Positions 1 through 64,000 of a stretch of 64,000 bases of DNA are shown piece by piece. The DNA is taken from positions 370,371 through 434,370 of the forward strand of contig NW_002060959.1 of NCBI RefSeq assembly GCF_000150275.1. Direction: 5' to 3'. A program made the translations under genes and the position numbers. Every line of letters starts with the position of its first letter. Within the stretch, counting starts at the first letter, position 1. Origin of the DNA: Trichoplax adhaerens (lineage: Eukaryota; Animalia; Placozoa). The notes below the pieces were generated by a model. It made no database searches. It was not told the origin of the DNA and was given only the letters and a program-made list of their open reading frames with translations.

Positions 1-128
1 TCTGACGTTAGTACTGTATTGCTATCGAGATTGGCCAGTGACCGAGTAAATTATTCGGCCAAAAGTATTTATACGTCATCATTTCTCTCTATCCAATTCA
101 TTTAGGGTCAAAGTTTACCTTATCCACC

Positions 129-3100
129 ATGGCTTTCAAGCGCATTTCTTGGTCAGTTGTCATCACCTTGATATTAGGAACTTGGTTAAAAATTGGTGCG
201 GCAGAAACGGAACCCATTGATAGTAAATTCATTGATGGCATGATTGAAAGTTTGCAAGATGCTCTTGCTTACTATAAGCGAGATCTTCCTGATCTAATTG
301 TCGATACTGCCTTTTGCCTATTTCATACCAAAGGTAATTGACAGTTTTACTTCACTAAAGTAGTCCAAGATGGATCAATTTAATGACATACCAACAACTG
401 TAGTGAGAAAGAACATTTTTTTCAGCTGTCATTAATTCTTATGGTAGAAATATAATATTTTCCTTAGCTAATGACTTGATCCTTCAATCATATTTGTTGG
501 TCATTTCGACTTTCTGTTCAGTTTATTTTGATCCCTTGATCCATGACTATCTCATATCTTATTTATTTATTTTTTCTCATTCCGTTGGAGATCAATTATA
601 ATTATGAATCTCGATCGATAAATATATCTACTGCCTTTCTTATTACTTGAAATTGTTTTCTATTTTTTTGGACAATGAAACAGAAATATTAAATGAAAGG
701 ATTGCCCATCAGCTATAGTGTATTTCATGGAAAAATTTAGAAATCCCCTTCATTAACTCATCATTGTTGCACTTTTCATAGCATATACTGTAAAATAACA
801 TTCGTCTGCAAATGGTAATATTGATTTATATATTTTTTTGCAAACAGAGATATTACAGGCGACGTTGGATGAAAGTGCTGCTGGCGAAACTATTTTAAAC
901 GACGATCAAGTAGAAAATATACGCGATGCCTTATTTGACACCGACGAAGTTTTACAAGTAACCATTCCCAACATGAACTATAGTACAGAAGATATAACTC
1001 ATTATGCTAAGTTATATTCGATGCCTATGGCAATACCACAAAATATCTACTACCTCAATGGCACTTCCAAAGCGTCATTGAATCATTCACATTCTACCGA
1101 TAATATATCCGATCAATGTGTATGGGAGCTAATAGGCAGTTGGCCTACGTTAGATTCCAATCCTTGCCAAATCTCAGGTAAAGTAAAATGGACTTGCAGA
1201 AACGCTTCGCAATACAGACTAGATGTCTCCGCAGTTGGCATTACTATAATTTTAATTTCAAATACGGCTTTTACTCTAAAGTTAGTGTACCATTATCGTA
1301 TAGTATAGAAGATATATAAAAGAGAACGTTATTCTATTCGAATATTTAACCTGTACATTAAAATATTAGGGAGACCGACAGCGACGCAGTGGGATTATAC
1401 GCTAGAATAATTTAATTTGAAAAAATGTTGATAATATCACACAGCAAGCAGTACGTATTAATCCTGTTGTGCACCGCCGGGTTATGACCATATTAAGTCG
1501 AAATTTCTTATCAAAGCTAGAAAAACACTTCTAGGAGATTAACATACCGTAAATACAGTTATTTGCTAACAGTGGAGAGTCTTTGTAATAAAATTGAGAA
1601 ATAGTATAGTCATTGACCGAAGAAATAACCGCCATATAATAGGTTTTACGCTATTTTCTAGTCTTGAACCATTAGGAAAGGTATCGGAGTAAATATTCAT
1701 AATGGTATTCGAAGTAATTTATTATTATTTAAAGTCAGTCTCCTGGGAAATAATATTGTCGTTAGTGAGTTTAATTTGCAATGGAAAAATTATTATGAAA
1801 GAAATGCTTTTTCGATATTCATTCATGATTATTTCCATCTCGTTATATCACAATATTTGGCTGATAGATAATTGTTGGCGATTTGTAACCCACTTAAGCG
1901 GCAAGCCATTTTTGATCAATCATCAACTCTTAGCACTTGCAGTAGCTCGCCAGTTTAATTGTCAATCATCATTACAGAAGAAATTTGTTCAATTTGGTGG
2001 TCTACGAGGTTTACAAAATATGTTGTGTAGTCATGTGCATCGTACAATGCTTCAAATCTTGAAATCGGGTTTCAATCATCATGTGGAGAAAGATTTATTC
2101 TTAGAACAAATTTATGTATGTGGAACACTACATGGTTTCGTTGAATTTTTCCGATTGGAATATATCAAGACCATTATGAGCTGGCAGTTGGAAAGTGGTT
2201 GCTTTACATCTAATCATAGTGACAAAGATGTAACAGATCTCAGGTATGAAGAGACTCATCTACCGTTGTAGTCCTACGCTACCAACTTCATGTTGCCATA
2301 GGCAATATACTCAATCGAGCATCGTGTACGATGCACAGTCATTCTATGCGATACCCAATTTGCTATGCAAACTATCGAATCGTGAATATTTTGGCATCGT
2401 ATACGCTGTGCTGTTAAAATACTTATGAACTATTGCAATTAAAGATACTAACCTATTCGATACGTACATAATTCAAAAGTAACATAAATAGACGCAGTTA
2501 TTGGATATCTACACCTATATATATGTGTTTTTGCGTCATAATTTATATTTCTACATACATGATATATGTTATATGCATCTTTACATGGCTCAATGAAGTC
2601 ATTCCAATACTTTATATCTTATAATATATCTGGAAGATCAATATAATGTTCTACCAATGATTTGGGTGAAAATTGAAATAGCTTTGTGATTCTCAAATTG
2701 TTTACCAGTAGAGATCAAAATAGTACTGCTATGATAATAATGCTTATTTAAGTTGTAATAAGTACATGATGATAAAGCTTTAATTAGCTCGTTGTATATC
2801 ACTTTGATACGAATTTTTAATTATTCTCGGTAGCTCGATAAGTGAATTTATCGTATTTACAAGATTAATTTAGTTTCTACATAATTTTTTTATTTACAGC
2901 AATTCACAGACAGAAGTGAGCATTCTATTGGAAAATCGTCCAGAAACAAAGTTACCGGGTGAATTGAGCAACAGTACTTTGGTTAACACATAATCGATTA
3001 GAAAGTTAATTAGGACTGGCATATGCTGTGCATTTACAATTCTTATGATTGCCTTACTGTGAATTTGCTGCTTTTATATTCGATTTTAACCATATCTAAG

Positions 3101-3422
3101 ATTTTTTGTTTTATACTACTAATATTTAAATTTTAATATTATTCTAGATGGTTGTTACCAACATATGTCTGCTTTAGCGACAAGCAATATTGCGGCCTAC
3201 ATTAGATGGTCATCGTCGAAATCTCGTCGCGAAGTAAAAACTACACCTACTCCTCACCCTGAATCTAAGTCTTTACCTTTTAGTGTAATGATCGCAATCA
3301 TTAGCGTTGGAGCAGTTATAGCTTGTATCTTAGTAATTGGAATCGGCTACTATGCATATCTAAAGAGTCCAGGGCGAAGTGGTTACTTAAGGATAAAATT
3401 AGAAGATGATAAAATGAAATAA
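129..3422 (+). CDS. C16orf89/UPF0764-like protein with signal peptide and C-terminal TM helix; exons 129-333, 848-1177, 1868-2243, 2900-2958, 3148-3422
   Basis: GT-AG introns with compatible phases join four track ORFs plus one small exon. N-terminal signal peptide. Motifs HQLL, DLFLEQ..CG..GF.EFF, MSWQ..GCF and DGC..H match my recollection of C16orf89. Hydrophobic stretch VMIAIISVGAVIACILVIGIGYYAYL near the C-terminus. Confidence 0.8.
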
Positions 3423-3618
3423 ATGCATATTAGAATAAAAATTATTTTCAATCTGATATACTAAATTTACACGCGTATAGCTAACACTGTGTTGTATTTT
3501 AAGGTTTAAAATGATCTAAAGTTGATATGTTGATATTTTTTTAATACAGAATTTCGTTGCATAAAACCAATAAACGAAGTCTGTATTAAGAATGTCAAGA
3601 AAATGTTACATTTAATAT

Positions 3619-4192
3619 TTAAACCCACGTTTGCTAACTGTAAATAGTTTTAATGCGAGTAGGTATTTAGGTTCATCGCTTCCTGAATTAGTGATCAACT
3701 TACCTACTAATACTTAATTTGAAAGCATTTTCTAAGTCTTTTAATTGTTATCTTAACATGTAAAAGTACTCATTTAGCCATTTATTACAAGATTAATTAG
3801 CCTGGGTCCTTTTATCCCCAGGTATTTAGTAATTAAGTAATTCTTTATAGTCAGAAGACGTGACATATGAATCTTCATCACCATTCTTCTCCTATAGCCC
3901 ATGACCTTTGCCACGTCGATATCGTAGTACAATTGCTTCAAATCGACTAGTATTCCAAGTGTACAGAGGATCATATAAGAGTACTTTCAAACATCTTCAA
4001 CTGCAGTTACTATTTCATATTGTTAATTTCATGCCACTGATAATAACAGAAATTTCTTCAATTATCGGTTTAGGAAGCGTTTCAGTTAATTAATAAAGGA
4101 GTAAAACTATTATGATCAGGTGCCGAATTTTAGTCATTGCATAGATTATAATTAGTAATATGAGCTAATTTTCTGAAACATGAATCTATTAA
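3619..4192 (-). pseudogene. ATM: Decayed 3' fragment of ATM kinase (end of PIKK domain plus FATC)
   Basis: Minus-strand manual translation: LIDSC..LAHI ... TETLP ... VTAVEDV ... VLLYDPLYTW ... SCNK/MAK*VLLHVK..LKDLE..LSI..*V/LIQEAMN ... LF.S*QTWV*. This is colinear with ATM VLLYDPLFDW ... SFNKVAERVLMRL..KLKGVE..LSV.GQVNLLIQQAID ... LFPGWKAWV*. Multiple stops and frameshifts. Support is strong for 3619-3990 and weaker for 3990-4192. Confidence 0.8.
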
Positions 4193-5467
4193 CTTGCGAA
4201 TTTTATATGCTCATTGGGTGAAGTTAGCGAAAGCTCCTATTTTCTTAAGTGTGTTACAGTTCACCTCTCATTATTTGATTTAATTAAAATCGGCGTATCG
4301 AAATGTTTTACGTTGATATTATGGACAGCATTTATACCTCAGAATTGATTACCATTAAAAAATCAGCATGATCAAGCCGAAACTTTTTAGCTGCTTTACT
4401 CCATGATTGGACATATGAAATAATACTGTATATACGTATCACGTACGGTGTAATAAATTTGTGCTCGATAGCAAACATCAAAAGCACAAACAAGAGAGCT
4501 TTTTCGATTAAAAAAAATTTAATATTTTTTATTCTACAACTTTAGGAGAATTAGAAATAGGAATTCATGTTCACTTACATTGTTATTCACTAGTGAATAT
4601 CATAAATTTCATACAATAAGATAAGCTGAATGTAACTATTTTAGCTGAAAAAAAATGGAATTTAATCTTTATGATACTTGCTAGGATGAAATTATTAGAC
4701 TAATGTTCATGGAAAAAATTCTACGCCTGGTCAAGATATATATCTTATATCAGAATAACGTAAAATTTTATTAATGCGTACATGACACATCATAGACCAC
4801 TACGTATTTTTGAGTAGCCCATGATTACATTTATTTTCCAGTAATTATATTTTAATTGTAAAATTATTCGATTACAGCTTTTTTTTCCGGTAAAACATAC
4901 GTGTCCTCGAGCTCAAACATTTGTAAGAGAAATGCATTTTAAAATTTCAGGTGTATATCAGAACTAAAAGTATTAGCTTAGAGTGAAAAACTCCGACATA
5001 ATCGATATGTTGTTGTGAAGTAAATAGATTTCTATAAATTATATGATGAGTCAATCTTACAATTCAATTGTGAGTAAATGATAAAGCATAAAGTAAAATA
5101 AATGATACAAGTATAGTATAGTGTACGAAGTATAGCGAACAAGGTATCTACCTCTTATATGAATAAAAGAGGTACGGTAACTAATACACAAATCAATTGG
5201 AAAGAAAATAGTTGCAAGAATAACGATAGCAATCTTGCAATAGATCAGGCAATTTACTAGAAACACTTTGACCCTTTAATAAGGGCTTTATTTAAAGTTA
5301 AGAAATTGTTTCAGAACCACTCTAAACTTAAGAGTGGGCAAGAAAAGAGTAATTAAAGACTGAAATTCATCTTCGATACTTATGGACTTTCTAAGATATA
5401 TAGCTAATCTTATTCAATTTTTAAGTTATATTTATTCAAGTTCTAATCGTATTTTAGCCCTGCCAAT

Positions 5468-5503
5468 CTGGATATTTATCAAAAGACTGCGATAAATATC
5501 CAG
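5468..5503. repeat. Perfect 13-bp stem hairpin with 10-nt loop
   Basis: CTGGATATTTATC (5468-5480) and GATAAATATCCAG (5491-5503) are exact reverse complements. Confidence 0.8.
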
Positions 5504-6064
5504 GAATTGGATAACTTTACAACATCTCCTTAAATAATGAGAATTTATAACGTGATCGACTTAAATTATTAGCTTACGAAAGAATATGAACTATCAATCA
5601 CTAGTTATTACCGGAAGTGATCCTAATGAGAAACAAAATTTAATGACGAATTATGCGTTATCTAGCAGTTTTACTTAGTTTCTGGATTAAGTAGCAGTAA
5701 TATTAGTCTGCATGTTATTCAGGAAAATATAGTAATGACCCTGTATGAGGATTCCACAATCAAGCTGTAATTGGCATTGCTAAACTAAAAGTAAAAATTA
5801 TCAAATAAAGAAACAAGGAAGCTAGGATCTTGCTTTCTTTGACTAGTCAATATTTAAAAGCTGTTGTTAGAGAGCGCTTTAAATTGTAGCCTATAAGTGC
5901 ACTACGAAGTCGGGTGGTTGCTTATTTACAAGAGCCGGCAGTTATAGATAAATTTCGAAATTTTTTTTCTAATTTCATCTCAGTTTTTAGAGCAATACAA
6001 AAAGTATCTTAACACTAATAGAAAATTTTTTGACGCATTTTCCGAGTATCAATTTAGCAGCAAA

Positions 6065-9000
6065 ATGAAAAATGAAAATATTCAATCTCTACGCCAACTG
6101 GGATACAAGGCTTTACGATTAGGACACTATTGCCAAGCTCAGAGCCATTACATTGCTGCCCTTAATATCATTAATAGCTTAAAGACTGATCGTATCGTCG
6201 ATAAAGAATTAGAATGTGATCTTTATCTTGATGTTTCCATAGTATTAGCGAAACAACTTCATTTACTTCAAGCTCTTGAATATTGTCAACGATCGCAAAA
6301 ATTAGCTGGAGCAATAAATGATCAATATCGCTTAGCTAAATTGTTGGATAACCAAGGTAATATTAATAGGTTACAGGAATTATTTCAAAAAGCACTAGAC
6401 AGTTACCGTGCAGCTCTTAAATTAAAATTAAAACTATGTAAGAGCTCCAATTTAGATATTACAGATACATTTTACGGCCTAGGACGCGTATATTATGATC
6501 AATCTAAATTTAACGATGCTTTATGTATGTATCAAAAGGCTAAAGATATTCGATTACAGATATTAGGTGATGATAATCTAGAAATTGCTGAATTATATTA
6601 TAGCATTGGTAATGTTTTAGCTCAGCAGCGGAAAGATGAAGAAGCATTATCTATGCATAAGAAATCTCTAAACATTCGCATAAAATTACTAGAGAAGAAG
6701 GATTTAGAGATCGCCACATCGTATCAAATGATCGGTTTAGTATATATGAATCAACGCAAAATAGATGATGCTTTACTAGCTTATCAACAGGCTTTGGATA
6801 TTCGAATTGAAATGAAGAATGATAGCTGTGTAGAAATTGCTGAATCTCAAGTTAGCCTTGGTGATATTTATTATGAGCGAAGTCAATATAAAGATGCTGA
6901 GGCAAAATATCGCATTGCCTTGGGCATTTATACCAAATTATTACACGAGGATAATCAAAATCTTTATATGGCTAGACTATTCAATAAAATTGGCAATATA
7001 TTCTTTTGCCAATATCAGTTCAAAGAGGCATTATCATCGTATCAAAAGTCTCTTAATATTCGATTACATGTGCTAGGAAAGACTTCCTTAGATGTATCAG
7101 ATTCATACGAAAAAATTGGTTGCCTCTACATTAAGCAAGTAAATTTCACTGATGGATTATCGATGTTGTACAAAAGTTTAAGCATTAGATCGGAAATAGT
7201 AGGTAATGATAGTCTGCAAGTTGCGGATTCCTACTTTAATTTTGGAGCTACTTATTACAAAGAAGAAAAGTTTACTGATGCCCTGACTATGTTTCAAAAA
7301 TGCGTCGATATTCAAATTAAAACATATCGAGAGCTTACTTTCGATATCACTACTGTCAATCACGCAATCGCTACAGTGCTTACTGGCCAAGGTAATTATG
7401 AAGATGCCTTGGCATTACATACAAAATGTTTAAATTTTCGATTGAATAAATTAGGTGAAAGCCATCTTGAAGTAGCTTTATCATATGACAAGATTGGCGA
7501 TGTTTATTGTCATCAATTAAAGTATATAGAAGCTATGTCCATGTATCGAAAGTCTTTAAACATTCGTCTGGCTCAATTAGGAGAAAATAATTTAATTATT
7601 GCTGAATCATACGATAACATAGGCAAAATTCATGAATGCCAACATGATTATGATTCGGCATTATCTATATATGAGAAGTCTTTAACTATACGTTTGGAAA
7701 TGTTAGGAAAACATAATTTGCTGGTTTCAAAATCCTATGACGATATTGGCAATGTCTGTCGGTTATTATATCATTATCCAAAAGCTATAACTGCATTTCA
7801 ACAATCACTCAATATTCAAAGTAAAGTTTTAGGGAAGGACAAAAGCGCGTGTAAAAATGCCAAGGTTTCTCCATCTGGTAGTGGAAATGAAGACTTGGGT
7901 AAAAAGCTAACCTCAATGCATGAAGTTATCGCATCAACTCTACGAATGATTAGGTTACAATTGATCGATGTTGATAACATAGGCATCTATCGATCTTATC
8001 GTAATTTTGGGGTGGTTCGCTTAGCTGGAACTAAATATGAGAACAGTTTATGCCTGTTTCAAAAATCACGAAATGTTCGATACCAAATATGGGGAAAAAA
8101 CCGTCAACATTATTATCTTTCGTGCCGGCTTGAAAAAAATGATGATCATTCGCGCACAGAATATCCTAACACTCTTTCTCAATATCAAAGAGCATTGCAA
8201 ACACTATTAAAGAACATTGAACATGTTGATGTATCTGTGGCTAATTCATGCGATTACCTCGGTAACATTTGTGAGAATATCTATCGATGTACGGATGCTT
8301 TATCATTATATCAAAAATCGCTTGAAATTCGCCAGCAAATATTCGGAGAAAATCATAATTTAGTAGCTAATTCGTATGACAATATTGGATGCATCTATTG
8401 CAATCTATCTAAGTATGAAGAAGCCATAGGCATGTTTAATTTCTCTTTGCGTATTCGACAGAAAAAATTAACAAATATTAATAATATGCGAATAGCTGAG
8501 TGCTACGGAAATATTGCTCACGTAAAGTTTATTTCGTTTTGTTACAAAGATTCTCTTACCATGTTTGAAAAATTCTTGGAAATTATGTCAACCGTACTTG
8601 ATGGACACCATATCAGTACAGCTGATGTCTATAATAATATCGGAGTAATAAAATATCATCTATCAGATTGTACGGAAGCATTAAAGGATTATCAAGCTTC
8701 GCTAGACATTCGTTTAGCATTACTTGGCAGTAATCATCGATATGTTGCAGATTCATATTATAATATTGGCATGGCTTATAGATATGAGCGCCATTATGAT
8801 AAAGCGATAGAATCACTTCAGAAATCGGTCAATATTTACACACAGTCTTTAAGACCTAATCATAGGCAAATTGTCGATGTTCGCCGTATCATTAAAATAA
8901 TGAATCGTAAATATTCTCCAAAAACATCAAAATCTAAACTGAATATCATATCCAAATTTGTTGGTAATAATGCTCGTCAGCATTACCAAGATTTATCCTC

Positions 9001-10499
9001 GACTATTCAATCTTCGGTGCAACAAGCTGATAATTTTCCAGGTAAGGACAATTAATGGCATAATTTATAATACAAGCATGATTTGATTTATGTAAAGTAA
9101 TTTTTTATGTCATGATACTGAATTTTAACTTTACTGAAAATGATAGAAAATGAAAACATAACGTCTTCCAATATTAATGAGTCAAATGCTAGCCAAGCCG
9201 AAGATGGCAAGTAGATATACTGTAACTTACTCTTAAAACCTTTTCTTATAAACTAGCACAAAATTTATTTCCCGGTAAGTCCAATGTGTGGGCATATAAC
9301 TCAAAAACGATTAATAAGAACAAAATAATTTTTTTGCAGATGAAATTAAGCAATCAACAGTGAATGGAGAACATACGGTAAGCAATACAATTGCTGTAAG
9401 GCATGATTAATTGATTATTGAATAACATACTGTTAGGCATTCAATCCCTTTAATGTAACTAGGAAAAAATCATACTGTAGTGTTACTGTCCCTAGAAAGA
9501 TGAATTTTATTATTTTGAGTGAGTAATTCCCTATAATGGCAGGCAGAAAGCAGTTTACCGTAAATATGCTTCTGAGGATAATACCGACAGGCTAAAATTT
9601 TTAGGAAATTTACTACAATTCCGGCATATTCTAGTTTTGTTATTACTAGACCAGTTTAAAGCTGTTATGAATCTACTAAAAGTAATAAGTATGCTTCTTT
9701 ATATTGTTTTGTAGAAGGTACCAGTATATAATATCTTACTGTATCTCAATCATGTTTATGTAAAACAGCTATGTGCATAATTGAATTAAATATGATACAG
9801 TCTATAAGTGCTTAGCCTTATTTAATCTAGGACAGCAAACTACTTCCGAATTGTTAACATATCTTGCTTTACAATATCATAATTTATAGATATTTCGATA
9901 CGCTGGTTATTTATTAGTGCTATTTGTGGTGCCTTATTCGCATGTTAAGCTATCCTAAGACAGACTTATATACTAAGACAAAATTGCAAATAACAACCGG
10001 CACTTTAATCGCAGAGCAGTAGTCATCATGCTATAAATCCATTCAATATTCTTTCGCAAGCTTTGAGCTTTATCCTCTTCGCAATAATAGAAGCGCTTAG
10101 TAAAACCTTACACAATTCATGATGCCAGGGTAGGTTAAACCTACTAACGCACTCATATTTAAAGAAAACGATCGAAAATAGAAGGATAAATTATTATAGT
10201 CTAAGATTTCAAAGGCGAAGTTATAAAAAATTCGTTATTCGTCTTGTTCTGTACTTATAAACATTATAGCAATACATTGACCTATGATAAATTTCTTTCT
10301 CATAACAATATTTACTCCAATTTAGATGATTTTAATTTAATTTGATTTAAAAGTAGTATTGCTAATTGAAAGGTAATTTCTGCTATAATATACGATTTTT
10401 AGTAGTATATCAAATGCCTGAAATTAGTTTTTATTCATAAATTATCTCTTTTAGGACTCCATAAACGATCAAAGTTCCAAAATATGTGTTATACTATAG
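6065..10499 (+). CDS. TPR protein 1 (42-aa KLC/NPHP3-type TPR array) with spliced CaaX tail; exons 6065-9041, 9147-9206, 9340-9377, 10455-10499
   Basis: 996-aa ORF with repeats of A.SY.NIG..Y..Q.KY..AL..YQKSL.IR...LG. Donor CAG|GTAAGG at 9041/9042. Tail exons encode ENENITSSNINESNASQAED / DEIKQSTVNGEHT / DSINDQSSKICVIL*. The last two exon sizes (38 and 45 nt) and phases match TPR3. Confidence 0.85.
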
Positions 10500-13350
10500 A
10501 TGACTGATGATCGGAGCATGAAATATGAAAGAATTTGAGGATAATATTACGTCCTTGGTAATATTCGCGTATACTTTCTTAATATTAATGATTTAATCAA
10601 TGGTATTTGAATGCGCTGAAGGTATCCGATAATGTGATCTAAATTTTAACCTAATTTAATTCAATCTTATTAGTGTTGGTAAAATTGTTACAAACAATGA
10701 ATAGATCTTTTTATGGAATAGTAAGGTACTTTATATCAATGCCGCAGCGCATATGATATAACAATAAGTAATGGCATCTATAATAATAGTTATAAACATG
10801 TAATTGATTGGCTATAGTTAGTAAATATAAAGAGTGATACTATAATGCAAAGTAAAAAGTACGAGTACGTAGAGTGCACCAAATATTACGAACGTGGGTT
10901 CGATTACTATTATGTAAACTTGGTGTCTTAATAGGTTCAAACAAGAAAATATTCTTTATATCCTTGATTTCGATCAAAGATGCATCTCTTGTATTAATAT
11001 TATTTCTTCTTTTAGTAATTGTATATTTTAATGCACCATAATCTCATATAAGAGATATTTAATTAAATTAATAAAATATAAATTATTAAAAATGGTTAAG
11101 AAATGGTTATTTCTGTCAACAAATTTTAATGAACATAATGGTATATAATTTAATGATAGCGAATTTAAGACATGATATAACGCGCTAATTCCGATAAATT
11201 TAACAATGAGAAATAGCCGTATAGACAACTGATGAGAAATTAAGATTGACACTTTACGTCCTCAATACTCTATTAAATGCAATACAATTTATTTTTATTT
11301 TTACTGGCAGTTAAGTTCGGAAAGCTTTGCTTTAAAACATATTTTAACTTTCAGCATCCATAAAATAAGCTACTGCTTTATTAAAACTCTAATTAATTTG
11401 CAAAATGGGAGTAGCTGAACAATTCTAGCATGTGTGTTGGCGTTTCTTTGAACTAAAACCGCATTCTGCATAAAGAAAATAATAATAATAGTTATCATTT
11501 AAATAGCTCTTGTATGATGGTTGTCACGCAAGAATAACTACCGATATCTTATAATTATCGTAAAGGAATAAGCTACCAAAGGATTCTAGTAAATATACCG
11601 ATTAAACTATAATGCGGCTTTAATTACACTAATAGACTTTGTTATTGAAGTTTACAATAATTTAGCTTATTATTATAGCTTACTCATTACTTAAAAATGA
11701 ATGGTAATTCAATTTAGTTAAAATAAAGCTATTTCAGTTTAAGGCATCTATAGTGAATCACCAAATTACCTCAATAATAGATTGGCCTCACCATTAGATA
11801 AAAGTAAAACATAGTCATAGCAAATTAAGCCAGCTAGATAAGTAATTATTGCTTTTATTTATAAATTTTGAGCAAGTAAAAAGAATATAGGCTATGAAAA
11901 TCTCGATTTGCATTTGTATTTTTAACCAGTAAAAACGAAAAGCTGATTGAATTGTTACGGATGGTAAAGTCTAAAACATTGTGGTACAGAAATGCAGTTT
12001 ATGAAGCTTGTAAAATATTTCAGAATTTAAAGCTTCTAGTCTAGTAATGAATTTCTTTTAGGATCAGTAGCTCTTATCTGTCAATATGTACCTTAATATC
12101 TTTTCTACAATACGTTGAGATATTTTATGTAATTCATTCAAAATTTCTAGAAAATTACCTACACGAATACAATAAAGAATGTTATTTTATCTAGTATTTC
12201 TTTTGCTCGATGGCGGTAAAAACACATCTGCTGTAATTGTTGAAGTCTAGAAATAAATTAAATGGCATTAACTATGAGTTTGTTATCAAACTGGTAAACC
12301 CAAATACTTACATGATTAGGCGTAAATATAACAGGAAACATATTAGAAAATGGAAATATTTCTATAAGTAACAGTGGTTTTGATAGATATGATTACTGTA
12401 GAGCGGCCCCAAAGTTAGTTGATAATTGGAGTTATAAGATTTACGAAAATAGTTCAAGTTATACGTTTAATTTTAAGATTATGCAAGTACCTATTTCTAC
12501 ATTATATTAACGATACTCATTATCGCTGTTTTGCCGCAATGAATATATTAGGAATTTTAAATAATATTAGATAGTAATCAATAATTACCACCAAAAATTC
12601 ACTGCGAATTAAAAACCATGGTTAATTGTAGATCATGTGATACTAATAGACGTAATCAATTTAAACGTAAAAAATCTATACCATCAAATAGAATCAAAGT
12701 AAATTAAAAATTGGATTGATCTTTTATATAGATCAGTATCATTATAAGGTAAATTATTTCACCTAAACATGATTTAATGTTAAAAAGAAGCTGGTAATGG
12801 GGTTAGATACTTACAGCGGTGAATTTTGAGAGTGTAATAGTAATATAATGTAGCACTATGATGTACAATAGCTTTTTTTTTAAATATTTATAGGAGATGG
12901 CTGTTATGATGAAACAGTATATTTGTACTATTCAAAGTATTAAAAGTGCGTAACCAACAGCCATATAAAATTCTATTTTTGAGCAATATAATAAATATAA
13001 ATCTTAACTATACGTAGAACATTTTTGGAGGAATATAGAAAGGAATTTTGAAAAAATTGAACAGAATTATTGTGAAAAGTCTATAAAATTGATTATTCGG
13101 TTTATCTTCGCCACTTTCAATGGTTCTTATGAGAGTAAATAAGTGAATTCTTTTCTTACAGACGGATTCCAATAAATGTTATCTTTAAGTTAAAGGTGAA
13201 GTTGGCTATACGTGTCATATTGAAGATTTGCTCCATTTTAATAACTTGAATTTTGAGTTGGAGAAAATGCGGCCCTAAGGGATAAATAACCCGAAACATT
13301 TCATATTTAACTAAGCGGAATAAAAGTAAGCAATTCGCTTTGTATGCCTC

Positions 13351-13912
13351 TGTAATGTAACTAGTATTGTGATTGTAGACTGTTAGCCATGTTTAGTATA
13401 ATGTACGGTAGATATTTATCCTAAGAGATATTTGGTAGCTATAACTATAGACTGTAGTGGTATAGACTCTATGCTAGAGTACAGATGACTATATACAGTA
13501 ACGTGTTATTAATTAATTAAGTTACTAATAAGGCTATAGGTAAAAATAGAACTGTAAATCATATATTAGGATATGGTTAATTCATCGTACTTTGGCTAGT
13601 GTGAATAATGTCTACGTAAGTACTGTAGTCGTATCCATATTGGATTAATGATGGTCCACGGTAGAATAGTCTTACTAAGAATAATTTAACTATGTGTAAA
13701 ATAAGGTAAAAGGTTGCCATGTGGATTGTAGCTGCGAATGCTACGAAAAGTATAAAAGCATGCAACTCTAGATTACTCTGTTAGTTCATTCTAGAAGTCT
13801 TTAGTATTAGTATTCGGCTAGAGTAGAGCTGTGTGTAGTTAATCCTTATATAAGATTCAATAAAGCCCTAATTTTTCTAAAATTTGGAATCTCGTGATTG
13901 GTATATATCACA
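13351..13912 (+). mobile_element. Solo LTR, family A (copy A1)
   Basis: Termini TGTAAT...ATCACA; perfect 5-bp TSD GCCTC (13346-50 and 13913-17); TATAAAAG at 13751 and AATAAA at 13859. Homologous to 20310-20866 in reverse orientation. Confidence 0.92.
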
Positions 13913-15908
13913 GCCTCACATTTAGTTTGATCAGTAAAATAAATGAAAAGTAAATATTAGTAAAAGAAATAAATAAATAATTAGGGATGTACAGTATATC
14001 TGTGCAAGTCACAATAAGGTTAAACACAGCTCACTACCATTGTTTAAATTATAAAATTTGAGACATTATTTCTACTTTTATTAAGAATATTTCCTAAAAT
14101 CATTACATTAGAATATACTAATTGAAACGCAATGCCACTGATATTATTAAAATTTTTCTTGCTTATGTTAAAGTCAGTTTTCTAAGAAAATTATCGATCT
14201 TTAAAGAATTATTCATAAATTACGCACATGCTAGATTCAAGTAGATTTACTATATCTAGATTTATGTTTCATTTTAATTGCAAATAAAATTTACCGGTCA
14301 ATATTGGCTTTCTAAGTTATCTAGGTTTTTTCGCTTCGTCAATTTAGATAGCTAAGGAGGAGTAAATATTTACTTCTGAAACCTTATAATGTAAAGTTTG
14401 GCTAGTAGAGCTTTCTTGATTGTTATTCTGAATTAATGAAACTGATTTATAAATACTGATTAGAGCATCTAAAACAATAAACTTCTGACTGTTTTACTTG
14501 CTCGCCGAGATATAAAGATAGTAGACTCATAAAGGTATAACTTATTAATTAGCAGAAGTATGCTTTGCGCATATAATTAAGAACGATCTCTTATTAGAGA
14601 TTACTCATGAATATAATGTAGTTGAGAGATTGACTACTGCAGTGATGCTGAATTGAGCAATATTAGCCAATAGATAAAATAAAATGATACTCATGGATCA
14701 AAAGGTTGTTAATAGGATCAAAGTAGACTAACTGCAATAATATCATTAGATATACAAGTATTAAAAGGGTTATCCTAAATAGCTAATACCAATGATATTA
14801 CTCTTCGAGCAAGTCAGAATTGCGTAAAATTTTCAGTTTCAAGTTTCTCGAGTTGGGATACAAAAAATAAAATAAAGGTCCATCCAAGTATTTATTAAAA
14901 GGCTATTTTTGAATAATTGCAATTTACAAAACAAATTAGCTATATCAACAAAGAAAATGCGCCTGTTTAAAATTATCTCCTGATTCACAATCTTGATCGT
15001 ATCGTAAGAATAGAAATCTCTACAGTTTATTCCATTTGTCCGAAACTGGTAATTAACGATAAATGTCTAAATGCAATGTCAGGAACATTTTAATAAAATC
15101 TATTGCTATCGTGCAAGTTGCAACCGGTTATTTACGATATTATTACTAGCAATCTTCTCATAATAATTATGGATGAAAAATGAGCATTGTAAGTAAATAG
15201 TTGAGTCAGAGTCAGAATTAGAGAACATTATTTCTATTTCAGGTACATTAATTAAAATAATAGCTAGATACCATCAAGATGCATAATACGTTTTATTTAA
15301 TTTTTTCCTGAATTCAATGGACACAAATTACATTAATTAAATGAAGTGATGACGTAGCACTTTCACATAGCGATGAGTTTGTTTAATAATGCAATTATAA
15401 ACGTTAAATTATAAGTTCAGTTTAAAATTTTGAAAGTAGCTCCTTTGCAGGTTGAATTATTTTTTCTTAATTACTTTGCCTTGCATGCTTAAATTTAAAT
15501 AGACAAAGAAACAATGTTTATATATTAATTATACAATTCTCTTTTTCGAAAATAGAAGACTATTGTTCTTCAATAATTTATTCTTCGATTCATTAAACAG
15601 TTCTGTTGTCAATTCTTAATAAATTCAATTTTAATTGCGTGTTCGTTATTGTGTGTTATCTTGCTGGCCCATAGGTAACTAAGCTAACATTTTGAATACG
15701 CTATTGAAAAGGTTAATTTTTTTGGAGTCTTTTTCGATAAGATTGTAAAAAATTTTATACAGATCACTTTGACTTACGTCTATAGCCAATTGATATTATA
15801 ATATCAAGTGAATCAATTTTAGAAACAAATAGGCTAATTTCAGGTATATCTACAATTCCATTCCCGTCAATTCTTTACGGGATATTTATCCCATTATTAT
15901 TATTTTAG

Positions 15909-15983
15909 AGATCACGTCGAACTATTCATGGTACCATTGGCTATTTCGAAGCTCACCTTTTATGCTAAATTAGTCCTTCATGG
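15909..15983 (+). pseudogene. Possible PRMT5-like exon remnant
   Basis: Between TTTTAG and GTAAG: TIHGTIGYFEAHL[+1 frameshift]YAKLVL, compared with PRMT5 VLHGFAGYFETVLYQDITL. Short match only. Confidence 0.3.
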
Positions 15984-16561
15984 GTAAGCACAAATGAATA
16001 ATTAACTCATAGATTTGAAATTTCATTTTAAAATATTATAATAGAAGGTTGTTTTAAAGGTTTCCTTCATGAATAAGGCTAATTTTCAAAAATTGAAGAA
16101 TAGATTAATCATCAGGATAATAATTGTAAATATTCAATGGCTAAGATGACACCAATAGAATTCTAACTGGACTGGATAATTAATTTGGATAGTAGTAAAT
16201 CATCTTCAAGAATAAGTTTATCATATTATTTTGCATCATTTATTCAACGATATCTCTTTCGGCTCCAGATGTTGTAATAAAAAGTCATAGCCGGAAATGA
16301 TCGACAGCGAATAAGATAACATCGATATCACTTATTAAAGTAATTGAATAATTGTCTTCTTTCAAAACTTTTAATAGAAATTGTGAGAACAGAAATTTTC
16401 TCATTTTATTTCTCCCAAATGTGATAGAGTACCATAGTAATAACATCATTTAAACAGAAATCAGAATTAAAGAGGCCGTTTATTAGCAACTTCAACACAT
16501 TTTTAGTTTGAAGCTTAATCTTTGGATTATTATCTGTTAGATAGCACCATAACAAATCTCC

Positions 16562-17719
16562 ATGAATTCTTCGCGTGGTAATGGCCTTGGTTATGGTCAT
16601 GGAAATATGGACCTAGGAAATATGAGTCATGGAAATATGGGTATAGGGAACTTGAACCATGGAAATATGGGCCAAAGCAATAGGGGCCAAGGACATATGG
16701 GACATTCATCACATAATAATTCTACCATGAATATGACACATATGATGGCCACTCAATTACCACCCGATATAGTGATAGCCTTTATTACCTTAACTTTATT
16801 AGCCTTTATAGGTTTCATTATTAATGCTATCCTTGTTATCATCGCAATTCGTAGTAATCGCAAGAAAACCGCAGCTGATGGTCTTGTTGCACATTTATCT
16901 ATCTGTGATCTATTAACGACTATACCAACATTAAGCTACTGCTCAGTTATCTTCGTTTTTCGTGGTTTCGGTTGGCCAACGCAATTGATGAATATATTAT
17001 GTAAAGCAACTATTTTCTGCCTCACTTTCTTCTATTCTTTAACCGTAAGTACTTTAACATTAATGTCTATAGAGCGATATCGTGCTATCATTCATCCGAT
17101 GAAACCTCGTGTTTCTAGAAAGAGCTTGTGTATCCTATTAGTATTTATGTGGCTGTTAGTCGCAATCATTCCTGCCTTAGGCATAAGAAATACTGCCGTT
17201 GATCCTCATAGCGGATATTTATGTGTACTAGAAGATGCACATCAGCATTATATCGTTGTACTTAATTTCAGCTACTGTGTGATTATTGGCTATATCATAC
17301 CAGCTTGTATTATGTTGTATTGCTACAGCAAGATTATTAAAAAATTGAAACAATCATCCTTAACTAACAGAGAAAGCTTAAGGATAGAATCTCAACGCGA
17401 ATTTCAAAAGAAGCGTGCTATCAAAATATTAATGGCGGTTTCTGTAGTGTTTATTTTGACTGGTATTCCTTTAGTTATCGGCTTGATTATCCACATTTAC
17501 ATGGATAGCAAACTATCTCAGTTGACACATTCCGATCACGGTCTGATCAATAGTTTAACATTGCTATTTTGGATACTCTTGCAATTTGCTCCTCTTTACA
17601 ATCCTATTATTTATTTCGCCAAGAAGAAAAATTTCTGGCAAAATTTTAATCACAAGACTGATCCAGTTTTACATGTAAGTCAGACTGTAACAGCGATGAC
17701 TCATTCAAATGCTAAATAA
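16562..17719 (+). CDS. Class A (rhodopsin-like) GPCR 1, 385 aa, with His/Met/Gly-rich repeat N-terminus
   Basis: Seven hydrophobic segments. N1.50 (GFIIN), LSICD, SIERY, TM4 W, ECL2 Cys, TM5 P..Y and NPIIY are present. Single coding exon. Confidence 0.95.
   Translation: MNSSRGNGLGYGHGNMDLGNMSHGNMGIGNLNHGNMGQSNRGQGHMGHSSHNNSTMNMTHMMATQLPPDIVIAFITLTLLAFIGFIINAILVIIAIRSNRKKTAADGLVAHLSICDLLTTIPTLSYCSVIFVFRGFGWPTQLMNILCKATIFCLTFFYSLTVSTLTLMSIERYRAIIHPMKPRVSRKSLCILLVFMWLLVAIIPALGIRNTAVDPHSGYLCVLEDAHQHYIVVLNFSYCVIIGYIIPACIMLYCYSKIIKKLKQSSLTNRESLRIESQREFQKKRAIKILMAVSVVFILTGIPLVIGLIIHIYMDSKLSQLTHSDHGLINSLTLLFWILLQFAPLYNPIIYFAKKKNFWQNFNHKTDPVLHVSQTVTAMTHSNAK
16577..16705 (+). repeat. Coding 15/30-bp tandem repeat encoding (H/x)GNM(G/x) pentapeptides
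   Basis: CATGGAAATATGG occurs exactly at 16598, 16628 and 16658, with degenerate 15-bp units between. Confidence 0.9.
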
Positions 17720-18778
17720 GAAATAAAGCTAACGGTCAATATGAGGAATTCATGTTCAGAATCATTACATTTCTAATGTGTATTTATATTTCGTATGACT
17801 AGACAATATAGTATCTATTTGGAATACGAATAATAAATATAGGATAGGCATATATGCGACAGAAAGTACGTCTAGTATATTGACGATTCTTATGAAAAAT
17901 AGTGATGATGCAGTTACTCAAATATTTATAACTATTCTCTTTTGCATTAAGTAGAGCACCTTCAGAATTAAATAAAACTTGTTAATAAGGGATGTCTAAA
18001 TTGATGACATAAAATGATATTCTGTTTGCTCTTATAATTTATGAAGATATTACTCATCCTTGAAAATACGACTATAAGACAATTATATTATATTACACGT
18101 AGAAAGTTATCAAGATATTACTTCCGATAGCAATGCCCAGCTGCAACGTAAAAGCTACTGATATTAACTCTGATGTGCTTACGTTCTACTAAAATACCGC
18201 AGGTATCATAGAATTTTTCTGATATGGGCGTAAACATGTAATTAAACAATAAAGAATACTTATAACCTCCAATAAATATCATCTGCAAAAAATGCTTTAA
18301 TTTTATTTATAAAAGATCTTGAAGTTATTGCATACTACTATATTAAATGAGTAGTCGTCTTCAGAATTAAAAAGGCTTTGACACGTACAAAATGCCCGTA
18401 CATCAAAGTATAAGTTATACAAATATACTGCGATTAAACTCTGCTTAATTTAAGAACAGAACAACAATACTTTATAGCACTCACAAATCTGGTAATGACT
18501 CATTATTAACCAGGCTGGAAGATATTATTTCATGTCCTTTTTATTCGTATCATATAGAAAATGAAAACTTAATCATGACGTTTCATATAGTATCGAAGTA
18601 GGGGGAGAAAGAGGCACTTCAATAAGCTGCCAAAGTTAAGTAGTTATGGTGGTATTACGTACAGTGATGGACATTTACAAAGTACTCTCATTTATCATGA
18701 CTCATTAGATTGACTGCCATTTCTGCCTTAACGTACGAGGTATATTTTTCTCTTAGATAATCCAGTATTTATGATTAT

Positions 18779-18990
18779 GTTATAAGTGATGATAATTTTA
18801 CAAACTTTCATTACTGTTGATCAGAAATATATTCCGTTATTGATTTCTTCTTTGCTAATCAATATCGATACATCGACAATTAGATAGTTAATTTCGGTTG
18901 TATCCTGTAGCTATAACTACGTTATAAGTGTTGATAATTATTCAACCTACCATTACTATTGGTCAGAAAAAGATTCTGTATTAATTTTTC
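18779..18990. repeat. Old direct duplication, offset about 142 bp
   Basis: GTTATAAGTG(A/T)TGATAATT...CATTACT.TTG.TCAGAAA occurs at 18779 and 18921. Confidence 0.75.
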
Positions 18991-19834
18991 CTACACATAT
19001 TATATTTCACTCAATGCATGAAGCTGTAAATAAGTGATTAAAGCTATAATACTTTTCCGATTGCTATAATTCGTACTGGTAAAATCATGTTTATACAGCA
19101 GCAATTACTATAACCATTTATCGGTAAAATTTTATATTATAGCCAATTTTTATCGATAATTATAATCGAAAAATTTCTTGCTTATAATTGCTCAATTTCT
19201 TCTTTAATGTAAGTGAAGCCTAATCTAATTTACAACTAATTAGCCGTAGGGCGAATAAATTCAGCCATTTAAATACGAATGTAATAATATTATCGCCACC
19301 AGTAAAAGACTAGTCTTGATTTTGCCGTATATTATATTACAAAATATTATTAAAACTGTATCACAGGCTTAATTAATCACAAATGATGACAAAAAGTCAC
19401 AAAATGGGATATAGTGCATTAGCAAGCAACTATTGTGATAAAATCAGCATTCCATGTGATATACTTGATATAACTTCATATTGCATGGAAATCTATGTTC
19501 ATAAGAATTTTTCAAGAATATTATGCGACATCATTGTTTATTAGCCAATTTAACATCATGAAATATTTATTACAATGTTATTATATAAGGCCTGTGTTGG
19601 ATCAGAATTGTACAGGGAAACGAGATTGGAGCAGGTACATTCTATTAATCTCTGCTGAACATGAAATAATTAGTAGAAAGGACGATTTCTATATATTTTG
19701 GAAGTTGAGCATACGGCGATACTGAAAAAGGAATGAATATGACTAAATTACAGAAGACTATACAACGAGATTCTAAATTGTTAAGATATTTCTCAGCCAC
19801 TCGAATACCACGATAGAAACTTATTTACGATTAG

Positions 19835-19918
19835 ACCGCTCGCAAAATAATTCGAGAATTTTGAGAATTAAAGTTGTCGCTGGCTTTAATTTACACCGAA
19901 AAGGCTGTGATGATGTCT
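19835..19918 (+). pseudogene. Isolated NEDD4-family C2-domain exon remnant
   Basis: Between TTAG and GTAAGT: NNSRILRIKVVAGFNLHRKG, compared with NEDD4L ESRILRVKVVSGIDLAKKD. The donor is close to where I recall the NEDD4L intron. No further exons were found. Confidence 0.5.
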
Positions 19919-20309
19919 GTAAGTAAGGAAAATTGCCTCAAGTACAAATGCTGTATTATTTTATCGTAAACAATAGTATTCTATGCACAAGAAGGTGCCA
20001 TGTTACCATGCAATATATAATGACGCCAAATCAATATTATAGGTTAAGTGAGAATATAACATCAGGTTATAGTGAACTTTTTGAGATAGATTTATTTAGA
20101 ATGAAAACTTATTGCTAAAAATTATCATTAAAACTAAATTTAATAACTTATTTCTAATGAATAAGTTTCTTATGAATAAAATTCTATCAATATTATAATA
20201 TCTAAACTAAGCAGCACAAAGCATGGGAAAGGAATAAGCATTGTAATATTATAAATAAATTTTTCTCTAGAATACAAAATATTTCTTCGAGAATAATCGG
20301 TTTCCCAAT

Positions 20310-20866
20310 TGTAATATATACCGATCACGAAATTCCAAATTTTGGAAAAATAAGGGCTTTATTGAATATAAAGATTAACTACACACAGCTCTACTCTAGC
20401 CAAATACTAATACTAAAGACTTCTAGAACGAACTAACAGAGTAATCTAAAGTTGCATGCTTTTATACTTTTCGTAGCATTCGCAGCTACAATCCGCACGG
20501 CAACCTTTTACCTTATTTTACGTATAGTTAAATCATTCTTCGTAACATTATTGTACTGCGAACCATCATTAATTCGATATGGATACCACTACAGTACTTA
20601 TGTAGACATTATTCACACCAGCCAAAGTACAATAAATTAACCACATCCTAATATATGATCTATAATGCTATTTTTACCTATAACCTTATTAGTAACTCAA
20701 AACCTTACTGTATATAGCCATCTGTACTCTAGCATAGAGTCTATACCACTGCAGTCTATAGTTATGGCTACCAAATATCTCTTAGGATAAATATAAAAGT
20801 TACGCTACCGTACATTATACTAAACATAGCTAACAGTCTACAATCACAATACTAAGTTACATTACA
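20310..20866 (-). mobile_element. Solo LTR, family A (copy A2, reverse orientation)
   Basis: Reverse-complement homolog of 13351-13912; TG..CA ends; perfect TSD CCAAT (20305-09 and 20867-71). Confidence 0.92.
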
Positions 20867-21773
20867 CCAATATAAAATGCGCTATACTGTACAGCCTTTC
20901 GAGCATGATCTTGCGTAATAATAGTTGGGTAATTATAAAAACTAGGAATCTTTTTAATACCAACTAAAACTTATGGGAAAAAACAGTTTATGATAATTTT
21001 GGCATCACAGTTACAAAAGGACTTGAAAGAATTACAGAAAATGCAAATTCTCGGCCTTAACCAATGAAATACTATCAAATAAATGATATTGAAAATGTTC
21101 TACTTAATATCTTCTGAATTCACTAACATTTGCACTACTTAATTCCTGAATTACCAAATCCAACCACCTTTCATATAATACATAAAGAAGTAAGTGGTAT
21201 GAGACTACTGAATTATTATTTTGATATATTTAAAATTTAATTAGCAACTAATCACTATAGTCAAAGTAAATTATAATTTAGATCTCCAACACTACTAAAT
21301 TCATAATAGTCATTATTTAACCGGAAATTAATCCAGTCTACAGTATTTGAGTGTGCACATCATGCAATCAAACATTATTAAGACTGACTAGTATTCTTGA
21401 ATTAGAATTTAGATCAAGATTTGGGATCAGACTGTGCTCTATGACAATAAAATACTAGGATAACATCTACCGTACTTAGGAAATACATCAGCAGCGATTA
21501 CAAAAATAAATTTACTTTCAATTTTATCACAATTAAAACACAAATATTATGATGATTAAAAATAACAGTTGAATAATGTTGGGATTATAAATAAATTTGA
21601 CTCAGTAACAAAGTCCTATACATAGAGAAAGAAGATTTATAACATGAGAGTGCAGTACTGTAATGTATGATATAATCGTACAGTTATCGCACAACTTAGT
21701 GCTAAAAACTAACGGTCAATACTAACGTTAGAAACAGTGGTCATAGTTGCCATGTAAAATTTTTTAATATACG

Positions 21774-22393
21774 TGTCACGGTACCTTTTTGCCGTGATGA
21801 GTTAGAAGTGTTATGGTGTTTGTTATAGATAGAAATTGAAGTGTTATGGTGTTTGTTATTGATGGAAATTGATGTGTTATGATGTTTGTTAGTAAGGTGT
21901 TTTGATGATCAACTGTCCTTAGTTATTTTGTATGTATTCGAATAGGAGGATAGACTAGATAAATATAAATCTTGATGATGTGCAACCTTTGTGTTAGAGA
22001 GTTGTTTATGCTGACACGATTTGTAGTCGTGTTGTAAGATTATTACTGGATAGGAGGTTATGGCTGTGAGATCTCCTACGTGAGATTAATGTAAATAGTA
22101 AATATCTTAGAAAGTATATAAAGGCTAACTATGATGCCATGTGGACGAGGAGAAAGGCATAGAAAAGAATAAACTGTAGTGATAGTTATCTGTTCAAAAG
22201 CCTACGCTCAACTACTTGTGTAATCGAGTAACCTAGTGACGGTCAAAGAAGTGTAGTCCCACACCCGAGAAGTTAGTGTTCTAATAGGAAGCGTAGTTCC
22301 AGTAGCACTTGTTCAGTGTCGGGATTGTACCGTACTTAGCTAAGTTTTACACGATAAGTAGAGATCCTGTGTCACAAAAACGTGGTTGTGACA
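21774..22393 (+). mobile_element. Solo LTR, family C, with internal 33-bp tandem repeat
   Basis: TGTCAC...GTGACA terminal inverted repeats; perfect TSD ATACG; TATATAAAG at 22115 and AATAAA at 22168; 33-bp units at 21805, 21838 and 21871. Confidence 0.9.
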
Positions 22394-23127
22394 ATACGAT
22401 TATGTGATTTTTATAAAATTTGAATTTTTCGGATTCAGATTCTGGAATGGATCGGTGTCCGATAAAATTTTTGGAAAATATTGCGAGAATTGATTTTTGA
22501 AATTTGAACTTTGGAATTTTATGACGTGACCTAACAGTTACATTAGGAAAGTTTAGTTGAGAAAGTATTAAATAAGATGGCAAATGGCAGAGGTTGTGTT
22601 AGTTAAGTAGCTAGATTGTTATTTTTTGACAAAATCTTGATGTTTAAAGGTTAATTTTTAGACTTATAAAATGTTTTAATGAATAGAAATTACGTTAGAA
22701 ATAATTCTTGATGTATTTTACGGTTGCTTTGTTGGTTTTATAGTGTTTTGTAAGGGAATCATATGGTAAAATGTGTCCGAACTTGTACTTTGAGTGATTT
22801 TTGTTTTCTTAAGTGGTACAAAGCAGCTTTCTAAAAATGATTTTAAGAGTGAGTGATTAATAAATGTTTAATTTTAAATATCACTGAGGGCTTTGCAAAG
22901 TCTATAAATAATAGTGCAGTGAGATAATTTAGAGTACAGAGTAAATAAAGATTCTTTTGAAGAACTTATTGAGTTTTGAAGACCTTCGTGGTCGAATTGT
23001 TGTAAGTGAAAATGTTCTTCTTTTTGTTAGGCTATTTGGATGTTGACAGTTTTAGTTCTGTTGCTTATACTTCTTCACTTACAATACTTAGAAATATGTA
23101 TATGAAAAGGTTCTTTGATCTATCTCT

Positions 23128-23887
23128 ATCAGATTTTTAACAAATAGTTCGGTTGTTTCCCCAATTTTTATTTAGTGTCAAAGTTTCGTTAAGTCGACCA
23201 CAAGTACATATAAATCACTACATCCCACAAACTAACATTTTTAACCCAATAAAAATTCTATTTTCGAATTGCTTAAAACTCTTATATGAAATTTTAATAT
23301 ATCTTAGTGATGAATTGTAGATTACTTGATTATTGGCCATCTTTATTATGATGTGCGACAGTTAACTTTCTATATTAATCACAATGCACATTGAGTGGAT
23401 CATAGCCATTAACTGTAATTGAAGATTCTATGTTCGAGTACAGATAACTATTTATAGTAAGGTATTAAGTCATTATTAATGCCAGAAATACTGCCGTAGC
23501 ATCAGTTCTTTAGATTATGAAATAATAATTAGGTGATGTTACATAGGCCTTTTCGCAATATAAAGGAGTTGGATAGCTGCTATTTTTGCTTTGTTAGCTA
23601 TAAAGAATTATTTATGGATCATTTCTATACAGCTTGATGGAATAATATTTTAGTACAATCTGTAATACTTCTAGGTTTCAATATTACAGAAAATTTTTCA
23701 TGGGCATTATCTTCAATTAATTAGCTTTAAAAAAAGAAAGCCAAATGTATTATTTTTAGTCATCAGTTTTACGCTAATTCCGTTATTTTTATATTTCTAG
23801 ATTAATTTTGTAATGGAATGCCAGTAGCTATATATTTCTTGGAATGTAACAACTTAGACTATTTAACCGGTTGTGTGTATTCTTCGA
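23128..23887 (+). pseudogene. Heavily decayed class A GPCR
   Basis: Ordered remnants across frames: TM1 I(R)FLTNSSV; ICL1 KSLHPTN; TM4 SWIAAIFALL; TM6 KKRK..LFLVISFTLIPLF; TM7 *PVVCILR (NPxxY-like). Span fits a 7TM gene. Many stops and frameshifts. Confidence 0.45.
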
Positions 23888-24319
23888 CTAAATCCGGACT
23901 TGAACAGTAAGACCAATGCCAATTTTATCTAAGCGAAAAATAAATATAGTCCTTGTATCTTGATTTTGATGTCATGAAATACTTTAATTTATTAATTGTA
24001 TTAAATATCGAACAAGTTTTTTGTAAAATTAATTGGAAAAGTCAGTTAATTAGGTCACAAATAAGCGTTTTGTAAGGCTTTATGACCAAAGAAATATGAT
24101 CACGTAATCTATTACTCCTACTTGAAGATATTTATAAATTCCGCTAATATATTTAGTACCTAAATATTCTTGAGAAGTAGCTAACTTAATATAGCAACTT
24201 AATAAAATTTCGTGATATTCATTTAGAACTAATTTATATCAATTCTCTATGTTGCTAATGTCGTGTAAATTGTAAGATCTGATACACTGCTTAAATATGC
24301 GATTTAATAAAATTATCTC

Positions 24320-24488
24320 TGTTACAGTGTTATTAACGTAAAATACGAAGCGTTTAAGTCTTTGTGTAGTCTGTTAATAGAGCAAAAGGGTTTGTGATAG
24401 TGCAGATATCGTTCCTTGATACGTGGTTCAAGGAATTGACTTATTGATCGTATATTACGTTATCTTGTTGCAAAGCTGTTTTGTGACA
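24320..24488 (+). mobile_element. Miniature, internally deleted family B LTR (169 bp; copy B1)
   Basis: 5' terminus TGTTACAGTGTTAT is joined directly to the last ~155 bp of family B (matches about 54909-55063). Perfect TSD ATCTC (24315-19 and 24489-93). Confidence 0.9.
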
Positions 24489-24490
24489 AT

Positions 24491-24750
24491 CTCGTAGTCG
24501 GCCACGTACTAAGCCATCAATTTTATCCATGGTGGGCCTTGAAAGTCTCAAATGAGAGGCTTTATTGATCGATGTTTACATAACTGGAGTCTAAATTTCC
24601 TTTTATTTCAATGTCGTAATGATAGCAACTAACGAATTGCAGCCAAACCTACTTTCCTTAGTCCGTCTTAGCTAATCCATACTAGAAATACTAATGCTTA
24701 AAGACTTGGACATCATCACAAGGCTACTGTTATAGCATATCTCTTCTAGG
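24491..24750 (+). pseudogene. M1 aminopeptidase zinc-motif remnant
   Basis: LVVGHVLSHQ..WW..(L)NE/GF, compared with M1 LVVGHELAHQW..WW..LNEGF. A degenerate (FD)SIS(Y)S lies just before a GT at 24751. Frameshifted. Confidence 0.45.
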
Positions 24751-26749
24751 GTAAAAAATGAAAGCAAATTTTACGAATATAGGTGTACATTTTAATTGGA
24801 CTAACATAATTAAACTTTAACGTCAATCTCCAAGAAAATATTTTTAAATTAATACCTTATTCAAATATACCGAGTATCTGACTCCAAATATCCGGATTTT
24901 TTATGGTATAATTAAAAATTGAAGATAGTATTTAAATCTTCTTTACCTTCGCATATAGAATAGATATTTTACTGCAAATCCTTTGCTAATGTTCGACTAA
25001 TTACAGTATCTTAATAATAACTGATGTCCTTGAAAGAATTACGAATTTGACATTGGTCTGATGTTTAGTTTCGCTATAACATAAATACTTTTTGATTTAA
25101 ATAGCGTGTATGATACAAAATAATTGCTTTATTAATTTCATATATATAATATTTCAAATCTTAATTTAGAATTAACATTACTTCGCCTCATATTATGAAC
25201 AAATTTGAGATCGTGTAATACTTTTCATCATTTGAAATGAGTAGAATAATGGTAAATTCATTATGCATTCTTAGCTTTTTGATTAACTAAAACTTAAATA
25301 TAACAATTTTACAACCAAACCAATTCCATTAATTATAATAATTAGACTGCTTGACTTGAATTTTCCAAAATCAAGTTTTACTATAGAAATTACTAACGTG
25401 TATATCTTTAACTGTGCCACAGAAAACTTCAGACAATCGCTGTTTGCGCGACATAGCCTGTCAAAGCTAACAGACATTTTTAATTAAGATTAGTCGTCCG
25501 TAGATATATTTCCTGTCGATTAATTACAATTTATAAAAATTTAATGCATCCCTTCAAAAAGATTGACAGACCTTGCTAAGATATCGTTTTATATATTAAT
25601 ATTATAGCAACAAAGTAATGGAGAGCATAAATTGGGTCATTGTTCTACTATTTTAAATTAATCGTTTAGGAAATTGATATAATGAACTGATAAATTTCTT
25701 AAGATTTTATTAACTTGTGGTAACAGGAAGAAATACTGTATCAGATTTCTATCAACTGGAAGCTGTTCTGCTTAGAGAGGTGTTATAGGCTTTCAGATTG
25801 ATATTATTTGGTAGTCTTTTAGACGTAGGTACATCGAGGCCAACAAAAACACCTAAACAATCATCATTGATCAAGCTTCTTTTTCTATAATAAAAGATTT
25901 TAATATCTTTGAGTAAGAACATTATTTAACCACTTCAATATTAAATATTAAATTTTCCATCTTGTATCCTGAAGGGATAAAATTTTTAACAGAATGTATC
26001 ATTCCAATTAGCTAATTGGCATAGGTTATGTAACGAGAATTTTTCTGAAAAATTATTAATTTTCTGCCTTTGGATCAGTACCCTGTAAAAGCAAATTATA
26101 TAACTATTATTCACAATTGCAAAATGATTGAGACTGTCGCAACTGAAAAGAAATACGTACAATTGATATCCACTTTTACAAAGTTTATAGTTGGGCTAGC
26201 ATTATTCATATCCACTACCAGCTGATTGATTTATAAGGTAAATTTAATTCTTAGAACAGTAGAACTGATAAATATTACAATAAAAATTTCTCCGTTGCTT
26301 AGGATAACGTCAATAGAAGGTTTTGCTAATTAATGACTGATATGTATAGTAACATATCGTCTGATAAATAAGTATACAATAAATTTTATATCACTGTGTG
26401 TTAGTGCTCCAGATGTTAGAAAAATGATCTGCACCATACATAATAGATGCAACTGATACGATGTGGGCTTGTCAAGTACTAATTAATAATTAAATCATTG
26501 ATGTATTTTTTAAATATTTTTAACAAAGGTCGGGAAAGTCGAAATTTCCGTAAATTGGCTAGCTTATCATTAAAAGAAACGTCAAGACTTTGCTTCCTTA
26601 TATGCAATTTTGTAGGTAGCTGATGTAGTACTCCCAATTGAAACTATAGCTATCTTAGTAATTACGAATTGAAGTAAAGATTTTTATTTGGTAATAATCT
26701 TATATTTAGATCACTTACAATAAAGAAATTGACATCAGTATCCTTCAAT

Positions 26750-27817
26750 ATGGACTCTTTACTTGTTTACAGCCTAAGATCGACGGATCGTTCTTCGCTA
26801 AATGATTCTGCTATGAATATGTCAGGGATAAATGACACGATGATCATGCATCTACCTACCGATATGTTGATTGCATTTATTACAATAACTTTATTAGCCT
26901 TTCTAGGTCTAACGATCAATACTATCCTCATTATTTTGATGAGCTACAGAAAACATACGAAAACTGCAGCTGATGGTTTAGTTATTCATCTGGCAATCTG
27001 TGATTTATTAACAACCATACCGACCTTAATTTACTGCCCAATAATTCTTGCTTTCAATGGTATTGGTTGGCCAATTCATATCATGAGCAGGTTGTGTAAA
27101 GGAGTTATTTTCTGTCTAACTACCTTCTACTCGGTAAACGTAGGTACACTAACATTAATGTCCATCGAGCGATATCGCGCTATCATTCATCCAATGAAAC
27201 CTCGTATTTCTGGCCCAAAAATGGCTGTATTAGTAATATTTTTATGGCTATCAGTTATTATTGTTCCAGCTATTGGAGTAAGTAATACTGAAGCCGATCT
27301 CCGCACCAGGTATTTATGTGTATTGCATGGTGCACATCAGCATTTTGTAGTTATCCTCAATTTTAGCTACTACGTCGTTGTAGGTTACATTATACCAGCT
27401 TGTATCATGTCATATTGCTACAAAATGATTATTAAAAAATTGAAACAAACATCTTTAGCCAACAAGAATAATTTAAGGATTGAATCAAAACGCGAATTTC
27501 AAAAGAATCTTGCTGTTAAAATTTTAATCGCTGTCTCTATAGTCTTTATTTTAACAGGTATTCCTTTGGTTATTGGCTTAATTATTCATATTTATATGGA
27601 TACTAAACTATCGCATTTGACACAAAATGATCGTAATATTATTAACAGTTGCACTATACTATTCTGGATACTCTTACAATTTGCTCCTCTATATAATCCT
27701 ATGATACATTTGGCCAAGAAGAAAAATTTTTGGCATACACTCTACAGTAAAAATAATCGCGTCTTACCAATTAGTCATAGTACGTCACCAACATCTTGTT
27801 ATGGTCTAAAGATTTGA
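26750..27817 (+). CDS. Class A GPCR 2, close paralog of GPCR 1
   Basis: 7TM. Shares KTAADGLV.HL.ICDLLTTIPTL, SIERYRAIIHPMKPR and FILTGIPLVIGLIIHIYMD with GPCR1. The first ATG is at 26750; the track start at 26729 is TTG. Confidence 0.95.
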   Translation: MDSLLVYSLRSTDRSSLNDSAMNMSGINDTMIMHLPTDMLIAFITITLLAFLGLTINTILIILMSYRKHTKTAADGLVIHLAICDLLTTIPTLIYCPIILAFNGIGWPIHIMSRLCKGVIFCLTTFYSVNVGTLTLMSIERYRAIIHPMKPRISGPKMAVLVIFLWLSVIIVPAIGVSNTEADLRTRYLCVLHGAHQHFVVILNFSYYVVVGYIIPACIMSYCYKMIIKKLKQTSLANKNNLRIESKREFQKNLAVKILIAVSIVFILTGIPLVIGLIIHIYMDTKLSHLTQNDRNIINSCTILFWILLQFAPLYNPMIHLAKKKNFWHTLYSKNNRVLPISHSTSPTSCYGLKI

Positions 27818-28784
27818 TTTAATAGTAAGCTTTGTACGATAATTTATTCCTGCAATAACCATTCATATAGCATCATTTAGTTTATTCTAAGAACTCGTAT
27901 GTTAATATCATGGAATAGCAATCTATTTAGCTAGATAAGCGTGGCCTGTTTCACGTGTATAAGTTCTAAATAATGAAATCTAGCGGGAAATAGAATGTAA
28001 CGTTAGTTTATCGACTACATGGTTGCTCTATATTGTTCTCAATAAAGAATCTTTAGCGCTTTACAGGTTTTTCTACTTAACATGTTACTTGAGTTTTAAT
28101 ATAAAACTATATTCTGTTTGTTTTGTTAAAGCAAGTATGTAGCAACACAGTCATCAATGAGAGTACTACTATAACTATCTGTTTAAAGAGATAGGAAATT
28201 ATCATAACGTCTTCACTGTATGCTGAAACTTTTATGCTAATAGTAACTTATACAAAATATTATACTGTATACTTAAATAGCTACTATGGTTGGCTTATAA
28301 TGTACGCGATGAATAGTGACGATCATCTAGAGATGGCAATGCAATTATCTAATGCTGTAGTATTTAAATTTTGTGCATTAATTTTTGATTTGATGATAGC
28401 AATATCATTTTTCCTTAAAGTCGCAATACAAGTACAGTATTGGCAGTCAATATAAATTATACTCATAGATAATAAATGATTTTTATAACAATCATAGTTA
28501 TAAAGTTAATCATTCAATTCGTTCTTGGTCTTTATCATTATATATCGATACATATTGGTAATAGACTCGATAAAAGAAAACTTTAAAATGTAGCCTTTGT
28601 AGATTATAGCTATGGTGCTGTGTTACTATTACATTATCTAGGCGCTTATAAAGAGTATATTTTGCTACACTAGTTTAAATTGCAAGATATTTGTATTTAT
28701 ACTATAACAATTAAGTACAAGTTCTATAAACTATTGAGTTATTGTCAATTCCTATATATAATGAGAATAATATTATTCTTGCAT

Positions 28785-29342
28785 TGTAGCGATGCGCCCA
28801 TATTTGATTATATGGATAGCTATATTTGATATTTGATATAGTTAGGTTACTTTGAGTAGATATCATCGTGAATCTAATAATAGATGATTGCTAACTACTA
28901 TATTAGAAATTGTTGATGACTAATAGCAGCCAGTTGACTAATTATCATACAAGATTTATGTAGCTAGAAACAGTGTAGTTGTTAAGATGCCCTTCGGAGA
29001 AAGGGCCTAGACGTTAATAGAAGAGTAATGACACCTTAAGTAGAATGATTTAGATTGTAGAAAATAATGATGAACTATTAGAGAAAAGTATTTTGTTTGA
29101 TGAATCTTGGCTGATTGTAGATTAATAAAGTTGTCATAGATGGATTTAACGAAATTTTTATAAGAACTGTAGAGACGAACTCACGAAGAAGAAGAGACTT
29201 CACTTCGCTTTGAGCTCGGAATACTTTAGATTTTAGACTGGATTCTTGTTGTAATTAATTATTGCTCTACTATTCGTAATACCTTGTAATAAAAGCCCTT
29301 TTAGAAAATACCATTTGACGAAGATAGTTATTTTGAGGCGCA
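28785..29342 (+). mobile_element. Candidate degenerate solo LTR
   Basis: TGTAGCG start, TATAAG near 29159, and AATAAAAGCCCT similar to family A AATAAAGCCCT. No clean 5-bp TSD, so the boundaries are uncertain. Confidence 0.35.
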
Positions 29343-30687
29343 TTTATTAAATGTTTTTTTTATTTTTTTCTGCATAGATATAACTACGTTTGATAATACC
29401 AATTATGAGCAAGTATGATATGATAGATTATTAAAATTTACTAGTGCGAATGTTATCACAGCCGGCAATAAGTTTTTTCGCCACTATTCTGTAACTGACA
29501 ATTGATACAACTTTTAAAAATATTATTGAAATCATTAAATCTCCCACGTGATTAATTACGAAGTTATTACGAAATATCAGAAATTAACATATGAGAGAAT
29601 TTTGCTATTTTCCTTCCAATCATAATAATTGTTACTTCTTTGTCGATATGATTATATAATATTCTGTTCTGATTTATCTAAAAGACTGTCTATATTACTA
29701 ATTGAAAGCAGCCATTGATGTAATTAAGTTGAGTATGTTTAACATAAGTTATACTTGAAGTAAGTGGCTTTATATATGGGAAACTGTATTCTTACGTGTA
29801 TTTACATGGCACACTAGAGAAAGTAAAATAGATTTTATGTAATTTATGTTCATTAACAGACTGTTACGATACCCACTACCACAGGAATGGCTTGCAATAA
29901 AAGCTTAAAGTAATAAAAATTTATGATTTAGATACATAAACTACTGTCTAACCAGTTAGATCAACTAGTAAACTAATAAAATTAGACGTTTTCCATACCT
30001 GAATGCTGCTATTATTACAAGATTTTGTGTAGGTTAAGAATCAAGAATTATGACATAAAAGATATGCCAAAAAATGAATATTTAGGAATTCTATTTTGGG
30101 ATCAGAAGCACATTTGCATATATGCTATTTTCTTTATGTAGGCTTCCAAGAAATTAATTAATCTTTCAAGAATTGATATAGTTTTTTGTCATTTAATTAA
30201 TATTATTAATGTAATGTATGGCAAAGTTACTACTGATTTATAACATCTATCTATTGTAGTTGCAGTATCGATCGTAAACATTAATGATTATAAAGTCTAC
30301 CTCCATTAATGCAAATTATTAATAATTTTCTGTCATCTTCATCATTAATTGTACTTTATTGGCTCAATTTAAATTAATAGATATCATCGTTACATATATC
30401 ATACGATTTCAAAGATTTAACTGAAAAGTAAGGAATATATCTACCTAGAGTCGTAATTCAGTTTTAAGCTTTCAGTGCTATATTGAAATCAAAATTAAAT
30501 ATTAAGTAATTAGCAGACGTGACGTTTGAAAAATATGCTCGAATCGAGATTATTATCTGTGCACTGTTATATGCAAATAAAGTATGTTATCATAATAAAT
30601 TCGTTTTTTTATATCAAATTAGTGATTGTTTCAGATACAATTACATGAATTAATATTGAGTGAATGACTATTCAAATTCTGTTAACA

Positions 30688-31065
30688 CTCAACAATAATT
30701 TTACTTATGCTGTAATATTAAAAGATAGAAACTAGTTCTTCAATTAATTATAAACCTTTTTAAGGTATGGAATAAATGACTAGAGTGATAATGTCATCAT
30801 TTTTTGTGAGATAGACTATAATAGCCTTAAATAGATGTAGGATTTTAAATTAACGATTTCTTAAGATTAAAATCAAATAAATTAATATAGGACAAATGAC
30901 TACGCTCAACAATAATTTTATTGATACCATACAAATGAAATATAGAAATTAGTTCTTCAGTTAATTATGAAGCTTTATTAAGATAGGAAGTAAATAACTA
31001 GTTTGAAACAGTAATCATTATTTGTAAGACGGTTGAAATAACCTTGAATAGATGTAAGATTTTAT
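30688..31065. repeat. Old direct duplication, offset about 217 bp
   Basis: CTCAACAATAATTTTA...TAGTTCTTCA.TTAATTAT...CCTT.AATAGATGTA.GATTTTA occurs at 30688 and 30905. Confidence 0.8.
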
Positions 31066-31822
31066 ATGCCTTTGGGCAGCATATGTAATATGGCAGTGGA
31101 ATAGAAGGACAATGATCATCTCGTCGAACAGTATAAATTACAATGATTAATGAATTTCTTCTTACGATAAAAAAAGATTTTTAAATATGCATGCATATAA
31201 ATAATGATGGAATATCAAGGACTAATTAAAACGGGTTTATTGTCTTTAGAGATCACTATCAAGGTAAAATAATAAATCTAAAAGTTTAGACTTTGAGGCA
31301 GTCATTCATCTTAGTATTTACATGAATACTATATAAGCAGTTAATCAAATTAATTTATAAGGAACATCAAAATATATCAGTAAATAAAGTAGCAAAGGGA
31401 ATTAAGAAATCAATATAATCCATTCACGACATAGTTTTTTTTATTATAGATTTCTCCTTAACAGATGAGAATTATTTGATTAAAATAAGTTTTAACGGAG
31501 TAGTAAAACTAGTTTATTCAAAGATGCTACGTGTATAATGTGATGTACCAAAAAATTAAAGTTGAGTTTGACAACAAAAGTAATACCTTATGCTACTGTC
31601 ATTGTGTCAGAATATACAAATGCAATATAATGCTCGTATCTTGAAATAAGCTAAATTTCTGCCAAGACTGCACTAAATTAGTAATCAAGAAATGATTTAA
31701 TTCCTTGGAATGTTGTGAATTAAACCAATATAATTTTATCGAGCATGATAAGCTATCCAAATATTTGATAAATTGCCTATAAGTTCATGAATTCATCGAT
31801 CACTGAATACGTATTAGGTGGA

Positions 31823-32875
31823 TGTCATAGTGTTATCACTGTATTATCGAGATTAGAGAAGAAACATCTATACTTATATGGAAATTAATAGTTAAATTGA
31901 GGAATTGAGAATAATCTACTTTCAATTCAAATCACTATGATTGTAACTATCTTAAGATAGATTGTAGATTATCGAAGAAATGTTCCGTGATAGGACGTAT
32001 TGTAATCTGACTATTTTGTATTTGTCATTAGATGGATATGTTCTAAATACTGTCGACTTCAATAGGTAGCAGTAGGTAAAATTAGCTTTAGATTCATTAG
32101 AAGGTTTCAACGATAATATTACTAACTAAGATGTCTGAACTATTGTAAAAGTGTCTATAAATGCGCCCTGATGCCTGGTTCAGCGAATCGACTTTTTGAT
32201 CGTTGTCACAAAACAGCTTTGCAATAAGATAACGTAATATACGATCTATAAGTCAATTCCTTGAACCACGTATCAAGGAACGATATCTGCACTATCACAA
32301 ACACTTTTGCTTTACTAGCAGACTACACAAAGACTTAAACGCTTCGTATTTTACGTTAAACACTATGTTTGAGAATTCACTTTATTTAGCGATATACTGC
32401 ATTTATATACTATTCCTCAATAGTTCATGAGTCATAGTTAATACAATTAACCTCGGAATCATTTACTGAATTAGATATCAATTTTAGCTACTGCTCCCTT
32501 AATGCAGACAACAGTATTTACGAACATAGACATGTGATGACAAATACAGAATAGTCAGATTACGATATGCCCTATCACGGAACATTTCCATGATAATTTA
32601 CAATATACCATAAGTAAATTACAATCACAATGATTCGAACTGTAAGTAGATGATTTGCATTCCCTATTATAACTATTAATTTCAGTACGTGTATATGTGT
32701 CTCTGTCATAAAAAGTCAATGCTATATTAAAACACAGTATATCCAAATTAGAAGTTAACTAAATAAGGATAGGCTAACAGAATTATGCTAACATAGATAT
32801 TTCTACTCTAATACAGTACATAACGCTGTCACAATCGCACATTACGTTACCTTGTTGTAAAGCTGTTTTATAACA
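31823..32875 (+). mobile_element. Older family B solo LTR (B2), split by a nested insertion
   Basis: TGTCATAG start and ...TTTTATAACA end; TSD GTGGA/CTGGA (1 mismatch). 31880-32203 and 32834-32875 align colinearly with B4, with internal deletions. Confidence 0.82.
32204..32833 (-). mobile_element. Family B solo LTR (B3), inserted antisense inside B2
   Basis: Full-length reverse complement of 54431-55063; TG..CA ends; TSD ATCGT/ATCGC. Confidence 0.9.
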
Positions 32876-33764
32876 CTGGATAAATACGATATTTGATTCT
32901 TTTCTTAGATATTGCATACAACCCAAGTATGATTCCTATTAAAGAGAGTATATAAACTATAAAGAGCGATATAGTTGATATACAAATTGTGGTCTCTGGC
33001 AACGATCGACGAGGTATCCTCGTATCCTTTCTGACCCCAAAGTAGGCGTGTAAAAAACATTAAATCCTCGTAATGCAGGAATATAACAGTTCAACTTCAG
33101 TATTTAATATGATACTTGTAGGGTAGTAGCATATGCGATAAATGAATAGCCTTTGTGATACTTGAAAAGAAGAATTAGCTTGTATTTTGAAATTTGTATT
33201 TAAACAACAGTTGGATTGGTCATTCGTTCTAAGCGTAACACATCGGAGAAGAAACATCACAAGCAATGAATCTTCTGAATATACGAATAGTTTAAAAGAT
33301 TAAATTTTATGCTGAATCTTTTACGAGCATACCAGTAGTAAAGAATTTTGGATCGGGTACATTTTTCTAAGAATATTGTCCTAAATTATGAATTTCACAA
33401 ATGATTGGACTATTTAATATAACTAATAATAAAAAATATTTCAATTTCTACTGAATTTTATAGTAGAATAGTATTTATGTCGGCCATTTGAATTAACTAC
33501 ATTTTTCTAAGAGTAACGATGGCCAAAAATTAAGAGTATCCTAAATAATTATTTTCATACTGATGTTTTCTGCACTTATTTATGTTCTTACTTGTTATCT
33601 TTATCTTTCTCTCTATAAAATGTTGAATAATCGCTTTATTTGAATATCTTAGCATCTTGTTTAAGACTCCAGAAAAATGCGTATAGTAGAATTAAAATCA
33701 ATGCAATCATTACACTCATCAACTATAATTCTTACAATGTTGAATATTAGTCAGTTATAGGCAT

Positions 33765-34841
33765 TGTCACGGTGCGCCGTTACTAATGAAGTAACTGTTG
33801 ATTAATAAATGTTTATGAATAGATAAGATAAGGTTATGTGCTATGTTTAATGCGCTTGTAGCTGATAATAGGATGGTAGAAATGAGATAGAAATAGAAGT
33901 TGTTAACAGCTAATTTACTGTAGGTTTATAAGGTGTGTTAATCTCTAAAAATTGAGCCGCATATAGACGAAGGTTAAGCGTCTTAACACCTGATAGCTTG
34001 TAGTTATCTAAGTCTGAGAATATCGATATGCATATTTAGTAATGCTATTATACTAATTGATGTAACTTGTAAAGTATGAATTCTCACTCGTTAATATTGA
34101 AATTCACTGTAGAAACCTATTTAAGCGCGTGTGTTCGTAGAATAAAGTTAGTATTGCTCAAGAAACGCCAAGACTCATATCGTGAAGAACAGTGTAATAA
34201 TTAGTCAGTTGTCTGTGGAGATCAGCCGAGAAATCGAGTTCTCAAATACTTCTCTCATAGAAACTGAAAGTACTGGGAGAAATTGTGATGGAGGGTTCGA
34301 TATCTCAGAGGATTGAGATTTAGTCGCCATTTACTATTATTACAACAAAGGGTTTATAAAAGTTATGCTTTATTGTAGGTTAGTAATGTGAAGTACAGCG
34401 AGGTAGTTACGGTAGATCAGCGTGCAAGCAGTCGTGAGTAACGAGTAGAAGTATTAGACTGTGAGAGACTAACTAGAAGACTAACTGAGAGGCTAATGAA
34501 CTCTGAGGTAGAAATCGCCGGTACTTATAGTTTTAAAGATGGAGCACATGCAGAGAATAGGATTGCGGAATTAGATACAACATATACCATAACAGGTTAC
34601 AAAATAGCAGATGATTGTAGAAAACAGCGAGTACCGTAATAACTAAATACAGTAGTCTATATATGAATGTAGAGTAAGCGGACTGTAGATCTGTCTAAAT
34701 ATAAGAGCAATACAACATGTCTATATTTAAGAGTAGAATATAGTTACAGAATATTCTAAATACACTACAGAAATAGCCCAAGTTTTAAGTAACTACACTA
34801 GAGTTCTTTACTTTCCTATGCCACAAGTGAGGGTTGTGACA
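33765..34841 (+). mobile_element. Solo LTR D (termini related to family C), split by a nested insertion
   Basis: TGTCACGGT...GGTTGTGACA; TSD GGCAT/GACAT; TATTTAAG at 34118 and AATAAA at 34141. About 590 bp once the inner element is removed. Confidence 0.82.
34284..34769 (-). mobile_element. Solo LTR E nested in LTR D
   Basis: On the minus strand it reads TGTAGTGTA...CCATCACA. Perfect TSD GAAAT (34279-83 and 34770-74). Minus-strand AATAAA at 34374-34369. Confidence 0.8.
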
Positions 34842-36377
34842 GACATTTATTTAATTATTTGTCAGTAGCTACTTTAGTAATTATAGTTTCACGTTGTATT
34901 AATCATGATCATACGTTTATGTATTCATTTCTTAATCGATCGTTGCGAAATATAGAAATTAATGCATCAATCTACAAATTACCTTGCCTTTTATCAGCCA
35001 GGTTCACTTGGAGATTTATTTTAATACAAGATGTATTTTTACGTTACTAAATTTCTATTTATTTATATTCATATGGCAAATTGAAATTCATTTAGATATT
35101 AATAGACATTGCATATGAGATGTGCTGTTGTTTTGCATAACTTTAATCCGTCAGAGCTTGTTCGAAATTCATAGATATCTAGAGTGCACCGTAGCATGAT
35201 GTTTGGCTAATTGATTGCTACCTGAGCTTTGATTAATTGAAGAGATGAAAAAAAGTTCACCGACTAGCTATTTCATTGAGTAATATGATTTTTAACGGAA
35301 GCTTATTCCTATTAGGTAGCCACATATTGAACCGAGTAAAAATAGAAATTGCAGTTCAGATCAGTGCATTAATTATCAAATTATAAACACTGATTCATTA
35401 CTGCAAATATAAAGATTCTTGATGCGAATTTATTGATTGATTTTGCTATTGGAATTTCTTAAACAATTAATGTTGACAATTAAAGTATAGAACTATTAGC
35501 ACTATTTTTTATTAATAAAGTTTAAACTTCGATTAAGTACGATTTTAACCGAATGATATCAGGCTTAGAGAAGAAAGAAAAAAGTAAACCTTAGCGAAAA
35601 AATTTGATAATACGGCTACTAATGGCAATATTTATGGAAATACTTGATGTAACCAATGTTTACCGCCTTCATTACGTATAAAGCATATTTAATTTCCACT
35701 TCGACAGAAATTTTTAATTACAGAAAAAGCTTTCCACTGAATAAAACAACAACTATAACTATTGAAAACTTAATTGGATCCGTCAGGAATTTATTCAAAT
35801 TATATTAAATGACATTGATTTTATCAGTTACTAATCGCCATAACAACCATTAAACTAGCACCGTCAATATGTCATTGTATAGAGTATAGAGTAACTTGAA
35901 TTTGTCTCGCCTATTATTTATGATTATTGACAGCTCTAGAAGCAATCAAGATTTCATAATTACTAAAAGAAATAAGATAATAACTCAATTACGTATTTCT
36001 CTGTATTCCTGTATCAGAAACAATAAGACTGCATAATCTGACAATTTTCGAATTTTTTTGTTCAGAATGAAACATTAAAAGTTAATTCTTTTCGTAATGC
36101 ACCATCAGTCAATTTCCAGGAAGATATTGCACATTTTTGGACACAATATATGTCAGCTGGCCGAAGTAATTAGATAGAATTATGGGCAAAATCACCATGA
36201 TTATCCACGGTAACAAGCACAGTGCGGCAATCAGCAAACTATTTAGAGGACTACCGGAGTTTTAGTAGTATCATTAACCAAAATTATCATTTAACGTAGG
36301 CAAAGCCTCTAAATTCGAATTAAGATTTCCTAAACTTTGAAATTCCTGACTTTAATACCTGCTTTAGAAATATATTA

Positions 36378-39300
36378 ATGGTAAGATATCAGTAGATATA
36401 CTATATAGTTGAAGATTTGTGATCTGCTATTCCATTGTAATAAGTTAGTAAACATTTCTTTACAGGATTTCCGAAAGATCCTTAACATAACGGAATCGAA
36501 AAATCAAGATAATGATCAAAGTTCCCTTGAAAGGATTCAACAACTGAGGAGTCTCGGCGTTAGTGCATATCGTGATGGGAATTATAAGCAAGCAAGGCTA
36601 ATCTATATGCAAGCACTAGATATATCTTATAACATAACGAACAACGATACTGGACGAGATGGTTTACAATGCGATCTTTATCTCAATATTTCTGCTACCT
36701 ATCGAGAACAGCATCAGTTAACTCAAGCACGTGAAATAAGCGATCGGTCTAAGAAGATTGCTATTGAGCTAGAAGATCAAATTCGCCTGGCGTTGTGTTT
36801 AGATGATCTTGGTGAAATAAGTAGAATGCAAAAATTGTATAAGGAAGCATTTCAATGCTATGATGAATCTCTAAAATTGAAATCGGAAATATCCAATGGT
36901 GAGAATATGATGGTTGCGGATAGTTATTACGGCATAGGCAATGCCTATTTCGATCAATTCAAACTTAGCGATGCTCTATCTGTGTATAAAAAATGCCTCA
37001 ATATTCGATCAAATGTTTTAAATATTGAAAATCTAGACATTGCTGAGGTATTACATAGTATTGCTAGTATTTATGCGGCAGAGTTTAAATTCGAAGATGC
37101 GTTATCTTTGTATCAAAAAGTTATTGATATTCGATTGAAAGAGTTGGGCGATTGCAGCTTAAAAATAGCTTGTTCTTATGACAGTGTAGGACAAGTTTAC
37201 TTGAATCAATGTAAATATGATCAGGCATTATCTATATTTGAGAAATCTCGAAATATTCGTTTGAATATACTAGGGGGTCAAAGTATGGAAATGGCACAGT
37301 CCTATTGTAACGTGGGAAACATTTATACTGCTCTATGCAGATATAATGAAGCTTTAGTAATGTATAGGAAATCGCTCAATCTTAGACTGGAATTCCTTGG
37401 TAGTACTCACGTAGAGGTGGCCAATCTTTATTGCAATATTGGAAATGTTTTAATCCAACAGTTTGAATATCGTGAAGCCATATCTATGCATCAAAATGCA
37501 CTCACAATTCGACTGCAGTTACTGAATATCAATAGTATAGAAGTAGCTGATTCCTATAATCATATTGGAAGAATTTACTCAGAACAGTTGAAACATGAAG
37601 ATGCCTTATCTTATGCTCGAAAGTCTTATGATATCAAAGCAGATATTTTAGGAAACAATAATATTTATGTGGCCCAATCTCTTTATAGCATAGGAAATAT
37701 TTATAATCGCCAATCAGATTATTATAATGCTCATTTAATGTATCGAAAATCTCTAGATATACACTTACAATTATTCGAAAAGGACCATTTATTAATTGCA
37801 ACTTCATACAATAATATTGGTCATAATTTTTTGAGTCAATTTAAGTACGAAGAGGCTATAGAAATGTTTGAAAAAGCTTTGAAGATCCGATTGCAACTAT
37901 TAGGCGATAATAATCTACAAACTGCTCAATCATTTAACTACATAGGCCTTGTTTATACCAGACAATCTAAATATAATGAAGCCTTATTAATGTTTGAAAA
38001 GTCCTTAGCTGTCAAATTAGTTACGTTAGGACGTACCCATTTGGAAATTGCCGTTTCCTATGTCTATATAGGAAATATCTATTCATTACAATCGAGATAT
38101 GAAGGTGCCTTAGCCATGTATCAGAAGTCTTTAAATATCAGAACTGAATTATTAGGGAATAATAATTTGTTGGTGGCTGCATCTTATAATAGCATTGGAA
38201 TCATATTTTCTCATCAGAATAAATACGACGATGCTCTCATAATGCATAGGCAATCGTTAAAGATTAGATCGGAAATTTTAGGTAGTACAAACTCGAAAGT
38301 AGCGGAATCGTTAAATGATATTGGACTTATTTACTGCTATCAATCTAAATATGAAGATGCTTTATCAGCATATCAGAAAGCTTTAAAAATTCAATTAGAG
38401 GTATTACCTCAGGATAGCTTAGAAATAGCTACTACTTATAATCATATAGCAACGATCAACAATTTACAATCTAAGCATGAAAATGCACTTTTGATGTATG
38501 AAAAGTCTCTATACATTCGAGTAAAACTATTAGGAGAAAATAGTTTACAAGCAGCGGAATCATATAGCGATATTGGTAATGTTTACACAAATCAGTCTAA
38601 ATTTAATGAGGCCCTATCTATGTTCGAAAAATCGCTAGAAATCCGTTTGAAAATATTACCACGAGATCATTTAGATATCGCGATGTCTTATGCCAACATT
38701 GGAGTTATCTTTTCTCATCAATCAAAATATAACGAAGCCTCTGCTATGTATCAGAAATCTTTAGATATTCGACTAAAAGTATTAGGCGATACTAACATCC
38801 ATACAGCTTCTTCTTATGGAGATATTGCATTAATACATTGCTATCGATCACAATATGATAAAGCTCTAGCGACGTATCAGAAATCATTGGATATTTTAAA
38901 GAAAGTATTAGGCAATTATAATATCCATGTTGCTAATTCCCATCATAATATCGGTAATGTATATAAAAAGCAGCATAAGTATCAAGATGCACTGAGTAAC
39001 TATAATGAATCACTTACCATTCGTAAAAAGATATTAGGTGATAATCATGTGGATATTGTTGGCTCCTATACAAATATAGGGGATGTTTATTCGTTACAAG
39101 CGGATTACGACGAAGCTTTAACAATGTATAATAAAGCATTAACGATACAATTAGCTGTACTTGGAAGTGAAAATCTAGAAGTTGCAGTTTCATTCGAAAA
39201 CATCGGCGATGTTTTCTATCACCAGCACAGATATGCAGATGCATTGATAATGAGTAAAAAATGCTTAGCTGCTCGATTAAGCATTTTCGGCGAGAATAAT

Positions 39301-40345
39301 TTAGAAGTTGCAGATTGCTATAATAATATAGGCAAAATTTATTGTAGTCAAAAAAAATATGAAGAAGGATTGTCCATGTATCAGAAATCATTAAATATTC
39401 GTTTGGAAATTTCAGAAGAGAACAATTTGGATGTTGCTGATTCCTACAATCGGATTGGACAGGTATATTGTCACCAGCATAAATACGTTTATGCGCTGGA
39501 TATGTATCATAAATCACTTCAAGTTCGACTGGAAGTATTGGGAGAAGAAAATTTACAAGTTGCCAATGTACAGAATAAAATTGCTAATACCCACTTTCGC
39601 TTAGGCCAATTTAATGATGCCCTAAATATGTATCAGAAATCGCTTAATACACGAAAAAAGTTGTTAGAGGATTGCCATATAGAGATACTTAACTTATATA
39701 CTAATTTGGGTAGCGTTTACAGGAAATTATCTAAAGTTAAAGAGTCTATAGCAATGTATGAGAATGTTCTCAAAATCCAAATTAAACTATATAAACGGAA
39801 AGATTCCAGGATTTCTAATACTCAGGAGATTTTAGCGAGATTGAAGCAGAAGCAAAATACTTCTTCATTTCCGCTTGGCCAGTTATCCTCTATAATCCGA
39901 TATAATATCGGACAACGTTGCACTAGTCAACCTCAAACCTCAACTGTTCAAATCGAGTCTGCAATTAAATCACAAGGTTTAATTTCCATTTTATAAAGTA
40001 GTGAGATGATTGTCCAGACTAAACGATAAAGGATAAAACTGTAGACCTATTTGCTTTATAGCTTTATAATAATTTTATATTTCTCATTTTTAAATTTCTG
40101 TAAGCAGAATGTACGACGGAACTACACAACGAAAGATGCCAAGCAGAAGAGAACACTCTGAGTAATGCTAGCTTTGATCTCTAATTAATTTATTGATCTA
40201 TTTAATTGGCATAATTTCAAACATTAAGATCAAATACTAGCAAAATGTGGATTTATGATAAAGGCTATAATTGTAATAGATTGTATTAAATTCCATTTCA
40301 CTTATAGATAATAATGGTATACCGGCTTATAATCCTGGAAGAATG
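36378..40345 (+). CDS. TPR protein 2 (longest array); exons 36378-36380 (ATG only), 36466-39976, 40108-40161, 40308-40345; last exon unresolved
   Basis: ATG|GTAAGA donor and TTTCTTTACAG acceptor are in frame; the track start at 36409 is TTG inside this intron. Long 42-aa TPR array. Tail exon with CQAEE (SQAED in TPR1) and a 38-nt phase 1-0 exon, as in the paralogs. Confidence 0.8.
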
Positions 40346-40417
40346 GTAAGAATTATTCAGGATTTTCCTATAGAAATGCTTTTGGTAATAAACAAAATTG
40401 TATACTAGTGAACTAAT

Positions 40418-40866
40418 TAGGCATAAAATTAAAGAGCTGAAAATTACGGCTTTACATATCGATGCCCCTTTATGAATGCTAGCGTAAATATAGTCCGGTA
40501 TAGATCAAATTTCACGATTGTAAAGATTGATTACGATATCGCATATCAAATATGCAATATTATTATTAATTATCATTATCATTATGTGTTGACTACTTAC
40601 CATCATACCATTTTATTGCATCAAAAATTAGCAACAAATCGATTATAGGCATAAAACTAAATTATCGTAGATTATAGCTCTGTATATCCATATCTCATAT
40701 ATAATGAAGGCTAGCACAAATACATACCCGTACGGATCAAGTTTAATGATTGTAGAAATAGATTACTATATCGCCAAATCAAATTTGCAATATTATTATC
40801 ATTATCACTATGAGTTTTCTCCATAGCAGCATCTTATTGCACCCAAAAGTAGTAATAAATCGATTT
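40418..40866. repeat. Tandem duplication with period about 228 bp, downstream of TPR2
   Basis: TAGGCATAAAA...GATCAA...GATTAC.ATATCGC..ATCAAAT.TGCAATATTATTAT...TTATTGCA..AATCGATT occurs at 40418 and 40646. Confidence 0.85.
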
Positions 40867-43800
40867 CTGTAGTTGGTGTTGTATGCAAAGAACTATTCAG
40901 ACTTAATTAAAGATTTCATCGAGAACGCAATTTAATTTTTTAAACATTGACTATAGATGCAGTAAAATCTTTATAAAAATTGGATGCTGGGATCATTGTA
41001 AATATATATTATCTCATAATGTCCTGCACGTCCTTGCTGCTGCCAGAGAAGAACAGGGATGTGTGCCGTTTCTAAGTCTGAAAAATTTTACCTTTCTATC
41101 TTAATCATTCGTATCATAACTATTTAGGGATTAGTGTTATCTACTAGTTTACAGTAAAAAATCTTTAATCATATATACTAAAGCACCCTAAAAAACTAAT
41201 TTCTCACTGAAACGTATCATGTTAATCTCTGATGACTACGGTCCTGAATCTGCACCTGTCAATTTATGGAATCTTCCTTATATCTTATTTTGATTTAGTT
41301 ACTATTATAGGAATGTGTCTTTTTAGTTTGCTCCTTATTGAACTCAATACATACTGCTGATCTAATTGTGAGTTTCATTTCATGAAATATAGAAAAATAG
41401 AAAAACGCGAGAATCAAGATTATGTATAATGCAATAGGTAAAAAAATATTTCAACATTCTAGCAAATTAGTTGATGTAAGTTTCAATCCTGCAAGATTTT
41501 TCAATATATCTTAGTTGAATGTAATTGTTAATATTAAATTTAACAATATTTATAACTTAGAGTTCTGATCTCCAAATGCAAAAGCAATCAATACTTAGCC
41601 GTCAATTTCAAATGGCCAAGACTAATTATTTTGTTATAATCTTGCAATATGGGTTCATAACGATGGTTTAGTTTATAACAAACAAATTTTGTATTATACT
41701 ATATCAATATTAGACGTTAGATACGAAAATCAATTGATTAGGAACAATTTCTATACTTGAGTTTTAATTCTTATAGTAATAAAATTGATAATTTGACGAA
41801 ATGTGCACTAATTGATAAAGTTGCAATTTCAAGAGCATTATTTCCTAAAAACGATTCAAATTTTATTCTGACTAAGTTACTTGGGATACTCAAATATGAT
41901 TCAAGTGTAGCCTAAAGATACAATAACTGATTTCTGAATTTAGATATAAAAATTTTCAGATTCTAAATTATTAGCCGAGTAACCATCAACGTATTTATAA
42001 ACTAATATCTTAGTATTTTCAATATAATCCCATATTTGTTACAAATTTCCATAAATGAAATACAAATTTGGATACATGTTAAAAGACTTAGTTTCTAATT
42101 AAGGATTTTGTAAAAGTTATTATATTCTCTTTTTATTGAAACCTTTAAAGAAATATTGAAGTTGTTCTCTTTTAATTATTATAATAAAAGATATTATACT
42201 GATATCGTACTCGTTAATATTTAATTTATCGCGGAAAGACGACATAAAGGATGCAGTATTTGAAATAAGAACGTTACATATATTATTGAAAATTAGATTT
42301 GCCTCAATTAATAATTCCGTCACTAAGGTGATACTAACTGATCCAGTTGCCTAATTAAGTTAATTAGGCTAATTTGGTATTTTTGTGATGAAAGCTGTTC
42401 ATTTATGCACCTATTTATTAGTTTAAACAAGTCAATTCTAATAGAATGACGAAGAATAAGTTCTATGGAATATTGCCATTTTTCCTCGAACGAAAATAAA
42501 TGCAGTATAGTTCCGTTTGTTAGGTTTTTAGATAGTAGTATGTAGATATCATGGTAGTAGTAGCGAATTCTTCCTGACTTTTACCTAGAAGTTGGGTTGA
42601 AGCCTATGACAATAGCCAACTTAGCTTCTTTATATTCGTTTAATTTAGTTGTTGTTAGGAATAAAGACGATATATAACAAAACTACTACTCAATTTTTTC
42701 AATCCAGAATTGTTACAACTGTTATTGCAACACAGCCACTCTTCACTTAACTCATATTATAGCATGTAATAGTGCTAATTAAGATTTTAACTATGCTGCT
42801 ATATATCTTGCTAGAGGTCTATGCAACTCATCTTAATGGCAGGAAAGGAAACTCAAGCAAAATGTGAATTAAGGTATAAATAAAAATAATTCAAGGTCTA
42901 CTGTATCATCATGTGGTATACGGCCTTAAATATAAGTTTAGATGCAATTAGTCTAATTTTTTTTATAGTAATAAATGGAAAAAATATTAATATTCTTCAA
43001 AGTATACTTTTTGTAATAATTTAGGTAAATTTGCTGGCAAATAATGGCATCAAAACTCAACTTTACTATCGTATTTTTTGTAATCAATAACGTTGTAAAA
43101 TTAAAACTGTGCTACATGAATAGATGGAAATACATTAGTATTTTTATTTATCGCTGTACGTATAATATAGGATTCAGAAAACTATTTAAATATCGCAAGA
43201 ATCGAAATAGAATGATATCGTATTTGATGTTTTTGAGAAATAACCTGCTTAGGAAGAAAACTGAAAAGATATTTCTGAGCAGCAGCAAATGAACAAATAA
43301 TCTATTGGTAGATAGTTCAATATGTATAGTGATGATTTTCTTAACAATATGGGATTGCAATCCTCCTTAGAAGGTGAGATATTTAAACGTACAATAAAAG
43401 GTTCAGTGATGAGTATGTATTCGCCGCTGTCAGAAAGAAATTAGATCTCGATCCTTTATAAAATATTGATTGATATCTGTTCTTTGAATAGGTTAAAAAT
43501 GTCAACAGAAACTGATACTTATTGTTGTCATTCATTTTATATTACTTTATTCCATTATAAATAATTACGCCGTTAAAGGTGAATTATTAATAATCTCTTA
43601 CGGTAACGGAAAGAAATAGCATAATTATTTAGCTGTATAGAACTACTTTAATTTATATTGATACTCGATTAGTATATACCTTATATATAGATTCCGGTTA
43701 TAAGGATATCAATCCCATTTAGAATTATAATTTGAAAATATAGCGTATTGTGCTAGTATACATACAGCGCTTATAATAATATTGAACATTTAGTTCGTAT

Positions 43801-46496
43801 ATTGACTTGGCATTTCACTGGTTTATAACAATTAGGGACTATGGAAGCTATTTTGATCATGTCACTTTCGATATCTTAAGACCATATTTTTAATTAAGCT
43901 CTAGTTGAAATTAAAATTTAATCGTACTAAAATTGCAATGCGATTTGATAAATATAAGTAAAACCAATTAATCAATCAAGCAGCCAATCAATCGATACTG
44001 CTTTTAAATATAAAATTGTTCAGATTTTTAAGAATTTCCCATATTTCTATGATATTTGAATTCTATCCATTGATTAGATACTTTCAATTTTCAATTTGTA
44101 CTGAAAATTTAGGGAGGGTTTTTAGGAACATGCTAAAAGAATAGCTAGCACTTGCTGCAATTTAAATTTCTATTTGCTAGAATTCATTATCATCCATATA
44201 TAAAAGATTTTGTTCTATTGTTATAATACATTAAATGAGAACATACCCGATATTGTAGAAATAAGGGAATATCTACAACAATATCGATTTAATGCCGTTA
44301 TGATTTAGAAGAAAAATAACAACTGGAGTAAACTAAACAATTTTTTAGTTCTCCTTTTTATATATTCCAATAATGTAAAATTACTACGTGTATATTATTA
44401 TTAGAAATGTGTAGAATATTTAAGAATTTTAGCGGATTAATAATCTATCCATTTCATACCTCATTTTTGCGATGAATTTATTTAACTTTATTTTGACTAA
44501 TTAATTATCAGTTCTGTAATTGGTATTCAAAAAGACTATCCTATTCCTAATTTATGAATGATATAAGGTCATAACAAGCAGGCTAACATTTGTTTTGCAT
44601 TTGAATCATTGTGTGTAGGTATACAAAGTCTTATATAGCACAATAATATTGTTATGTAGATGATAATAACCAAAGTACGTAATTAGTGATAGTTTCAGTT
44701 CAAATGACGCTATTAAAACTATGGTGCAAAATTATCTATTGAATTATTTTATTCGGCTACAGTCAGATTAAACTTCATCCTATTGCTAAGCTTCATATAG
44801 CTACATATTTTAACAAACATCTATCTATAAGATATTAGACATGCATAAGATAGGCAAGTATTCTAAAGGTGTAACAATGTGTTCAATTACTATTTCATTC
44901 TAAATACGTAATAAATTACTGTGAACACGAACGAAAATATCTGATATTTAAGGCTAATAAATATTTATTTGTTTTTAAAAGCTATAATGTAAGTTCTAAT
45001 GTTTTTACAGGAATCGAATAATTGTGTAAAACACTATTATTCTGTTTTAATAATGTTACATAAAGTATTAAAGGTATTTTATGTATAGATATAAAATATT
45101 AATTGATTTGATAATTCTATTAAGTAATAAACTAGAATAAGAATAATTGTCTATAATCCATGGAAAGATCAATAGGGAAAACTGTCACGAAACTATTATG
45201 TTTAGGTCATAACAAACTTACGAATAAATTTATCCTTCTGATTGGCATTACTTAAAATAAACAATTGTTTAGGTGAAATAACTGTACATGGAAGCAATTT
45301 ATTGCTAGTTATCTTTTAGACTTAAAATTAAAATGGCCCTTTATTATTACTATTTGGGTGGAGGGACAACGTTCCAATTTCTTTGATACATTTAAATCTA
45401 CTCTGAGAGCCATTATTTCATATAGTAAATTATTAAGTTTATAGGTTTATAAAAAACATACTTAGCAATATTTTTATCGGATCTTATTCAATCTGAATCA
45501 GAATGCTGACGATGAAATGGCAATAATTCAATTACTACCTTTCAGCGATTTACATGAAAAAAGACTTAATCCTATGTAATCTATACTGTAACGGAATGTT
45601 TAATTCTTCAACACAGTCGTATATTTAAACCCTAGGTAAAATATGTACTGTGTTATTGACTTTGTGTAGTCTTACTATAGTTATGACGTCCAAAGGCAGA
45701 AACTTCCTGCTCATTAGTTACAATGTCGTTATGAATGGAAAATGATTGTCTTTTCGTTATTTTAGGTATTTACAATTATCGTCATGGTAATCTCATCTTA
45801 ATTCGCCACTTTATAGACGTTAATATTTATTTTTATAAAGTATTGTTCCAGGTGTTAATTATGCTCTGATGAATAATTTATATGAGGTAGAAATAATTAC
45901 TTTCATCCTTTGCCTGGTGTATATATATATCTTCTAAAGAAATGAAAGTTTGCCATATGCAGTTTGCATTAAAAGATGAAAGTTAGGACTTACATTCTAT
46001 GCTAATATAAGTTGCAATTCCTAATTTCAATCTGTGAAATAACTGAAAGTCACATTGCAATGTTGGTGGTGTAAGTATTAATATCCATATCCACAGAATA
46101 CTATTTCGTTATCCTATCTATTACCTGGTTTGGGTTGTTCTACAAAAGTCAACAGAATTAATCTTAGAAAAGATTTCAACAAATTTGATTGCAAAATTAT
46201 CAGCATCACCAACTTTAAACTTGAAATTTACTCTCAAAGTCAACTGAAATTCATTTCATACATTGATTCTATGTACTTGTGCAAGTGATTATCAAAATTC
46301 GCATCATTATTTTAATAGAATAATTTTTATTTAGTCTATATCTCTATAAATGTTTTAAGATTTATTTTTGTTAATTGCGTTATCGAAACTACTATTCGAT
46401 ATCACTTACTATCGCTTGATATTTCATTCGCGTGTCGCCAACATAAACCAGTTGAGATTCTATTCAGCTAAGTAATCGACCAATCTAAGGAAGAAT

Positions 46497-49400
46497 ATGG
46501 ACACAACTCTAGAGTCGGTAAAGGATGAGATTCATTCTTTTTGTCTAAAAGGTCATCAGGCTTTTAGTCAGGGATGTCATCATCAAGCTAGATCACATTA
46601 CATGGAAGCAATGGAAACAGTAAATGGTTTAGATAGCGAAAGCATTGATCAAGATCGACTACTATGTGATTTGTACATCAATATATCATCAACTTTCCGA
46701 GAGCAACATCAATTAGTTCAGGCACTAAAATATTGCGATCTGGCAGTCAAATTAGCAGAAAGAATGGACGATCAAATCCGATTAGCAAGGTGTTTCGATA
46801 GTTTAGGCAGTATCAATAGAAAAAATGGAGTGTATGAAGAAGCATTAGCCCACTATGATAAATCGCTTGTTATAAAATTAGAAATTGTCAGTGAGCATAG
46901 CTTAGATGTTGCTGATACCTTTCATGGAATAGGAGAAGTTTTCTTCATCCAATCTAAATTTAAAGATGCTTTATCTATGTATAAGAAATGCTTAGCAATC
47001 CGATTAGATCTACTGGAAAAGGATCATTTATTTGTAGCTGAAGCTTACCAATCTATCGCTAATGTCTATGCTATACAGTATGAATACGAATACGAAGATG
47101 CTCTTTCTCTATATCAGTTATCTCTTGATATTCGATTGAAAATGTACAAAAATAATAATTTACTCATTGTTCAATCTTATAACAGTATTGGTCTACTTCA
47201 TTTCTATAAATACAATTATGAATATGCTTTAGCGATGTTTAAGAAATCTCTCAGTATCATTAACGAATTATCCATGAGCAATAATATCAATAGTACTCCT
47301 ATCTATGATAATTTGGGTAATTTATACTTTCATCAGGGCAAAATTAAAGAGGCATTATCTCTATTAGAAAAATCACTCCAGATTAAGATTGAAAATCTAG
47401 GCAATAATAATTTAAGTATAGCAATTACTTACAATTACATTGGAAATATTTATCATTATCAATTAAAACACAGCGACGCTATATCAATGTTTCAAAAATC
47501 GCTTAAAATTAAACAAGAAATCTTAGGAAATAGTAATATTGAAATAGTAAAGTCATTGGATGGCATCGGTAACGTCTATTTGTATCAATTTAAATATAAA
47601 GAAGCACTCTCTATGTATCAAAAATCGCTAAAAGTTACTTTGGAATTATTAGGAAGTAATACTTTAGGTAGTGCAAGATCCTATGCCAATGTTGGACTTG
47701 CTTATTTTGCACTATCCAAGCGCGCTGATGCTTTATTAATGTATCAAAAATCTCAAGATATTTTATTGGAAGTTTTAGGAAATGACAATATCCATATGGC
47801 ATATTCCTATTTATGCTTGGGACTCGTTTATTATCAGCAGTTACAGTATCATTCTGCTCTATCGATGTTTGAAAAATCATTAAAAATACATATAGAAATT
47901 TCAGGTCATGATGCATTAGAGGCAGCTTCTATGTATTATTTTATCGGACGTCTCTCTATCGATCAACAAAAGTATCAAGAAGCTATTTCAATGTATCAAA
48001 AATGTTTACACATAAGATTAGAAAAACTGGGAAATAATCGATCAGAAATTGCTGATATTTATTATGCTCTCGGTTTAATCTATTTCCAACAATTGAAATA
48101 TAAAGATGCTCTATTTATGTATAAGAAATCATTAAATATTCGCTTAGGAATAGTAGATAATAAAAAATCTCCAAGCGATGAAGTAAATAATAAAATAGGT
48201 ATCACCTACCAGCATCGTACTAAATACCAAGAAGCTCAATTATTGTATCAGGAATCTCTCAACGAAGGATTCGAAATTTTAGGAGATTATCGTTTAGGAG
48301 TTTCTTCTCTCTATTATGATATTGGACTCATCCATACCAAACAGTTTCAATATCAAGATGGCTTGAATATGTTTCGAAAATCGTTAGCAATTCAAATTGA
48401 AGTATTAGGAACCGATAATCTAAATAATACTAAGCTACAAGAAATAATGGGGCTATTATATAAATATCAGTTTTCATATGAAGAGGCTTTGCATATGTAT
48501 CAAAGTGCTTTCCATATTAGATCAAAACTGTTGGGTAATAACAGTTTAGACGTAGCTAAAAATTATCTAAATATTGGAAAACTACACTGTGATAACTTTA
48601 GATATCTAGATGCTTTAACCGCATTTGAAAAATGCCTCCAAATTCAACAGCAACTACTAGAAGATAATCACATCGATATTGCCAATACTTTTAATTATAT
48701 TGGGAGAATCTATAAGTATTTACTGAAAAGTAAAGAATCTTTGAAGTACTATGAGAAAGCTCTAGACATAGCGTTAGATACAGCAGGTAGTAAAAATCTT
48801 CATGTTGCTGAATCGTATCATGGACTGGCAGATGGATATTTTATGCAACATAAATTTAAGGATGCATTATCTAATTATACAGAAGCTCTCAACATTCGGC
48901 TAGAAATAGTTGGAAATCAAGATTTAGCGGTAGCTCAGTCGTATTATGCTATCGCTAACATTCATTTTTATCGATCCAAGTATAGGGATGCCCTCTCCAT
49001 GTACCATAAATCTCTAGATATTGTAACTAAAACTTTAGGAACTAACAATTTAACTGCTACCATCATTTATAATGGTCTTGGAAATGTATACGCTAGACAG
49101 TCAAAATATGAAGTTGCTATATCAATGTACCAGAAATCGATCAAAATTGGAATAAAATTAATGGGATATAATTATAACTTGATTCTAGCTAATTCATATC
49201 ATAATCTTGGATTAGCTTACGAAGATCAAAGCAAATATGCTGATGCTTCTTTGATGTATCAAAAATCTCTCGATATTCAACTACAAATATTTGAAATCAA
49301 TCACCCAAATGTTCGCGAAACAAATGATATCATTTCTAGTTTAAATCGCAAACTGATGCAACCCAATTCCTCAGCTAGTGTAAGCCAAATATCAGTTAAA

Positions 49401-50207
49401 ATTCGAAACAGAGTTCGGCAGCGTGGTTCAATCTACCTCTATTTATCTGGTGTTCCGGCCTATCCAGCAAAAGGTTCAGGAAAATAGAAATTGTTAAGAT
49501 TGATTTATTAAGTAGCATTTATCACCAAATCTTTTTTCGAGTGACTGTAATTCTTATGATCTATATTCGTTTAATCTTTGCTTTTACTGATCATGCCAGC
49601 CGACAAAGCCGTAATCTTACCCAATTCCGAAAGAATTTGCGATCGCAATAGTTTTAATATGGCAGGTGAGTAAATCAATAATACATATTTAAGTTTTAAA
49701 ATTACAATTTATTAGAAATTCAATTAATGATATCCCTGAAATAGGTTAAAGAGTTTAACTTTACCACTGCAATAGATATATACTTTTTGAAAATTATTAA
49801 GCAATCTTTTTCCGTTTCGTGTGTACAATGTAGATGAAAAGCAGTCAGCGGCTGATCATGGTTCAGGATTGGTTAGAAATCTATATCTAAGCTTCATTTA
49901 CTTATTTTTAGTTAGACTATATGCAACTGTTGATTTAAAGCGATTAATGGCAATCGGATGGTAGTGTAGTAGCCTTTTAAAATAGTTGCCATATAACCAA
50001 AAATTGGTTATAGACGATTAAAATAAGCTCAAATGCCAGTTGTTTAGATTATTATTTTTATCTTACTATAATTTTGCAACTATAAGATAATGATCTTGGC
50101 AATTTATAAAATTAATCGCTACTTCTTCAGATAACACACATCGATTTTCTTTTGTTAATTAGAATGTTGATATCAGAACAAAAACCAGAATGTGTATGAT
50201 TCAATAG
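46497..50207 (+). CDS. TPR protein 3 with spliced CaaX tail; exons 46497-49473, 49600-49665, 49834-49871, 50163-50207
   Basis: 996-aa TPR ORF. Tail exons encode ADKAVILPNSERICDRNSFNMA / DEKQSAADHGSGL / NVDIRTKTRMCMIQ*. Strong CAG|GTGAGT donor at 49665. The 38- and 45-nt exons match TPR1. Confidence 0.85.
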
Positions 50208-53175
50208 CGAAAATTTTGGGTAAATGTCAAGAATTCAAGATCAAGTATTTATAGTTGTACCGACAATGCGACCATTTCCATAAAGCACGAAAAAATTTAT
50301 ACGCGATGAATGTCTCTTATCAGCTAGGATTCTTTCAGGATGTAGATTTGATTACACGTGTATAAATTTCGAATCCATGCTACACTTTTGTGTAATGCAC
50401 TAATCTATAGTATTGGATTTAATGAAGTTTATATATGCGTATTGTCGAACATATTATATCGTTATGCTAGTGATAAATGTATCTATTTCAATATCCCTTT
50501 TCTCCAAAAGAAACCATTTCCAATATTTAGTCTTTCTAATCGTGATGTATAGAATTATCATAAAAACATTTTAAAATCAAATTTACTTTGCTGTCTTTCG
50601 ACGATGTACAAAAATGCAACAATTTCATACAAGTTTTAAATAATGGTCTGTACTATGAGGCCTTTATAAAATGAAAATTTGAAATACACCCAAAACATAG
50701 CGATTGCACCTTATAGTATTGCTTTGTTTATATTAGATGAATCCTGCATGAGAATTAATAGTTGCAGACTATATTTCGGCATTTATCCCAGCGTTATCTA
50801 TATTATAAGCACTTGCTTCTAAACATGATTCTGTTGAAATACATTTTAGAATCATTTTCCTCATAGGAACTTTAACTTAAGTTTTACTATGTTCTTAATA
50901 GTTTCGAAAATCAACAATCTGCTAAGATTTAGAAACTAATCACTTTAAATATTGAGATATACGGTAAAGCATTTGTTTACTTCTGGTAACTTACCATTTG
51001 ATTCGGTATAGAGCTTTAAGCATGAAAGTCTAATTGTTAGATATTAAATTTTCGTCTTGTGTTGCAATGAAAATTTTATTTGACAAAGATTTTGTTCTTA
51101 AATGGTTTTGACGTAACATATGTATCTAAGACTATTGTTATACGATAAAACCACTATATGCCATATGCTATCGTAAATGAAAAGTGTGACTTAAAGTTAA
51201 TTGCAGTTCTAATACGTAATTAATGTGTTCACGTTAGGATATTATTTCCAAATGGTTGTATCTTACTAGATCTATGTAAGTCGAGCGTTCTGCTAGTATC
51301 TATTTATTACGGTGTATCATAATCATCCAAATTTCGACGAGATTATATAAGTAATTCTTTTACTTCTATCCCTGTTATACCAAGTTTCAAGTGAATATAT
51401 CTCGATTGATATTTTAAAATCTTGCGTAGTAAATCATCAAATAGCGAAATTAAATTTTTTCCATTAGTTATTTCGAATCAATGATAAAATGTTTAATTTT
51501 ACGTCAATATGCTTTGAAACAGCTTTACCAGTTAAGCAATTATTGACTAATAATTAATACTATTGAATAGTCTAGATAAGTTCATATGCTACATTTTATG
51601 TTAATTTTGTTGCTCTTGTGGTTAATATGATGGTACCAAAAATCATTATATTAGAGAATTAATAAGTTAAGTATCATACCATATATATCAGGAAAGCAGC
51701 TAGATAATAATTATTTTCAAATACTTTTCTCAAGTTCTATCTGATATTGACTTCATCATGATGTAGTTTAAGCTTGGCACAATTTCAGTGTCAGATTTAA
51801 TCAGCTCGAAAGTATAAAGTACAACTGGTACTATAAGCTGGATATAATTAGTCTAATTGTAGGGTATTGAGATTACATTGTGATTCTAGTATATTCTTAA
51901 AAAAATATGAATCTAAGTATTCTATATTGTTCGTAACTGTAGAAATAATTTCGTTGTCCGCATTAGATGAAAACATAGTTTGTCATGTCTAGATATTTAT
52001 TTCACTTACGGCCTCACCTATTTCTTACAGCCATTCGATATTTTATGGACTATTACGCTGGATGTAATTAGCATAAGCGTAGTATATTAAGATTGTAACG
52101 CAATTTTAGTTTCTCTTTGAAAAATAGAAGTATTCTATGTTTTTCTCAAATATAGATACGATTTAATTTTTGCTACCCGAAATATCGCGCCGCAAACATT
52201 ATTTGGATGCTTCGTTAATTATTTCAGTTAGAATCTCACCATTTTGTCTAGCCATAGGATACTTCATGGGACTATTATTACTTTCAAAACTATGAATACT
52301 GCTGATTTTACCTTTGATTTTGCTAGTTGCAATAGTTGTAATAGTTGCAATGTTGATACTTCCACATTACTTCATGCAGTGAAGGTTTATTTTTAGAATT
52401 TTTCTTCAAGCATTTTATTATTTTAATAAGTAATGTATTTTTAAAATAACTTAATTTGATTTTACTACGGAAGATTTAACTTAATATCGTAAACCCGACT
52501 TCATTATTCGGATTGGAACAAAAAATATTTTATAGCACAATTTTGATAAGAATTTCACGATATTAGGTTGTAATTTATGTGATATATTTAGTCAGTATAA
52601 TACTCATGCTCTTATCAAGGTAAAAACTTGTAGCCAATTTTGATTAAAAAATACAGTAGAAATAGTGTTACTTTGCTATTGAATACAGTGTAAACTGGAA
52701 CGTTTCGATCTAGGTGCTAATTTAAGATTGTTAGTCCGTCTTAGTCTTTTTTATAGTTATATATTATATAACGTAGAAAAGCATAGTTTGTATATTTAGA
52801 AATGTTGGGAATCTAGAGTACAATTTATCAGATCATATGTATTTAATTTCCAGCTCGTTTGGAATGCTTTAGAAAAGTAATTTGCTAGTCTGGTACCACC
52901 AACTGCTCTGCGTAGCATATAAAAAGTGGCGTAGTTCAGTAGAAAAGCAGTTCAAGCCTTAGCTTAAGATAGAAGGTGAAGATTAGGATTTTCCTAAATT
53001 CGTGAGTAAGTCATAATTTACGTAGGCAGTTTGATTAATTGTAAAATACAATTATGCCTTTGTTGTCTAGCAATCTAGACATTATTAATATTCTTAATTT
53101 CAATTATCAATTACCAATATGATCAATTAGCTTAATACTAACGAAATCTGTTTAATTAGCAAGTACAGTGCTTTG

Positions 53176-53294
53176 CTCCGTAACAGAGGTACCTCCCTTT
53201 AATTTTCTAGTGTTAGAATTCCAAAAATTTTAGTTTTACTCACAAATTTTCCTCCATTATTACTTTTACAATAAATTATCTGCTTGTTACGGAG
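53176..53294. mobile_element. MITE-like element with 10-bp perfect TIR
   Basis: CTCCGTAACA ... TGTTACGGAG, flanked by TG and TA (possible mutated TA TSD, Tc1/mariner-type). Single copy in the window. Confidence 0.4.
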
Positions 53295-53739
53295 TAACTT
53301 TTGCATAGCTATCGTGGCACAATTTTCATAAGATAACTAATCTAAGAATGAGTTCACATTAATTTATCTATGGTTTTTGCGCATATTTATTAAATAATAG
53401 ATAACTGTTTAGTTTAATAATGATCCTTACAATCTGATAATATTAATAAAGTTTCCATTTTCTAGTACGTCATTTTGTTATTCTCCAAAATAGCAACTTC
53501 TCCGACCGCTCGGACTTTCTATTAGCCTAAGAAAATGATAAATGTTACAATTATGAGATAACATCGCTGCAAGTATTGTATGATACAAGAGAAATATCTA
53601 TAAATGTTTTTATCAAGTAATGTTATTATCTCCAGCATCATCATAGCAGCCAAAGTGACTATAACTATGAATTATTGTAGTCTATAGTAACAGTATTTAA
53701 TAGTCAAAATGCTCATTTTAAGCTATTACTAAGTCAGTG

Positions 53740-53775
53740 TGACGTCAAATAAATCAGGACAGTAACCATAGCAAC
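53740..53775. promoter_or_regulatory. Perfect CRE palindrome next to an RFX X-box-like motif
   Basis: TGACGTCA at 53740-53747 and GTAACCATAGCAAC at 53762-53775, which fits X-box GTNRCC-N(0-3)-RGYAAC. Target gene unknown. Confidence 0.45.
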
Positions 53776-54430
53776 GCGATAGGCGTAAAATATAATTCTC
53801 TTATCAATCAATCCTTAACCATTAGGAACTTTATGCCTTAGTACAAGTTTCAATAACAAAAATGTTGGTTATTATTAAATCATCAATTCTATTTTTTTAA
53901 ATATTTTTAAGTATCTGCTTCCATTTTATGAAAATCTGCACACACAATGACAGTCTATATTTTTACCGGTATACTAGTCCCTCAAACTATCACACACCAA
54001 ATGACACTCTCTATCAGTTCAAGTGTTAAAATAACCATTTGTACATTTTGCTTGTGTAATTAAATAAGAGTATGGAGCGAATCAAAGATTGTTTGTTTAA
54101 TGCTAATGTTCACACATCGATTATATTATTACAATACGGATGACTTGATCGAATCGGCTAGATTTTTAGGCGGTTGCAGCTAAGTAACGTATAGAAAATA
54201 AGGATTGCTATGCTTTCAATTATCAGGTCACTATGAACATAGAAATCGGATATAATTTCATTCAATCTATTCTTAATAGAATACGTGGATTGTTTTGCTT
54301 ATTGTAAAGATAAGGCGCAAAGCAATCACTTTTAAGTAAGGTTGCTACAAATAATGTAGTCGACTATAATTTCTTCTCATTTATTCCTACTCTCAATCTT
54401 TTTATCATTAATAAAAATCTCGTATTAGGT

Positions 54431-55063
54431 TGTGACAGTCTTATATACTGTATTAGAGTAGAAATATCTATGTTAGGATAATTCTGTTAGCCTATCCTCA
54501 TTTAGTTAACTTCTAATTCGGATATACTGTGTTTTAATATAGCACTGACTTTTTATGACAGAGACATATATATATACACATACTGAATTAATAGTTATAA
54601 TAGGGAATGCAAATCATCTACTTACAGTTCAAATCATTGTGATTGTAACTTACTTATGGTAGATTGTAAATTATCATGGAAATGTTGCGTGGTAAGACAT
54701 ATCATAATTTATCTATTCTATATTAGTTATCAGATTTCTATGTTCGTAAATACTGTTGTTTGCATTAAGGAAGCAGTAGCTAAAATTAATATCTAATTCA
54801 GTGAATGATTCCAAAGTTAGTCGTACCAACTATGACTCGTGTACTATTGAGGAATAGTATATAAATGCAGTATATCGTGTAATAAAGAGGATTCTCAAAC
54901 TTAATGTTTAACGTAAAATATGAGGCGTCTAAGTCTTTTTGTAGTCTGCTAGTAGAGCAAAAGTGTTTCTGATAGTGCAGATATCGTTACTTGATACGTG
55001 GTTCAAGGAATTGACTTATTGATCGTACATTACGTTATCTTGCTGCAAAGCTGTTTTGTGACA
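54431..55063 (+). mobile_element. Family B solo LTR (B4), full length 633 bp
   Basis: TGTGACAG...TTGTGACA; perfect TSD TAGGT; TATATAAA at 54858 and AATAAA at 54881. Confidence 0.93.
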
Positions 55064-55657
55064 TAGGTATCATACAGTTATCATGACATTAGATGCCATC
55101 AAAATTAACCCAAATGCTAAATACTGGTATACTTATGGAAGCAGAAGCATTATAAACTTAAAAAAGCTTGTAATATTAACTTATTTAGTTTTATAAATCC
55201 TTTTGAATCAAGTATTCAATCAAGTTTTTTCTCTTATTGATAAGAGATAATATAATCTAATTGCCTTGCATAAACGTAAAATATAGCTTTCATTCATTCT
55301 TGTCGAGTAGCTTCCGTAGATAGTTTCGAGTTAGGTTCTCTGATTAATACTGGAAATGATCATTTAATTAGATATGCTAAATTTTTTACATTATTTTTCT
55401 AATTTGAGGCATCCATGAAGGAACGATGATAATTATACTAATCCAATTACAGGTATAGAATATGCAAACTAGCCTAGAAATTCAGTTAATATTGCAATAA
55501 AAATGCTACGGGGGAGTAAATTATCCTAATACAATGCACAAGAATACACCTCTAAATTTTTATATGACCAGCAAGTATAAGGTCTAATCAAATCCTTAAA
55601 AAGTTATGTGAGAATATGCTTACGAGAAATTACATATGGCACAGTTTTATTGCAGCA

Positions 55658-56760
55658 TGAAACATGTTAGTGACTTTGCAGCTGAATCCTTTTAGTACTA
55701 TCATTCATCTGACGACGTTAAAACAATATCATTCTTAGTGGCTGACCTTACTATCCTTGTGACAGTATACCACAAGTACCCTGACGTTTTCTTGCTTATT
55801 AATGTAAACTGGATCATTATAATTTAATTGGTAAGCTACTAGTTCTTTTTCTTACATTATAGCATAATCCTATGTTATCTATAAACAATAAGCATGATTA
55901 ATAAAATGGTGATGCATAAAATTCTCCATTCACTTGATTCTATACAGAACTAAGGCTGATCGGCAAGGGACCATTAGTAATCAGCTACTTGGCCATCAAC
56001 ACTAATTACTAAAGACGTTTTAATTATGATGCTTAATGTAAAGAAGGCCTAATTTAAAGCATCTTAGTATCAGAAAACTATTATATTATTACCAAATGCA
56101 TGATTAATTGTTATTTAACCACACCTTTCTCATTCTGATCTTTGTTATCCTTATTATTAACGACTGGCTTTGATATGCAAAATAGATTGGTTCGAATCCA
56201 TTATCTTATTATCCATTAGTCAGTAATATTATCTGCTCATTCTCATGACATCGTCCAAATCATTTTGACAACGGAAGAACATGTTCATAACTATTCATAG
56301 TTAGTATAGACATTTCTGAAATCCAAGTATTCCTATCTTTGATGGAAAGTTTACTCTAAAAGCGTTATATTAATACTGAACATCAGCTGAATGAAGAATT
56401 TGTATTATTAGATTATAATTTAACAGCTTCACGGCAATTTCATTTCATTTGAAACGGTGTCAGATACTCTAAAAGTGATTAAAGGCGGTCAATTTTTTGT
56501 CAATTTACCAATTGAAAATACATCAAAGGCTTCTAAGAGTTTTCGCTTTGGATGTGAAGCTATAGCAATTTTGCTCAACTTTATTTCTGTCCTATCTTAT
56601 CAATCTACAGGTGGCATTATCTTCTATCGCTATGAAGTCAATTAATTTACTCTGATTAAATTGAAGTTACTAGATCGAAGCGTATTGCCGTCCAATAAGA
56701 GGATTGCATTTCTATTGCAAATCTAACTACCACTAGGAATGTCCTATATCCTACGCTTCT
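55658..56760 (+). pseudogene. Decayed class A GPCR upstream of the adhesion GPCR
   Basis: Ordered remnants: TM1 *NMLVTL (GN.LV); TM2 FLVADLTILV..P..W; TM3 end ADRQGTISNQL; TM4 A*LIV; ECL2 CKIDW; TM6 KASK..IAILLNFI; TM7 PISYA. Stops and frameshifts throughout. Explains the track ORF at 56457. Confidence 0.55.
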
Positions 56761-56970
56761 AAGGAGAAAAAAAGATTGCCTCTAAAACGGATATTCAAGA
56801 TTTAAACGACTCATAAAATAGGAACTGATCAAGAAAATCTTGACTAGCTCATCTCCTTAGTATATTTATTTTACAATTTATCTCTGGAAGCTAGTTTTGC
56901 CTCATGAACTATTCCGAAACACCTATCCTACTTTTACGATTCTAATCTACCTAACCCAATTGATCTCCTG

Positions 56971-59900
56971 ATGGATTTTCATATCAATTGGGTATATCAG
57001 CTTCTACTATTCCTCATTAGTTTATACCTTAAGCTATCCTTGGTGGATGGCCAATGTCCGCCAAATCTACAAGCATTAAATTGTAATTGTTCAATACTGC
57101 AGCAAGCTAGGATTAATGGTGGCATACGTAATAAACTAACGAGAAATGTTTCATGTCGAAGTACTTCTATCCGTATCATGCCCGTTTTCGAACAGCCATT
57201 TGCATCAACGATTGGATCTTTGTAAGTTCTTAAATAGATAAGATCTAAATAAAACTTATACGAAGAATTATTATTTTTCAGTCAGTTTATGAGTTATCTC
57301 GCAGTAATTCTCAAAATCCACTAAAGTTTCCGTAATCGATAAATAATTATATGAGAAAGGTATCAAAATCAGGCGAGATAATTTCCATTCTTAGCTGCTT
57401 AGTTCTCTAAAATAGCTATTTTTAGAAAAGCGATTTTCGTTGTATGATTAGCATACTTTACTCATGACTAAGGTGGCTTAATTTATCAGAAATATTTGCA
57501 ATATGAATGTAGAAACAACCTACAGCTTGAATTCCTTCTAAGCATATTGCACATTTGATATCACTAAGAATAGTCGCTTAATATCTAGTAACATACTGTT
57601 GAACGATGATTTAATGAATTAATACTTTTCTACACTTATAGGGATTTGTCTTTAAATAATTTTCACGAAATTCAAGATCAAGCATTTATTAACTTAACTG
57701 CAGTAACCTATATGTAAGTATGAATTAATTAATCACAGCTTATGGTATAGTAGATTATAACATAAGGAGAAAAAATATAAAAAAAGGTATTCCGGGGAAT
57801 TAGCTTAATTTATCGGTTTTGCCTTGCTACTCATTTGTATCTGTTCTTATTTGTATATAAAAATTTACTTATTTCCTAAGCGGTTGTTACAATGATTCTA
57901 ATAAGTTGACTTCGAAATCAGTCAGTAGACTTTCTACATTTTTTTAAGCTAACAGCCTGGAGTATATCATAATATGTTTCAACTTCTATTTTTATATCTA
58001 TTTCAACCGCCTAAAGATCCAATTTTAGTTTCAATTATAAGAGTAGTAATAATGAAGACATCTAATCATCATCAAGCCTCATTAGGTTTCATCGACTGTT
58101 ATTAAAGAACATTAGATACCGTGAATTAGAAATAAACACCACGCAGTTCACAGTTGTCTTAGATCTACATCAATATCTAAACTGCTACAAATTTTAGTAT
58201 TTTAATCCCATCCGCTAGGTCGAATATAACAGATTCCAATATTTGCCTTATGAACATACATTCCCAATCCTTCTCGCCATCATAGTAAATTATTCACAGG
58301 TCATTCTCGTCGTAATAATAGTAGAATGAGATGTATGGTTTTGACCTCAATTCCACAAGAGCGAAGACTTCTTAGTTGAACCTGCAATAATCTGCACTAT
58401 AAAGAATACTATTCTTCTGCAAAGAAATACTTTGTTGCCTGCATCAAGTATAGCTCCTCAAGACTATTATTTATTACATAATATAGCATGATTTCTGTAT
58501 CAGCTTTTATACTAGCTGATAAGTCCTAGTTAATACCATTAACTTTGAAACCTTCCCATGAACTAAATGATGATCTTACTTGCCATTACCCAATGAAGAC
58601 TGTAGGATTTACGAACTTAGATATCTGAATGACTAATACAAATAGCCAGATTACATAATTTCCATACATGGGGCATTCTGGAGTTAACATCCAATCTGCA
58701 TAAAGTAATTGATTGTAGATTATTCTCAACTTTCATATGAGATGACCATTAATTTCGGTAACATAGTCTGGCAATAATGCTCTATGATCTGAATTAATTA
58801 CTGACGAAATAATGGTTAAACAACAAAAGTGTCTTAATGAAGATACAACTTTCTTGATCTATATAATACAGTGAATTATAAGACAGTAATATACTATTAT
58901 AGATTTTAACAATATTCAGCTGTAAATGCTAGAAAAATTTACGAGACTAGAATTACGATACTTATCCAACATACTATACTACATTTAGCACGTTAGTTCT
59001 CTTTTTACTTGGCGATGTTTCTATATTACGTAACTGTTAATACATCGCTAGCAGAACTACCGCACATTTTGTTCATCTATCATGTTATAACCAAATTTAA
59101 GTAATCTACTCTTATTTTTAAATTTGCTCCATAAGGAGACTATAAGGCCTTAGTCTATTTATTGCTTTTTTTCAGTAATTTAGAAGGCAGCTTTTTATCA
59201 GGAATACAAAGTAAAGCATTTTCTAACTGCAAGCGCCTGAAAAATTTGTAAGTCAAATATTGTAATTTTAAATTATCCTAATTTAAATTCCTTTAATTCG
59301 CTAATTATGGCGGCAACGATAGCAAATAATTTCAGTAATTCGGATGAGAGTTTATAAGGAACTTTACGGAACTTATTTCATTAATAATTCATTTTACTTT
59401 CCTTAATTAATGAATAATTATCTGGCGTATGATGAAGAATACTACGAAAAAATCAGTTTACTAGTCTTCCACCAAGGCTATTTATCCATTCTAATGCACT
59501 ACAATATTTGTAAGTTATATCATTTATTTGCTATGATTGAATTGATGTTAGTCTATATCTAAGGTTACAATATATTTAAGTACTTTACCTGCCGACTATT
59601 CTGGTTTACTTTACATCATTTTGGCAATTATCGATGTTCACTTTGTCAGTTTTTCATAGCAACGTATGCTGTCGTTAAGATAAAATGAGGACAGAGTACA
59701 GGACTTTGTCTTTCCAAAATAATTCTTTGTCACAGTTTTACCGTAAGATTTCCTAGATGCACTATCTAATCGTTACTATAATCTCATATGGTTTCAATTC
59801 GTTACTTGTAGAGATTTGTCCGGAAATTTTATAAGGTATCTGCATGCGGATACATTCTACAATGCTAAAGCATTAACCTCACTGTAAGTATCAGTGGTGA

Positions 59901-62900
59901 ATTTACTTAGATCTACGTTCCTTAAAAGATTATTTTGCTGCATATCTTATTCGTATATTATCATTTTTCTAGAAATTTAACAAATAATCTTCTAGAAACA
60001 TTGCCGCTACAAACATTTAGCCGTTTAGACTCTCTCAAATTTCTGTAAGTAGCATCAAGACCATTTACATTATCTATACTTGTCAGAAAATTGGAATTAG
60101 CAATTACAATTAGCAGTTCAGATGTCAAATCCAATTCTATCACGGCACATTTTATGCCATAGCCCAGTCTAATAGAATAATTTTTGATGAGATTCATGTG
60201 ACGATTATTAATATCCTGGAAATTGGTAGTACACATTAGTACTTGTTTAAAGATATACTGAATATTTATTAATTCTATTTTGTTTTAAATTAAAGTAATA
60301 TCGATAGCAATCCGCTAACATGCGACTGTCGGCTGCGTTGGTTGATGGCATGGGTAAAATCAACTCGGATTAATTTGTCTCTATCGCAGTCCGCAAAATG
60401 TAGTCAACCTTACTCTATTCAAGATCGAATGTTTAGCAGTTTAACTTGGAAAGATTTAGCGTGTGGTGAGTCTAGAAACAGTGAAATGGAGTTATCACGT
60501 TATTAATTCATTTTCATCATCTCTCATATTTTTATCTGAATGCATTAGAAAAACTTAAAATTTAAAATTTGCAATTTATCATTTCTAGGTCCACCTGCAA
60601 TGAAATCCAAGCCTGCAGACAGTCAACTACTATTTCATAGAGATAAAATTACTTTACGGTGTCAAGCGAGTGGAGATATATATAGTACTGAAATGTCTTG
60701 GTTATTCCATAAGCACAAAATACCAAATGCTAGAGTTATTAACCATACGGCAGTTAAAAATTATAGTCAAATTTATACGTATACCGTAGAAACGACACTG
60801 ACTCTAGATCTTATTGACTCAAGTGCTGCTGGCCAATATATATGTGAATTTCGAAATGAAGCTGGTAAATCAGTTGCGAAAACACAGGTAATTAATCGCT
60901 ACAGTGTCTATCATATTTTTAAAAAGGACGATGACAAAACAATAAATAGTAGATATCAAATTTACACCTGTTTAATAGCGTCGCCAAAGAAAGGCTATTC
61001 ATTCCCTGCTTTATCTTTATTTAGTTAGCTATACTCAGTATCGATTTGTAACTAGCTAAAATAGCATAATGCCAAGCCTTCGAATGACAATCTACTTCAT
61101 ATTTGTATACAATTTTTTCTGCTAATACAGTTTATTTGAACTCTATCCTTTTAAATAGATTTATGTAGCCAGTTCTGGTGTTAAATTTTGTAATGCTTCT
61201 ACGACGCAAAGCGATAAGGGTACATTTAACTGGCCACAGACGATGGGACAAGTTACTGTGCATTTACCTTGTCCGAAAGGAGCACAATTTGACTCTCAGC
61301 AAAGTTCAGAATCTCAGCAAGCAACAGTTCGTCGAAGCTGCACGAAATATGGCGCCTGGAACTTGATGGATGATAGCGATTGTCAATTCCAATATTTTCT
61401 TACGCAACAGCTATTTCTGTTATCCCGGGTAATTATTTTTGAGAGTTTATTCGTTACATGTCTAATTAGTTATTTCCAATTTGCATTTGATACTACTAAA
61501 TTGTCGATATTAGCGATGAAATAACTCGTTAGTTAGTACAGAATTTACTTTTAACAGTTTTCTTGTTAGTATTTAATATTGCACTAATTACTATCTGGAA
61601 ACTTTGTAATCCTATAGGATGTAAATATTACGGACTTACATTTTAGAAATTTTGTAGTCTAATATTTGTAAACTTATTAAGTATGGAACTATGAACAAGA
61701 TTAATGATCAATTCTGTCAAGAATAGCTTATTAGTCAAATGCAATCACTACAGTACGATTTAATAAGTAGAATTCAATTGAATACCAACATTCCCACTAT
61801 CAATGATTATAATTAATCAACTATTTTCTTCAATAGATTATTGTCAACGGTGATGCATCAGCTACTATGGTTGGGACTAAATTTCAAAAATTAATCATTC
61901 AACATTATTCCCTTGTTCAACCCACTGATGTCTACTTAAGCTCGTTGATCTTAGAAAACTTGCAAACAGTAGCCAAGAGCAATACGAATGTAAGTTTTTG
62001 CATGGCTTATCCATTACTGGTAACTAATAATATAAAAATGTTTAGAATATTCACAATTATCTTGCTTCTATCTGCTATTTTAGGTTATGATGGTAATTAT
62101 AAATGCAATCAATCTTTTCATGTCTAGTAAAACTAGTGCTTTAACTGAAGCTCAAGATTTACATAATGCCTGTACAAGGTATAAAATATTAAATGCTTAT
62201 ATTCAGCTAAGAAAAGCTGGTTTAATGATACCCTATTTTTATAAATAAAAGTGTGACAATGTTATTATAACCGCTACTTTATCAATTACTATTTAGAATG
62301 ATCAATGTGTTACAGCGATTGCTAAATTATATTGCCCCTCTTTCGCCTGGTATCAAATTTAATCAACTTGTTCTGGATAATCTTGCACTAGCAAATATTC
62401 AACTCAATCTCGACAATCAATTTCAAAGTATTCTATATGTCTTATTATTGCAATCTGGCCAGAAAGTAATTAATAAAATTACAAGCGAAAACCTTCAGCT
62501 TAATCGTGGTGACTTAACTGAAGACTTCTTCAACGATAAGGCATGCTTTTCTAGCTATTTAAAATAACTTAAATAAAATGATTGCTACATATATATATTA
62601 AAGTATTGAAACATAATGTAAACTAATCATATGCTTTTAAGATTATTAATCAGAGTCTAAATCAAACGTTAGCAGTTCTCTTTTGTCCTTGAAAAATAAT
62701 TGATACATAGTAACAGAATTATAACCAAATTTTGTTTCGGTAGCTAGTAGATTGATGACTCAATCTATTTAAGTTCAAATTGTTTGTAATGATGTATTAA
62801 CGAAATACGAAATATTTAATAATCTCGACGATTTGAAGTTTAAATAGACAGCAACAGTAACAAAAATAGTTTACCAGTTTAAACCAGCACTTATTAGTAA

Positions 62901-64000
62901 TCGAAATTAGAGGATTTCTTTCTCACATTTTTAGAGCATAACTGCAGGAATTTACCTTCCGAAAACTTTTCTACAAAGTGCATTTCCACTTCGTGGAACT
63001 AAAAGTCTGCAAGTTCTTATCCTAAGAAATACTAATTTATTTCCATTATCGGCTATACAAAGAAAAAACTATCAGTTATCAGGAAGTGTACTAATAGCGA
63101 GAATAGGTCAGTTGTATACATAATGCAATAGCAGAAAAACAATATGAGAAAAACATTCAGTATATCAATATCTAGAAATAAATTTCACATTTTTCCTGAT
63201 TACAAATTTTTGTAATGGTATCGCAAATTATTATAAATTACAGATGGTGTGGCTATAACAAACTCAACAACTCCATTAACAGTTATTTTAAGACCACAAT
63301 CGACTAAGGTAAAATTCGATCTACGGCCAGATTTATCTAGTTAAACTAAAATTTCGGCATGCATGATATCGATGATATTTATTACTTGAGTAGCATTAAT
63401 TGCTTTCTTTTTAAAGTTTTCAAAGTAATTTTGAAACTTTCACATTAAATTAAAGCAGAGTAAATACCGGTACTTAATGTATGATTTATGGTAGTTTTAG
63501 CCAAATTTAATCCTGCTAGTGATATAGAATAAATATTAACTAAAGGTTACAATCGAGGGCATGGTAACACGATCTTCTGTTACACCTATGATAACCTAAC
63601 TTCTTGCTTTAAACCATATCACAGCTAAGAGCGTCTTTTCGAATCAAAACGCAAGCAGATAAAAGTAAGTTCAACAGAGATACTACAATTATGCCGCCAG
63701 TTTACAATTTTTTCTTAATCAAATTTCATCTTCCTATTTAGCTGTTAAGCCTACTTGGTCTTCATCAATTTGTCAACAAAGTCCTTCTAAGTTTGTCGCT
63801 TCTTGTAAACATATGGCTATATTTGCATTACATGGAGTAAGGACTAAATTCTTTAATATTCTATATTTGGCATAAATACTCGTATTTGAATAATTGTTTT
63901 CTGTCTATACTATCGAATGATTACAACATCCATTTTCTTAATCTAATTTTAATTTTACTATCTTAGAATAAAAGCAATAATGGATTAGCATGGCCGGACA
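56971..64000 (+). CDS. ADGRA-like (GPR124/GPR125-type) adhesion GPCR, 5' part: SP-LRR-LRRCT-Ig-HRM-GAIN; continues past the window
   Basis: Exons: 56971-57221; five 72-nt phase-2 LRR exons (57642-57713, 59176-59247, 59438-59509, 59812-59883, 59973-60044); LRRCT NPLTCDCRLRWL 60296-60465; Ig 60589-60887; HRM 61159-61428; GAIN 61837-61989, 62084-62178, 62297-~62540, 62935-63106, 63244-63308, 63625-63664; GPS 63742-63836; 63967 onward. Confidence 0.88.
58210..58790 (-). mobile_element. Possible highly decayed Ty3/Gypsy-type integrase fragment in ADGRA intron 2
   Basis: Ordered weak remnants on the minus strand: GHL, SWE..GIN, LRSCGIEVKT, LGMYV, SVIF(A)*R (compare integrase L.MYV...SV.FAYR). Many disruptions. 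Confidence 0.3.

What the first reader, a model, noticed from the sequence alone, without database searches (positions are those of the whole stretch)
6065..50207. Clustered giant TPR proteins carry a hidden micro-exon tail ending in a CaaX prenylation box
Seen: all three TPR ORFs have a phase-1 donor just before the apparent stop, then a 54-66 nt exon and an exactly 38-nt exon (9340-9377, 40308-40345, 49834-49871; DEIKQS vs DEKQS in TPR1/TPR3). TPR1 and TPR3 then have an exactly 45-nt last coding exon with Cys at the same position: DSINDQSSKICVIL* and NVDIRTKTRMCMIQ*. Exon size, phase and Cys position are conserved while most residues differ, which suggests selection on the CaaX. A basic, potentially amphipathic segment after the repeats is also shared (ISKFVGNNARQ / LSSIIRYNIGQR / ISVKIRNRVRQR). 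Known: CaaX directs prenylation and membrane attachment. Inference: a family of lipid-anchored, rapidly diversifying TPR solenoids with no signal peptide or catalytic domain, possibly membrane-facing intracellular sensors or scaffolds. Single-exon gene models would miss this feature. I cannot confirm that it is undescribed.
Basis: partly seen in the sequence, partly recalled or inferred. Interest (0 to 1): 0.85.

Follow-up and report, generated by a model that had tools for sequence, protein, structure and literature searches.

The report
TPR proteins with spliced lipid-anchor tail
Three neighbouring genes of the simple animal Trichoplax encode very long TPR-repeat proteins whose true ends, written in three tiny downstream exons (RNA-confirmed for one gene), carry a classic lipid-attachment signal, so these scaffolds are probably tethered to membranes, which the public gene models I could reach do not show.

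Summary
The window comes from Trichoplax adhaerens (TPR1 matches TRIADDRAFT_60705).

**Gene structure.** It holds three same-strand paralogues made entirely of TPR_12/TPR_10 repeats. Each giant exon ends at a phase-1 donor and is followed by exons of 54-66, 38 and 45 nt.

**RNA evidence (TPR3 only).** Spliced RNA contigs from three independent studies join 49473|49600, 49665|49834 and 49871|50163 exactly as predicted. One 3.5-kb contig spans the whole mRNA. A DNA-like run shows no joints. TPR3 therefore ends ...TKTRMCMIQ*.

**TPR2.**

**TPR1.** It ends ...SSKICVIL*, but its second exon needs a GC donor. Neither TPR1 nor TPR2 could be checked against RNA.

**Chance.** These are the only three AG-flanked 14-residue frames ending Cys-aliphatic-aliphatic-X in the whole window, on both strands.

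**Distribution.** Eighteen other family members show no such tail.

**Prenylation.** It is inferred, not shown. The genome encodes ICMT and three prenyltransferase beta-subunit loci.

**Verdict.** This is a new variant of a known kind: a CaaX anchor on an all-TPR solenoid. Function is unknown and interest is moderate. The scan has noted CaaX tails on other Trichoplax repeat proteins elsewhere in this genome.

The parts
6065..9041 (+). TPR1 giant exon (992 codons plus 1 base). All TPR_12/TPR_10 repeats. Ends at phase-1 donor CCAG|gtaagg.
   Evidence: Matches TRIADDRAFT_60705.
9147..9206 (+). TPR1 candidate exon 2 (60 nt, ENENITSSNINESNASQAED). Needs a GC donor (GATG|gcaagt). The JGI model uses an 18-nt exon at 9257-9274 instead. 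Both lengths are multiples of 3, so the downstream frame is the same.
   Evidence: Not tested on RNA.
9340..9377 (+). TPR1 38-nt exon (DEIKQSTVNGEHT). Also used by the JGI model.
10455..10499 (+). TPR1 45-nt last coding exon, DSINDQSSKICVIL*. CaaX = CVIL (geranylgeranyl type). Acceptor tctcttttag|.
   Evidence: Predicted by homology with TPR3; no RNA check.
36409..39976 (+). TPR2 giant exon (open frame; true start codon unresolved). Ends at phase-1 donor CAAG|gtttaa.
40108..40161 (+). TPR2 exon 2 (54 nt, ECTTELHNERCQAEENTL).
40308..40345 (+). TPR2 38-nt exon (NNNGIPAYNPGRM).
41393..41437 (+). TPR2 45-nt last coding exon, KNRKTRESRLCIMQ*. Polybasic stretch plus CaaX = CIMQ (farnesyl type).
46408..49473 (+). 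TPR3 first exon: 5'UTR from at or before 46408, ATG at 46497, 992 codons plus 1 base, donor AAAG|gttcag.
   Evidence: RNA contig X6 record 23 is colinear over 46408-49471.
49600..49665 (+). TPR3 exon 2 (66 nt, ADKAVILPNSERICDRNSFNMA).
   Evidence: Joints 49473|49600 and 49665|49834 in RNA contigs of X10, X5 and X6.
49834..49871 (+). TPR3 38-nt exon (DEKQSAADHGSGL).
   Evidence: Joints in three RNA runs.
50163..50571 (+). TPR3 last exon. Coding part 50163-50207 (45 nt, NVDIRTKTRMCMIQ*, CaaX = CMIQ, farnesyl type). The 3'UTR then runs to at least 50490-50571.
   Evidence: Joint 49871|50163 in three RNA runs; contigs run on to 50490-50571.

Best explanation
The window carries a tandem, same-strand cluster of three old paralogues of a large Trichoplax family of intron-poor TPR_12/TPR_10 (kinesin-light-chain / NPHP3-type) solenoid proteins.

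**Structure.** In this small clade the giant repeat exon does not end at its apparent stop. A phase-1 donor a few codons upstream splices to three micro-exons of 54-66, 38 and 45 nt. These add a hydrophilic, probably flexible tail of about 45-50 residues. The tail ends in a CaaX box: CVIL in TPR1, CIMQ in TPR2 and CMIQ in TPR3.

**Shown.**
- The exon structure and the mRNA of TPR3.
- The conserved exon sizes, phases and Cys position in all three genes.
- Prenyl-processing genes are present in the genome.

**Inferred.**
- After translation the Cys is prenylated, with geranylgeranyl for -CVIL and farnesyl for -C(I/M)(M/I)Q.
- The last three residues are removed and the Cys is carboxymethylated.
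- Together with the adjacent basic residues (5 K/R in TPR2 and 3 in TPR3 within the ten residues before the Cys), the lipid holds a roughly 1000-residue TPR scaffold on the cytoplasmic face of membranes. The tail would act like a Ras-type hypervariable linker.
- The solenoid most likely serves as a membrane-tethered protein-binding platform. What it binds is unknown.
For: - **RNA.** Three studies' contigs join 49473|49600, 49665|49834 and 49871|50163. One 3502-nt contig covers 46408-50490 spliced. The DNA-like run X1 shows no joints.
- **Same architecture in all three genes.** Phase-1 donor, an exon 2 whose length is a multiple of 3, a 38-nt exon and a 45-nt last exon ending in TAG. Cys sits at -4, aliphatic residues at -3 and -2, a hydrophobic residue at -5 and a basic residue at -6. 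The remaining tail residues differ.
- **Against chance.** Only three AG-flanked 14-aa frames ending C-ali-ali-X exist in the 64-kb window on both strands, and they are these three. The base rate of such endings is 0.5%.
- **Domains.** Pfam finds TPR_12 at 358-628 bits and no other domain type.
- **Machinery.** The genome has an ICMT locus and three prenyltransferase beta-subunit loci.
- **CVIL.** Human GGTase-I fully geranylgeranylated it in a yeast reporter. In the same study GGTase-I left the -Q box CAHQ (DNAJA2), described there as strictly farnesylated, unmodified (PMC11152559).
- **Donors.** The verified TPR3 donors are non-consensus (gttcag, gttaga). The weak TPR2 donor gtttaa is therefore not a concern.
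Against: - No lipid attachment, localisation or binding partner has been tested.
- The TPR1 and TPR2 junctions are unverified. TPR1 exon 2 needs a GC donor. The homologous GT four bases downstream would shift the frame to an early stop.
- The JGI model of TPR1 ends in a different last exon without CaaX.
- No transcript-derived protein for TPR1 was found, so it may be weakly expressed.
- CMIQ and CIMQ themselves were not found in any prenylation data set I could read.
- No orthologue from another placozoan genus could be reached, so conservation rests on paralogues only.
- In run X5, short contigs lie in TPR3 intron 3 and cross its acceptor unspliced. A minor non-CaaX form cannot be excluded.
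Confidence: 0.62

Rival explanations
1. The spliced tail is real, but the terminal CxxX is not a working prenylation signal. The proteins would be soluble cytosolic TPR scaffolds, and the Cys would be kept for another reason (for example a disulfide or metal contact, or a degron) or by descent alone.
For: - No biochemical evidence here.
- CMIQ and CIMQ are not in the data sets I could search.
- TPR1 has no basic patch beside its CaaX.
- A more distant relative, TRIADDRAFT_54078, ends in the atypical CDVQ.
Against: - All three boxes fit the canonical C-aliphatic-aliphatic-X rule, with X = L or Q.
- Cys is the only invariant tail residue across paralogues that are 31-34% identical.
- Position -4 is kept exactly, by a fixed 45-nt exon ending in a stop.
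- CVIL is a proven full GGTase-I substrate (PMC11152559).
- The enzymes are encoded in the genome.
Confidence: 0.2
2. Only TPR3 makes the CaaX form. TPR1 (and perhaps TPR2) is a decaying or differently spliced copy whose look-alike exons are relics no longer joined in frame.
For: - The canonical exon-2 donor of TPR1 is lost. The aligned GT gives a 64-nt exon and an early stop.
- TPR1 has a degenerate repeat stretch and the lowest TPR score.
- No transcript-derived TPR1 protein is in the collection.
- The JGI model chooses another end.
Against: - The 996-codon TPR1 frame is intact.
- Every exon-2 option (60 nt with GC donor, the 18-nt JGI exon, or skipping) keeps the frame into the 38-nt exon.
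- The 45-nt exons of TPR1 and TPR2 are intact, with good acceptors and canonical CaaX.
- A neutral relic would not be expected to keep an open 14-codon frame ending in CaaX after this much divergence.
Confidence: 0.15
3. The tail is a switch. Regulated splicing or intron retention produces both an anchored (CaaX) form and a free form ending at the unspliced stop. Human OAS1 p46 is one such splice variant with a CaaX end, and from memory ZAP-L/ZAP-S is a comparable pair.
For: - The CaaX lies on separate terminal exons.
- The unspliced frame has a stop 4-7 codons after each donor.
- X5 contigs at 49950-50191 cross the intron 3 acceptor unspliced.
Against: - No contig in the three RNA runs covers TPR3 intron 1. 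The spliced contigs carry the main depth.
- Contigs cannot show minor forms, and the intronic pieces may be pre-mRNA.
Confidence: 0.1

Closest known systems
[quoted passage not shown]
   Same: A TPR-containing, non-GTPase protein ending in a prenylation box. WDTC1 is listed among the evolutionarily conserved predicted farnesylated families (PMC1847700). That ASG2 is farnesylated is from my memory.
   Different: In WDTC1/ASG2 the WD40 propeller dominates and there are only a few TPRs. They form a single conserved orthologue group and the CaaX is not on micro-exons. Here the protein is a solenoid of about 20-28 TPR_12 units with nothing else, in a lineage-specific clade.
Nephrocystin-3 (NPHP3)
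   Same: The repeat type matches: Pfam TPR_NPHP3 scores 191-301 bits against a cut-off of 100. UniRef names TPR1 'Nephrocystin-3'. NPHP3 is also a lipid-anchored TPR protein.
   Different: The NPHP3 anchor is N-terminal myristate and acts together with coiled coils (PMC6678300). The window proteins start MKNEN/MDTTL with no Gly2. Pfam found no domain other than TPR repeats, and the anchor signal is at the C-terminus. They are not orthologues.
K-Ras4B / Rho-type polybasic-CaaX tails
   Same: A flexible, variable linker, then a run of basic residues directly before a CaaX box (TPR2 KNRKTRESRL-CIMQ, TPR3 IRTKTRM-CMIQ). Paralogues differ in farnesyl-type versus geranylgeranyl-type X.
   Different: The cargo is a 1000-residue repeat scaffold, not a small GTPase. 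TPR1 has no basic patch.
OAS1 p46 (and, from memory, ZAP-L): innate-immune sensors given a CaaX by a terminal exon
   Same: The prenylation box is supplied by 3'-terminal exon choice, and it places a cytosolic protein on endomembranes (PMC8357416, PMC7612834).
   Different: Those are enzymes or RNA sensors with proven alternative isoforms. Here no alternative isoform and no ligand are known.
Trichoplax NB-ARC/NACHT-TPR NLR-like proteins
   Same: They carry TPR-type (or WD40) C-terminal repeat arrays and show lineage-specific expansion: 42 NOD-domain genes in Trichoplax sp. H2 (PMC6321704). Earlier scan notes report CaaX ends on some of them; I did not check those.
   Different: The window proteins have no NOD domain. 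The TPR3 mRNA contig shows no upstream exon.

Membership tests
CaaX-type prenylation substrates | Cys exactly four residues from the C-terminus of the mature mRNA's reading frame | tested here: met
   TPR3: RNA-confirmed frame ends CMIQ*. TPR1 CVIL* and TPR2 CIMQ* follow from the conserved exon chain, which is not RNA-confirmed.
CaaX-type prenylation substrates | a1/a2 aliphatic, and X of the FTase class (S, M, Q, A, C) or the GGTase-I class (L, F, I, M) | tested here: met
   V-I-L, I-M-Q and M-I-Q. CVIL was fully modified by human GGTase-I in a yeast reporter. GGTase-I left the -Q box CAHQ unmodified, and that box is described there as strictly farnesylated (PMC11152559).
CaaX-type prenylation substrates | Prenyltransferases and the post-prenylation methyltransferase are present in the organism | tested here: met
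   Three PF00432 beta-subunit loci and one PF04140 ICMT locus, all over the cut-off, in G000. The alpha subunit and Rce1 were not searched.
CaaX-type prenylation substrates | Covalent isoprenoid on the Cys, and Cys-dependent membrane association | not testable with these tools
   Needs labelling or localisation experiments.
TPR_12/TPR_10 repeat proteins (Pfam PF13424/PF13374) | Multiple repeats scoring above the curated cut-off | tested here: met
   TPR_12 scores 358, 628 and 422 bits (cut-off 30.1) with 10-15 matched stretches.
Nephrocystin-3 orthologues | N-terminal myristoylation site (Gly2) and coiled-coil domains before the TPRs | tested here: not met
   The N-termini are MKNEN and MDTTL. 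Pfam finds only TPR families. The NPHP3 features are as described in PMC6678300.
NLR / STAND NTPases with TPR sensor | Central NB-ARC or NACHT NTPase domain | tested here: not met
   No P-loop domain in any of the three ORFs. The TPR3 mRNA contig starts 89 nt before the ATG with no upstream joint.

The most novel reading that the evidence does not exclude
This clade could be a placozoan-specific class of lipid-anchored, NOD-less TPR receptors or decoys. They would share the repeat type of the expanded NB-ARC-TPR repertoire but be posted permanently on membranes. Paralogues would be sent to different membranes by anchor type (geranylgeranyl versus farnesyl plus basic patch). That would make a membrane-surveillance layer of an early animal's intracellular immunity, or of its dealings with symbionts.
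Probability: 0.12. Interest if true: 0.65.

Novelty: new variant of a known kind. Interest (0 to 1): 0.45.

Why it matters
Prenylation decides where a protein works.

- **Annotation.** A CaaX box hidden on 38- and 45-nt exons is missed by single-exon or ab initio models. The TPR1 public model has a different end, and I found no TPR3 model. The placozoan prenylome and the localisation of this large TPR family are therefore likely misjudged.
- **Biology.** A 1000-residue all-TPR solenoid on a lipid anchor is a combination I did not find described. The same genome seems to put CaaX tails on several other repeat and death-fold proteins, according to earlier scan notes that I did not check. This hints that membrane tethering of scaffolds is a recurrent theme in this early-branching animal.
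- **Limits.** CaaX anchoring itself is textbook, the function of these proteins is unknown, and the tail is limited to three genes.

Tried and rejected
1. **Whole-protein word search with TPR3.** Repeat words swamped it. It gave only distant TPR proteins, and neither TPR3 itself nor a close relative appeared.
2. **C-terminal region searches for TPR1.** They returned only the JGI model and no transcript-derived fragment, so there is no RNA proxy for TPR1.
3. **Exhaustive phmmer of TPR3 against 1.84 billion representatives.** The best hit is TPR1's model at 34% identity. No orthologue or model of TPR3 was found. Among the 270 proteins fetched, only four have Cys at -4.
4. **Genome-wide generality.** I scanned 104 kb downstream of 18 other family members for AG-flanked CaaX-ending frames. 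Nothing comparable turned up. Apparent hits were a 443-nt repeat shared by two loci, a 115-nt tandem repeat in L042, and frames without usable acceptors.
5. **First bulk fetch of 20 paralogue regions.** About half of the roughly 35 family loci were therefore not examined.
7. **Prenylation data for CMIQ and CIMQ.** Not found.
8. **Tree attempt.** A treekit run gave no answer. A FastTree run on the first 300 residues replaced it.
9. **Joined exon models.** Exons were joined only inside local scripts to read the frame.
10. **NPHP3 orthology and NLR membership.** Both were considered and rejected; see the membership test.


Full report
**What the window is**

The window is AT-rich (GC about 0.30) and comes from an animal genome. 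It holds single-exon rhodopsin-type GPCR genes and three very long open frames on the + strand. TPR1 is the JGI gene TRIADDRAFT_60705 of Trichoplax adhaerens. Its BLAST identity is 97.6%, with 21 fewer residues spanned in the model (974 against 995). This confirms the organism named by earlier scan notes. The window is G000:C1398:370371-434370.

**The proteins**

The three frames are 6065-9055 (996 aa), 36409-39996 (1195 aa) and 46497-49487 (996 aa). All consist of TPR_12/TPR_10 repeats (358, 628 and 422 bits against a cut-off of 30). There is no other kind of Pfam domain, no P-loop and no hydrophobic N-terminus.

They belong to a large family of intron-poor TPR genes. About 35 loci in this genome have open frames of 740-1675 aa. 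A FastTree tree on the first 300 residues groups TPR1-3 together, but only weakly (support 0.63 and 0.77), and on long branches of 0.6-0.76 substitutions per site. The pairwise identities measured are about 31-34%. These are old duplicates.

**Checking the observation**

Each giant exon ends at a donor that leaves one base: TPR1 CCAG|gtaagg at 9041, TPR2 CAAG|gtttaa at 39976, TPR3 AAAG|gttcag at 49473. Then come an exon of 60, 54 or 66 nt, an exon of exactly 38 nt, and a last coding exon of exactly 45 nt ending in TAG.

It is at 41393-41437, behind the acceptor gaaatatag, and reads KNRKTRESRLCIMQ*. The three last-exon peptides are:

| Gene | Last-exon peptide |
|---|---|
| TPR1 | DSINDQSSKICVIL |
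| TPR2 | KNRKTRESRLCIMQ |
| TPR3 | NVDIRTKTRMCMIQ |

The Cys is the only invariant residue. Positions -3 and -2 are always aliphatic, -5 is always hydrophobic and -6 is always basic.

As a chance control I translated every AG-initiated frame in the window on both strands. Of 4765 frames that end after 4-60 residues, 24 (0.5%) end C-aliphatic-aliphatic-X. Exactly three of those are 14 residues long, and they are the three predicted exons.

**RNA evidence**

I laid Logan contigs of four public runs on window:45900-50700.

- Three runs from three different studies each carry one contig with three joints: X10 (on record as RNA-seq), X5 and X6. Each joint is GT..AG and skips 126, 168 and 291 bases.
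- After the stated cut shifts the joints fall at 49473|49600, 49665|49834 and 49871|50163, exactly the predicted junctions.
- X6 record 23 (3502 nt) is colinear with 46408-49471 and then spliced through to 50490. TPR3 is therefore a four-exon mRNA with an 89-nt leader and no upstream coding exon.
- X1 covers the introns contiguously with no joint and behaves as DNA. This serves as a control that the joints are not genomic deletions.
- In X5 two short contigs (49950-50191) lie in intron 3 and cross its acceptor unspliced. This may be pre-mRNA or a minor form.

For TPR3 that test is answered in favour of splicing.

**What is not confirmed**

TPR1 has a weak point. Its exon 2 (9147-9206) needs a GC donor (GATG|gcaagt). 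The GT aligned with the verified TPR3 donor lies four bases further on and would shift the frame to an early stop.

The JGI model uses an 18-nt exon instead (9257-9274, donor CCG|gtaagt). It then uses the same 38-nt exon and a different last exon (9715-9780...VKQLCA*), which has no CaaX.

All exon-2 options have lengths that are multiples of three, including skipping the exon altogether. The CaaX frame therefore depends only on the 38-nt and 45-nt exons.

Two targeted protein searches found no transcript-derived TPR1 protein. Expression may be low.

The TPR2 start codon is also unresolved. The frame opens directly after a TAG at 36406-36408, and its first Met lies inside the conserved head.

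**Distribution in the genome**

I read the DNA downstream of 18 other family members, 104 kb in all. None has an AG-flanked CaaX frame comparable to the three here.

Several of them do have a good donor just before the apparent stop (CAG|gtga, CAG|gtaac). Small 3' exons may therefore be a family habit, but with other ends.

About half of the family could not be fetched. Among the loci sampled, the CaaX tail is a feature of this three-gene clade and not of the whole family.

**Existing annotation**

The exhaustive phmmer search of 1.84 billion cluster representatives found no protein closer to TPR3 than TPR1's model, at 34% identity. The collection therefore holds no TPR3 model and no close orthologue.

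The TPR1 model has a non-CaaX end.

A full-text search for Trichoplax with CaaX returned lamins, GRKs, Rho GTPases and others. Nothing in the listed titles and abstracts concerned TPR proteins. The placozoan innate-immunity survey describes 42 NACHT/NB-ARC genes with TPR or WD40 repeats and does not contain the term 'prenyl'.

**How it most likely works**

*Shown:* the gene structure and the TPR3 mRNA.

*Established knowledge:* a C-terminal Cys-aliphatic-aliphatic-X is the substrate motif of FTase and GGTase-I. The X residue selects the enzyme, and prenylation is followed by -aaX removal and carboxymethylation.

- CVIL was completely geranylgeranylated by human GGTase-I in a yeast reporter. 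In the same study GGTase-I left the Q-ending box CAHQ unmodified, and that box is described there as strictly farnesylated (PMC11152559).
- The genome encodes an ICMT locus and three prenyltransferase beta-subunit loci.

*Inferred:* TPR1 is geranylgeranylated, and TPR2 and TPR3 are farnesylated.

- The basic residues next to the Cys in TPR2 and TPR3 add electrostatic membrane affinity, as in K-Ras4B.
- The hydrophilic tail of about 45-50 residues acts as a flexible tether.
- The result is a long TPR solenoid on the cytoplasmic face of membranes, most simply a tethered protein-binding scaffold.
- Its ligands are unknown. Any link to the neighbouring GPCR genes or to the NB-ARC-TPR repertoire is speculation.

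**Comparison with known systems**

- WDTC1 (WD40 + TPR) is a conserved predicted farnesylated family (PMC1847700).
- NPHP3 has the same repeat type but is anchored by N-terminal myristate together with coiled coils (PMC6678300). The window proteins fail that membership test.
- OAS1 p46 shows how a terminal-exon CaaX relocates a cytosolic sensor (PMC8357416, PMC7612834).
- The window proteins are not NLRs, because they have no NOD domain.
- I found no description of an all-TPR_12 solenoid with a CaaX end.

**Verdict**

- It is a new variant of a known kind and of moderate interest.
- The scan has noted CaaX ends on other Trichoplax repeat or death-fold proteins on other DNA: Apaf-1-like, NB-ARC-TPR, ankyrin-only and armadillo proteins. 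I did not check those notes.

**Procedural notes**

- Joined exon models were translated only inside local scripts and were not sent to any search or fold tool.

Noticed in passing
window 36300-36420: The TPR2 start is unresolved. The open frame begins right after a TAG at 36406-36408, and its first Met (residue 66) lies inside the conserved head. An ATG|gtaaga sits only 28 nt upstream of the tatatag acceptor-like site, which seems too short for an intron. An upstream 5' exon is likely.
   Followed up: partly
window 16562-17719 and 26729-27817 (+): Two single-exon rhodopsin-family GPCR genes (7tm_1, E 6e-36 and 5e-32) lie between TPR1 and TPR2 on the same strand. Whether this interleaving means anything is unknown.
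   Followed up: no
window 838-2271 (+) and 60600-61524 (+): Exons of a DUF4735 gene lie at 838-1308 and 1702-2271. An Ig-domain exon followed by a weak hormone-receptor-domain (HRM) match lies at 60600-61524, possibly the ectodomain of a secretin- or adhesion-type receptor.
   Followed up: no
L049 (G000:C1412:690634-695958, - strand) and L050: TRIADDRAFT_54078 (P0173, 1564 aa; H2 orthologue RDD42787.1) joins a related TPR head to a roughly 790-aa C-terminal domain. That domain has at least 25 paralogues in the genome. The protein ends, on a small last exon, in a basic patch plus CDVQ (RRSVSIRARRYCDVQ*), an atypical CaaX-like end.
   Followed up: partly
P0019, P0026 (unnamed ENA/Logan assemblies): Two TPR_12 proteins of about 1190 aa carry precomputed NACHT / NB-ARC / AAA hits and end in ...ILNCILF, a GGTase-type CaaX.
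   Followed up: partly
L033, L035-L038, L041, L048 (other family members): Many other family genes have a strong donor just before the apparent stop of the giant ORF (e.g. TCACCAG|gtgatttg, TCATCAG|gtaactt). They too probably continue into unannotated small 3' exons with unknown ends.
   Followed up: partly
L045 and L046, about 1.7-2.1 kb downstream of the two C1392 paralogues: A 443-nt stretch is 92% identical between the two loci while the surrounding DNA does not align. It is probably a mobile or repeated element, not an exon.
   Followed up: partly
window 49950-50191: In run X5 two short low-depth contigs lie inside TPR3 intron 3 and cross its acceptor unspliced. They may be pre-mRNA or a minor intron-retaining form, which would end without CaaX.
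   Followed up: no
window 49633: The RNA run of 'organism B' (X10) and the DNA-like run X1 read T for G at 49633. By my codon count from the listing this turns Arg into Ile in tail exon 2. The 45-nt CaaX exon shows no difference in any run.
   Followed up: no
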